Source of the DNA: Octopus vulgaris
Lineage: Eukaryota
DNA length: 64,000 bases
Assembly: GCA_951406725.2 (NCBI GenBank)
Contig: OX597831.1
Span: forward strand, 42,346,001-42,410,000
Direction: 5' to 3'
Under the pieces are notes generated by a model that made no database searches, was not told where the DNA came from, and saw nothing but the letters and a program-made list of their open reading frames with translations. Shown in pieces: positions 1 through 64,000 of this stretch. The stretch's first letter is position 1, and each line of letters begins with the position of its first letter. The translations under genes were made by a program, and so were the position numbers.

Positions 1-614
1 ACCTTAACTTGGTACTGATTAAGGAAAGTTTATTTATATAAATACACGATAATTCCTCAATATATGAGTTAATTTCTTCCCAAAAATTGCTCATAAAACA
101 AAAGCTCGTAAAGCAGAGCAATAATTTACCATAATAGCAATGTTATAAGTCGTAATTCGTTTCAGAAAAATATTTTACCTATAAAGTTTATAATACTCTT
201 AAATAAATGGCAACAAAACAATAGTAGAATGTAAAGAATATTTTTATGTAAAGTAAAAAGAATGTCAAAATCATTTATGATAAAAAATATTATTATAAAC
301 GTTTTCTGAATCACTTCCACTCACACTAGACTCGTGCACACCATCACTTGTAGAGGCAATCGCCGATTCCCAAGCACTCGTAGACAGACTTGAAGATTTG
401 TTTAAAAAAAAAAAAAACAGGTCGAGAGTTGTTTGCTTAGAAGAAGCTTTTTTTCACTCTCTATAAATTTTTCGGTAACACACAGAAGCATTTGTTATGG
501 TACTAGAAACTTCTGCACTTTGTTCAAAATTTGGATCTTGTGCTTGAAAAATAAAACTCATAAACCCGGGGTCTCTTAAAGTGGGTCCATGTAAAGTGAA
601 ATATTACTATCTCT

Positions 615-683
<69 letters not shown>

Positions 684-688
684 TATAT

Positions 689-945
689 ATCGTTGCTATT
701 ATGCAAAAGTGTTGTAAGTCCAAAACGTTGCTTTTTCAGAAAATGAAAAAAATAGTTTCACGAATCCATAGCAAAACTGTTGCACTACACTTTGACAATT
801 TTTGATATCTTGGCATCTGAAGCAGCTGGAGATCTGATTGTTTGACTAAAAGAACTGGCTATTGCAAGCAAAAATAAGTATTGGAAAAAAAAGAAGTTAT
901 TTGGCCAAATTTGGACATACGATAGTTTAACATAATAGCAATGAT
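689..945. repeat. Fold-back element with ~36-bp imperfect terminal inverted repeats next to a (TA)n tract
   Basis: atcgttgctattatgcaaaagtgttgtaagtccaaa (689-724) matches the reverse complement of 910-945 (atcattgctattatgttaaactatcgtatgtccaaa). Confidence 0.6.
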
Positions 946-957
946 GTTATATATCCC

Positions 958-1356
958 GTTTCATCTTTGAAATTAGACCGTAGTCATGGTGACATATTAC
1001 CTTAAAGAATTTTAGTTGAATGAATCGACCACATTACTTATTTTTGATTTTTCTTTTAAGAGTGCTACTTATGCTATTGGTCTCTTTTGCCGAACCACTA
1101 AGTTACAGGGAATGTAAACAAGCTAACACCATTTGTCAAACTGTGGTGTACGACAAACAGAGACCACATTCTCACACAACGTGTGTATGTATGTGTATGC
1201 ACACACACACACAACAAGTATCTAACAAATCTATTCACAAAGCTTTGGTTGGCCTGCTGCTCTAGTGGAAAACATTTATCCAAAGTGCCAGGCAGTGGGA
1301 CTGAATCTGGAACCATGTGTTTGGGAAGCAAACTTCTTGCCATACAGCCGTGCCTG
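958..1356 (-). mobile_element. tRNA-derived SINE, family A (degraded copy)
   Basis: Collinear similarity to 2375-2718 and 35446-35853 (gccgaaccactaagttac...cacaaagctttgg...gcagtgggactgaa). Confidence 0.75.
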
Positions 1357-1374
1357 TACCTAGATATATATGTA

Positions 1375-1621
1375 TCACGTGACGACATGACCGACCAGAC
1401 TATCAGATGTTGCTACACATCGCTGGTCACAATGCGTTCGCAGGCCAACAGAAGAAAGAGTGGTGAAAGAGTACAGCAGGGATCACCACCCCCTGCCGGA
1501 GCTTCGTGGAGCTTTTAGGTGTTTTCGCTCAATAAACACTCACAACATCCGGTCTGGGAATCGAAACCGTGATCCTACGACCGCGAGTCCACTGCCCTAA
1601 CCACTAGGCCATTGCGCCTCC
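1375..1621 (-). mobile_element. tRNA-derived SINE, family C
   Basis: Minus strand begins ggaggcgcaatggcctagtggttagggcagtggactcgcgg...ggtttcgattccc (A/B-box-like head); similar copy at 39325-39615. Confidence 0.8.
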
Positions 1622-2374
1622 TATATATGCTGGTGTCATAATATAAATATGCCTGTGTGTATGTATGTGTTCTCATTATGGGGAGTGTGCATTTTACTTG
1701 AATGAAAATTCGTTGACTTTGTAAATTAATCTTTAAGTTGGAAGCCTGAATAATTTTCATTTAAAAGTAAATGTGGATAAAAAAAACAAAACAAAGCAAA
1801 TTTCTTTTTCAATGAATCATCCTCATCACCATCACCTCCATCCTCCACCTCCTCATCATCATGATTACCATCATCATTTTTATGTCTGCTTTACCATGCT
1901 CACATGGCTTGGGCCAGTGCCTCTTGATTTGTTGTGTTGCTTTGTCAACTCTTTCATTAGGTTCAACATACTAAGACTGAATTGTACCAATCCTCCTCAT
2001 GTCTACCTTGGTCTTTCTCTTCCACTGCTTCCAAGCCTTTGGAACACCTGGCTCTTCTTTATCCCCCATTTTATTCCGCTCCTCTATGTCAATCACTTGT
2101 ACAAGTTCCTTTAAAAAAGAAAAAAAAAATGTTTGTCACATTCCTATAAAACATTTGTGTGTGTGTATGTGTGTGTTTTTATAAATATATGTCTAGTTAG
2201 GAGAAATAAATAAACAATTACGACCAATCATATTCTGCATTAGTATTCACTGCATTTTGCTTATGTTGCCTGTATGTATTTGGTTGTTACCAATTTGGGC
2301 TACAGATAGCAGATTACACTACTTCAGAACTGCTCACTGCTATTCTTTCACAACTAAACAAAACAAATATATAT

Positions 2375-2718
2375 TCTTTTACTCGTTTCAGTCATTTGAC
2401 TGCGGCCATGCTGGAGCACCGCCTTTAGTCGAACAAATCGACCCCAGGACTTATTCTTTGTTAGCCTAGCACTTATTCTATCGGTCTCTTTTGCTGAACT
2501 ACTAAGTTACGGGGATGTAAACACACCAGCTCCGGTTGTTAAGTGATGTTGGGGGGACAAACACACACACACGACGGGCTTCTCTCACTAAATCTACTCA
2601 CAAGGTTTTGGTCGGCCTGAGGCTATAGTAGAAGACACTTGCCCAAGGTGCCACGCAGTGAGACTGAACCTGGAACGAAGTGGTTGGTAAGCAAGCTACT
2701 TACCACACAGCCACTCCT
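2375..2718 (-). mobile_element. tRNA-derived SINE, family A
   Basis: Minus-strand head aggagtggctgtgtggtaagtagcttgc...ggttcagtc, internal (CA)n, conserved tail; more than 15 related full or partial copies in the window. Confidence 0.85.
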
Positions 2719-2810
2719 ATATCTATAAAAAAACACGGGCAAAATACCGTTAAGCATTTCGCCCGGCACACTAATGTTTCTGCCAGCCTGCCACCTTATA
2801 TATATATATA

Positions 2811-3658
2811 TATTGAATTATTTCATAAATAAAGTGGTTTTTTTCAATCGCATGAACTAAAAGCTGGAGGGGGATGGGATAAACTACCTGCATCAACTTG
2901 CTATAAAACCAGGTAGTAATTTTACCTTGTACTTATTCTTAGTGTAAGTTTTGAAGAGTGCAGTTCGATTTTAAAGCTATAATAGAAGGGAAAAAGGCGC
3001 ATATTCAATAACACAATGGAAAGTGCAAGGAATATCAATGCAATATATGGGGATTGGACAATAAGCTTAACCCAGTGTCAACGGTGGTTCCAGAAATTCC
3101 AAGATGGAAACTACAGCCTAGAAAATGAGCCTCATCCTGGAAGGTCTGTAGAGCTTGATGTGGATGTCCTGCAAATCCTGGTGGAAGAAAATCCCATCAT
3201 AACCGTTGAGGAACTAGCAGAAAAGCTTGGATTTGGTCATTCAACCAGTCATACAGTCATAGACACCTGTGTGCCATCAGAAAATGACCATCTTTGGTTT
3301 CAAGATGAAAGGTGTTCTTCCATCAGCAAGGATGACATTCCAAAGGCTGGAGTAGTTTGAATGGGAAATGTTGCCCTACCCACCATATTTGCCGGGCACT
3401 GCTCCGTTTGATTTTCATTTATTCTGCAGTCTTCAAAATCATTTGGATGGAAAAAATATGAATTCTGTAGACGAGGTCAGAACAGTACTGACAAGTGAAT
3501 TTTGGAAGAGGAGCCTTGCAAGACTACCAGATAGATGGGAAAGCATTGTAGAAAATGAAGAAGAATATATTTTAGATTAAAAAAGAACTTTGTTTATCTT
3601 AATTTTGAAAAATAAAAGGAGTATTAAAAAATCGCATTATTTATGGGATGATTCAATA
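2811..3658 (+). mobile_element. Internally deleted mariner (Tc1/mariner) DNA transposon fossil
   Basis: ~30-bp imperfect TIRs (tattgaattatttcataaataa / ttatttatgggatgattcaata) flanked by TA. ORF pieces 3016-3360 (HTH: CQRWFQKFQDGNYSLENEPHPGRSVE) and 3368-3580 (LPYPPYLPGTAPFDFHLF, resembling mariner YSPDLAPSDYHLF). Confidence 0.9.
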
Positions 3659-4895
3659 TATATATAACTTTACAAGGAAAAGGGAGACTGTCAAGTTTCA
3701 TCTTGCTCATCAACAAGGTCAGTTCTGATTTACTTAGTTGATTGTATATATGTTCTACTTCCAAAAGTTAAAATTGAAATTTCCAAATTGGATATATCCT
3801 AAGTAAACAAAAACAAACCGTCTATTATGGAGATGTAAATAAACTAGTACTGATTGTCAAGTGGTTGGATGTACACCACAGACACAAAGACTCTCTCTCT
3901 CTCTCTCTCTCTCAGAGCTTACCCATGTGCATTGTGAGACTGAACTCAAACCACATGGTTGCAAAGTGAGCCTATTAATCATACAGCCATGTCTGTACCA
4001 ATCTCTAGCATTTGTCATAAACATTTTTTTTCTCTTAATAGTTACTGTGTATGTTTGAGCTTTATACAGATACAAGTAGGTGTAAGGAAAGAAGGATGTA
4101 CTACTGATATTACTTGTTTAAAAAAATAAACATTTTTTGTTGTTGTTGTTTGTGCATAAATTCAATTCTCGATTTCACAACATACACATTCCATGTTACC
4201 TGAGTACAACTTGGTACAGCCATGTGTAAACGTACAGCAATTAACAATACAGAATATGATTGGTTGATAATTGTTTCCTCCCCACCTTCACTTCTAACAT
4301 ACAAACATACAAACATGTTTACACTCTTACTTTTTTCCTTGTTACAAATACAATCCCATTCTATTGTAAGTATATATTCTTAATTATTAATGAATTTAAG
4401 CTTTTTTTTTTATTCATTTACTGTAAATTAACAGAGAAAGTCATAGAGATTATGAGGTTCTTGAAAAGTTGTGCACTTATGCCATATTTCACCTACCTAC
4501 ATGCCATACTGTGCTCTACAAGATAGAACGTTCATACATATCTTAACATATATACATACACACAGTGTTTCCGAATAACTCACTTACACACGCTTCATTT
4601 TTGTATCTGGTTTGCAAGATTCTTTATGTGAATTTGTGTGTTGAAGCAAATTAGATTGTGTCTGGGGAGAGTCATATCGTCTTAATGTCTTATATTTATA
4701 TATATACATATATATATATATAAATTTTTTCCCCCAAAATAATTTTTGTTGGTCTTGCAACCTTGTCAATGGATGTTGACTCACATCCACTGACAAAGTT
4801 ACAAAAGCAATGAAAGTTTTTGTTAAAAAAAACCCCAACTAAATATAAATAATAGATGAATGGAAATCAAATCAGTGTGTTAGATAATAAGGCAT

Positions 4896-5071
4896 TATAT
4901 ATATATATATGTATATATATGTATATATACATATATGTATATATATGTATATATATATATGTATATATATGTATATATATAAATGGCGGTGCCCCAGCAT
5001 GGCCACAGCTCATTAGCTGAAACTGGAAAAAAAAAAAAAAAAAAAAAAATCAAAAATCAAATATGTATATA

Positions 5072-5160
<89 letters not shown>

Positions 5161-5274
5161 CACATATATGTGTGTGTGTGTGTGTATATATATATACACA
5201 TATATATGTGTGTGTGTGTGTGTATATATATATACACATATATATATGTGTGTGTGTATATATATACACATATA

Positions 5275-5306
<32 letters not shown>

Positions 5307-5360
5307 CACACATATATATATATATGTGTGTATATATATATATGTGTATATCTATATGTG
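4896..5360. repeat. Compound (TA)n/(TG)n microsatellite with a SINE tail fragment and poly-A
   Basis: Direct inspection; source of the YIYI/CVCV ORFs. Confidence 0.9.
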
Positions 5361-5361
5361 T

Positions 5362-5756
5362 TCTTTTACTTGTGTCAGTCATTTGACTGTGGCCATGCTG
5401 GAGCACCACCTTTAGTCAAGCAAATCAACTCCAGGACTTATTCTTTGTAAGCCCAGTACTTATTCTATTGGTCTCTTTTGCTGAACCGCTAAGTTATGGG
5501 GATGTAAACACACCAGTATCGTTTTCAAACAATGTTGGGGGAGACAAACACATTTACACAAACATATACACACACATACATATATATACATATACACGAC
5601 AGGCTTCCTTCAGTTTCCGTCTACCAAATCCACTCACAAGGCTTTGGTCAGCCTGAGGCTATAGTAGAAGACACTTGCCCAAAGTGCCACACAGTGAGAA
5701 TGAACCTGGAACCATGTATTTGGTAAGCAAGCTATTTACCACACAGCCACTCCTGC
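5362..5756 (-). mobile_element. SINE family A
   Basis: Near full-length match to 2375-2718. Confidence 0.85.
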
Positions 5757-5894
5757 GCTTACACATTCACACATACATGTATATGCACACCATATTTTAT
5801 GGTGTAGAAAATGCACTCTTGACAAAAATGTCTCAAAAAATGAACCCAGGTCCAAAATGTGAAGTTGGGCCTAGACTGCTTTAATGCACTATAA

Positions 5895-6113
5895 GCCTTT
5901 ACCATTTAGATTACACCATCAAATGTGAAGCTTTTTTATTCACATTGTTTTGAATTCATGTATTATCTTGTAGCTCCAAGATTTCTGTGGTGTGATTGTT
6001 TATTTTTAGAGCAACATTGTAGTGTAGGTGTATGTAGCAGTTTCTGGTTGATTTGAACATAAAAAAATGTAAATTATTTGGGCCATACATGGCAGATTGA
6101 TATGCTAAAAGGA
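5895..6113. mobile_element. piggyBac-type MITE (degraded copy)
   Basis: Body matches 22911-23132 and 57633-57852; degenerate ends. Confidence 0.7.
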
Positions 6114-6297
6114 TAAACATTTTTTGCTCTGATAAGTACTGCTGAAATTGGAATATATCTAATATACCTGTGCATCTTTTATACCTTCAAATATGTTGTG
6201 TGTGTATGTATATATATATATAGCAATTATGCAGATAAATTAAATATAACAGTGTTAGCTTGATAGCCAAAGTATATATATATATATATATAAATAA

Positions 6298-6409
6298 ATA
6301 AGTACATTAAAAGGCCCCTAATTAAAGAAGCAAGTACTAGATACACAAAGAGGGGATAAATTCATGAAATGGATTGCTTCTTTATTTAGGGGCCTTTTAA
6401 TGTACTTAT
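6298..6409. repeat. Short fold-back element, 36-bp inverted repeat
   Basis: ataagtacattaaaaggcccctaattaaagaagcaa vs reverse complement of 6374-6409, one mismatch. Confidence 0.85.
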
Positions 6410-6520
6410 ATATGAATAACTTATAGTCTAATGACTAATTTGTCTTTTGTGCTAGATCACTGGTAATAATAATTTATTTTATTACTCTATTTACTATATA
6501 TATATATATATATATATATA

Positions 6521-6663
6521 TGGAAAAAGAAAAAGTCAATATAGAAAATGCTAAAAACATTTCAGTACCGGTTTCAGTCATTGAGACTTTTTCAACTGGA
6601 ATGTACTGAAATGTTTTTTATTTAATTATTTTAGCATTTTCTATCTTGACTTTTTTTTTTCCA
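6521..6663 (-). mobile_element. Fold-back element in (TA)n containing a degenerate hammerhead-like motif (6558-6603)
   Basis: Nested inverted repeats. Minus strand reads cattccag-TTGAAAA-agtc tcaat gact-GAAA-ccg-GTA-ctgaaatg. Confidence 0.6.
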
Positions 6664-6698
6664 TATATATCAACTTGTGTGTTCCTTTTCAACCTTCT

Positions 6699-6746
<48 letters not shown>

Positions 6747-6944
6747 ATATATGATGTTCAGAAACTATAAGGCAATCCAATTGTCTTCAAAAACAAACAA
6801 TGTTATTTTGCCCAACTCTCTGATTATAAATGTTGCATATTCATTTATTGCCTTTTTTTTTTTACATACATTTTTATTTGCTGAATATTTTCAATAAGAT
6901 ATCATCCAGTTTGTGTATTTGTAAAATTCTTTTTCATCATACAG

Positions 6945-7034
6945 AAAACGTTTGTCTTTGACTGCAACAAAGACACTTCTAGAGACGCATGCAATCAAAC
7001 AACAACAACATAACTTACATAAGTTGAATGCCAG
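6945..7034 (+). CDS. ITSN1: Intersectin linker exon (90 nt, phase 2-2): KRLSLTATKTLLETHAIKQQQHNLHKLNA
   Basis: tttttcatcatacag acceptor, CAG|gtattt donor, open frame; AG+C joins in frame to the exon at 10097. Confidence 0.6.
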
Positions 7035-8765
7035 GTATTTGTTGTATTGAATTCTAACACAAGGTTCTCTGTTGCAGTAACACAATAACACTATTACTAC
7101 TACTGTTTATTATTACTATCTACCAGCTAAACACTTCACTATTAATGCTGTTTCTTATACCAACTTACACATTTTTTTTCCTGTTTTTGTTTATTTCTAA
7201 GTAAACCTTTCTTTTCTTTCTTTCTTTCTTTTTTCTCCTTCTTGTTCATATGGTTCTTGGATCTAACACTGCTTTCTGAAATAAATTAATAAATTCGTCA
7301 GCCACATAGTGAAATCCCATTGGTTTTGTAATGCATTTTTCTGTGCAAATTTATTGGCAGTATAGTTTAAATATATATTGGTCTTTGGGAGTGGAATTAT
7401 TTCATTTGTAGTTTCTCTTTGCAAATGGATTTATTTCAAATATATTGGTGTTTAGAGACTGGAATCATTTCAAATGCTATTTCTCTTCCTGTTTCTGGTT
7501 ATTCTTGGTGATATCATATCTGGCAATTTCTTAATATAAAATAATATTAAATATTGTAAGAAACAATTTGAGATAAATGTGCCTATTTTTCTTCCTTTTA
7601 TCAAATTAGTTCTTATGATATCTAATGTCATTTTACATTGAAATCTGAGCAGACAGTTGGTGCGTATTTCATTAACATGTCATCTTAAATGCTTTTCCTT
7701 ATCAATTCTTTATTTATTTCAAAATATTTTTCTTTTTTCTTGGCTTATTTTCTAATCATAATTTGCATGAATTCAAGCTGTAGCAAACGGCTTTTTGTTT
7801 TTGAAATAAAAAAAAAAAATCATTTTCCTTTTGTTTGAATAAAGTTTTTTTCAAATCAGTTTTTAAAAATTTGAAAGTAAAACAAAAAATTTATTAAAAA
7901 ATATATTTCGTTTTATGAAAGTGCTTGTTTGTATTCCTGAAATTGGCAAAATGAGAATTATAGCAGGTGGGGAGGTGTGATATTGGTATACTATACATAA
8001 GATGTCTTCTTTACATGCTCAGGATAACATATTCTCTATAAATTATATGACTCTCTAGGAGAATATCGGCATTCTCCAGATTCTAGAAAGAAGCAAAACC
8101 CCTTCATAAATAGATTAACACTATGGATTACTGTATCAAAGATCCATTATCTTTAAAAAGCAAAAGAACCCAAGAAAAGAAATAAAATGGAAGTTTCAAG
8201 GAATGGTCTTCAATTCCAGCAGGTTGGCTTATGATATCTCCTCTCAGAAGATAAAATATGCAGCAGAATCGAAAACCAGATAAAGTTATTAAACATGTGT
8301 AGGCAGAATTGTGTCATCTAGATTTTTAATTTGTAACCATATGGTTCCAGGTTCGATCCCATTGTGCAGAACTTCATGTGGGTGATACCCACTTGTGTGA
8401 AATCAGACAGATGGAAATTCATCAGACGTGTGTGTGTATGTGTGTGAAGATATATAACATGCATACATGTGTGTGAATATAAATATATATATATATATAT
8501 CGTTAAACGATGATGATGATGATGATATACATGCATACATGTGTGCGTGTATATAATGATATGTAAATGTAAGATCCAAGGATCCAGGTGTAGAAAGTTA
8601 GTAAATTTCGAGCAGTCCATAGAAAGTAGAAAAAACAACTTTCAGGAACAACAGTGGTTTATTGGCATAGCTGGGTAAAATTTTTTATGATATCTAAGTT
8701 TGATAAACTGAAAAGAGTCATTTTATAGTTTATGGTTAGCCACTAGCATTGCTATGTATGCGAAA

Positions 8766-8926
8766 AAATCCAAATTTAGGGAAAGGAGCAGGTAAGATCC
8801 AGGTTAAATATGTTTCCTTGCTAGTGGACCCTCCTTGTGGAACCTCATTACTGCTTTTGAAGTTTCACTAGCTAGGAAACATATGTAGCCTGGATTTCAC
8901 TTGCTCTTTTCCCTAAATTTGGATTT
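8766..8926. repeat. Fold-back element (~60-bp arms) beside (TA)n with a GAAAC-ATAT-GTA half-hammerhead motif
   Basis: Arms 8766-8826 and 8866-8926 are imperfect reverse complements; GAAACATATGTA at 8876-8887. Confidence 0.7.
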
Positions 8927-9287
8927 ATATATATATATATATATATATAAACACATTTACTTACACACATGTATGTGGTACATCATGGAATGATACCTTG
9001 TGTTATTCAAATCTGAGTGAGGTCTTCTATTTATTCCAAGGTGCACTTTACCATTCATCTCTTAGGAAGTCAATAATAAAACAATACCAGATTAGATATT
9101 GCAGCAAAGGGAGAGTTAATACAATTGACTACTCTCATGAAGGCATTGCTGCAACCTGGCCACAGTCTAAAGGCTAAACCCACTATCTTTTACTTGTTTC
9201 ATTCATTGGACTGCTGCCATAGTGGGACTCTGCCTCAAGGATTTAGTCAGACAAACCACCCCCAATATTTATTTTTTTAAAGTTTTG

Positions 9288-9600
9288 TGGAAGCACGTGG
9301 ATTAGTGGTTAGGGTATTGAACTTACAATTGTAAGATTGTGGTTTCGATCCCTGGACCAGGCGATGCATTGTGTTATTGAGCAAAGCAATTCATTTTCAC
9401 ATTGCTCCAGTCCACTCAACTGTAGAAATGAGTACCACTAGTGGAGGCACATTGCTCAGTGGTTAGGGTGTTGGTTTCACACCTGTAAGATTGTGGTTTT
9501 GATCTGTGGCCCAGGCGATCCATTATGCTCTTGAGCAAAACACTACTTCATTTCACACTGCTCTAGTTCACTAAACTGTAGAAATGAGTTTAGCCCAGAG
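9288..9600 (+). mobile_element. Two tandem family C SINE heads nested in a family A SINE
   Basis: gtggaagcacgtggattagtggttaggg... repeated at ~9441; conserved ttgagcaaa..cacttcatttcac..gctccagt.cactc motif. Confidence 0.7.
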
Positions 9601-10096
9601 AGGGATGGGTTCCTAGCTCTAGATACACTGCATGGCTGCAGTGCCCCCCCCCCCCCCAAAGGATTTAAAGTACTTGTCAATTGTCCACTTATTCTATCAG
9701 TCTCTTTTACCGAACTGGTAACCTTTGAGGACATAAACAGACTAACACTGGTTGCTGAACAGTGAAGGAACAAGCATAAAGCCACACACACACACACGTA
9801 TGGTGGGCTTCCATACAGTTTTCATCTGGCACACGTTTCTACAAGACATTGGGTCACTCCACGAAGACACTTGTCCAAGGTGCTATAGAGTGGGACTGAA
9901 ACTGAATGCACATGTCTGCACAATGAACTCCTTAAAAACACAACCTTGTTTGCTAATAAAGAACTTCTAAAACAAAATAAACGAAGAATTACAACTTCTT
10001 TCCTACTCCTGTGCCTTTTATATGCTTACAGACTCTCATAAGGATCTTGCTTTTCTTTTGTTATTTCTTAATTATTTTCTTGTTTTCTTTTGTTAG

Positions 10097-10185
10097 CTCA
10101 CAAAATGAAATGGCTGTTACAGAAGGCTCTACAGTGGAAGAAAACAAGTCAACTACTTCAGCAGAAAAGAAAGCTGATATGCCTG
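10097..10185 (+). CDS. ITSN1: Intersectin linker exon preceding SH3C (phase 2-1): SQNEMAVTEGSTVEENKSTTSAEKKADMP
   Basis: Polypyrimidine tract plus ttag acceptor; G|gtagat donor; G+TT joins in frame to the SH3C exon. Confidence 0.75.
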
Positions 10186-10214
10186 GTAGATATAAATATA
10201 TTTTATCTTTTGTC

Positions 10215-10568
10215 TTATTCTTGTTTCAGTTATTGGATTGCAGGTGTGCTGAGGCACCACCTTGAAGTGTTTTTCATCAAATTAGTTGACCCCAGTACTT
10301 ATTTTTGAAGTTTGGCACTTATTTGGTCACTGTCTTTTACTGAACCACTAAGTTACAGGGATGTAAACAAACCAGCGCTGTTTGCCAAGCAGTGGTGCAG
10401 ACACTCGCACTGTGGTCTTCCATGCTGTTTCCATCTACCAAATTCACTCACAAGACATCAGGCAGCCTGGGCCTATAGAAGAAGACACTTGCCCAAGTTG
10501 TTGTGCTGTGGGACTGAGCCTGAAACCTTGTGTTTGCTAAGTGAGCTTCTTAACCATGCCTGCACCTG
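10215..10568 (-). mobile_element. SINE family A (degraded)
   Basis: Similarity to 2375-2718. Confidence 0.75.
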
Positions 10569-11829
10569 TATATTTTCTGTAAAAGGTGGTGAGTTGATAA
10601 AATCATTAGATCATTGAATGAAAATGGTTTGTCATATTTATTCCACCTTTTTGCATTTTGAGTTCAAATCCCTCATAAATCAACTTCAACCTCTCATGAT
10701 TCTGGGGTTGATAAACAACCACTTTCATTCATTAACTCACTCATATCTTACCTCTTACTGTTAAATATTTATCACCTTAGAATTAGAGATATTGTTACAG
10801 ATCTTAAAGACAGATTTAAGATAAACTCACCCCTTAAAAATGTACAAAAACAGTATGGTTGTGTGATTGTGAAACTAGCTTTCTATGTGTGTTTTGATTC
10901 AGCCCCACTTTGTGGCATCTTGTGCAAATACTTCTTAGAACAGTCTCAGCCATGCAAAGCCTTATGAATGAATGTTGCAGAAGAAAACTGAAAGAAGCCT
11001 CTTGTCTATGTCATCATCATTACCATCATCATGTAATGTCCATCTTCTGTGGTGGCATAGTTTGGACAGTTTGAGAGGATGTGATGAGTCGGTAGATTAC
11101 AGCACATTCAAGTGTGTGTGTAATATCTTGTTTCTCTGTTAGGAGGCTCAAGCACTGACACACGTTCACACACAGCAGAAACTTGTGCCTACCAAATTCA
11201 ATCACAAGATATGTTTATATATATATATATCAGTGTATGTATGGTTGCACATGTGTGTGTTTACATTTGTCCTCTTCTGAAAATGTGTTTCAACTACAGA
11301 CGATGGTATTGCTGTCATTTTCCTTCTCGCCAAGCTATCCTGTCACTTTACACCTTCAAGGATATGTGGTGTAAGCAATCCCTTGCTTGCAAAACACATG
11401 GGAGTCAGTGACTGAAAGGGAGTCCAGCTGTAAAATAGTGCCTCAATAATATATTCATCTCACCCATGCTGGCATGGAAAAACAGACCTAAAATCAAGTG
11501 AACCTTTAAAATTTGTGTTTGTGTGTGTGTGTGTATGTGTGTGGTTATTCTATTCATAGCTTGCTCTTTGGAATGTTGCAGTTAACAGTTGTTAACTGCA
11601 GATTAAAACAGTTTTGACATCTTTCAACAGTATTGTTCTGTCTAGTGATGTCATTCAGCATTGATACCACTATGGAATGACCAAACTCTTTTCACCCACA
11701 TCATAGCATGTTTGTCATTCCTCCATATTATCTATGCAGCCACCTCTTCAAATGAGGGATGGCTACAACTACCCTAGCCATGCCATGAATATTGTCTACT
11801 TATTGCTAAGTATTTGCTCTCTATATCGG

Positions 11830-12362
11830 TCAATTCACCCATCTATCTATCTACTTGTCCCTCCACCCATTCATCCTTTCATTAATCCACCTACCTCATC
11901 CATCTATGCACCCTTCTGTCCCTCCAACCATCTGTCCATCCATCATCCTGTCTACCTATCCATCTACCCATTCATCCACCCATTTGTCCATCCATCCTTC
12001 TATCTACCTACCCATCTACCCATCCCTTCTGTCCATCCACCCATCTGTCCATTCATCCTTCCATCCATCCATCTATCCACTCTTCTGTCCATCCACCCTT
12101 CTGTCCATCCACCCTTCTGTCCATCCACCCTTCTGTCCATCCATCCTTCTGTCCACCCACCATTCAGTTTATCCATCCTTCTGTCTACCTATCCATCTGC
12201 CCCTCCATCCACTCACCCACCCTTCTGTCCACCCACCCATCTGTCATCCATCCTTCTATCTACCTATCCATCCATCCACCCTTTCACCCACATCTTATCT
12301 CTCTACCTTCCAACCAACCAACCAACCAGCCAACCAATCAATCAATCAATCAATCAACCATC
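11830..12362. repeat. Degenerate (CCAT)n/(CCAC)n/(CAAT)n low-complexity tract directly upstream of the SH3C exon
   Basis: Direct inspection; recurring unit ctgtccatccaccctt. Confidence 0.9.
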
Positions 12363-12385
12363 TATTCTGTGTCTATTTCTTCCAG

Positions 12386-12555
12386 TTCAATATGTAGCGA
12401 TGTATAATTACGTTTCTGATGAACCCTGTGATTTAACCTTTAACCAAGGAGATGTGATTACTGTTATGGCAATGGAAGGTGACTGGTGGACTGGTAATAT
12501 TGGCGATCGATCTGGAATATTTCCTGCTAACTATGTGAAGAAAATGGAAGTTCAG
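12386..12555 (+). CDS. ITSN1: Intersectin SH3C domain exon (phase 1-0)
   Basis: [56 protein letters not shown], closely resembling vertebrate ITSN SH3C; ttccag acceptor, CAG|gtaagc donor. Confidence 0.95.
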
Positions 12556-12999
12556 GTAAGCCCTGTTCTTTTTACTGTCTTCTTTTGATTTTTATAAACT
12601 GAAATAAATATGAAACTGATGAATGTAGTAACAATGATTTGCTTGGGTTATGCGCAAGGCTAAGTCTTGTAAGAGAGAAACGTTTGTATGTATGTGTGTG
12701 TGTGTGTATGCATATATATATATATGTATATGTATATATGTATATGTGTAATGTATGTGTGTGTATATATGTGTGTGTAATGTATGTGTATGTATATATG
12801 TATGTATATGTGTAATATATGTATGTATATGTGTAATGTATATGTAAATATGTGTAAAATATGTATGTAGGTATGTGCACAAAAACAAAGGTGGGTGGCA
12901 GAAACACTTTGTTGTCTTTAGATATCTTCTGAGTTCAGATTCTGATTAGGTTCCCTTCAATTTTTTCATGCCCCCACCCCAAAAAATGAACTGCCCAAT

Positions 13000-13380
13000 C
13001 TTTCTGGACTCCTCCTCTGCCCTAGGTTCAGTGAAGAAGGACCACTCATCCAAGCACCGCATGTGTGCAGGTTTACAGCTACAACTCAATGGTTACCTCC
13101 ACTCATTGTTTCACTGCTCTCCCATTGCTGCAGGACTTTGGAAAGAAAAGAGACATAAGTGTACAACACAGAGACATGAGTGTGAATGTAGTATGGTGGG
13201 AAAGCCTTGGCACAAAGACAGTTTCATTCTCTTGGCCTCGGAAATCAGGGTTCACTGGCATGAAGATCTTTGCAAATGGTGGCCTTTCTGGCTGCAGGAG
13301 TTGCTGGCCAATAGATTGGATAAATCCTTTTCATTGACCACTTTGGAACTCCGGCTCTGGATTTCTTCTCTGGGTTAATT
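13000..13380 (+). mobile_element. Possible degraded L1/Tx1-type LINE 3' fragment
   Basis: GC-richer island; translation contains LHSLFHCSPIAAGLWK, resembling the CCHC/zf-RVT motif HxLFxCxxxxxxW. Confidence 0.35.
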
Positions 13381-15773
13381 CCCATAGTCTTTCACAAAGT
13401 TGGATGTAGCTGCAAGGCAGCAGAGGTTTTACACCAGAGTTTTCCTTCTTCATGTTACATTCATTAAAAAGATAAATATATCATGGAAGCAATATCTGGA
13501 AAAAAAAAAAAAAAAATGTACAGACATAAAAACAGAAAATTAGGAACAGATTCTTGTATACTTGATGTTATTTAGGTAATAACTTTCATTCATATAAATT
13601 TTATGACCATTCATATAAATTTGTTGACAAATGTGAATTAGTTGTTAATGAAGTTTTATGATGGTATTAAATTGATAATGTGTGGTATCCTGTCATCAAC
13701 CCTAATCAGGACCTGTTATCAAAGGTGCTCTGGCTGTGGCCATCCAGTCCTATCTGACTTATACTATAATGGGAAAATGGATGTAAAATATGATGATGAT
13801 GATCTAGGGCTACATTATCCAGTGTATCCTTAGTATCCAGTAGAATGTGATTTGAGGAAGATTTGGCTGCTATTTCTAGCTGGCCAAGCAACTACATGGG
13901 AACCTTCCTCCTTGATTCTTTAAGTGTGCAGTTGCTGTTTAGCCCTAGGTTACTTCTGATTGAGTACACTTATAATCAAGTGTTCTCTCTCTGACCATTT
14001 CGTTCCTTTTATATATCTGGGACTAAGTAATCATAAGTATCCTTCCTTCATTATTTTTTCCCCTTTAAATATTAGCAAATTGTTGCTCATTTTGGTTGGT
14101 CAGCTGACTGAATCAACACAGCTATGAGATTGATTCTTTTGGTTCTGTTGTGAGACTTAAGGATAAATTACTCGGTTCTTTCAGACAGCTTAACAATCTC
14201 AACCATTCTTGGTTGATAGTATAAACTGAAGGTAGCAGTGATTAAAATCATTTAGTCATTCATCTTAACTGTGGTCCAAGATTTTAAGCATAACGAGAAA
14301 CAAATTGCCCTTATTAAATTATTAGTTTGAAATCAGAATGATTGTTGATGATATAAAAGCAACATAAGTCTTTTTTTTTTTTTTTTTTTTTTCTAAGTAA
14401 GTGGTAAAGTGGAATAAAAGAGTACATAAGTGTCAGGGACAGTTATTGTACACTGTATGTGAGAAAGAAGGGCTGAAAAAGCACTTGGATTTGTGAGATA
14501 TTTACTGGGTAAAGATGTTTAATATGGAATTTGAAAAGCTGGAGGTCACAGTGTTCATACTGGAAAACTGGGGTCTTCAAAAATTTTCTTTAATGTTTTT
14601 CAAAGATACAAAAATGACAGAGAATTTGATAATGTGGAACCTAAAGAGCATGCTTGCTGCATAGTAGCAATGAAATTCTTTCAACTGTTAAGTCTTTGAG
14701 TAACATTGTGATTGTGATCTGCTTTGCCATTTGTTTCGCGACTTCTTTGTGAGCTTCAAGCCTAAACGAATAATCTCATTCAATTTTGCTGCCTTGATCA
14801 TGCTAAAACCGAAACTATGTTGAATCATTATGTGATCTTTGTTTTGTATGTATTATGTTTTTTGTTATTTTGTTTTTATATCTTGCAATTAATTTCAAAA
14901 GTGTGATACTTGAATCTTTAAGTTAATTTTAAATTGCTTACTTGTGTGTGTGTGTGTGTGTCTGTGTGTGTGTGTGTGTAAATATTTATGCATGTATATT
15001 GTGTATGTCTATATGTATGTTTATAAGTATGTGTACATGCACATATGTATATGTGTATCTATACACGTATATATACACATGTTTTTATATACATACAATA
15101 TATATGAGTGTATATACACAGACAAATATATGTATAATTTAAGTGTGATTTGCACATTTTCTTTCTGTGTCAGTTTTATTATTACTATTGTAGTGCTTTG
15201 ATCGTATTTTTTAAAATTATTGTTCATTATCAGTCACCTTTCTTTAAGTTTAGTCCTTGTTACATAATTTAAGTGTAAGTTATAAATTATATATTATATA
15301 TTATGCTTGTTCTTTGCACTTGATATTTCTTATGATGTTTTGGTACATTATAAAGTGTATTCATTTAAACCTCACCTTCTTTTTTTTTTCTTTTTTTGTT
15401 TTCTCTAGTAAGGTGTACCTATTGTATATGTAACGTGGTTTCAAAGTTTAGTTCAGTGTTATCCCATCTCACCCTCTGTTAAGTTTTGGTTTAATAATCA
15501 CTGTAGCTGTTTAGCTTAAGGAGCAGAACATTAAATTATTATCCCCTCAAAATGAGAGGTGTATTGTCTGTTGACTAATATCTGATTACATTCTTCCGGA
15601 AGCTGTTTATTTAATTGTGACTTATGTATTTATCATGGGTTCAAGAAAGCTATAGAGTGTTGCACAAGCTCTCAGCTCTGAGTACACTACTTTTGAAAGC
15701 AGAAACATCTGTAAGCTAATAGATGTGATTACATAACTCTTGTTCTTTTGTCATTCATTACTATAGATATACA

Positions 15774-16289
15774 TCTCTCTCTATATAAACGGCAGTTTGT
15801 CTGTCTGTGTGTCTGTCAGGTTGTACCCTCACCCTGACCACGGCTTTCAACCGATTCTGATGAAACTTGATACACACATAGCCCAATGTCATAATTCAAA
15901 ACTAACGCAGCGAAAATTTTGGGAAGTTCCCCCAGTTCTGAGAAAAATTGATAAATTCGACATGGGGTCGAGAATCTAAGCTTTTTATTTGCAACACATT
16001 TTCTGTTGTAGTTTTCGCAACTTGCAATCGATTTTGACCAAACTCATGTTGAAGCTTAATGTTACCCTAAGAAACTTAATTCTGACGTTAGTTTTCCATG
16101 CAATACCTTACCATCAGAAAAAAATCAATAAAATCATACCATTTTGGGAGATCGCGTTCAAATTCAAGATGACATATTTTCGACAATATCTTTCACAAAT
16201 TGGCAGGAATTTTTTTAAAATTCACAGCGAGCATCATGTCTGCTCCAGGGGCTCTTACATACCCGCGCAATGCCGGGCTATGCTGCTAG
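15774..16289 (+). mobile_element. Non-autonomous Helitron
   Basis: Inserted between A and T; 5' TC; subterminal GC-rich hairpin cccgcgcaatgccggg; 3' CTAG. Confidence 0.8.
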
Positions 16290-17483
16290 TATATATATAT
16301 ATATATATATATGAATTTCTAACATTGTAAAACACAGTGGGTTTTGTTGTGAAGGTATAAGACAATGATATTGAGTGCAAGGTGTTTGGGAGCATAGCAA
16401 GCAAAACTAAACCATGAAGTGTACCCAGGGGTTCAAGGTGTTGGGTTTATGTTCGAAAAATTCTGGGTTCCAGTCTTGAATCAGGCAGCATATTGTCTCC
16501 TTTGTTTTGTGTTGCTTCAGTTTATACTCAGCTGAATATGAGTACCAACTGAGTGATTGTGTAGCTTTCTCTCTTTCTAAGTGTTACATCATTAATGTTC
16601 TGCTCAATCAAAATTTGCAAGGTCTGTGAGGGTGCCTATGTCTGCTCATGAGTACATAGACACTGGAAACAATTAGCAAAGGCCTTAATACATGATTCCC
16701 AGGTTCAACTCGTTTCTGAGTGATAGCTATGATAATTTTTTTTTTTTTTTTGGTATATTTGACACATTTAGTGGAGGAAGAGAATATTAGCAAAATTTCA
16801 GAAATTTTCTTTTTTCATCTTGAATGTATATTTGGAACTTTGTCGTTATTCATGCAAACGAAAAACAGAGCTTAATTCACAATCTTTCACATCAAAATTA
16901 AAGTTGGAAGGTTGGTAATAAAGACATGAAGAACAGGAACAAGATTTCAAGTGTTGTCAAGACAAATAGTATTGTAACAAATCCAATGGCTACATATGAA
17001 TTAAAAGGATTTAATGAAACAAAATTCTGATTGTCTCCTTTCAATATATCAACATATATTAGACAATAATAGTTCACTTAAATACATATTCAGATTTGTA
17101 AATAATTCACTAACTCACAGAAATTACGAATCTAAAACCTCAATATTCTTTGGAAACCTTTAAATGACTTTTGTGACAGATTTGTAAAATGTTGAATGTT
17201 CCATTTCTCCATTGAATGTGTCATTTGAATAGTAGTAATTAATAAGAAGAAAGAGATTCCGACTACAGCTTTGGAAGAAGGTGTCTATGTATGAACTTGG
17301 GAACTTTAGAGTGTTTTACAATATGCTGTATATATGGGATGGTGAACTTTTAGTTACTATATTTGAGGAAGGTGTGTTTTTTTTAATGATAAAATCATTA
17401 TAAATGAAAGCAATTAATGTTAAAATAAATCATATTCAATTCTTTAGTTGGTTTCAGTGTGTAAAAAATTTGTTATTCCTTAA

Positions 17484-17706
17484 CCGTTTAGCATTCAAAT
17501 TTTTCTGCCAAATTTAATGCTTGTTTATTCAAATTATTTTGAAGAGACCATGCATTTTTTGTAGCTTTGAACTTTCAGTGATATGGTTGTTCATTTTTAG
17601 AATGGCATAACATTGTAGGGCGGGTTTGCTAGGCCAGATCTGGCTGCTTTGAAATCCAACAGGTGGAATATTTGGGTCTGATATGGCTGATGTAAATACT
17701 AAAGGA
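17484..17706. mobile_element. piggyBac-type MITE
   Basis: TTAA on both sides; TIR ccgtttagcatt / aatactaaagga; body shared with five other copies. Confidence 0.8.
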
Positions 17707-18166
17707 TTAAATCAGTGACTATTAATCCTTTGGCAACCACCCTGCCTGAAATTGCTTCCAGTTTTATGGTAGATGTTATCCATTTTAATGAGCTTGTTTA
17801 TTGTCAGTCTTAAATTGAAATGTTCTACTGTAATTTTATCTAATCTACTTTTTTTCTTCTTCAAACCACTAGATTAATAAAAAAACAAAAAAAAACAAAA
17901 AACATAATAGACTAAGTTAAATGTCTCTAAATTACTGATTATTTCAAAATTAATTGAAACATACAAGTAGTGTATTGAGTTCATTAGAAAATGTTTTAAA
18001 GAAATTCATTGTCAAACAGAATACAATTTTCTTTTTCTTGAGATTGAAAACTAAAAGCGCAATTCAGGATTGAAACAAAGGCATTTAGATCTGTCTTTTC
18101 CCTTCTTCCTTACTTCAACATCACTACTAATAAGATAGTCTGCATAGTATTCCATGTGTGTATGTT

Positions 18167-18204
<38 letters not shown>

Positions 18205-18310
18205 TACATCCATGTGTGTATATATGTATATACACACATGCACATATATATATATATATATACATGTGCATGTGTATGTGTGTGTGTGTATATATATATA
18301 TATGTATATA

Positions 18311-18529
18311 GTCGAAGAGGTGCTGAAATGTTCCTGGCTTTAAGGGTATTGTAATAGATTTGGTTGGAGGCTCAACCTCCTGAGTTCTTTTACAGAGCTT
18401 AGTAAAACTGAAAGACCACTGCAAGAAGTATGTGAATCTGAGAGGGGAAAATATGTTGAATAAAACCATAATTAACTGATCCTCCTGTATTTTTACCCCA
18501 AACCGGAAACTTTTCAGCATGCCCTCATA
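18311..18529. mobile_element. Mariner-derived MITE in a TA microsatellite
   Basis: Imperfect TIRs cgaagaggtgctgaaatgttcctggc / ccggaaacttttcagcatgccctcata. Confidence 0.65.
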
Positions 18530-18814
18530 TACATATATTATATACACACACACACATGCTTACTTACACACATATATGTGTGTATATATAGATTTGAGTG
18601 TGTGTGTATATATATCCCATCTAACAATGAATTCTATCCCTCTACATAAAGCTTACTATTGTAGCTCACCCCCTAACTAGTTAGTTGCACCTTTTGACTT
18701 CTCTTCTACCAAATCTGTTGTCAGCCAATGGCAATTTCTTTCATTTTTCATTTTTTTTTTTTTTTGTACTGGGCTGTTCTCCATTTACTAAGTTTGCTGT
18801 TTTTGTGATAATAG

Positions 18815-18991
18815 GAAGATTTCGGAGGTGTCCTAGAGACTGTTGCGACCACAAGTATCATGCCTGAATTGGCTGTGGCCCCGGCTGGGGATAGTACAAC
18901 CAATGAGACAGCCACTGTGATTGATGACCAAACTGACCTCTCTGTGCAACAGTCACAAACTCCACCTGTTGTTGATGATGGCATGTTGTCT
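18815..18991 (+). CDS. ITSN1: Probable intersectin linker exon between SH3C and SH3D: EDFGGVLETVATTSIMPELAVAPAGDSTTNETATVIDDQTDLSVQQSQTPPVVDD...
   Basis: atag acceptor in phase 0 matches the SH3C donor; coding-like composition. The 3' end is uncertain: TCT|gtgtgt at 18991 (phase 0) or G|gcatgt GC donor at 18980 (phase 1). Confidence 0.6.
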
Positions 18992-19164
18992 GTGTGTACC
19001 TTAACTTACTCTCTGCAACTACTAATAACCTTTCTCCTACTCTCCCTCTCTTGCTTTCTCACTTGCTCTCCCTCTCTTCCTTATGGATGCTTTCCTCCTC
19101 GTACTAATTCATCTTAGAACCTTTTGTCAATGTTACCCTGCTGTTTACAGTTTTGCTTATTGAT

Positions 19165-19267
19165 GACATCATCATCGTCATCGTCATCATCATCGTCGTC
19201 ATCATCATCATCATCATCGTCGTCGTCATCCTCATCGTCGTCGTCGTCATCATCATCATCATCATCA
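19165..19267. repeat. (CAT/CGT)n trinucleotide microsatellite
   Basis: Direct inspection. Confidence 0.95.
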
Positions 19268-19319
19268 ATAGCTGAATGATTTACAATACACCTTGTCTTT
19301 CATCTCTCTCTCTCTGGGA

Positions 19320-20510
19320 GTTGATTAGTCAAGAACTGGGGTTGATGGTTTAGGCTTAAATCTCTCCCTTCAAAATTGCTGGACTTTTTATAAATTGGAA
19401 TCCATTATTATTATTATTATTGCTGTTGAAAGCAAGGCAGAAATCTGGTAGAATCATCGTTAGCGCTCCAGACAGAATGCTTAGCAGCATATCGTTCAAA
19501 TTTAAATTCTGAGTTCAAATACAGCCAAGGTCGACTTTACCTTTCATCCTTTCAGGGTTGATAAAATAAGTACCAGTTGATCACTGGGGTCGATGTAATC
19601 AATTTACCCAGTTGCTCAGAATTGCCAGCCTTGTGCCAAAATTTGAAACCATAATTATTATTATTGAAAATAAGGTGGCATTGGACAAAATACTTAACAA
19701 TATTTCTTTTGACACTTTTACAATCTGAGTTCAAATTCTGTCAAGATTTATTTGGTCTTTTATCTTTATGGGGTCAATAGAATAAGAATTAGTTGAGCAC
19801 TCGGGTTAATGTAGTCAACTTACCACCTCTCCCATAAAATTGCTAGCCTTGTGCCAAAATTTGATAGAATTATTGGTATTGTTATTGAAAGTAAGGCAAT
19901 GAGATAGCAGAACCATTCGCTCTGGATAAAATGCTCAGCAACATTTTTTCTGGTGCTTTATGTTCACATACTGCCAAGGCTTACTTAGCCTTCCATCCTT
20001 TTGGGGGTGATAAAAAAAAAAGTTTCAATCAAATGCTGGTGTCAGTGTAATTAACTAACAACCATCCCCCTGAAATTACTTCCCATTTGCCAAAATTAGA
20101 GGGAATTATAATTATCATTGAAAGTGGTGGAGTGGTAGAAATTATAGTAGAGTGGAATAAACAACTTGCCGTTTTCAATCTTGTTTTGGCATTGCCCTGA
20201 GTTCAAATTCTGATACGGTAGATTTCTGTTTCTTTTACCACCCAAGGTCAATGAAACTTAAGTACTTGACTCAGTTAAATTGACTGACCTTTGTTAGAAA
20301 TGATCATCATTCCAGACAGTAAATGATAGCATTGGTAGGTTGTTTGAATAAATGGTTTCTAGTATTTAGTTGTGGCCTTTCACATTACGAGTTCAAATTC
20401 TGGTTGGGTTAAGATCTTCCTTTATCCACTCCGGGCCAGTAATATGAAGTACTTGTCATGTATCAAATTGGATTGAATTGGCTATTGTCTAATATTAAAT
20501 TTGTGGCCTT
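19320..20510 (+). mobile_element. Head-to-tail array of about 6 family B SINEs separated by (TTA)n
   Basis: Repeated ttctgagttcaaat...gtcgactttacctttcatcctttc.gggttgataaaataagtaccag (Nin/Deu-domain-like core). Confidence 0.8.
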
Positions 20511-20521
20511 CTATGTTTTAT

Positions 20522-20880
20522 TTTTTACTTGTTTCAGTCATTAGACTGCGGCCATGCTGGGGCACTGCCTTGAAGAATTTTAGTCAAATGAATTGACCTC
20601 AGTATTTTTCTTTTTGAGCCTGGTACTAATTTTATCAGTCTCTTTTGCTGATCTGCTAAGTTATGGGCATGTAAACACACCAACACTGCTTGTCAAATGG
20701 TGTTGGGGGACACACACACAATAGGCTTCTTTCAGTTTCTGCCTACCAAATCCACTCACAAGACTTTCGTTGGCTCTAGGCTATGGTAGAAGACACTTGC
20801 TGAAGATGCCACACAGTTGGACTGAACTCAGAACAATGTGGTTGGGAAGCGAACTTCGTACCACACAGCTGTGCCTGCGC
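20522..20880 (-). mobile_element. SINE family A
   Basis: Similarity to 2375-2718. Confidence 0.85.
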
Positions 20881-20933
20881 TTATGTATCTAAGTTGTATA
20901 ATTATTATTATGAAAGGGTACTTTAGGGCTGAA

Positions 20934-21005
20934 ACAATAGCACCATATTTGATGGACAACTAAAGACTACAATAGCACCATATTAAATGGACAACTAAAG
21001 ACTAC
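20934..21005. repeat. 35-bp tandem duplication
   Basis: acaatagcaccatatt(tg/aa)atggacaactaaagact x2. Confidence 0.9.
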
Positions 21006-21173
21006 TTGATAGTTGAAGTTGCATTCTTTATATTGGTTTGAACCAGGTCAACTTAACCCCTCATCCTTCTGGAAGTGATAAAATAAATTTCAGCCAACTG
21101 TGAATGATATAATAGAACTGTTCTCACGAGAAATTTGAGTTCTTGTATGCAAGTTTGAAAGAACAGCAATAAT

Positions 21174-21537
21174 AACAAGTGCCCTCAGAGAGCACAAACC
21201 TCCACCAAGGCAGCACCAACATCCTCTCAATGATTAGCCAGAGATGGCTTTTAAAATGAGACTATCTGAAATATACTTGACTGCTCTCACAAATGAGAAT
21301 ACTAAAAATGAATCCGACTGCTCTCAAAAATTAAGTAATAAAACAGGAAAAATAATCCAGAATCCTTGTCATGTACAGGATCAATCCCAAAATCTAATCA
21401 GTTTGAGTCAGTCATGAGGCCAAACATCCCTGAAAGTTTCATCCAAATCCATCCAGTGGTTCTTGAGATGTCTTGTCCATGGACAAACAAACACACAACT
21501 GAAAACAATACCTCCACCTTTGCTAAGGAAGAGGTAA
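21174..21537 (-). mobile_element. Helentron-associated (DINE-1/HINE-like) non-autonomous element
   Basis: Repeated subterminal acctccacc motif at both ends, terminal stem-loop gtgccctc/gagagcac, internal (AAAC)n, inserted in (TAA)n. Confidence 0.55.
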
Positions 21538-21716
21538 TAATCCTTTCTACTATAGGCACAAAGCCTGAAATTTCTGGGAAGGGGCCTAGTTGATTACATT
21601 GACCCCAGTACTCAACTGGTACTTAATTTATCAACCCCAAAAGGATGAAAGGCAAAATTGACCTCAGCAGAATTTGAACTCAGAACATAAGCTTGCTACC
21701 TTAAATAATAATAATA

Positions 21717-21906
21717 AAGGCAAAAATCCTCTGGGACTTTGACTTCCAGACAGACAAAGTGTTTGAATACCAATGGCTGGATATAGTATCTTTTAAGAGT
21801 GCCTAATAACTGTTGTGGCAGTGCCAGGAGATCAGCATGTTGTTATGAAAGAAAGAGAAAAGGTTGACAAATATGGAGATCTGAAAATTGAGATTACCAA
21901 AATGTA
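21717..21906 (+). mobile_element. RLE-type LINE (R4/Dong-like) endonuclease fragment
   Basis: KAKILWDFDFQTDKVF...DIV / CLITVVAVPGDQHVVMKEREKVDKYGDLKIEITKM with one frameshift; begins at a (TAA)n tract. Confidence 0.8.
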
Positions 21907-22204
21907 GTCAGTGTAATTGGCAAGCTCCATTCTTGCCACACTTCAGGCCTTGTATCTATTGTGGAAAGGATTGTTATTTATTTCTTGTAGTTTTACATTC
22001 TTAGTTCAAATTCCATCAAGGCTAACTTTGCCCTTTATCCTTTCTGGGTCACTTAAAGTAGGTATCAGGTGAGCACTGGTGTTGATGTAATCCACAAGAT
22101 CTTATCCCCAAAGTTTCACGTCTTGTACCTATAGTAGAAAGAATTATTATTGTTGTTATTATTATTGTAAGCTAGAGTTTTTATAGAAATGTCGATGTAT
22201 CAGA

Positions 22205-22520
22205 AATAATGCATTTCTCTTAGCTCACCTTCAACAGTTCTATGGCAGATGTTCTTGACCATTCAAGCTTTCAGTTCCTTGGTGGTGTCTGTCTTAATGC
22301 TACCTTTGGCATTCTGTCCTGATCCTTTCTGAGTGAGTTACCTGGCCATCTGAGCCATTGGTGTTTAATTTCAAAGACCACTCAATTGAACCAAGTGTGT
22401 AACATGACCCCCATCAATTAATAGTTTGTTGTGCTGGAAAATGAAGCAGATTTTTCTCAGGCACTTATTGTGGGAACCCTTTTTCAAATGTTCTTGATTT
22501 AGTGGCTTGAGTATTGCGCT
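22205..22520 (-). mobile_element. RTE-clade LINE 3' fragment (degraded)
   Basis: Minus translation WLRWPGNSLRKDQDRMPKVALRQTPP resembles the RTE motif LRWxGHxLR...PKxALxWxP. Confidence 0.6.
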
Positions 22521-22910
22521 CATGGATGTAAGATTGTAGACTGGACAGTGGAGTGTGTTCCTTGAGCAGAGCACTTCATCTCATGTTGTTCCAATTCACT
22601 CAGCTGTAATTAAGCTCCAGCAACAGTTGAGAAGTTAACTCTTCAATGGACTAGCATCTCATTCAGGAGTTAGTGTTGTAACATATACTGGTTTAAGCCC
22701 CAGTTTTATCATCCCTAGGTCTTGTGATGGATATAAGTCTAAGTAAGTCACATATTTGGCTTGATGTATCTGGGACCGAATAAAAAAAACAAAAAAAAAA
22801 AAAATTAGCATACTAATTTAATTCAATACTATGCCTGCTCCCCTTTAAAAAATAAAAAAAAAATATCGTTTTTGCCTGTTTCTGCTTATTCTGCCTGAAT
22901 ATTAACTTAA

Positions 22911-23132
22911 CCCTTTAGCATTCAGATTCCTCTTACTCTGTTGCATGTAATGCTTATTCATTCACATCATTTTGAATTAATCATGCATCAACTTATAGCC
23001 ATGAGATTTCAATGATGTGATTATTTATTATTAGAATGATGTTGTAGGATAGGTATGAGAGGCCGGATCTAATCGGTGCTCACACATAAATCAAGTTTGA
23101 ATATTTGGGTCACCAGTTTAAATTTTAAAGGG
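22911..23132. mobile_element. piggyBac-type MITE
   Basis: TTAA|CCCTTTA...TAAAGGG|TTAA. Confidence 0.85.
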
Positions 23133-23256
23133 TTAAAGATGCAAATTCTTTGGAATTTTCAGCCACTCAGACTGTTAATTAGACTATGATTATGTATTTC
23201 ATTTCATCAAACAAGTGGAACGTTGCTGAAGCTATTGAGAGATCCATCTTATATAA

Positions 23257-23608
23257 ATTTTAATATTTCTCTCAGACACTGCGATATGAAGAACCTGGTG
23301 TTAAAACTCAATATACATATGCTTCAGAATGAAACATTACTTGAGTACAGAGCAGTTATAAGAAATTTGGATAACAATGGAATAAACAATTGTTATGGAC
23401 TTCATTAACTTACATGTATATACTTGTGTTACATGTATGTACATAAATATAAATGTTTTTCCTTAATAAATTGCATTTCATCTTTGAAGCTCTGATGAAA
23501 CTATAGGGTGATACTCAAGCATTCAGCTATGAGTGCATTGCATCTTATAGTAGAAACAGATGTAAGCTTATGGAGTTCATAACATATTTATTTATTTCTT
23601 TGTCATCC
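23257..23608 (+). mobile_element. Hammerhead-bearing fold-back element (Penelope-like/retrozyme-like terminus)
   Basis: Inverted arms 23369-23414 and 23561-23608; homologous to 39709-40030 and 15620-15755. Confidence 0.7.
23487..23569 (+). ncRNA. Type I hammerhead ribozyme motif with long stem II
   Basis: aagct-CTGATGA-a actata...tatagt a-GAAA-cagat-GTA-agctt: 5-bp stem I, intact core, GUA triplet, short stem III. Confidence 0.65.
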
Positions 23609-23689
23609 CAATGTCTGAACATACGTACATACATACAAACGTACATACATACAAACAAACAAACAAGCAAACAAAGTCTTCTGTGGGGG

Positions 23690-24013
23690 GAACTGATCAA
23701 AAGCTAATGATCTGTTGGAGGATAGGGGAAAAGATACAAAAATCAAGTTGCTACCACCCTGGGGGAATGCAACATTCCTCCTTCAGATCTGGTGACCCTT
23801 GCTGTGGATCAAAGGAGATGGCAGACCATCTCTCATCAAACTTGTGAAACTGTCAAGACAAGGCATCATCAATGGCTCAATGAGCATCAAATGAAGCATG
23901 CTGTGGCTACTGCTAGATCACCTCTGATACCCAACTCATCAGTTCCTTGTCCAACCTGTGGAAAAATCTGCAATTTCGTTTTTGGTCATCACACACATCA
24001 GCCTGTTCACTAA
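23690..24013 (+). mobile_element. RTE/BovB-like LINE C-terminal fragment
   Basis: LAVDQRRWQT...VPCPTCGKIC...GHHTHQPVH*, resembling the RTE C-terminal C2H2-like motif. Confidence 0.65.
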
Positions 24014-24809
24014 CTGTGTTTGGTACCAACTTGAAGGGATGCTGTTGTTCTAAGAGCTCAGCACCTCTAATCTACCAAAATAGCTATATATATATATATA
24101 TATGTAAAATTTAAGAATAGGATAATATATATATATATATATCCACTCACAAGGCTTTGGTCGGCCCGAAGCTATAGTAGAAGACACTTGCCCAAGGTGC
24201 CACGCAGTGGGATTGACCCCGGAACCATGTGGTTGGTAAGCAAACTACTTACCACACAGCCACTCCTCCACCTGTTATATATGTTTTGAATAATGAATTT
24301 CAAAAATCTCTGACTTAACAAACATTTTGTTTGATGAAGTTATTCATGATAAGCTGGTCAATGTCATTCTCCTCTCTTTCCCTTTCAGAACCAATTTCCT
24401 TTTTCTCCTCCCCCCTCCCACTTCCACATGCTGTACTCATCCTTTTTATCTCTCTCTCTGCTCCTCTTTTCTTACTCTTACCTTTCAGCCTGTTTTCTTA
24501 TTTCTCCAGTCCATCCTGCTGTCTATCCTACCCACTTCTGCCTCCCTATATTTTATTTTATTTTACTGTTTCATTTATTAGATGTGGCTTTTGTTGTTGG
24601 ATATTTTTTTTGATTTATAAAAAAAAAAAATTGTTTTTTCTTATTTTTTTTGCATGATTTATTATTATTATTTTTGCATGTTCTTCCATTTGCTTTTGTT
24701 ATCATTTTTGGATAGTTAAGTTTACTTTTTCTTTTTACATCTTTAATTATTACTTTTTTTTTTCAAATGATGATTTTTTTAACCAAGATAAAAATATAAT
24801 GGTTGTGGC

Positions 24810-25971
24810 ACTGGATGGCAGAATTGGTAATGTCATTAATAAACTTATGTTAATTTGGTTACATATCTTCATATTCTGAGTTCAAATTTCGCAGAGGTTT
24901 GACTTTACTCTTCATTCTTCCAGTATTGATAAAATAAAGCAATAATATGCAAGTGTTGAGTTCTAATAACATTTGAGAACACCCCTCTATATTTTGAATT
25001 CAGATCCTTTTGAGATCGACTTTACCATTCATCCTTCCATCATCTTCAAAATAAAGTAATAGTGTACAAGCAGAGGGGTTCAATGGTTTTTGGGTATCTC
25101 ATTTTATCTTCAGAGTTTCAACTCATGCCAGTAGTCCAACCCATGCCAACATGCAACATAGACGTTAAGTGATAAGTTCAAATTATTGCGTGATTGACTT
25201 TACTTTGTATCCCTTCAAGGCCAATATTGTAAGCACTAGAGACCGACATGATTGACTGTACCCTTAATAGAGGTTCTCAATATGGCTGGTGTCCACTGCT
25301 TGACAAAAACTTAGGAAAAAAAATATAAAAGAATGAAAGAATAATTAATTTTTTTTCCCCTCATAATATGAAAGGAAAGTTCTTGATGAATTTTTTTTTT
25401 TCCTGCTATGCAGTAAACAGACATCAACTGTCTTGCTGCCTTGTATTGATTCGAATAAATAAACAATTATTTAATTTATTTAAAACTGGTATAACTACAA
25501 AGAAGAAAACAAACTGTTAAGCTGTTGTTGCCAAGAGCTGTGGAGAGGCAGAGGTGTGGGTGGAGGGACACAATTGGTTGAATAGAAAACAAAATACTCT
25601 GCAACATTTAGTTTCATCCCTGCTATATTCTGAGTTCAAATCCAGCCAAAGCTGACCTTTTTTTGTTTCTGGGTGACAGGTATCAGTGAAATAAATGCTA
25701 ATCAAGAACTGGGATGGGAATATTTGATGTTAATGCTCTTTATTCTTCATGAAGACATTTGTGGCTCTGTTAGGAATCAGAAATCCTTCTCATTTTCGAT
25801 TTTGTTGACTTTAGTAATGCTTTTTTTTTATTGTTATTATTGTATATTTATTAATTAGCTTCTCTTCAGGAATGATATAGTTTACAAAGCTGGGGCAGAG
25901 ATGACTTTTGAAAAACCTGCTGTAAAGGTTTCAGAAAAAGTGAAAATACAATAATAATGAGATCATCATCG

Positions 25972-26002
<31 letters not shown>

Positions 26003-26450
26003 TAAGGTGGCTGAATTGTTAGTGCACCGGTCACAAATGCTTAGCAGTATTCATTTGTCTTTAAGTTCAAATTCCGCTGTGGATGACTTTACCTTTCGTC
26101 CTTTCAGGGTTGTTGAAATAAGTACCAGCTGAGCATTGGGGTGCTTATAATCAACTAGCCTTCTTCTCCATCCCACCCCACAAAAAAGAAAAATGTTTCC
26201 AACCTTGTGACTAGAAGTAGAAAGGATTATTATTATCATTATTGTGTGTTCTAACACAACATGCTACTTTAAGTGGTGTATATTTTATCTTTGGGTATTA
26301 AAACCACCTCTGTCGCTCTACTATTATAATTGTTATTATTTTATGATAATTATAATTATCATCATTATAATTATTAAGGTGGCGAGCTGGCAGAATTGTT
26401 AGCTCACTGGACAAAAAGCTTGGTGGCATTTCTTTCGGCTTTTCATTCTC
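24810..26450 (+). mobile_element. Cluster of degraded family B SINEs
   Basis: Multiple ctgagttcaaat...gactttac...tcatcc motifs. Confidence 0.7.
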
Positions 26451-26829
26451 AGGCCATTTCTGATTTTCAATTATCAAAATGGTTCCTCTATTTTGTAAAC
26501 TATACTATTCCAGAATAAGGGTGTTTATTTATTCATTTATTTATTCATTTATTTATTTACTAATTGAACTTAGCTGGAAAGAGATTCTGAGCTTTTTTGC
26601 ATGGCATTTTACTGACAATTAGAATGTATGTTGGTTCAATAAGCTTCTCTATAAATTCTGTAGCAACTGATGGTTTGTATGTAAAAACAAATATCACCTA
26701 ATAATAATATTAATAATAATAATAATAATAATAACAACAGAACATAAAATTAAGATTTTGATTTGATTTTTTTTTAATATATACATTGCTTGTTTTATAC
26801 TGCTTGTATATGTGTGCGCATACACTGGG

Positions 26830-27660
26830 TGTACCATGCATTGGTAAAAAACAAAATGCAATTATAAACTTGACACCGAACAGTAAATGAAAAACAAAAG
26901 AAATGCAACATAGTGCTCAAAAATATCTACACATATTCAACTGGATTCATCAAAGAGACAGGCCATTCAACAATACTGCCTTCATCCCTCAGGAATCCAT
27001 ACAAGTGACAGCATGCTGGGATAAGGTGGTCCCCAGCAATGTCACATGCCATATTCACAAGGTAGTTCCAGATGAGTAATTGGCACTATAGGGCTTGTGC
27101 CATCTATGCACAAGCCATAGATCAAGTGAACTAAGATTCCTTATAATGTTGAGTATCACATTATCACACAGTTCTCTCGGGTCTTTGTTGGGGCACAAAC
27201 TGCCCTTGTATCATAATAAGACTTGTGTCTGACTTCCTTGTGTGACACATGTCCATCTGTTTAGTTGACTCTGCCACCTTTGACCTGCTGCTTGCTGACG
27301 TCCCTCATTGATCTGGTGGGATTATTGTTGATGATGTCCTGAATTTCCTAGATGAACTTGGCCATCGTGATGACACCAAACTACCAAAAAAGACTTCTTT
27401 GTTTTTCTTCATCAAGGATGGCATGTCCCTGCCAGAGGCTTCCACCTATTTCCAATTCCTGATCACAAATGACCCAGTCACTTTCAGGAAGCTAGTGATC
27501 TCCAAGCTACTGTGGTTGGTGACCAAAGACATAATACTTGACTTCCTTTGCATTTCCTCTGTCCAATTGCAATCTGTCATGTTGGTGCTGTTGATACATT
27601 TACATCTGAAGGAGTAACATGAAGCAATGTTGCCTAATATTTTTAGATCTCCTTCCATTT
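26830..27660 (-). mobile_element. Highly degraded Tc1/mariner-superfamily transposase fossil
   Basis: Minus-strand pieces EIQDIINNNP..RSMR, KGQFV and EWPVSLMNPVE (compare WPxxSPDLNPIE); many frameshifts. Confidence 0.5.
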
Positions 27661-28128
27661 ATAGTTTGTTAAAGTTTACTTGCAAATATACACGAAAGCA
27701 GCAGTAACAACACCTACTACAAACATTAAGCCTTTTTTCCCTGCTAAAGGAGAGTTTAGCCAGTGGTCCATGCCTCAGTCTTCTTATTGTATTCATTACG
27801 GTTCTCTTTTTGTGGCTGTGTGTTTATAGCTGGATGTTCTTCCTGTCATTAACCCCTTTAGTCACCCCTTATAACGTCTTGCAGGGATACAGTGTGCCTG
27901 TGTGCCTATTCTAAATCTAGAATGCAAAGTGCCTATTCTTATCTAGGCTACACTGTCTGAAAAATCGACAGGATGGCCATAATTGAAATGCTTTTAGTCA
28001 TATCATCAGCTTTGAGGCAATAATTTGCAGCTGGATGCCTTTCCTGTCTCTAACCCTTATTGTCACCTTTTGCAATAATATGCAAGGAGTACACATGAAC
28101 ACACACACACACACACATGCATGTGCGT

Positions 28129-28170
<42 letters not shown>

Positions 28171-29795
28171 CATATACACCCATACATTGAAAAATTGGTT
28201 TGTATGTTCCATCCTGTTTTGGTTACTCAAAATATTTAATATTTGTGCAAAACTCACACTGGTAATCTTGTATTGCTTTTCTTCATTATTTCTTTGTCTC
28301 TTTTGCTCTTCGTTAACAACACTTAATTAGTTCATTACTCGATGAAACAACTATGTCAATCGTTCATTCACTGTTTGCTTCAAGTTTTCTTTTTTTTAAA
28401 ATTTTGTCGTTACATTTTTTCTAGAAAGTCTGTAATTGCTGGTAGTTTAGCTGATTTAATTTGAAATATTTAGTGGAGTTTTATATTAAATAAATTGCTT
28501 AATCACCAATATGTTTTGTGGGTAATGAATTTTGTTATTTTGACTTTCAAAAAAAAAAAGAAAGAAAAAACAAAAATAATTAGTAAAAATTATAATGAAA
28601 GTGTTTTAAATGACATTGTTTTGAATTTTGAAATTAAAGTATGAAATTTAGGTAAATAAAAAAAAATTTGAAGAATTGAAATATAATGTACAAAAATAAG
28701 TATATCTTTACACACACACACACACACACCTTCTCCTTGACTTACGACTTCTGTGACTTACAACCACAAAAAATAAACGTAGTTTTTACAAACATTCAAG
28801 ATGCTGTGCATTATAATCGTAAAATACATATGGAAAAAAAAGAAAATAAACTATTCCAACAAACCTCACCATGTTCCTGAAAAAACCATCCACTTCAATC
28901 CAAGAACATGACTGTGAAGATTAAACATTTATTTTCAATTGCTCTTTTTTCACAGGAACATTTTTTTCTTATTGTATGTATGTGGAATTTCATGTGTATT
29001 AATTTTCATGTTAATTTTAGATTGTATTTTTGCTTATAGTACAGTAGAGTACATATTGTGTATTTTTCACATTATGTACAATAATTATGGATTAAATTTT
29101 TGTGTTTTATATTTTTATAACCTGTTTGAATGAAAATAGTGTTGAAAAATAAAAATCCAACATACAACCAGAACAACCTACGACCTGTCAGTTGGAATTG
29201 ATCTTGGTCATGAGTCGAGGAGAAGATGTGTACATAATATGTATACACATACACATATATAATCTGCTAGAATAAGTACTAGGCTTACAAAGAATAAGTC
29301 CTGGGGTCGATTTGTTCGACTAAAGGTGGTGGTCCAGCATGGCTGCAGTCAAATGACTGAAACAAGTTAAAAAGAAATATATATATATAATTATTTGGAC
29401 TTTGGGTATATCGTTAGTGGTATGCTGATTAAAGCATTTTCACTGTTTAGGCTACCTGATGTCATCCATATACACATACATACATCATAGTGAATGCAAG
29501 TGGCCTAATGTTTCAGCTGTTGCAGTCATGATCGCAACATCATGCTTTTGATTCCCAGATTGGGTGATACATTGTGCTCTTGAGCAAAACACTTCATTTC
29601 ACATTGCTCTGCTGTTACTTCAGCATCTGATTTGATGGAGAGAATGAGCTAACATACAGCACAAACATTTGATTGCTATAAACAAGTCATCTGCACAGGT
29701 TGTCCAGCAAGAAGTTACAGAACACTCATCTGTTGTCTCTGTTAGATTACCCAAAATAAATACACATACACATGCACACATCACATAAGCATATA

Positions 29796-29835
<40 letters not shown>

Positions 29836-30215
29836 AAATAAGTTGTTTTAGAAAATGCATAACATAAATGAAGGAAACTGAAGTATTGTTTTGTTAGTCT
29901 AACTAGCTAACTAGAAATTACTGATTAACTAACAGAATGATAACAACTTGATGATGATAATAATAATAATAATAATAATAATTATCAGACTCCAACTGGA
30001 AACCATATATAATTAACAAAAACTAAGTGTATAAATATAATTAAATTCTCTCAGTTGGTGTTTGCATGTGTTTTGTAATATTTTTTTTGCTTTTCTTTAT
30101 GGATTTTTAAAATTAAATTATTGTTACTTTTTATAAGAACATTTTCTTATATAAACTGAATTCTTTGACTAACATATATAATTTTTTTTTCATTTTTAAT
30201 TTATCTTCTTTTTAG

Positions 30216-30243
30216 ACCGGACAGAAACAGAGTAAGAAGCCAG
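30216..30243 (+). CDS. ITSN1: Intersectin 28-nt microexon (phase 0-1): TGQKQSKKP(E)
   Basis: Long T-rich acceptor tttag, CAG|gtgggt donor; reconstructs the conserved KKPE motif before SH3D. Confidence 0.9.
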
Positions 30244-30397
30244 GTGGGTCTCTCTTTGTTTAATCAAACACTGTAGAATATTTTTATCTTATTCTTTTCA
30301 AATTTCTCTTATGAATATTTGGTTTTTTCTCTATTAACAATGTTGAAATAATTAGAGCATGCAGCAATTTGAAAGTCTAATTCTAATGTTAGATGTT

Positions 30398-30431
<34 letters not shown>

Positions 30432-30484
30432 TACAATGTATATGTGTGTGTATATATATATATATTTATATGTGTGTGTACACA

Positions 30485-30705
30485 CACGTCTTTGTGTCTG
30501 TGTTTGTCCCTCATCACCACTTGATAACCGGTGTTTATGTGTTTATGTCCTGGTAACTTAGCAGTTCGGCAAAAGAGACCAATAGAATAGGTACTGGGTT
30601 TAACAAAAAACAAGTACTGGTGTTGATTCATTCAACTAAAACAAATTGTCCAAGGTGGTGCTCCAGCATTGCCGCAGTCTAATGACTGAAACAAGTAAAA
30701 GGTAA
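30485..30705 (+). mobile_element. SINE family A, 3' half
   Basis: Reverse-complement match to 35446-35650. Confidence 0.8.
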
Positions 30706-31639
30706 ACGATAAAAGGTAATTCATAGATGCTGACTGGAACCATTAACGACCATAAATATTTATACAAAGAGTCAAAGAATGGAAGAGGAACAATCTAGAG
30801 GGACTTTCAGGGTTATGCTGGAAAGCGCAGCTAAACTGTATAATATTACTTTAGGAGGAAGTATATTTGGGTAAACAGTGAAATGTTTTAACACTGGATA
30901 ATAAATTAAAGTTGTATAAGAAGGAGGCCAAATCATAAAGTAGGTTGAAATTAGTGAAAGCAACTGTAGCGTAAGGAAAACATTGGGAGGTTTAAAAACA
31001 AACTAAAAATAACACACCTCAAAAGATTGCTGGTTTTCTTGTTTTGTTTTCCATTGAGTTTATTTACCTGTATGTATCACACATACACACACATGTATAC
31101 CCAATTACATAATTGGTTTTCACTTAGCTTTCGTCTACCAGTCAGATTCATTCACAAGGCATTGGTTGGCCCAGGGCTACAGTAGAAGATACTTGGCTAA
31201 GGTGCTACTCAGATTGAACCTGAAACGACATAGTTGCAAAGTCAGCTTCTTAACCAGACAGCCGTGCCAGTACCTATATATGTTTTATACAAAGTGGAAT
31301 ATTAAAAACTGACATATTGGATTGTAGTAGATTATTTAATCTTGTGGCATTTGTGAAACACTGTGTATGGGTTTTTTGAAAATTTAGGCCTCAAAAATCA
31401 GGAAGTACATTATACATGAACTTTTACAGCAGGTAGATCAGATCTGAGAAACTGAAGCTTTATTAGTTTAAATTGGGATAAGAAAACATCAAACAATGAT
31501 GATGAAGTTAAGGATGTTTTTGGTTGTTGTTTAGCTTGAGGTCAGCTCTGACCAAACTGACCTTATGACTGGAAATGTACCAGTTATGCCCATCCCAATT
31601 TTTATTTAGGCATATTGCATCTAGAACTATTGATCCATC

Positions 31640-32080
31640 CATCTTCTCTGCCTACTCTTCCAGGGAGTGTTGTGGATGTAAAGTCCTCAGGCACTTCCTC
31701 CATAGGATCCTATCAGAAGCAAATGTCATTACATGTTTTCCAGCTGGATTTCCAAGCATGTCCAACTGAGACTATGGATATCATCCAACCATCACATTCT
31801 TAGCCTACCCCTAGGTCTCCTGCTGGATAGCTTGACTTGAAGGATCTGTCTTGCAAATCTTATATATGACTCTCTAATCACATGACCTTAGTGCCAGAGC
31901 TGGGACCTCACAATGCAAAGAAATAACAGCTCAACTTGGAGAGACTCCCTGCTCTCTGAGCTATGCACCCTGTCAAGAAATGCTATGTCAGAGATATTTT
32001 GGAGGAACTCCATTTTGGCCACTTGTGTTTGTGATCATTCTCTTTCCATTATTATTCAACATTCTTGACCATAGGTGATG
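31640..32080 (-). mobile_element. RTE-clade (Expander/Rex3-like) LINE 3' fragment
   Basis: TYGQEC*...KMEFLQNISDIAFLDRVHSSESRESLQVE...RSQLWH*GHVIR...RRPRGRLRM*WLDDI. Confidence 0.8.
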
Positions 32081-32756
32081 GTAAACACAAAAACTGATTT
32101 GAAGATTGGAGAATTGCCCTTTTTTTCCTCTTTTTCCCCTTAATGATCCTCTCCTCTCCTAATGATTAAATGCTGTGGCTGGTGCATTACTGTGCCAGAA
32201 TCAGCAATTCTAACCTCCAATTCAGCTTCTTGCTTTTCATCACTTATGAAACTAAGAAAAATCCTTTTAAAGCAATAAAAACATTTGACTGCTGTTTCCA
32301 ACAAGTCAAGCAACTATGTAGAGGCAAAAAAAAACAAAAAAAACCGATATGATTTAACATTTTATGCAAAAATGTGAATTTGAAGAATTATTCAACCTGT
32401 TTTATAATTTATTTTGTAATATAGAATGTATTAAAATGTATGCATATTGGTGTGTGTATATTCATAAATAATTATATACCAACATATATAATTATGCAGG
32501 CATATTCATAAACACATCTATTTGTACACATTTCTCTCTCTCTCTCCTGATACACACACACATGTATTTGTACACAAATGCACATCTGTTTGTCTATCTA
32601 CACACATGCGCACACATTTGGCTATACATATACACAGTTATATACCTATATGCATGTGTGTGTGTTCCTTGTAATCATCAAAGCTATATTTTTTCTTGCT
32701 AATTTTTTTTTTTCCACCCTTCACCTGAATATTATTTTACTTGTTTTAAACTTCAG

Positions 32757-32878
32757 AAATTGCTTCCGTGATTGCCAGTTATACTGCGACTGGCCCTGAG
32801 CAACTGTCCCTGCAGCCAGGCCAGTTGATACAGGTGCGCAAGAAGAGTCAAAGTGGCTGGTGGGAAGGTGAATTGCAG
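32757..32878 (+). CDS. ITSN1: Intersectin SH3D, N-terminal exon (phase 1-0)
   Basis: [41 protein letters not shown], very similar to ITSN SH3D; cttcag acceptor, CAG|gtaaga donor. Confidence 0.96.
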
Positions 32879-33422
32879 GTAAGACAATAGCTGTGTTTGT
32901 AGCATTAACAGATTGAGTGTCAGTGAATGGCCTAGTGGTTAACACATTGCACTCATGATCTCAAGGTCATGAGTTTGATTCCCAGACCAAGCTGTGTATT
33001 GTTTTCTTGAGCAAAACACTTCCCATGTTGTTCTGTGATCACTTTGGCATCTGATGTCTTACACATTGTGCACTGGTACAGGCAATGTCTGTCTGATGAA
33101 GGGAAGTAGGTTCATATACTACACAAACATTTGACAACTATAAACAAGTCATCTGTGTAGGTTGTTCAGCAAGGAATTACAGAACTGTCTTTTCTCAGAC
33201 TTGAGAGACCACCGTTAATAAGGGTTTCAAATTTTGGTGCAAGGCCAGCAGTATTGTGGGAGGAGGTAGCTCAATTACATTACCCCCAGTAAGTCCAACT
33301 GGTACTTATTTTATCAACCCTGATAGGAGAAACAGCAAAGTTGACCTAGGCAGAATTTGAATTCAGAATGTGAAAATGGATGTAATGCTGAGACTACCAT
33401 TAATAATGATAAAGGTTGGAAG

Positions 33423-33622
33423 TGGTGTCAGGGAAATGGCTGATATTTATAGGAGCGTTAAAGTTGTTTTAGTATGATGTTAGTAGATCGAAAATGATAT
33501 TAATGAATCGACTGATATTTACAGGTGTGTTAGTGTTGTGCTGGTATGGTGTTAGTGTATTGAGAATGGTGTTGGGGAATTGTCTGATATTTACTTGAGT
33601 GTTAGGACTCTGTTGGTATGGT
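33423..33622. repeat. Degenerate 72-bp minisatellite, about 3 units
   Basis: ctgatattta recurs at 33440, 33512 and 33584 with similar flanks. Confidence 0.75.
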
Positions 33623-34199
33623 ACAACGTGGAGATGCTGCATAGTGTAAGTGGTTAATGCATACTAGGTTAGACAGACAATACCTTTGAAAGAAAGGACT
33701 CTGTGATGGAAGTGGAGCAAAGATGACTTGAGAACACATTGGTGACCACATTGGTGACCACATTGGTGCCAGTGTTATGTAAAATGCTCCGGTGCATTCT
33801 GTGAAGTGGTTGGCATTGGGAAGGGCATCCAGCCATAGAAACTATGCCAAAGAAGGCAGTGAAGCTTGGCGCACTCCTTGGCTTGCCAGCTCCACAAAAG
33901 CCCTGTCAAACTGTTCAACCCAGGGCTTTGTGGAGAATGGTCATGAAATGGTGCTGATGACACTATGTAATTGAGGATACTGGGAGAGATGTGTTGTAGT
34001 CTTCTTGTTTAATCCATGTTAGTTTAGAAGAGAAAATAAATGAACTTAAAATACATGCTAAACATAGTGATGCTGCTGCTACTGTTAATTAACCCCAAAT
34101 TAACTTTGGTCCAGCAAACCTCTAACCAAAGGTTCACTCTCCCAGTGCTGTTTCCTTTCATTTACTTCTGGAACATCCTTTGGATGCGACGGCAAGGCA

Positions 34200-34505
34200 G
34201 ACTTACAAACAAAGCCTTGTGAAAAAATGGTGAATCAGCTACCTATTGAAACCCAGATCAAGAAGAGTAAATAGGTTTGGCAGGGCACCCAATGGGAACT
34301 TTTACTTCCAGCATTACAAGATAAGCTCTCTAATGGACACCTCAAGGGAGGTGGAAGCATGACAGACCAAAAGTAATATGGAGAAGGTCCATTGAAACTG
34401 AAGCACTAACAGATGGTGACAGTGAGGGACAACTGCAATGGATTGTCAGAGATTGAGATTGAGTTCTCTTTTTGTTGCACTCTATTCCTCATGGAGTCAA
34501 AGGAT
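34200..34505 (+). mobile_element. RTE-clade LINE 3' fragment
   Basis: LPIETQIKKSK*VWQG...SITR*AL*WTPQGRWKHDRPKVIWRRSIE. Confidence 0.7.
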
Positions 34506-34789
34506 TTATCAACATTCACCTGTATCTGTCTTCCCTTTTTTTGTAAGATGGTGAGATGTGATTTGAGGAGGTTGGGCTGCTACTTTTAACAGGTCAAGCA
34601 AAAGTGTAGACGCTTCTTCGGTGGGTGGCTGAAGGGGTACAGGGGCAATAATAATGGCCACCAGTGAAAGATATTCTGGAAGAAAGTATGGAAATAGGAA
34701 GGGTAGACTTAATGTGTACATTTACCAACATTTTCATTGCTAAATGCTTTTAATAAATTCCTTTCTGCTTTTTTGTTCTTTTTTTACAG

Positions 34790-34918
34790 GCCCGCGGTCA
34801 AAAAAGAAAGATGGGTTGGTTTCCTGCAAATTATGTGAAACTGCTTGGCTCCTCTAGTGCACGATCAACTCCTGATCACCATCAAGGGATGTCTCCTAGC
34901 CCTCAGCTGCAGACCATG
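34790..34918 (+). CDS. ITSN1: Intersectin SH3D C-terminal exon plus linker (phase 0-0)
   Basis: ARGQKRKMGWFPANYVKLLGSSSARSTPDHHQGMSPSPQLQTM; ttttacag acceptor, ATG|gtatgc donor. Confidence 0.96.
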
Positions 34919-35445
34919 GTATGCTATAGCATAATATTTAATTTCTTGATAAAACGTTGTTGATCTATTTGCAGCTTTATGTCATGTCTGCATGGAACAT
35001 AATCCTTTTTTTTTTAAATCACGTCTAATGTATTAGAATTTATGAAAGTTCCTCACACGAAATTTTCTTTGCTGCCTGTCATATTTTTCTGGATCTATTG
35101 ATATCAAACGGAAGTTAAAAGCACAAGCAGAAGGTCTGCTTTGTAAATACTGTTTTAAATGTTTATGTCAGTGTTCATTACAAAATACCTGGCCTAACAT
35201 TCTGTGAAAAGCTTCCCTAGGAAGCTCACATTCAAATTTGCCTCTGAAGGTTGAATTTCCACTTAATGGCTGGCAGACACTTTGACCAACAGTAGCTGTT
35301 AACCCTTGCTAAGTATGCCCCTCCACCCCACATATTATGCAGTCTTAGTAGCCAGAAAAGATTTCAATCAAGAATTGAAATGTTCCTTTGTAGCTGTTTC
35401 CTGCTTTTCTGTCCATGAACAAATTGAGCTGATACATTCTCTCTC

Positions 35446-35853
35446 TTTTTACTCTTTTACTTGTTTCAGTCATTTGACTGCGGCCATGCTGGAGCACTGC
35501 CTTTAGTCGCGCAAATCGACCCCGGGACTTATTCTTTGTAAGCCCAGTACTTATTCTATCGGTCTCTTTTGCCGAACCGCTAAGTGACGGGGACGTAAAC
35601 ACACCGGCATCGGTTGTCAAGCAATGCTAGGGGGACAAACACAGATACACAAACACACACATACATATACATATATATATATATACATATATACGACAGG
35701 CTTCTTTCAGTTTCCGTCTACCAAATTCACTCACAAGGCATTGGTCGGCCTGAGGCTATAGCAGAAGACACTTGCCCAAGATGCCACGCAGTGGGACTGA
35801 ACCCGGAACCATGTGGTTGGTTAGCAAGCTACTTACCACACAGCCACTCCTGC
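35446..35853 (-). mobile_element. SINE family A, well-preserved full-length copy
   Basis: CpG-retaining copy with tRNA-like head, internal microsatellite and tail. Confidence 0.9.
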
Positions 35854-36539
35854 GCCTATTGTTTACATTCATTGTAACATGTGGTGTTGACTTACAAATC
35901 TGTACTTAATCTCTGTAGTACATTATAGCAGTTAACTGAAACACTAGCATGATGCAGTCCTTGGCCCATTGAATCCTATCAAATCATTCATCTCAAAACA
36001 ATACTAAATTCCGACAAAAACATACACCTTCTGTAGTCATTGTTCTAACTGTCATATGAAATAGCTACTGGATAAACAGCTTGACACACTGATATAGTGG
36101 AAAACTGAAAATTCAGTTAACTCACCATGTGACCATCGTCAACTAATGAAGTGCTTTGAGCCACATTCTCTCTATAGAAACAAACAATTTTTAGAGCAAT
36201 GACCTAAAAAGACAGTTTTTGACACACTTTTGAAAACCAATTGTGAAGCCAGTTAAATGTGTGTGTGTCAGCAAAATATTTGAATGTTTACATTCGAAAT
36301 AAGATGTTACTATTGTTAATATTATCTGTAGTGAATATTTTTAATTGATAATTTTAATAGTGGTTCACAGGTTTAATAGGTGGTTCACAGGTTTAATAGC
36401 ATTATAAAGCTTATAAAATCTAAAATTAGCACGAAGCATAAGAATGATGCTTCCTGCATCCTTATGCTTCATGCTAATTTAAAATTATATATATGTATGT
36501 ATATATGTATATATATATATATATATAATGTGTGTGTGT

Positions 36540-36748
36540 GCATGTTTGTGTGTCTGTGTTTGTCCTCCCCAACATTGCTTGACAACTGATGGTGGTGTGT
36601 TTCCATCCCTGTAACTTAGTGGTTCGGCAAAAGAGACCGATAGAATAAGTACTAGGCTTACAAAGAATTAGTCCTGGGGTCGATTTGCTCGATTAAAGGC
36701 GGTGCTCCAGCATGGCCGCAGTCAGATGACTGAAACAAGTAAAAGAGA

Positions 36749-36750
<2 letters not shown>
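36540..36750 (+). mobile_element. SINE family A, 3' half (inverted relative to 35446-35853)
   Basis: Reverse-complement match. Confidence 0.85.
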
Positions 36751-36793
<43 letters not shown>

Positions 36794-37540
36794 CATACAT
36801 ATATATACACACACACACACGCGCACACGTGTGTGTGTGTGTGTGTGTGTTTGTGTGCATGAGAGTATGTATTAAAATTTAAATAATCTTCATATATTCT
36901 CTATCCATTTTTAACTTCTGTACTACAAGTTGTTTTGTTAACAGTTCATTCATATACATACATACATACATATATATATACACACACACACACGCACATA
37001 TATATAGTTACACATATGGCTGTGTGATTAAGAAGTTCACTTCCCAACTATGAGGTCTCAGGTTCAGTCTTACTGCATGACACATTGGGAAACTATCTTC
37101 TACTGTAGCCACAAGCTGACCAAAGCCCTGCGAGTGGATTGGGTAATCTCTCTCATATATATATATGTAGTTATGTGAATAGGTGGGTGTTTGTGTCTCC
37201 TTGTCTTTATATGATATGATAGTTGTAAATGTGTCACTATCATACAAGCACAGTCACTCATTTACAATATTCTGTAAATGAATCTGACTCAGTGAAATAT
37301 AATTCCATCTGACCCATGCAAGTATGGGAAAGTGAATGTTAAACCCATGATGATGATGATGATTGATACTCTATTAGAAGCCTGTTATAGTTTGTCATTT
37401 TGTGATATCATAGTTGGCCATCTCAAGACACAAGTTGAGTTAGTGTCGATAGTTCTTCCTTAAAGTGCTTATTTAAATTAATATTTCATGATTTTTAAAG
37501 AAAAAAAAAAACATTGTTTTTCCCTCATTTTATTTTCCAG

Positions 37541-37616
37541 GGCAGTAGGACAGGAACGCCAGCTCCAGTTCTGGCCACAGCAACAGTCACACCTGCTCCT
37601 GCTCCACAACAGTACT
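37541..37616 (+). CDS. ITSN1: Intersectin SH3D-SH3E linker exon (phase 0-1): GSRTGTPAPVLATATVTPAPAPQQY
   Basis: ttttccag acceptor, T|gtaagt donor; phases match both neighbours. Confidence 0.9.
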
Positions 37617-38221
37617 GTAAGTATTCTAGACATTCATTGTTTATGAGTAAACTGAAAGAGGTATTGTTTGTCATATTTCAGGCTGATCTTTCCTTTTCTT
37701 TTTGTTTTTGCCAAATAACCTCACACGTCTGTGATTATTTGGCAAAAAAAAAATTATTTGTGTGTCTCTCCTTACTAACCGTCAGCCATTTTGTATTTCT
37801 ATTGTATGTGTCTTCATTTGTGCATGCGTATATCTCTATGTGCATCTATGTTTAGTTAGTGTGTAACTGAGGTCAAAATGACAGTGAGGGATGAAAGATT
37901 TTTGCTTGTAAGTCTGCTGGCTCAGGCTTGACATAATGCTTAAAAATAATTGATATTACTATAAGTCAATGAGGGATCCTCTACAGAGCTGCTTTCAGTT
38001 GCTCTAGTAGCACCCAAATCTTCCTCAAACCACACACTTATTTTAAAAAAGAAAAGACACATTGGGAAACATGTTGGAAAACAATTCTGAGGAAAAGTTA
38101 GAATGGTCCTGCCTGAAAGACCATTGATGTTATTAATGTTCAGTCAGGGCGACAGGAAAAGCCTGTGCTATATACAGCTGGGTATGTTACTATTTCATGA
38201 GCAGCCACAAATTGTAACATA

Positions 38222-38405
38222 TTTAGGTAGGTAGGTAGATAAATATAGATGACAGATATAGATGAATACATATAGATAGACAGACAGATACAAATTGATA
38301 GAAAGATAGTTTGATAGATAGATAGATAGATATATAGATAGATAGATAGATATAGATAAATTGTTAAACATAGACAGAGAAATAGATAGATAGAAAGCTA
38401 GATAG
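38222..38405. repeat. (GATA)n-type tetranucleotide microsatellite
   Basis: Direct inspection. Confidence 0.9.
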
Positions 38406-39324
38406 AGTGAAGGAAACTTGACTTGGAGAGAAGTAACTCTAACTGAAAACTGATACAACAGAGGGGAGATTCTTTGGTCTTGGCTCAGAGAATCTTTCTG
38501 GTACTGGAGACTGATTAAATGTACCCAGTCCTCAATGTAAAGTGGTTGATGATAGGAAGAGCATTCAGTTATAAAAGTCACATTAAGGAAGGAAGGAAGG
38601 AATGTAAACGGTGTGGATTTTGTAAGCCTCAATATTAGGCAGCTCATCTGAGAGTGCAGAAAGCCTAAATAAGACCTGATACAAAATAGAGGGAGATTCT
38701 TAGTCCGATAGCAAATAATGTCTGTGGTGTTGGTTGAATGATAAATTGTCCATGCTGTAAATTGGTTGGCCATAGGAAAGGCATCCAGTTGTAAAAGCTT
38801 TGCCAAAATATGGCGTGCACAACAGTTTGAAGATTGAAAGTTAAACGAAAGTATCACAGTTGAATTCTCTCACTCTCCCTCTTAGATGTCATGGAATCAC
38901 CTTCGTACTTAATGAGAAAATAAAGGATCTTTTACTTGGTTGCTTGACCTGTTAGAAATAGCACTCACATCTCTCTTAAAAAAGAGAAGAAAATATTGGA
39001 TGACATGGGCTTCGGTGTATCACAGGATGGTTACAGCTAGAATTCCTTTGATCATAAATTCACTGGATCAGAGTTGACAGATTTAAGCAAAAACATGCTT
39101 AATTCCATGGTTGGGAAGTTCACTTAGCTGCTATGTTGGATCGGGATTTAATCCTAGATGGTTAAGGAGATTGCTTCTTGCTTCCCAACCACTTGGTTTC
39201 ATGCCCCACTTTATAGCAACTTGGGCAAGTGTTTTCTGCTATAGTCTGGGCTGACCAAAGCCTTGTGAATGGATTTAGTAAATAGAAACTATATATATAT
39301 ATATATATATGTATATTGTTTGTT

Positions 39325-39612
39325 CCTTCTCGAGCCACGTCTGGCTCATAGTGCCAGTTTCTCAGTTTCCTTGGTGTATAGGTTCCCCACTTGGACGGGA
39401 TGCCAATCCATCGCAGGTGAGCTGCAAGATGCAGGAGGAAAGAGTGAGAGAAAGTTGTGGCAAAAGAGTCGGTAGAAGCTCGCCATTACCTTCTGCTGGA
39501 GCCACGTGGAGCTTAGGTGTTTTGCTCATAAACAAACACATCGCCCGGTCTGAGATTCAAATCCGCGATCCCTTGACCGTGAGTCCGCTGCACTACCCAC
39601 TAGGCCATGTGC

Positions 39613-39615
<3 letters not shown>
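39325..39615 (-). mobile_element. SINE family C
   Basis: Homologous to 1375-1621. Confidence 0.8.
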
Positions 39616-39663
<48 letters not shown>

Positions 39664-39708
39664 CATACACGCACATGCATGCAAGCAAGCACACATACAT
39701 ATATGCAC

Positions 39709-40030
39709 TTTAATATTGTACTTAGACATAGTGATGTTGATAACCTGGTGTTAGAACTCGGTATACATATATTTCAGAATAAAGTGTTAGCCAAGTACAG
39801 AGTATAATATGACATTAAATAAATGACAAAGGAACTGGAAATTGTGTAGTGAATTTCATTAGCTTATTTATTATAGTATCTGTTATATGATGCAATGAAC
39901 CCAGAGCTGTGTGCTTCTGCATCACCTTACAGCTTCTTTGGAGCTTTAAAAATGAAGTGCACTGAATCCCATTGCAGAAACAGCTGTAAGCTTATAAAGT
40001 TCATCACATAATTTCTTGTTCCCTTGTCAT
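39709..40030. mobile_element. Second copy of the 23257-23608 fold-back family, with the core inverted
   Basis: The 5' part is collinear with 23257-23414; 39884-39956 is the reverse complement of 23476-23549; GAAACAGCTGTA at 39977-39988. Confidence 0.7.
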
Positions 40031-40140
40031 TTAATTATATATAATCTGACTCCTCAGATTTTTTGAATGCTGGACTACTGGTTTTAAATTGATATTAAAA
40101 TTAATATTAATTTATCTCCCTCAATTTTTAAATATATATA

Positions 40141-40172
<32 letters not shown>

Positions 40173-40244
40173 CCGGAGTAAACACATAAATGTGAAACAA
40201 GGTGGAAAAAAGAGTACTCAACTACCAGTGGTAGAGTAATATGC

Positions 40245-40402
40245 TTTATTTAAAGCAGCAGAAAATTCAACAAAACTGTTACTCTGAGTTTCCCATTGCC
40301 GTTCATCGGACAGTTTTTGCTAGAATTCTAGCAAAAACTGTCCGATGAACGGCAACGGGAAACTCAGAGTAACAGGTTTTGTTGAATTTTCTGCTGCTTT
40401 AA

Positions 40403-40407
<5 letters not shown>
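40245..40407. repeat. Near-perfect 163-bp palindrome with a hammerhead-like motif on each strand
   Basis: 81/82-nt arms centred on GAATTC (40323-40328). Plus strand 40333-40380: aaaactgt-CCGATGA-acggcaacgg-GAAA-ctcaga-GTA-acaggtttt. Confidence 0.9.
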
Positions 40408-40466
<59 letters not shown>

Positions 40467-41750
40467 TTTAAATTTGTTTATGTGAAATGTTTTTGGGTGC
40501 ACTCATGAAAAGCTCCTATACTATTTATTCTTGCTACTGCTTATTGTTCTCATTTTTCAGAGTAATTTTATGGGAAGGTTATTAGAAGAATGATTTGCAA
40601 ACTCCATGGATTTTAAGGGCAATATTAATACATGTGTTCATTTCTTCAGGCAAAAGTTACATTAGTGTTCTGGCTGTATTGAATGTTTCGATACACTGAG
40701 TTTGTAGGAGAGAAGTTGATTAGAGCTCTCTCCACCTTCATAAAATATGTACCTGCTAATTAACAAGAGTTCATCTAATTGTCTTTCCTCCCACAGACTT
40801 TGTGGCATTGTTTCTAAGTTAGGCATCAACATACAGTATAGATGTTATATCTAATGTCTGATAGCATATATATATCTTCTCTTGAGCTTTTGTTAACAGT
40901 ATATTTCAAATAATATATTATGTGAATATTTTCAAGGGCTATTTGGGTTTTTTCTTTATACATACACAGTCATGTACTTTTTCTGCAGGCTAAGAGTTAA
41001 AGTTGATTTTTGATATGAAAACAGTTTTGCTAGACTTCTATGTAGACACTTAAAACTTTTTCTCCTTTCTCTCTCTCTTTATTGCCAAACTACTAATGCT
41101 CTATGCAGAAAAAGATAAAACAAGAAAGGATGGAAAAAAAACTATAATAAATTTCCACCTATAAGAAAACTCAGGCTTCATAAAATGTTTAGTTAATACA
41201 TCTTAGTTTATGTCATGCTAATGATTTCTGAAAAGAATGAAATAGTGCTTTAAATGATTACCACAGACTAAAAATGTTAAGAACTTCATAATAAACAAGA
41301 AAAAGCAAAAAAAAAAAAAATTAAATATATGTATTCAATGCTATACCTCTCTTTCCTAAATCTTTAATTTCAAATTCTAACTTCTTATCCTGCTAAATAT
41401 CATGAAGAAATGATTATCTCCCTTATGTTAATTGTTCACTAAGGGATACCATACACCTTATATTACTATTAGACAAATATGTATTTATTTTTGCAACATT
41501 AAATTCGTTTCAGTGGATCATTGGTGTGTGTGTCTCTGTGTGCGTGTATATATATATATATATATATTTTAAATACTATTGGATTTTACTCATAAGGTAT
41601 TGGAATCTTATATGTATAGCATTCTGCCTAAAAAATGAATCTACAAATACAATATCCCTACAAATCTCATATTTATTTTCTTTCCTCTACCTCACTCTCT
41701 ATTTGGTATCTTATCTAAATTAACTATAACTTTACCATCCTCTCACACCA

Positions 41751-41796
41751 TCTCCAATGAAGGGATATAATAAATATCCTGGAAACAGCTGTAAGA
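41751..41796 (+). ncRNA. Degenerate hammerhead-like motif
   Basis: tct-CCAATGA-ag ggatat aataa atatcc tg-GAAA-cagct-GTA-aga; core mutated. Confidence 0.45.
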
Positions 41797-41881
41797 CCTA
41801 TCTATAAATGTTCTAAAATCTACACAGCCTTGGCTTTTTATCTTATTACGAAAAAAAATTTTATATATATATATATATATA

Positions 41882-42100
41882 TAGGGTTGGCTAAAAGTCA
41901 GCTGACAGTAAATCAAAACCATTTAATTCCAAGATTTATTTATGTTTAACAACTGAATGAATTTGATAAAAGCATCTAAATATGATGCATCATGAAAAGT
42001 GCTTCTTGAGTGACATGTTTTTCCATTCGAGTTAATACAGAATTACTGGTAGTATTTATGGAATTTTGATTTACTGTTGGGTGACCTTTGGTCAACCCTG
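41882..42100. mobile_element. Tc1/mariner-type MITE in (TA)n
   Basis: ~37-bp imperfect TIRs agggttggctaaaagtcagctgacagtaaatcaaaa / ttttgatttactgttgggtgacctttggtcaaccctg. Confidence 0.85.
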
Positions 42101-42134
42101 TATATATATATATATATATATATATCATTGGACT

Positions 42135-42630
42135 TTAAACTCTGCTTGCGAAGACCATTTGAGGGAAGTGAAATCTAAGTCGAAATCAAAATCGGTGACT
42201 GGCATCTGTTGCTAGTGGAGCGCTAAGAGTACTATACGAATGAGATCGTTGCCAGAGCAACAAGCTGGCCTCTGTGCCGATGGCACATTAAGCACACCAT
42301 TTAAGTGTGATCGTTACCGCATCGCCTTACTAGCACTTGTGCTGGTGGCACGTGAAACATTCGAGCGAGGTTGTCGCCAGTGCCGCTGGACTGGCTCTCG
42401 TGCAAGTGGCACGTAAAAAGCACCATTTGGGCGTGCCCATTGCCAGTACCACCAAACTGGCCCCCATGCCGGTGGTACGTAAAAGCACCCACTGCACTCT
42501 CGGAGTGGTTGGTGTTAGGAAGGGCATCCAGCTGTAGAAACTCTGCCAGATCAGATTGGAGTCTTGTTCGCCAGACCCCAGTCAAATCGTCCAATCCATG
42601 CTAGCATGGAAAGCAGACGTTAAATGATGA
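42135..42630 (+). repeat. Interspersed repeat with internal tandem ~60-bp units
   Basis: tggcacgtaaaaagcacc-like motif recurs 4 times; tail (gaagggcatccagc.gtagaaac...ccatgctagcatggaaa) shared with 33770-33960 and 11410-11485. Confidence 0.75.
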
Positions 42631-42737
42631 TATATATATATACACACATACACACTGTATGATATAAATTAATTCAGAAACTGTAGACTGTTTTATGCCA
42701 ATTCTTTCATTTCTCTCTCTCTCTGCTTCTTTTTCAG

Positions 42738-42911
42738 TTGAACAAGTTACCTGTATGTACCCTTATACAGCTCAGAATTCCGATGAGCTGACATTCCAGA
42801 AAGATGATGTGATCAATGTTATCAACAAAGATGACCCCGATTGGTGGAAAGGCGACCTAAATGGAATGATTGGTGTATTTCCATCCAACTACGTCGCTGT
42901 CGCTAACTCTT
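42738..42911 (+). CDS. ITSN1: Intersectin SH3E domain exon (phase 1-1)
   Basis: [57 protein letters not shown], closely resembling ITSN SH3E; ttttcag acceptor, T|gtaagt donor. Confidence 0.96.
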
Positions 42912-43533
42912 GTAAGTGAAACTTTTCTTCCTCCTCTTTTGGTGTCTGGTGCTTGGGTACCATTTCTAATATGACCCCTAGTTATCTGTGCTACACACTC
43001 CAGCTAAGTTGTGAGAGAATTATTTTGTAGCTCCCATAAAACTTCCAACACCCCTCTTTGTGGCCTGTCTCTTAGACAACTAAAAGGACCCTTTTTGTCC
43101 TTACACAAAATAGCAAAAAAACAAAACAATGATTATGTAAAAAGGAGCTTTTTTTTCATGCATTAATTATAATAACCTTTATGAGAGGTAGACCTAACAT
43201 GCTACCTTGTTTAACATCACCAGTACCTGATCCTTGGGAAGTATTCAAACCAGACCCACTTCTTTCAGTCCCTGCTCTGCCTATATATTTCTTTCAGATG
43301 TTCATGATGGGCTTCAGCTGCATTAGCCTTGTTAATTAGAGATGGCCTGCAAAGGACAAGAACACTGCCCTATCCCTTCTCCCTCTCTCCAAAATCGTAA
43401 CACAAAGATATTGTTTACTTAGTTTTGATGAATTAATGTCATTGATGATGTATGCTACTAAGTGATTGCAATGATACATAGTGTATGCAATAGAGAGAAT
43501 TTTGTTACAGTATATACATATATATATATAGTT

Positions 43534-43910
43534 GCAGGTGTGGCTGTGTGGTAAGAAGCTTGCTTCCCAAACACATAGTTCCGAGTACAGTCCCACTGTG
43601 TGGCACCTTGGGCAAGTGTCTTCTTCTATAGCTTCAGGCCGAGCAAAGCCTTGTGAGTGGATTTGGTTGACGGAAACTGAAAGAAGCCCATTGTGTGTAT
43701 GTGTGTGTGTGTGTGTGTAGTGTGTCTGTGTTTGTTCCCCTCCACCACCATTTGACAACCAGTGTTGGTATATTTACGTCCTTGTAACTTAGTGGTTTGG
43801 CAAAAGAAACTGATAGAATAAGCACTGAGCTTAAAATTGTTCCTGGGTTCAACTTGTTCAAGTAAAACTCTCCAAGGCAGTGTCCCAGCATATGACTGGG
43901 ACAAGTAAAG
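43534..43910 (+). mobile_element. SINE family A
   Basis: gcaggtgtggctgtgtggtaagaagcttgc head, (TG)n, tail. Confidence 0.85.
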
Positions 43911-44929
43911 AAGATAAAAATGGAAAAAAATATATATATATGGTGTATGCTAATGTGTAATTAATACTTTATGTAGGACATTGGACAAAATGCTTTGTGT
44001 TATTTAGTTATGTCCCTCAATTCTGAGCTGGACTTTGCAGACATCCTTCCAGGATTTATAAAATTGATAGTACCAGTCAAGATGGTGCCTGTCGAGTACA
44101 CCTCATACTTTTTCTCAACCATTTATGGCTGTCTTTAACCCTCTTAGATCCAGCCCAAGTGATACAAGCTGAAAAGACTTTGAGCCCGATCCATTGGCCA
44201 GTGGAACAAATGTGAATGGTTGGTTTTGAACTGTAATTGCTGATCAGAGACTGTCTTTCTGTAGAAAAAAATTTTGGTCATTTTGGCTATACATATCAAA
44301 ACACCGTCTGTCTCAAAAGGTTAAGCATCAGAAATCTTTGATAAAGTGCTGGATATAAGAAACATTTAATGTAGAATTGACGTCATGATTCGACGTTCAA
44401 ATTGAGTTCAAATCTTGCCAGGGCTGACCTTGTTCTTTTGTCATCCTAGAGTTGATAGATTAGGTGTCAGTTAACGACTGGAGCTGTTATATAATTAATC
44501 ACATCTCATCTCCCATTATTAGCTATGAATAACTTTCACTGAAGTTTTAGTAAATCCAAGAGTTTAATGGGCAATAAATTTATAAAGTTAATCTTTATTA
44601 GAAATGTCTATAAGCCTGAGAAGCTTGCTGGGGAATGTCATGGGTGAATGTGTCATGCCATGTATATGTAGTGAATAGGTTGAATATTTTGTGACATTCT
44701 GAGATGCATTACTGATTTTGTAGATAGGGAGTTATCTCTCTTGTGGAACATCGTTAACATCTCCTGAAATATTGTTATATATTGTAAACATAAAATTAAT
44801 GAAGACGATTTCTCACAATATTATATATTGCCATTTCAGGATTATGTTACTTTCAAAGTAACATAACCTCGTCTCTGCCATGATGTTCCCCATGCTACAG
44901 CAGCACTCAGTGTGCAATGTTATTATTAC

Positions 44930-45530
44930 TAGTGTTAAGGCAATAAGCTGGTAGAATTGTTAGCAGGACAGAATGCTTGGTGGCATTTCCTCTGGGTTTT
45001 ACATTCTGAGTTCAAATACCCCTGAGGTTAACTTTTGCCTTTCATCCTTTTTGGGTTGATAAAATAAAGTATAAGGTTGTCCCAAAAATTCGTAGAAAGT
45101 CTTGGAAAATAATGGTCTTTATTTTGAGGAATAATTTTTGTTACGTTTCTGCCAGCTCGCCGCCTTAAAATATCCTTGAGGTTAACTTTGCCTTTCATCC
45201 TTTTGGGGTTGACAACCTAATATTAGTTGAGAACTAGAGGCAATGTATTCAACTAGCCCCATCCCACAAAATTGCAGCATTGTGCTGAAGTAGAAAGAAT
45301 TATTATTATTCACTTAGTTTGGATTCCTTGTGTTCTGAGTTCAAAGCTTGGGGTTAGTTTTGTCTTGTGTTCTGAGTTCAAAGCTTGGGGTTAGTTTTGT
45401 CTTGTGTTCTGAGTTCAAAACTTGGGGTTAGTTTTGTCTTTCATCTTTCCAAGGTTAAGTAGAGGAAAGCAATTTATTTGACGTGTTACCCTCCCCATAA
45501 AATTGCTAGCCTTGGGCTTACATTAGAAGT
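44930..45530 (+). mobile_element. Family B SINE cluster including a 37-bp triplication (45327-45437)
   Basis: cttgtgttctgagttcaaagcttggggttagttttgt x3. Confidence 0.8.
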
Positions 45531-45969
45531 CATCATCTGTAATATTAGTCTTATATTAGTTTATCAAGACATTTACATGTTCAAGTGTTATGTTTCAGAT
45601 ATGTGGTTCTCAGTCTAACACATACCAGCCACACTCCTTAAATTACTGAAAATTCTTTACTTCCCACCCATTTATTAATGAGAAGTCAGAATTAGATTTT
45701 GCATCCATTGCCTTCTTTTTTCTTAGCTGTGTTGTTGGTCAAGTTTAAAAGTTTCAAACTATCTTGATTTCCTTTCTTCTTTTTCTTCTTCTTATTAACT
45801 CTGACAATTTGCCCACCCATTTGTTTTTCAATCCTCACAGTCGTTCCTATGAGAAACACTGCTTTTGTACAATACCTTTAGCTATGGAACAAAACTGGAA
45901 CTTAATTGAACTAAAACAAGTTTCAGTGTTACACTTTGAGCAGCCCTAATTATGGAATGTAATGAATTA

Positions 45970-46342
45970 CTAGCAGTATCGCCTGGTGTTGCTCGGGTTT
46001 GTTTCGACCTTTTAGAATTGGAATTTTTGAAAAGTAAAAATTTTGCATTATGTAGCTTATTATTCTCTTTAAGTGAACATTTTTCTGGTTGAAATACACT
46101 GAAAAATGGCGACACAGCAATAAAAAAATCGTAAAAAATAGAGATTTTCATAGAAAAAAGCACCTTTTTGATGTAAATAATTTTTGGTGTTAACATGGTT
46201 CTACGGAAGGAAGAGCAAGCCTTCTTCTATCATACTCTCAATTTTGGTCAACTTGCGCTGCAGAGTCTCGGAGGAGATAGTGTTAGTTGAAGGCTACCAA
46301 ATCTGCCGTACACAGACAACTTCAGCTTTATATATATAGAGA
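45970..46342 (-). mobile_element. Non-autonomous Helitron
   Basis: Minus strand: A|TC...caaacccgagcaacaccaggcgatactgCTAG|T. Confidence 0.8.
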
Positions 46343-46365
46343 TGGAATATAATGAAAATCTTTAA

Positions 46366-46587
46366 TCCTTTAGCATTCAGATTATTGTGTCAAATGTTAT
46401 GCCTGTTTATTCACATTGCTTTGAATTAATCCTGTATTATTTTGTTGCTTTGAGGTTTCAATGATGTAACTGTATATTTTTAGAATGACATTGTAGGGTA
46501 GATGTGAGATAAGCCAAATCTGGACATTTTAAATATCAAACAGGTAGAATATTTCAGCCTGATATGGCCGGTTTAAATGCTAAAGAG
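46366..46587. mobile_element. piggyBac-type MITE
   Basis: TTAA-tcctttagcatt...aatgctaaagag; same family as 22911-23132. Confidence 0.8.
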
Positions 46588-46820
46588 TACATATGCCACA
46601 TAACCATGATTTTGGTTCTCTCATAATACAGTGAAGTCATCAAGTAAGAAGCTGTAGAACTGAGATTATCTCACAAGTAACCCAATCCATGATAAGGCTT
46701 TTAATTTCATTTTTCTTGACCTAGGTATTGAACCATTTTCTTTCATTTGCATTGTTAATGGTCTTATTGATATCACTCATTCTCATTTGCTCTCTCTGCT
46801 GCTCCTTCTCCTCTACATAG

Positions 46821-47160
46821 AACAATTTGAAGCAAAGATCTTTTCCATCGTAATAATCTAGATTCATGCTCCAACTTTTGCTACTTGGTGTTTTTCTAAG
46901 CCAGTTTCTTGAGAAATATTTTAAATGGTACTCAGACAACTAGCTTGGTGAATTTTGCTCTCTATTTTCACTACTTTTATAATTATTATTATATTTTATT
47001 TTTTTTTTCCATTTTCCCTCCCTTTTTCTTTTCATTGCTTTGAAATATTTTTTAAATAAATTTTGTTGGTTTCTTTAATTTATTATTTCTTTTCAAGAAT
47101 TATTTTTCTACTTCTGAGTAATATGTATATATAAATAATGTTTTGTAAAGAAAAAAAAAG
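46821..47160 (+). other. Candidate terminal exon/3'UTR of a short intersectin isoform (T+AA = stop)
   Basis: Strong pyrimidine tract plus catag acceptor at 46820; joining to the SH3E phase-1 T gives TAA; AT-rich sequence with AATAAA near 47056. Confidence 0.4.
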
Positions 47161-47519
47161 TGAAACAATTTTGGTAAGACAATGTCAAATCTTTGAATTG
47201 TGTGGGATTTTTCTGTCTTTTCTCAATTTTCTAACCAATCCCAGGAATTAGTGGATAACTTTATTGGGTTTGCACCACCAATCTGGAATATAAGAATAGC
47301 AACAACTGTTGTTTATTTAATCTGTTGTTGTTCATTGTAACAAGTAGTTTGACTATTTAAAATTTTTATTCCATGAACTCCAATGTATTTAGAACACAAA
47401 TGCCACAGTTTTTTATAGTTTAGTTGGTTCCAAATACAAATTCTGCCAAAATGACTGTCTTTGCCTTTCATTCTGTCTAGATTTTAATAATAATAATGCT
47501 AATAATAATAATAATAATA

Positions 47520-48290
47520 ATTTCAAATTTTGGTACAAAGTCATCAATTTTAGGGGAGGAGGTAAGTTGGTCAATTCAGTGCCAGTGCTCAACTGGTATT
47601 TATGTACTTATTTTTTATCATTGCCCTTGGTGGAATTTGAACTCAGAATGTAAAGAGCTGGAAGAAATGCTATTAAGCATTTTCTCCAATTCACTAATGA
47701 TTCTAACTGCTTGCATTATTATTATTATTATTGCAAGCTAAGGTGGCAAGCTGGCACAATTGTTAGCATGTCAGGTGAAATGCTTAGCAGTATTTCATCT
47801 GCCACTGCGTTCTGAGTTCAAATTCTGCTGAGATCAGCTATCCTTTTGGGGTCAATGAATTAAGTACCAGTTGAACTTTGGGGTCGATGTAATTGACATA
47901 TCCCCTCCCACCAAATGGCTGCCCTTGTGGCAAAATTTGAAACCATTATCATTATTGCAAGCTGGCAGAATCATTGGACAAAATGCTTAGCAGAATTCCT
48001 TCGAGCTCTTTGTGTTTTGATTTCAAATTCTGCTGAGGTCAACTTTGTCTTTCATCCTTTGGGGTTTGATAAAATAAAGTACCAGTTAAGCACTAGCCCT
48101 TCCCTTCAAAATTTGTGGCCATGTGCCAGAATGAAAATGAATTATTATCATAATTATCAATTGTCTCTAACATAAACATTAGAAAGATGAAAGTTAAAGT
48201 TGACCTTAGCAGAAATTGAACTCAGAACAGAAAGGGCCAGATGAAAAACCACAAGGCATGTCCTCTGATGCTCTAATGATTCTGCCAATC
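47520..48290. mobile_element. Family B SINE cluster (both orientations) separated by (TTA)n/(TAA)n
   Basis: Repeated ggtggcaagctggca...ctgagttcaaattctgctgag motifs and their reverse complements. Confidence 0.8.
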
Positions 48291-49318
48291 AGTAATAATA
48301 TAGGTCCCCAGCAATTCCACAGGACCAATTCAATTAATTACATTTTTTCCCATCAAAATTTGGCCTTGTCTCTCTCTGTATATATGAAATGGCCTGCAGT
48401 CCTAATAGATAATCTAAAAACATAAAAGAAAGGAATTCTAGCAATTCCCCAGTATGCCTTCAACCAGATTTCTGAAACCACTTGAGGAACAAAACCTAGT
48501 AAAACCTGTTTTGGCTCCATATTCAGTTTAATTCAGCAGAGGGTTGATGTTTAGCCCTGGGTCAACCTTGACTGAGCAGACCTATGATCAAAGGCTATGA
48601 CCATCATGTTTACAAATTAGACTTAATGCATCTGTAACTACATTATTGATTGTGTCCTTCTGTAAGACATTTGGAATATGTGTGGTATGTTTTGAGGGAG
48701 ATTTGACTGTTATTTTGAGGTTAATTTCTTTTGGCTTGAGTGTTGTTAATTTTTTTTGTTTTCATTATGAAAATAAGCATGGTTGTATAGTAAGAAGTTT
48801 GCTTCACAACCACATGGTCCTGGGTTCACTCCCACTGTGTGACACCTTGGGCAAGCTTCTTCCATTATAGCCCTCGGCAGACCAAAGCCTTGTCTGTGGA
48901 TTTGGTAGATGAAAGCTGAAAGAAGCCTGTTGTGTATATATCTATATATATATATTTACTCCACATTTCAGTCATTTGACTGCAGCCATATTGGAGCGCC
49001 ACCTTTAGTTGAAGAAATCAACTCTAGGACTTATTCTTTGTAAACCTAGTACTTTTGCTGAACTGCTAAGTTTTGGGACATAAACACACCAACATCAGCT
49101 GTCAAGCGATGGTGGGGAGGACAAACACAGATGCAAAGGCCCACATACATACATATACATACATACAGAGGGTATGAGAGGTACTGGTATCTAGAAGACC
49201 CCAAAAGTGTCAGGTAGCGCTAAGTAAGTGCTATGGATAGACTGTGGTTAAACTCTTGGTTTGATAATGGTATGAGTGAGGAGTTTAATGTGGGTCTTGT
49301 ATCAGCATGCATATGTAT

Positions 49319-49692
49319 ATATTAGACAGAATGAGATAACAAATCCAAGGCTGTGAGGAGTTTTTAGGATATTTATAATCAAATAGGCTTACAGCAGATT
49401 TCACGGCTCCATGCTTTGAAATCACTAAATATGAACTGCTTTTGGAACTTACATACCATGTACAGGAAACTTTTTTACCACTTCTATACACCATTTTTTT
49501 CGAATAATGGAACTGCAACTACAATATTTTTATATATCTTATTTTTACTTTAATTCTCTTATTTCCCTCTATATTCCCTGTCTTTTCCACAATAGTTCGA
49601 ACTCAAATATTTTCAGCTGTAAGATTATTTCATTATAAATGTCCTGGAAACTCCTCACAGCCTTGGATTTGTTATCTTATTCAATCTAATAT
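49319..49692. repeat. Fold-back element with ~77-bp arms
   Basis: Arms 49319-49396 and 49616-49692; the arm sequence resembles 41788-41847. Confidence 0.8.
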
Positions 49693-49729
49693 GTGTGTGT
49701 GTGTGTGTGTACACACACACACACACAGA

Positions 49730-49872
49730 GGGCTACTTTCAGTTTCTGTCTACCAAATCTACTCACAAGCCTTTGGCCAGCCTGAGGCTATAGTAGAAGA
49801 CACTTGCCCCAGGTGCCATGCAGTGGGACTGAACCCAGAACCATGTAGTTGGAAAGCAAGTTTCTTTCCACA
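49730..49872 (-). mobile_element. SINE family A head (5'-truncated)
   Basis: Match to the head region of 35446-35853. Confidence 0.85.
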
Positions 49873-49884
49873 TGCATATATATG

Positions 49885-50020
49885 TGTTTCATTACTTTGT
49901 AGATGTAGATGGAATAACTTTCCTTCCTCTTCTTGCGCTTCTTGTCTCCTGCGGGACGTAAAGCTTTGGCCTTGGAAGCCTTCTTGGCTCCTTTCGAAGC
50001 GGTAGCTGGTGCTGGTGGCA

Positions 50021-50021
<1 letters not shown>
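49885..50021 (-). pseudogene. H2B: Histone H2B 5' fragment (first 45 codons)
   Basis: MPPAPATASKGAKKASKAKALRPAGDKKRKKRKESYSIYIYKVMK; RKESYSIYIYKV is diagnostic of H2B. Truncated early in the histone fold and flanked by microsatellites. Confidence 0.93.
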
Positions 50022-50052
<31 letters not shown>

Positions 50053-50212
50053 CATACATATATGTGTGTGTGTGTGTTCGTAACTTAGTCTTGACTTCAT
50101 GACATAGTTGTAAACAAGTGTCACTGTCATACAAGCAGTGTTGTTCATTTCCAGTATTCTGCAAAAAGATGTCTGGCTACACTGAAATATGACCTCACTT
50201 GCAAACAAGCAA

Positions 50213-50657
50213 GATTAAAGGGATTAAGTTGATTACATCAACCCCAGTGTGTAATTGGTACTTATTTAATCGTTCTTGAAAAGATGAAAGGCAAAGTCGA
50301 CCTTGGCGGAATTTGAACTCAGAACGTAACGGTAGAAGAAATTATGGTGATAACCTAATTACATTGATAGATCTAAACACACAAATACATGCCCAGGCAG
50401 AGACAACAATTAACCACCCCAATTTTGAATATAAGGAAATGCCAGGGGATGCAACTAGAGGGAACAAACAAGGACAGATAAAGGGATTAAGTTGATTACA
50501 TCAACCCCAGTGTGTAATTGGTACTTATTTAATCGTTCCTGAAAAGATGAAAGGCAAAGTCGCCCTTGGCGGAATTTGAACTCAGAATGTAACGGTAGAA
50601 GAAATACTTCTAAGCATTTCACCGAGTGTGCTAACGATTCTGCCAGCTTGCCACCCC
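50213..50657 (-). mobile_element. Two near-identical family B SINE segments
   Basis: 50218-50342 is nearly identical to 50481-50605. Confidence 0.85.
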
Positions 50658-51264
50658 ATTTTTGAATATAAGGAAATGCCAGGGGATGCAACTACAGCAA
50701 GCAGACTAGTTTTAATTGAAGCCACTAAAAGCCAGTTCACTCTACTTCATTTTGCTAATGCCTTTGGCTATCAAGAAAGGCATGGATGTCATGAAGCGTA
50801 ATATGACTCTCTGTGTAGATGTGAATTCCTGCCCCCATGCTTAATAAGTAATCAAACCTATGAAATCCAGTAAAGGTACAGGCATATAAGCATTTGATCT
50901 AATTAGGAATAGTAGTTGAATCTTACTTTGAATTACATAGACTCCACCATTGTGAAAAGATGTAGATACAGTGGATAATGTAGTCTTTGATATGCCATAC
51001 CTGAGAGAAGGACAAGATGGTCACTGCCAGAATGCAGTGAGTTATAGCCCTTGGTGTCAATCAGGGTTGACTGTTGACCTGGTGCTAAGTTACATCAAGG
51101 GGTTATGAATACACCTTTTGTTTTTTTCCTTTTTGGTACTTGAGAGGTAAACTAAATTAAAAAGCAAAAGGGTTTTAAGCCTGTCCAGTTCAGATACACC
51201 TGTAAATGTAATTAACCTGGTACATATTTAAAAGAAATAAAATATAGAAAACAACAACAATAAC

Positions 51265-51270
<6 letters not shown>

Positions 51271-51338
<68 letters not shown>
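51271..51338. repeat. (GA)n microsatellite
   Basis: Direct inspection. Confidence 0.98.
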
Positions 51339-51343
<5 letters not shown>

Positions 51344-52012
51344 AAAACAAAAAAGCATTGGTAATGAAAAACGCAAAGGAAAGACAAGGATTTATAAATT
51401 CAATTGTAAAAGTTTTGTTTGATCTATCCATATTTATTTTTATTAATTTTTTTTTATTTAATTATGTTTTATCATTGATCTGTTTTATTTACCTATTTGT
51501 TCTCGTGTTTGATTCCCTGCTCCCACTCCAAATATATTAAGCCATACCTTTGGATCCTACTCGTTTGTTAACGAATATATCTTCATGTGTATGTAATCTT
51601 TATGGGTGTATCTGTTCATGTATATATACACACACACGCACACACAAACATTTTAAGGAATTCAGAAGATGACACTACAATAAATAATAGTTGTTAGTTT
51701 GCTCTCATTGTGCGTGCGTGTGTGTGTATAAGGCAATCAACTGGAAGAATTCATGTTCAAAATGGTAAATTGTGTAGATAGTTCTTTACAATATATTTTT
51801 TGTTTCTTCTCTGATACTCAAAGTTTCCTGTTGGCAGAGGTCTGCTCATTTTTCAACCACAGTTTGAAATATGAATGGCACTCCAGCATTGACGGTGATG
51901 TGGCACACCTTTGGTACCTATGAAGTAACAAAAATTTTATTTCATGGGTGTGTGCATGTGTGTATACATATATATATCCCTCTCTCTCTCTCTCTGAGAG
52001 GCACAAGTACCT

Positions 52013-52044
<32 letters not shown>

Positions 52045-52174
52045 GGCAGTAACTCCCCTCTTACCAAATTCAATCACAAAGCTTGGGACTATAGCAGAAG
52101 ACACTTGCTCAAAGTGCCATGCGGTGGGACTGAACCCGAAACCATATAGCTGGGAAGCAAGCTTCCTAACCACA

Positions 52175-52301
52175 CATACATACATACATACATACATACA
52201 TACATACATACATACATACATACATACATACATACATACATACATACATACATACATACATACATACATACATACATACATACATACATACATACATACA
52301 T
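52175..52301. repeat. (CATA)n microsatellite
   Basis: Direct inspection. Confidence 0.98.
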
Positions 52302-52317
52302 CATATATATATATATA

Positions 52318-52484
52318 AAAAATATAGGGAAGTAACTCTAAAAATGTCTACGATGAGTCAACGATTTAAAAAAAATTTACCATATTTTTCCCATTTTTTT
52401 TGCTATTTTTTGGCTATAACTCTCTAAAAATGCTTTATAGTTATTTCCCTTACAAACCCGAGCAACGCCGGGCGATACTGCTAG
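52318..52484 (+). mobile_element. Short Helitron or Helitron 3' end
   Basis: Ends caaacccgagcaacgccgggcgatactgCTAG|T, nearly identical to the terminus of 45970-46342. Confidence 0.75.
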
Positions 52485-52837
52485 TATATGTATAAAAGAC
52501 AGAGAGAGAGAGAGAGAGATACTTGAAAGGCAAGTGACTTGAGCTGTGACCTTGTGTTGCAATTGTTTTTCATTTTTGCCATCTTCAAACACCCAAAAGC
52601 TTTTATAATTATTTTCCATTTACATGTTGGGATGTTAAATTTTTCGCCACACCACTATGAGCTGGTTTCTTATATAGTTTCCACTATGAATGCTTGAGGA
52701 ACTGTGTCAAGGAGTAGACTGCAGTGGTATCACAAACATCTTGATATCATAAGGAATAAAAGGAAAGTGAATTTAGCTGTTTTTGTATTTTTAGCTGGTT
52801 AATAGGTCTTCACTGATAACATATGTACATATATACT

Positions 52838-53168
52838 CAATGGCTCAGTGGTTAGAGCGTCGAGCTTACGATCGTGAGGTTGTGAGCTCGAATCCTGGAC
52901 CGGGCTGCGTGTTGTGTTCTTGAGCAAGGCACTTTATTTCACGTTGCTCCAGTTCACTCAGCTGTAGAAATGAGTTGCGACGTCACAGGTGCCAAGCTGT
53001 ATCGGCCCTTGCCTTTCCCTTGGACAACATCGGTGACGTGGAGAGGGGAGGCCGGTATGCATGGGCGACTGCTGGTCTTCCATAAAACAACCTTGCCCAG
53101 ACTTGTGCCTCAGAGGGTATTCTCTAGGTAAACCCATATATGCCTGACCGAAGGGGTCTTTACCCTAT
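52838..53168 (+). mobile_element. SINE family C-related, well-preserved copy
   Basis: tggctcagtggttagagcgtcg...gctcgaatcc tRNA-like head; conserved ttgagcaaggcactt...ccagttcactcagctg domain. Confidence 0.85.
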
Positions 53169-53366
53169 TACTCATGTATATATATATATATATATATATA
53201 TAGTGGTTGTATAAAGTCAACATAACGTGACAGTCCCGTAAAGGGAATTACATCACCGCTATATAGCCCTAGGAAGCATCGACGCTTCCTGTCGGCTTTG
53301 ACACATTTGCTGTGTCCTTATATTTGCAATGGGGAGGCAAGCACCCCCACCAGCCAGAACTAGCAA

Positions 53367-53412
53367 CCTGGAGACATGCATGTTTCTGGGTCTTGCCCGT
53401 CGTCAGTCCAGG
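53367..53412 (-). ncRNA. Type I hammerhead ribozyme with intact core (Penelope-like/retrozyme type)
   Basis: Minus strand: cctgga-CTGACGA-c ggg caaga ccc a-GAAA-catgcat-GTC-tccagg. 6-bp stem I extends to 53320-53460; palindromic stem III ACATGCATGT; GUC triplet. Confidence 0.85.
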
Positions 53413-53705
53413 GTAGCATGTCCTAGCTAGTGATGATACTTACCAGGCCTTTGCAAATATATCTATTTACAGTGAAATTTATTCACTGGTCACCATAATT
53501 AGAAATATATATATGTATATATATATATGTGATAGTTGTACATTACACTTAATTATTGTATCTGTTAAAATTCTTTTGTTGTTTCTTAATTGTAATTGAT
53601 ATATAATTGAATAAATAACACTCACACTCATAATACATAGGCATTTAATTTATATTTTTACAATCCAGCTGTCCTTTCACACGGAATTTCGTCTATCTTT
53701 AAACT

Positions 53706-53782
53706 GTGACTGACGAAACTTATATATAAAGGAATTGTTTATATATCAAAAAATGTAAATAAGTCGAAACAAATTGTTGGCC
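53706..53782 (+). ncRNA. Hammerhead-like motif with poor stem I
   Basis: CTGACGA-a acttat...ataagt c-GAAA-caaatt-GTT; stem I does not pair. Confidence 0.4.
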
Positions 53783-53873
53783 TTTTGATGTTTTAATAAT
53801 TGTTTATGTTATCCTATATTATGATACATTATAATATGAATAAATTCTTGGATTGTCAATTGTATCTCTCTAT

Positions 53874-53970
<97 letters not shown>

Positions 53971-54649
53971 GTGTTTGTATGTGTGTGTGTGTTGCTGCAG
54001 AAACATTTATAAAGAATAAAGACATTCAGATTTTGAATAAACATTTTCTCCTCTTACATTATGTGTGTGTGTATATATAGTGTGTATTGACAATGATAGG
54101 CACAAAGGCTCTATATATAGTATTTGCACATAGATACACATACTAATATATGGCAACGACAACACACCAATGCTGATAGTTTTTTTGATTGAAGCACCAA
54201 ACATTTCTGAATTTGTTCCTACACTGTGACTCAGTCATTGGTTATCTGTGTTTATGTGATGTGTTACTTGAAAGAAAGAAAGAAAGAAAGAGAGAGAAGG
54301 AGAAGACGATTATTTCCTTGCTCAAGAATGTACATTTGCTCTGAATATGTATGTCTGTATGTCCCATTATTCAGTTTTATTTCAAGATTTCTTGCTAATA
54401 GAAAAAGAGCCGACTTCTGACCTTGATCCAAGGCTCTTTCATTGGAATTTCAACATCAAGAACAGGTTATTTTTGTTTGTTTGTTTGTGTGTATGTATTT
54501 ATGTATATGTGCAGATTTGTACGTTTTGTTTTATGTATGTATTCTCATGCATATAGTTGCACATCTAGACCTACTCATATATACTTAAAGGATAAACTTC
54601 TCGAAAGTTTTACAGATTTTTACAGTTCCAGTGATGGCATGGATCTGTA

Positions 54650-55340
54650 GTCTTAGAATCAGCTTTCTCTTTTCTGGTTTTGAGAAGCCTAATTTCTCAA
54701 GTTTGATATTTAGGCAGTGTGTTACATATCCCAGGGCCCTAATAATTACATGTATAAACCTGAACACCTGAACTTGTAATCTGGATAGAGTAATTGCAGA
54801 TTTCTCAATAGTTCAGCATAGATATTCTTTTTATCACTAATCTTCGGCTTTATGCCAACATCTGCTGGGCAGCTAATTTCCACAACTGTACACAGTTTCT
54901 TTTCTGTATCTTGAATCATTATATCAAGTCTGTGGTGCTTACATTTTATTGAGGGTTTTACTAGGACATTCCACCAGCATTCCTTTTACCATACTGTGGG
55001 TTCTTATTTCTTTGTCCTCGGAGTTATTCCTCCAACGGATTTCATTATATAGCGTCCTAGCTACAACATCATGTCTCATTGGTAGATAATACTGTGATGA
55101 CATTTTCGGACAACTGCTTATGATGTAGGGGATATCTTAGGTGTTAACTCCACAAAGTCTGCATTAGTTGTTGACATTTTACTGCTTTTCCTGCATCTCC
55201 GTCCCATTTGTGCATCAGGTAGTTGGTTGATATTTCCTGTTCCTGGATTGCAAACGCATACCATTCAAAGTGGGCCATGAGAAATTGCTCTGATGGTCAA
55301 TGTTACTATCATCTACTAACGTATCCATGCTTAGTCTTCT
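54650..55340 (-). mobile_element. RLE-type non-LTR retrotransposon (R2/R4-like) C-terminal fragment
   Basis: Minus translation gives zinc knuckle CRLCGVN..DI.YIISSCPKM..YYLPMRHDVVA and RLE WWNVLVKPSIKCKHHRLDIMIQDTEKKLCTVVEISCPAD...KKNIYAEL. Confidence 0.85.
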
Positions 55341-56138
55341 GATTCTGTAACTTTACTTTTCTCTAGATTGGGTATTGGTCCTAAGCAACCATCCCCTTTT
55401 CTTTACTTTTAGGAAGAAGTGGTTGATATTTGTCTGATCTTTGTCCTTTAACTTGTTGAGCATGGGAGCCCCTATCAGAAGCTTATCCTTCAGTGGTGTA
55501 GCACTCAGTGTCATTGAGCGACACAGGCTACCACATTGCAACATGGACTGGACCTTGTGGTGGAAAGCTACTCGTATGGAAATCTTGACCAATACATATT
55601 TCATAAGTCTCCCTGCTTGTAAAAATAGACTAAACTAGAAGACCTTTTTGCCAAACCAAAATAACCATCAAAATTTTATCAGAGACTGTTTTGATGCCAC
55701 TTAAGATATTTGGCCATTGCTAGTCCTTATCAACATTTTAAATGACTCCCCTCAGCACCTTATTTATTGACCGGGCCAGATCAACTCTTCACTTACCTAG
55801 CAAGACTGATAATTATGTAGTTGTATCTACTTAATCTGTCAGAGCTGGAACACTACAAATCAAAAGGTTGTCTGAAGGTTTTCCTTTTTGAGTATCCTCT
55901 CTATCTCTCTCTCTCACACACACACACACACAGGTTTGCTGACATTTATTTCAAGGCTATAGAAAACTTTGCTATCAATGTTTTAAGTTTAGAATGCCCC
56001 CCCCCTTCTTTTTTGCTCTCTTGGTTTATAAACTATACAGTGGTGCCGTAAGGGAAAGATATGTCTGAATTTCTGTAGATTAAGCATACATTGTTTTTGG
56101 ATATATATATATATATCATCATCATATATATATATATA

Positions 56139-56461
56139 GGACCACTCTGTTGGTTGCAACGATGAGGGTCCCAGCTGATACGATCAATGGAACAGCTTGC
56201 TCCTGAAATTAACGTGCAAGTGGTTGAGCACTCCGCAGACACGTGTACCCTTAACGTAGTTCTTGGAGAGATTCAGCATGACACAGTATGTGACAAAGCT
56301 AGCCCTTTGAAGTACAGGTACTATTCATTTTTGCCAGCTGAGTGGACTGGAACAACGTGAAAATAAAGTGTCTTGCTCAAGGACACAACGCACTGCCGGG
56401 AATTGAACTCACGACCTTACGATCATGAGTCGAATGCCCCTTAACCACTAAACCATGCGCC

Positions 56462-56464
<3 letters not shown>
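56139..56464 (-). mobile_element. SINE family C-related
   Basis: Minus head gaaggcgcatggtttagtggttaagg...gagttcaattccc; gtgtccttgagcaagacact domain. Confidence 0.8.
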
Positions 56465-56510
<46 letters not shown>

Positions 56511-56847
56511 GCAAGATGAAATTGAATGGCACTAAGATGTATTAAGCATAATAGAACGATTAGATTGAGTTGGCATTAATGACATTATATAAGTAATACA
56601 ACAAAAAAGTTTAGCAAATTAAATTGGAAGGTAAGCCAACTTAAAAGACACACACACACACACACCTTGTATTACAAATCTTGCCAAAATTGACTTTGTC
56701 TTTCTCTGAGGTTGATGAAATAGGCCAGTTAAGTATTGGGGTTGATGTAATTGACTCTTCTTATAAATGTGATACCCTGTCTAGCTCAGAGACCAATGCT
56801 ATAAATGAATAAAACAATGCATATGTATGTATGCAGGTAGGTGTGCA

Positions 56848-56894
<47 letters not shown>

Positions 56895-57133
56895 CTATGT
56901 ATGTGTGAGTATGGTACTAAGAAATGTAGAAAACATATTTACTATTTCAAACTTTATATAGCATAGTCATATTTCTGTGAGCCATACACTGTTGTGTAAG
57001 CTGATTGGTGTTGTTGCACAAACCGATTGGCTCATTTCTTCAGTATTAGCAGCAAACCTATAGGAGTGTAGTGGGGAACTGTTTATGGGGTGCAAACCTA
57101 TAACGAATGTGTCTTGCCTCTGAACACATTTTT

Positions 57134-57480
57134 ATATTTTTCGATGCTGTTGTTGTTATTATTTTTATTATATCATTATTATTTTTTTTTCAGGGCACTT
57201 CCTGGAATCAAACTTGGAATCTTGAGGCTACTAACCCCAAGATTCCAAGTTTGGTTCCAAGCAGTGACTTGAATAATAATAATAATGATAATAATAATAA
57301 TAATAATAATAATAATATTAATAATATTAATAATAATAGCATCGAAAAATACCTTAAGAATGAGAACCCAGGTTCAAAGTTTCCCCAGGACACCTGAAGA
57401 AGGCTGGAGTGTATATCAGCCGAAACGTTGTGTTAACAACAAATAAGATGAAGACAAATATCCATCAAATGTAAATAATG
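57134..57480 (+). mobile_element. Hammerhead-bearing repeat with an upstream fold-back and (TAA)n
   Basis: Hairpin 57204-57259 (ggaatcaaacttggaatcttg / caagattccaagtttggttcc); outer inverted repeat tatttttcgatgct / agcatcgaaaaata. Confidence 0.7.
57389..57434 (+). ncRNA. Minimal type I hammerhead ribozyme (stem III reduced to the palindrome AACGTT)
   Basis: gacac-CTGAAGA-a ggctg gagtgtatat cagcc-GAAA-c-GTT-gtgtt. Confidence 0.8.
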
Positions 57481-57632
57481 TTCATAATTTCCCATCTTTC
57501 AAATATTGAACTGTATTATTCTACTATTACACCAAAGCAAGCTTCAAAAATTTTTTCTTCTTAAGCTTCGTTCTTATCAACATCAATTGTATGCTGTTTA
57601 CACTATAAAAATATGAAATAAATCCTTTTTAA

Positions 57633-57852
57633 TCCCTTAGCATTCAGATTACTCTGTCAAATGCAATGCTTGTTCATTCACATTGTTTTGAATTAATCAC
57701 GCATTATCTCATAGCTTCAAAATTTTGATAATTTGATTGTTTATTTTTAGTATGACATTGTAGGGTAGGTGTGAGAGGCCAGATTTAGCCAGTGTGAACA
57801 TAAAACTGGTAAAATATTTCAGCTGGATATGGCCAATTTAAATCTTAAAAGA
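57633..57852. mobile_element. piggyBac-type MITE
   Basis: TTAA flanks; same family as 22911-23132. Confidence 0.8.
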
Positions 57853-57961
57853 TTAATGGTGAACAGAACTTGAAGTAGATAAAGCTATGTGTGTGTGTAC
57901 ATTTGTGCGTATGTAGAGACACATGCATCTGGGTATGTATGTTAGAATGTATGTTGCAGAT

Positions 57962-58191
57962 AGGTGGCGAGCTGGCAGAGACGTTAGCACGCCGGGCGAA
58001 GTGCTTCGCGGTATTTCGCCCGTCGCTACATTCTGAGTTCAAATTCCGCCGAGGTCGACTTTGCTTTTCATCCTTTCGGGGTCAATAAATTAAGTACCAG
58101 TTACGCACTGGGGTCGATGTAATCGACTTAATCCGTGTGTCTGTCCTTGTTTGTCCCCTCTATGTTTAGCCCCTTGTGGGTAGTAAAGAAA
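57962..58191 (+). mobile_element. SINE family B, well-preserved full-length copy
   Basis: aggtggcgagctggcagag...gagttcaaattcc head plus Nin/Deu-like tttcatcctttcggggtcaataaattaagtaccag core. Confidence 0.85.
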
Positions 58192-58659
58192 CGTATGTTG
58201 AAGAAAAATTGACTGAAAACCATTTTGGTCAGAAAAAACGAAAAAGTGGCATGTTCATTAATATTTCTGTTTCTTTCAAAGAAATAGGTTTAAAAAAAGA
58301 CAATGATTTATTGACATTGGAATCAACTGTTACAATGATTTAAAGTGTTAAAATTCGGAAATTGTTAGAGTATAAATCAGAGTTGACAGATTACAAATTA
58401 TGTACACAACTTGTCATGAAGCTTAGGAAATAATTTGAGATAAGCGTATAATAATTAACATTCAGTAGCATTTCTCACTGTCTCTAGTTTGCATCTCCAT
58501 GCTAGCATGGCTTAATTTTTCTGAGTGAGTGTTTTACAGTGGAATACCCCTTCTTGTCACTAACATTTTCAACACACAGAGATGGGATGTACCTGTTCTA
58601 AAACTCTCAAATGGGAACCACCTCACAAATTTGTGTCTCTCAGAAAGATATATCTTTTT

Positions 58660-59068
58660 GCCTTTTACTTGTTTCAGTCTTTAGACTGTGGCCATGCAGA
58701 GGCACCGCTTTCAAGAATCTTTTAGTTGAGTGGATCAACACCAGTGCTTATTTTTATTTCAAGCTTGGTATTTATCTTGTTGGTCTCTTTTGCTGAACCA
58801 CTAAGTTACAGGGATGTAAACACACCAATACTGGTTGTCAAGAAGTGGCAGTGAGGGACAAACACATACACATATATATGACGGCAGTGGCAGTGGGGGA
58901 CAAACACATACACATATATATGACGGGCTTCTTTCAGTTTCTGTGAAATGCACTCACAATGCTTTTGTCATCTTGAGACTATAGTAAAAGACACTGGCCC
59001 AGTGTGCCACACAGAGGGACTGATCTTGGAACCTTGTGGTTGGGAAGCAAACTTCTTACCACACAACC
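58660..59068 (-). mobile_element. SINE family A with a short internal duplication
   Basis: Similarity to 2375-2718; gtggcagtg.gggacaaacacatacacatatatatgacgg x2. Confidence 0.8.
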
Positions 59069-59285
59069 TATGCTGGACATGTAATGATTAAATGAAGTTA
59101 ACTGTTTTAAGTATTAGCCAGTAGTATCCATTAGCTTGTTCTGGTCATGTGAATTTGTTAGGAAATAGGTGGCATGAAGAAGTTGTGCAGTGCATCAATG
59201 TCCACCTATATTTTTACAATATTGTATTATTATATATGGAGTTACAGAACATGATTTTATATGTGTGTGTGTATATATGTGTATG

Positions 59286-59320
<35 letters not shown>

Positions 59321-59501
59321 ATGTATGTATATATATGTGTATGTATGTATATATATAATTGTTATCATCTACCACATACTGAAGTAGCTGAGAGATGTAA
59401 CTTATATATGGAGAGAGAGAGAGATAAATTTCTGTGTGTGTGTATGCACACACATATACTTCCATACATGTGCATATACATGTGTGTGTGTGTGTGTATG
59501 T

Positions 59502-59533
<32 letters not shown>

Positions 59534-59713
59534 CAAGTAATCCAATAGTACTCATAAAGAAGAAAAAAATAACTTGATGTGTCATTCTACAAAACATATA
59601 GAATATATAGTACACTACATGAGAAAACAATGAGTGATTAAAGCCATAAATGACAGAGAAACGGTTTGATGAAATTTTATTTAACAATAAGAAAATTCTA
59701 TATCGTGACAAAT

Positions 59714-59980
59714 TGTTTTGTAACTTAAAAGCATGTAACTAATTTGTATTATTATATTTAGTTAATTAAATAAATTACTTATATGCCTGTATTAATGGAA
59801 AATGCAAAAAGTCCTTCAGAATAATGCAGGATTTAAGTTATGGCCTGAAGTGAAAGAAAGTCTTTGTTAAAAATTCTGCATCATTTTGAAGGATTTTTTG
59901 CTCTTTGCATTAACGCAGACATGTAAGTAATTTATTTATTATTAAATTTAATTATATAAGTTATTTTAAGTTACAGAACA
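59714..59980. repeat. Fold-back element with ~120-bp imperfect arms
   Basis: aataaattacttatatgcctgtattaatg..gcaaaaagtccttcagaataatgcagga pairs with 59872-59936. Confidence 0.8.
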
Positions 59981-61093
59981 TGATTTTCTATGTCTGTGTG
60001 TATATATGTGAATGTGTGTGTGTGTATATATATGTGTGTGTGTATGTATATATATATATGTGTGTGTGTATATGCATGTATATGTTTGTGTGTATGTATG
60101 TATATGTGTGTGTGTGTATGTATGTATATGTGTGTGCGTTTGTATGTATATATATGTGTGTGTATGTATGTATATATATGTGTGTGTATGTATGTATGTA
60201 TACATATGTGTATGTATGTATGTATGTATGTATACATATGTGTATGTATGTATGTATGTATGTATATATATATGTGTGTGTATGTATATATACATATGTA
60301 TGTATGTATGTATGTATGTATATATATATGTGTGTGTATGTATATATACATATGTATGTATATATATATGTGTGTGAGTGTATATATATATAATTGTTAT
60401 CATCTCCCACATACTGAAGTAGCTGAGAGACGTAACTTATTGAAGAGAATATCTGGAAGTTATGGAAGCCATTTTCCGAGATTATCTATAAATGACTTGA
60501 TTCATTAAGAAATGTTAAATCACTCCATTACAGTCTTCATCAAAATATATTATTTTTAAGAAGCTTGTTATATCATTCTTTCATTACACCTGGTATGGCT
60601 GTTGTATTGCAGTTTTTATTGTTGTTCTTGAGCTTAATTTGTCCTGTTTAATAATGGCAATTTTGGTTATTAAATAGCAATTATGGAAGCTGGTGTACTA
60701 TTTATGAAGTGAAGTTTTATTGAACTTAGCAGGATCGAGGGCTATTAAATAGATAAAGACAATTAAGCATTTCATGTATAATTACTAATTTGCTTGTTTA
60801 TTTATTTATTTATCAGTCTGAAGCATTTAATGGGATTCGAAGTATTGTGATTTTTAAGAATTAATTTGTAAGACTTAATGTTATCATTTTCAAAATTCTG
60901 CAACATGTAGCTTGAAATCTGTCTCTTTAAGAATTCATTTCTTCAGTTTGAGAATTTACACTCTTCAGAATTTTTGTTAGACTGTCATTATGCTTAATCG
61001 TTAATGAACGCTAGTTATCAAAAACCTGTTGACTGTGTTGCCTATCTTGTTTTATGTAGTTCTGTAATTCATGTGGTTTTATATTCCATATGT

Positions 61094-61620
61094 AGAGGCA
61101 CGTGGCTTAGTGGTCAGGGTGTTGAGCTCATAATTGTAAGATTGTGGTTTCAATTCCTGGACTGAGTGATGCATTGTGTTCTTGGGCAAAACACTTCATT
61201 TAACGATGCTCCAGTCCAGTCAGCTGGCAAAAACTATTAATCCTGCGACAGAGTGGCGTCCCATCCAGGTGGGTAATTTATTCGCCATGGAAAGCAGGAA
61301 ACCAGCCCTTGTGAGTCAGTGGGACTTGAGAAGGTACCCATTATGTTAGTTTTACTGTATGCCATATGTGGAGGCACATTGCTTAGTGGTTAGGGTGTTG
61401 GACTCATGATCGTAAGATTATGGCTTCAGTTCCTGGACCAGGCAGTGCATTGTGTTCTTGTGCAAAATACTTATTTCAAGTTGTTCCAGTTCACTCAAGT
61501 GAAAAAAATGAGCAATCCTTCGATGGCCTTGCGTCCCGTCCAGGTGGGGGAATATATACGCCACAGAAACTGGGAAACTGGCCCTATGAGTCTATATAAC
61601 TTGGGAAGAAACTTTACTTT
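61094..61620 (+). mobile_element. Two tandem family C SINEs
   Basis: gaggcac..ggcttagtggt.agggtgttg head at 61095 and 61371. Confidence 0.8.
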
Positions 61621-61749
61621 TGTACTATATGCCATATGCCTGTAGGGTACTCATGTGTTACTATAATCATGTGGTACCATATTTATATGGTCCTGTATTC
61701 ATGTGGCACCATAATTGTATGACAGTACATATATACAGTTATATTAGTG

Positions 61750-62090
61750 TAGGTGTGGCTGTGTGGCTAAGGAGCTTGTTCCCAACCATGTGGTTTCGGG
61801 CTCAGTCCCACTGAGGCACCTTGGGCAAGAGTCTTTTGCTGTAGCCCTGGACTAATCAAAGCTGTAGTTGGAAACTGAAAGAAGCCCATTGTATGTTTGT
61901 GCATATCGTTGTCTTGACATCATGTGATGATTGTGAGTGAGCATCACCATTATTCAAGCAGTGTTGTTCATTTCCATTTTCTTGTGTTTGGCCATGGAAA
62001 ATATTACCTGACTTGGAAACAGGTAAGGGTCAGTGGGAGAAAGGGCCTCAGACCCACACCAGCATGGAAAAGTGAATGTTAAATGATGAT
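61750..62090 (+). mobile_element. SINE with family A head and alternative tail
   Basis: Head as in 43534; tail gtcttgacatc...caagcagtgttgttcatttcc also seen at 37200-37340 and 50085-50205. Confidence 0.75.
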
Positions 62091-63932
62091 GTGTATTAAC
62101 GTTCTATACTCATGTAGTACTGCAATCATATGTTACTCTGCTTATGTGGGCTATTCTCATGTGGTTCTTCATTTACATGACAAACAACGAGAAACATTTT
62201 TAAGCCATTTCCTTTGTTAAACCAGTGATTAGCTTTACAAGCCTCCCTTTTGTTTGATCGTCTACATGCTCCTCACCAACCCTTAGCCCTCATTTCCCCC
62301 TACATCATCTGTAGCCAAACATTTTCATGCTTCTCCTTTCTCTACTTCCTTCCACATTAATTTACATCAGTCCACCCTTCTTTAGCACATGACTCAGCCA
62401 TTTCATCCTATTTCTCTTTGCAACATTCATCAATTCCTATCATCCTCTGCATTTCATTGTTTATCTTCTTTTTTTTTTTTTCAGCAGTCATCTGCTCACC
62501 CACCAAACTATTGTCATTCCCATTGTTTCCAGCTTTCTCTGCTGCTCACGCAGTATTATATTCTTGTAGAAATCATACTCTTTTGTTAGACATATAAAAT
62601 GGTTTATAAATAGAAATTTTGTGTTGTTCAATAATCAGCTCTTCTTGGATAACATCCACACTACACTGCCACACAGTTATGAGAAGTTTGTATATTTTTG
62701 TCTCAGAGTTAAGAGTTAAATTTGACTTCTACTAATGACTTTCTCATTATCAATTTTTACATATCTTCAAAACTAGGTTCTTAAAACAGTGGCTCTTATT
62801 TTAAAAGCTGATAGGTTTCACACCAGACCAACTTTGCTTTCTAAATCTGCTGGGCTAAGTCTGTCCATAATTTATTATTACTGTATTGTCCGATTGTTGG
62901 GTGTTGTTACACACTGCTTGTCACAATGTACTTCCTTGCATTGTTTTAGTGTTTGAATGATGCCACCCTGCTGGCTAGGCAGGAAGGTCAACATTCTCCC
63001 ACTACGAAATTGCATTGCAGTCCATTGCAAGGTCACCAATATATAACCACATGTTTTGCTCAAGAACACAACATATACCTTCTATGGGAATTGAAACCAT
63101 GATCTTGTGATCATGAGTACAATACCCTAACCACTAGGCTACATGTTTTCACATAATATATTATAATTTATTCAATTCTCTGTATATTTTTTCTCCATCA
63201 TGAAATTTGCCTTGAGTAATAAGCAACTACATCAAAGCTTTTGCAATGGCCTGATGGATGGTAATTTTCTTCAGACCTGAAAGGGTTCTTTGTTTCTTTC
63301 TTGAAACTAGAAACCCTGTTTCTAAGATAAGAACTGATACAGGTTGAACACTAGTTCATCATTTTCAGGCATGAAACTCCACACCACCATCTAATTTTCT
63401 CGTTATACCATGTCTTCGCTTGGCTGAAGACCACATTGCTCACTTCAAAATACAGCAATATATTGTGAGCTTTGATACAGTTGCTATATCGTCATCGTCA
63501 TCATCATCATCATCATGATCATTTAATGTCTGCTTTCCATGCTGGCATGAGGAGGACAGCTTGACTGGAGCTGGAAAGGCTAGGGGCTGCACCAGGCTCT
63601 ATTGTCTATTCTGGCATTGTGTCTGTGGTTGGATGCCTAGTGCCAATCCCTCCACAGAGTGTACTGGGTGCTTTTTATGTGGCACCAGCACTGGTGTCAA
63701 TTCTGCTGTGAGAAATTTCCGTCACATTCTACTTCTCAGTATCTTGAAAATGGGTGTAATATATTGGGATCAAGGTGTTGATAGTAAGTGATTGATGGTG
63801 GTGCCTTCAAAGAGAAACTGATGTGGAATAAATATAGAAGGACAATTTTATTAGTCTTTTGAGACACTCCTATTTTGAGGCACTCCTATTCCTCATTCTA
63901 TCTCCACTGCTTAACCTGTTGGCTTTGGTTAA

Positions 63933-64000
63933 CCATTTGACATTCAAATTACTTTGTCAAATGTAATGGTTATTTATTCACATTGTTTTGAATTAATCAT
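63933..64000. mobile_element. piggyBac-type MITE, cut by the window end
   Basis: TTAA-ccatttgacattcaaattactttgtcaaatgtaatgg matches the family 5' end. Confidence 0.75.

What the first reader, a model, noticed from the sequence alone, without database searches (positions are those of the whole stretch)
689..59980. A class of microsatellite-associated fold-back elements carrying minimal hammerheads (candidate retrozyme-like system)
Seen: at least ten short (110-370 bp) inverted-repeat elements from several sequence families lie in or beside (TA)n/(TAA)n tracts. Eight loci share the pattern [CUGANGA or a decayed version]-stem II-GAAAC-(near-)palindrome-GUH: 6558(-) ACCGGT, 8876 ACATATGT, 23487, 39977 and 41751 ACAGCTGT, 40333 ACTCAGAGT, 53367(-) ACATGCATGT, 57389 AACGTT. 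These elements have no coding capacity and no DNA-transposon-type TSD that I could see. Inference: they are non-autonomous Penelope-type retroelements or pseudo-LTR relics that would be misannotated as MITEs, at roughly one per 7 kb. Plus-strand copies lie inside or just downstream of the intersectin transcription unit. I cannot verify whether these families have been described.
Basis: partly seen in the sequence, partly recalled or inferred. Interest (0 to 1): 0.8.

Follow-up and report, generated by a model that had tools for sequence, protein, structure and literature searches.

The report
Penelope tail-end fold-backs with hammerheads
The short hairpin-shaped repeats beside TA microsatellites are real and several carry small hammerhead-ribozyme motifs, but they are most likely the ordinary head-to-head tail-end insertions of Penelope-like jumping genes rather than a new class, with one small oddity: most of the motifs have an extra unpaired base next to the catalytic core.

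Summary
The motifs are real. Three intact type I minimal hammerheads occur where 200 shuffles give almost none; one more has the known U3-A8 core, one element has a one-mismatch core in both arms, one copy is decayed, and two listed loci lack a core. Fold-backs and their closeness to microsatellites exceed chance, but half of the 14 carry no hammerhead. In all 7 that can be oriented, the motif points outward: two 3' ends joined head-to-head, turning just upstream of the core. Contigs from four runs show the youngest element is a family of thousands of contigs with copy-specific turning points, a 5' continuation, and short and long 3' ends running into (TA)n. This is the published insertion architecture of Penelope-like elements, not unit-amplifying MITEs or tandem retrozymes. 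No reverse transcriptase was found, so membership and autonomy are unproven. This scan noted the same architecture before in other genomes. Left over as possibly new: an extra variable base between stem II and G12 in five families, 6-10-nt stem III palindromes, and an optional tail of about 70 nt. Interest is low to moderate.

The parts
6522..6662 (-). Fold-back F; hammerhead on the left arm (6563-6598, core 6595-6589 is the U3-A8 covariant), pointing out to (TA)13; inverted arm starts 3-4 nt before the predicted cleavage site
   Evidence: U3-A8 cores in PMC4209133 and PMC3088659
8766..8926 (+). Fold-back G; both arms keep GAAAC-palindrome remnant pointing outward, no recognisable core
15647..15754 (+).
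   Evidence: E 5e-14 to the 23553 copy
23359..23618 (+). Fold-back B23; intact-core hammerhead 23487-23569 (stem I 5 bp, stem II 11 bp, unpaired A on both sides of stem II) with a decayed inverted arm 23458-23359
39814..40039 (.).
40173..40407 (.). Fold-back C, young (arms 80 of 81 aligned letters alike); hammerhead with U4>C core in both arms (40342-40348 +, 40309-40303 -); palindromic turning point 40325/40326, 16 nt upstream of both cores; left arm 72 nt longer; (TA)n on both sides; member of a high-copy family
41751..41847 (+). Family A single arm; two-mismatch core 41754-41760, stem II 7 bp, tail homologous to the arms of 49320-49691
   Evidence: score 74 vs maximum 43.5 in 1965 random windows
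49320..49691 (.). Fold-back A49, family A tails pointing outward, hammerhead decayed or cut off
53203..53461 (-). Fold-back D; intact-core hammerhead 53367-53412 (stem I 6 bp, 10-nt palindrome, GUC); the inverted arm 53407-53461 begins at the first base after the predicted cleavage site and overlaps the 5' strand of stem I
53710..53777 (+).
   Evidence: read from the sequence
57389..57434 (+). Textbook minimal hammerhead (bulged base, G10.1-C11.1, stem II 6 bp, stem I 5 bp), downstream of (AAT)n; not itself in a fold-back
   Evidence: consensus in PMC4209133 Fig. S3
57187..57275 (.). Separate small fold-back without hammerhead, upstream of (AAT)n
690..944 (.). Fold-back, no scored hammerhead
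4725..4832 (.). Fold-back; core-like heptamers point outward in both arms by eye, not passed by the scan
6294..6413 (.). Fold-back, no scored hammerhead
36421..36482 (.). Fold-back, no hammerhead
37700..37753 (.). Fold-back, no hammerhead
59714..59980 (.). Fold-back with arms of about 120 nt, no scored hammerhead; could be a true MITE
12391..42907 (+). Span of three SH3-coding exons (12391-12543, 32768-32881, 42746-42907) of an intersectin-like host gene; B23, B39, C and A lie in its introns

Best explanation
The hammerhead-bearing repeats are most likely 5'-truncated 3' ends (pseudo-LTR pieces) of several families of Penelope-like retroelements, and each fold-back likely forms anew during insertion when two copies of the same end are joined head-to-head. 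Inferred steps: the element's GIY-YIG endonuclease nicks AT-rich DNA such as (TA)n; reverse transcription starts at one of two sites on the RNA, giving a short and a long 3' end; synthesis stops after 50-200 nt, often just upstream of the hammerhead core; the product turns back by self-priming or a template switch at a short palindrome or at stem I, so both 3' ends face the flanks. Shown: the motifs, their outward polarity, the unequal arms, the palindromic turning point, the high copy number and variable joints of family C. The genomic copies are likely dead as ribozymes: weak stem III needs a dimer, and flanking hairpins are predicted to outcompete the fold. Whether the source RNA is an autonomous element or a short passenger is open.
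For: Motif excess over shuffles. 57422 fits the published consensus exactly and 6575 has the published U3-A8 core. Outward polarity in 7 of 7 orientable fold-backs (1 in 128 if random, but only six families). Hammerhead arm starts 5-6 (F), 6 (D), 12 (B39), 16 (C, both arms) and at most 33 nt (B23) upstream of the core., stretch 40168-40408 at >=85% likeness: 6749, 5247, 3988 and 1720 contigs laid in 4 of 4 runs (four organism labels, four studies); U4 present in 36, 60, 80 and 53% of depth; the other listed changes within the motif are at N7, loop II and the extra base before G12, none listed at G5, A6, G8, A9, G12-A15, the palindrome, GUA or paired positions; depth at the turning point about 1% of arm depth; 15 of 61 joints shown, all different, 8 of the 15 rejoining 10-18 nt upstream of the core; loose ends show a shared 5' continuation and (TA)n directly after both a short and a long 3' end. 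11-bp direct repeat around B39. Same architecture in print: inverted 5'-truncated copy, optional tail, microsatellite bias, palindromes at head-to-head junctions read as self-priming, opposite-strand motif pairs 100-700 bp apart, two reverse-transcription start sites and AT-rich cleavage.
Against: No reverse transcriptase or GIY-YIG piece among 430 frames, no genome held, so the link to a protein-coding element is not shown. Six of the seven scored motifs (five families) have an extra base between stem II and G12, absent from the published consensus (1 of 56 listed motifs shows AGAAA). The optional tail of C is about 70 nt against 30-40 in print; D's is about 115. Seven of 14 fold-backs have no hammerhead and may be something else. 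The 6575 stem II and GAAAC resemble the 3' end of the window's commonest SINE (median score 29, reached by 21 of 20000 random windows). Only one family was tested with contigs; contig depth is not copy number, contigs break at palindromes and (TA)n, the 85% filter hides divergent copies, and joints upstream of 40325 could not be placed. No listed joint of family C falls on the predicted cleavage site, so cleavage-defined ends have no support there. Rfam returned no hammerhead family among the rows shown.
Confidence: 0.78

Rival explanations
1. The sources are dedicated short non-coding passengers (150-300 nt, hammerhead plus tail) that borrow Penelope proteins; the fold-backs are their insertion products. 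This differs from the best reading only in the source RNA.
For: Thousands of contigs cover only about 170 nt of family C and depth falls steeply just upstream of the core; none of the window's copies extends into an ORF; retrozyme monomers are described as dispersed derivatives of pseudo-LTRs.
Against: Loose ends show that some copies continue 5' of the turning point; steep 5' truncation of autonomous elements gives the same picture; the reference ended 16 nt upstream of the core.
Confidence: 0.35
2. The fold-backs are units that amplify whole, as MITEs of DNA transposons (TA duplication hidden in (TA)n) or as fixed palindromic retro-units.
For: Terminal inverted arms, no coding capacity, TA flanks; a mariner HTH fragment lies in the window; 7 of 14 fold-backs lack a hammerhead and 59714-59980 has long arms.
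Against: For family C the turning point is rare and joints vary between copies; arms are unequal at the outer ends (C, D, F); families A and B occur both as single arms and as fold-backs with different turning points; 11-bp repeat at B39.
Confidence: 0.07
3. A retrozyme system in the strict sense: tandem hammerhead units transcribed, self-cleaved and circularised, with these loci as scattered monomers.
For: Type I motifs with palindromic stem III suited to dimer cleavage; one contig joint runs from 40358 back to 40325, a partial head-to-tail tandem (table 5c); molluscan retrozymes are known.
Against: No tandem hammerhead array in the window; the motifs follow the minimal Penelope type; arrangements are head-to-head.
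Confidence: 0.1
4. The motifs are chance matches in AT-rich palindromic DNA.
Against: 0 of 200 shuffles reach the counts under the same rules; family-wide variation avoids the constrained positions and restores U4.
Confidence: 0.03
5. Locus 6575 alone is a fold-back of a SINE 3' end whose hairpin mimics stem II.
For: Ten SINE ends share the hairpin-GAAAC-NN-GUA layout with it.
Against: Similarity is borderline and other hammerheads score up to 26 against a SINE end; 6575 has a known covariant core, a palindrome and stem I, the SINE ends none; its tail does not match the SINE.
Confidence: 0.15

Closest known systems
Minimal type I hammerheads of metazoan Penelope-like elements (Cervera and De la Pena 2014, PMC4209133; main text parts 1-2 of 4 and supplement file 2 parts 1-2 of 3 read)
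   Same: CUGANGA-H core, short stem I, palindromic stem III, U3-A8 variant, mostly single dispersed motifs, some pairs on opposite strands 100-700 bp apart; molluscan examples listed (limpet, oyster).
   Different: Here five families have an extra base before G12 (1 of 56 listed motifs shows it) and palindromes of 6-10 nt, at the long end of the listed range; no cephalopod term found in the supplement searched.
Insertion unit of endonuclease-bearing Penelope-like elements (Arkhipova et al. 2013, PMC3846280; Craig et al. 2021, PMC8557442; passages read)
   Same: Head-to-head inverted 5'-truncated copy, palindrome at the junction, optional tail on one arm, variable 8-11-bp duplications, microsatellite bias that hides duplications.
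   Different: Here no ORF is attached, so the whole insertion is 140-370 bp; optional tail about 70 nt (C) or 115 nt (D) instead of 30-40.
Poseidon element of the green anole in vitro (Frangieh et al. 2024, PMC11167929; parts 1-2 of 4 read)
   Same: AT-rich cleavage on both strands, two start sites of reverse transcription giving two 3' ends, hammerhead near the ends, no reads ending at the cleavage site.
   Different: No protein identified here; spacing of the two ends is longer.
Animal non-LTR retrozymes (Cervera and de la Pena 2020, PMC7229834, passages; Li, Clavereau and Pollet 2026, bioRxiv 10.64898/2026.07.22.740005, parts 1-3 of 5, supplements not seen)
   Same: Non-coding, type I hammerhead, derived from pseudo-LTRs, dispersed monomers exist.
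   Different: Retrozymes are defined by head-to-tail tandems and circular RNA; these are head-to-head, single, and no RNA was examined.
MITEs of DNA transposons
   Same: Short, inverted arms, no ORF, AT-rich sites.
   Different: Unequal outer ends, copy-specific middles, single-arm copies and an oriented RNA motif.

Membership tests
Type I minimal hammerhead (PLE type) | Core CUGANGA ... GAAA ... NUH | tested here: met
   Exact at 23553, 53386, 57422; U3-A8 covariant at 6575; U4 restored in family C contigs. Not met at 8876 and 39977 (+ arm).
Type I minimal hammerhead (PLE type) | Stems I and II closing the core, palindromic stem III | tested here: met
   Stem I 3-8 bp, stem II 2-11 bp, palindrome 4-10 nt at 7 scored motifs.
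Type I minimal hammerhead (PLE type) | One bulged base after A9 and a G10.1-C11.1 pair directly before G12 | tested here: inconclusive
   Met at 57422 only; the other 6 scored motifs have one more base before G12, variable (G, A or U) in family C.
Type I minimal hammerhead (PLE type) | Self-cleavage (as dimer or protein-assisted) | not testable with these tools
   Only folding predictions; contigs cannot show RNA ends.
Penelope-like element (EN+) | ORF with telomerase-like RT and GIY-YIG endonuclease | tested here: inconclusive
   None in the window, expected for truncated ends; genome not held.
Penelope-like element (EN+) | 5' truncation with adjacent inverted copy, head-to-head | tested here: met
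   7 of 7 orientable fold-backs; variable joints in family C.
Penelope-like element (EN+) | Optional 3' tail on one arm | tested here: met
   Two 3' ends in family C about 70 nt apart; length outside the 30-40 nt in print.
Penelope-like element (EN+) | Partial tandem forming a pseudo-LTR | tested here: inconclusive
   None in the window; one contig joint of that kind.
Penelope-like element (EN+) | AT-rich or microsatellite targets, variable-length duplication | tested here: met
   one abutting 11-bp repeat, other candidates no better than chance (264 of 1000 random intervals give >=9 nt).
Non-LTR retrozyme | Two or more head-to-tail units each with a hammerhead | tested here: not met
   None in this window; rest of the genome not examined.
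Non-LTR retrozyme | Circular monomeric RNA | not testable with these tools
   No raw RNA reads were on offer.
MITE | Copies share both ends and a fixed internal structure | tested here: not met
   Family C; families A and B within the window. Not tested for hammerhead-less fold-backs.
MITE | Fixed-length target duplication | tested here: inconclusive
   TA duplication invisible inside (TA)n; 11-bp repeat at B39.

The most novel reading that the evidence does not exclude
This animal lineage carries several high-copy families of very short Penelope-dependent RNAs built on a variant hammerhead, with a one-by-one internal loop at the base of stem II and a long self-complementary stem III, which cleaves as a dimer; their head-to-head insertions seed roughly one intronic hairpin per 7-9 kb and so supply double-stranded RNA to editing and small-RNA pathways, and the snap-back at stem I seen at 53407 is the step that makes the inversion.
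Probability: 0.2. Interest if true: 0.55.

Novelty: new member of a known kind. Interest (0 to 1): 0.26.

Why it matters
As read here it matters mainly for annotation: MITE-like fold-backs in this genome are largely retroelement ends, and standard hammerhead descriptors that demand a 10.1-11.1 pair next to G12 would miss most of them (1 of 7 found by the strict scan). If the extra-base variant cleaves, it widens the known natural hammerhead core and the count of genomic ribozymes; thousands of short copies with mappable turning points would also give a large natural data set on how Penelope elements make inverted ends, a step the literature calls unresolved (PMC8557442).

Tried and rejected
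Whole-genome analysis: no genome held. Rfam: no hammerhead family among 150 of 239 rows shown for the window or in two short stretches (9 and 0 matches); only hairpin-driven miRNA matches below cut-off. ARAGORN found 0 tRNAs, so my impression that 57225-57275 is a tRNA-derived SINE head (recalled) is untested. Pfam on 430 open frames of >=45 residues (low-complexity frames dropped beforehand): no RT or GIY-YIG. Metagenome scan with core plus the family A/B palindrome: 0 of 37 loci form stem I>=4 and stem II>=3. Idea that arms record A-to-I edited RNA: D shows 5 G/A differences in one direction, but over 14 fold-backs A/G differences were 41 and C/T 46; rejected. CpG decay as the source of U4 in family C: other CpGs of the motif and the G of the same CpG show no listed change, so a subfamily difference is more likely. 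Cleavage-defined 5' ends: fits D (exact) and roughly F, but none of the 15 joints shown for family C. Duplication search: only B39 stands out. No RNA holder was listed and no raw reads were offered, so expression and cleavage were not examined. Paper searches for a cephalopod report and for hammerhead + Penelope + MITE + head-to-head (0 papers) found none that describes these families; Repbase and Dfam could not be searched, Lunse et al. 2017 is not held, file 1 of the PMC4209133 supplement and the preprint's supplements were not seen, and any of these may already hold the families or the extra-base variant. That the genome is an octopus is my recollection from the look of its SINEs and comes from no call.

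Full report
Setting. The window is animal DNA (35% G+C, rich in microsatellites and in several SINE-like families). Three SH3-coding exons lie on the plus strand at 12391-12543, 32768-32881 and 42746-42907; the last matches GRB2 and intersectin 1 and 2 SH3 domains about equally and ends at a splice donor, so 'intersectin-like' is reasonable but not proven. No genome is held. That the animal is an octopus is my recollection, not a tool result.

Is the motif real? A strict scan for type I hammerheads (stem II directly before GAAA, with or without one bulged base after A9) found one exact motif, at 57422. Under the same rules 200 local dinucleotide shuffles average 0.000, 0.045 and 0.405 hits and none reaches the observed 3, 5 and 5; GAAAC plus a perfect palindrome of 8 nt or more plus GUH occurs 10 times against 1.05 (0 of 300). 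The 6575 core is not decayed: it is the U3-A8 covariant reported in Penelope hammerheads and elsewhere (PMC4209133; PMC3088659 section 8). A further remnant at 53710-53777 has an exact core but no stem I.

Are the fold-backs real? 21 clusters against 3.77 +/- 1.81 in 60 shuffles, at least three being SINE pairs. Of the 14 I delimited, 6 end at (TA)5+ and 10 at some microsatellite, against 0.55 and 1.08 by random placement (partly circular, as noted). Seven of the 14 hold a hammerhead or its remnant; seven do not.

Anatomy. In all seven orientable fold-backs the motif reads outward, so each is two 3' ends joined head-to-head. The arm that keeps the core starts 5-6 nt (F), 6 nt (D), 12 nt (B39), 16 nt (C, both arms) or at most 33 nt (B23) upstream of it. 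The partner arm is cut shorter: inside loop II (B39), near the palindrome (A49), 3-4 nt before the predicted cleavage site (F) or at the first base after it (D, where its first six bases are also the 5' strand of stem I, as a snap-back would give). C turns at a perfect palindrome with no spacer. Outer ends are unequal: the left arm of C is 72 nt longer, that of D about 115 nt. Families recur in different states: B at 15647, 23553 and 39814-40039 (E 5e-14 to 1e-15), A at 41782 and 49320-49691 (score 74 against a maximum of 43.5 in 1965 random windows). B39 is bounded by an 11-bp direct repeat with one mismatch.

One family in depth. Twenty of 24 listed runs hold part of the region, all as contigs, none on record as RNA. 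I laid four of them (four organism labels, four studies) on 40168-40408. 6749, 5247, 3988 and 1720 contigs fit at 85% or better. Within the motif the listed changes are at U4 (the canonical U in 36, 60, 80 and 53% of depth), N7, one loop II base (keeping a GNRA loop) and the extra base before G12 (G, A or U); none is listed at the other core, palindrome or paired positions. Depth at this copy's turning point is about 1% of that on the arms, no listed contig spans the stretch, the 15 of 61 joints shown are all different (8 rejoin 10-18 nt upstream of the core), and loose ends at 40325 carry a shared upstream sequence. (TA)n follows directly at a short end (40239-40245 and 40407) and at a long end (about 40171). 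Limits: depth is not copy number, contigs break at palindromes, and the reference stops 16 nt upstream of the core. Within them, the family is abundant, keeps a hammerhead consensus, has two 3' ends and folds back at copy-specific places.

Mechanism. This matches what is published for endonuclease-bearing Penelope-like elements: heavy 5' truncation, an inverted truncated copy at the 5' end, an optional 30-40-bp tail and microsatellite targets that hide duplications (PMC8557442 passages; PMC8969392 passages); palindromes at head-to-head junctions read as self-priming, with 8-10-bp duplications (PMC3846280 passages); mostly single minimal hammerheads, some paired on opposite strands 100-700 bp apart (PMC4209133); and, in vitro, AT-rich cleavage of both strands with two start sites of reverse transcription (PMC11167929). 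I therefore read the loci as insertion products of Penelope-type RNA ends. The enzymatic steps are inferred from those papers. No RT or GIY-YIG piece lies in the window (0 of 430 frames), so neither the clade nor autonomy is known. With 120-nt flanks, predicted stem I pairing is 0.00 for six of seven motifs and the seventh loses stem II; such motifs are reported to need dimers or protein. Activity in the host pre-mRNA is thus unlikely; long hairpins are the likelier RNA consequence.

Rivals. Unit-amplifying MITEs are disfavoured for the hammerhead-bearing families and remain open for the others, especially 59714-59980. Strict retrozymes need head-to-tail units (PMC7229834 passages; preprint 10.64898/2026.07.22.740005 parts 1-3), absent from the window. 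A short non-coding passenger as source RNA cannot be told from truncated autonomous elements. Locus 6575 resembles the 3' end of the commonest SINE at borderline significance.

What is left as new. Six of seven scored motifs, from five families, have an extra base before G12; the published alignment shows one AGAAA among 56 motifs (text extracted from a PDF), and one large search rejected hits with a mispair there. Palindromes of 6-10 nt and a tail of about 70 nt are at or beyond the published range. Searches found no paper on these families in cephalopods (Penelope elements are noted as abundant in coleoids, PMC8967140 passages), but repeat libraries were not searchable. Earlier notes of this scan describe the same fold-back architecture in other genomes and none for this sequence or genome; I formed the reading before seeing them and tested the turning-point claim here.

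Verdict. Observation partly confirmed; interpretation partly supported; new members of a known kind; interest 0.26. Most novel reading not excluded: short Penelope-dependent families with an active variant hammerhead (probability 0.2, interest 0.55).

Noticed in passing
window 29359, 30688, 36732 (+); 2389, 5376, 9200, 20535, 35467, 48969, 58675 (-): The commonest SINE-like family ends in a hairpin followed by GAAAC-NN-GUA, the same layout as the 3' half of a hammerhead, but with no core or stem I; coincidence, LINE-tail hairpin or hammerhead ancestry is unresolved.
   Followed up: partly
window 57187-57434: A small fold-back, an (AAT)n tract and the textbook hammerhead follow one another; if the first part is a tRNA-derived head (my recollection; ARAGORN and Rfam gave nothing) this could be a SINE-like composite with a Penelope-type end, or just a nested insertion.
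   Followed up: partly
window 53318-53372 vs 53407-53461: The arms of D differ at about 30% of positions, 5 of them G/A in one direction, yet core, stem I and the 10-nt palindrome are intact; no such bias over all fold-backs.
   Followed up: partly
window 40345-40407: An AUG inside the family C core opens a frame that runs to the end of the short arm (21 codons); in the anole element the ORF starts within the hammerhead, but this may be chance.
   Followed up: no
window 2986-3577: Broken mariner-type transposase (Mos1 HTH, Pfam PF17906, E 1.7e-09).
   Followed up: no
window 54749-54985 (-): Open frame that looks like a restriction-like endonuclease remnant of a non-LTR retrotransposon (recalled resemblance; no Pfam hit).
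   Followed up: no
window 42907-42920: The last SH3 exon ends at a splice donor with a stop codon just behind it, so a short (read-through) and a long (spliced) form are both possible.
   Followed up: no
window 59696-59994: 9-bp near-repeat around the hammerhead-less fold-back 59714-59980; no better than chance but compatible with a Mutator-type MITE.
   Followed up: partly
L020 and L022, 601-636: Two metagenome loci have exact core, bulged base, 4-bp stem II and the same palindrome as families A and B, but no stem I directly at the core.
   Followed up: no
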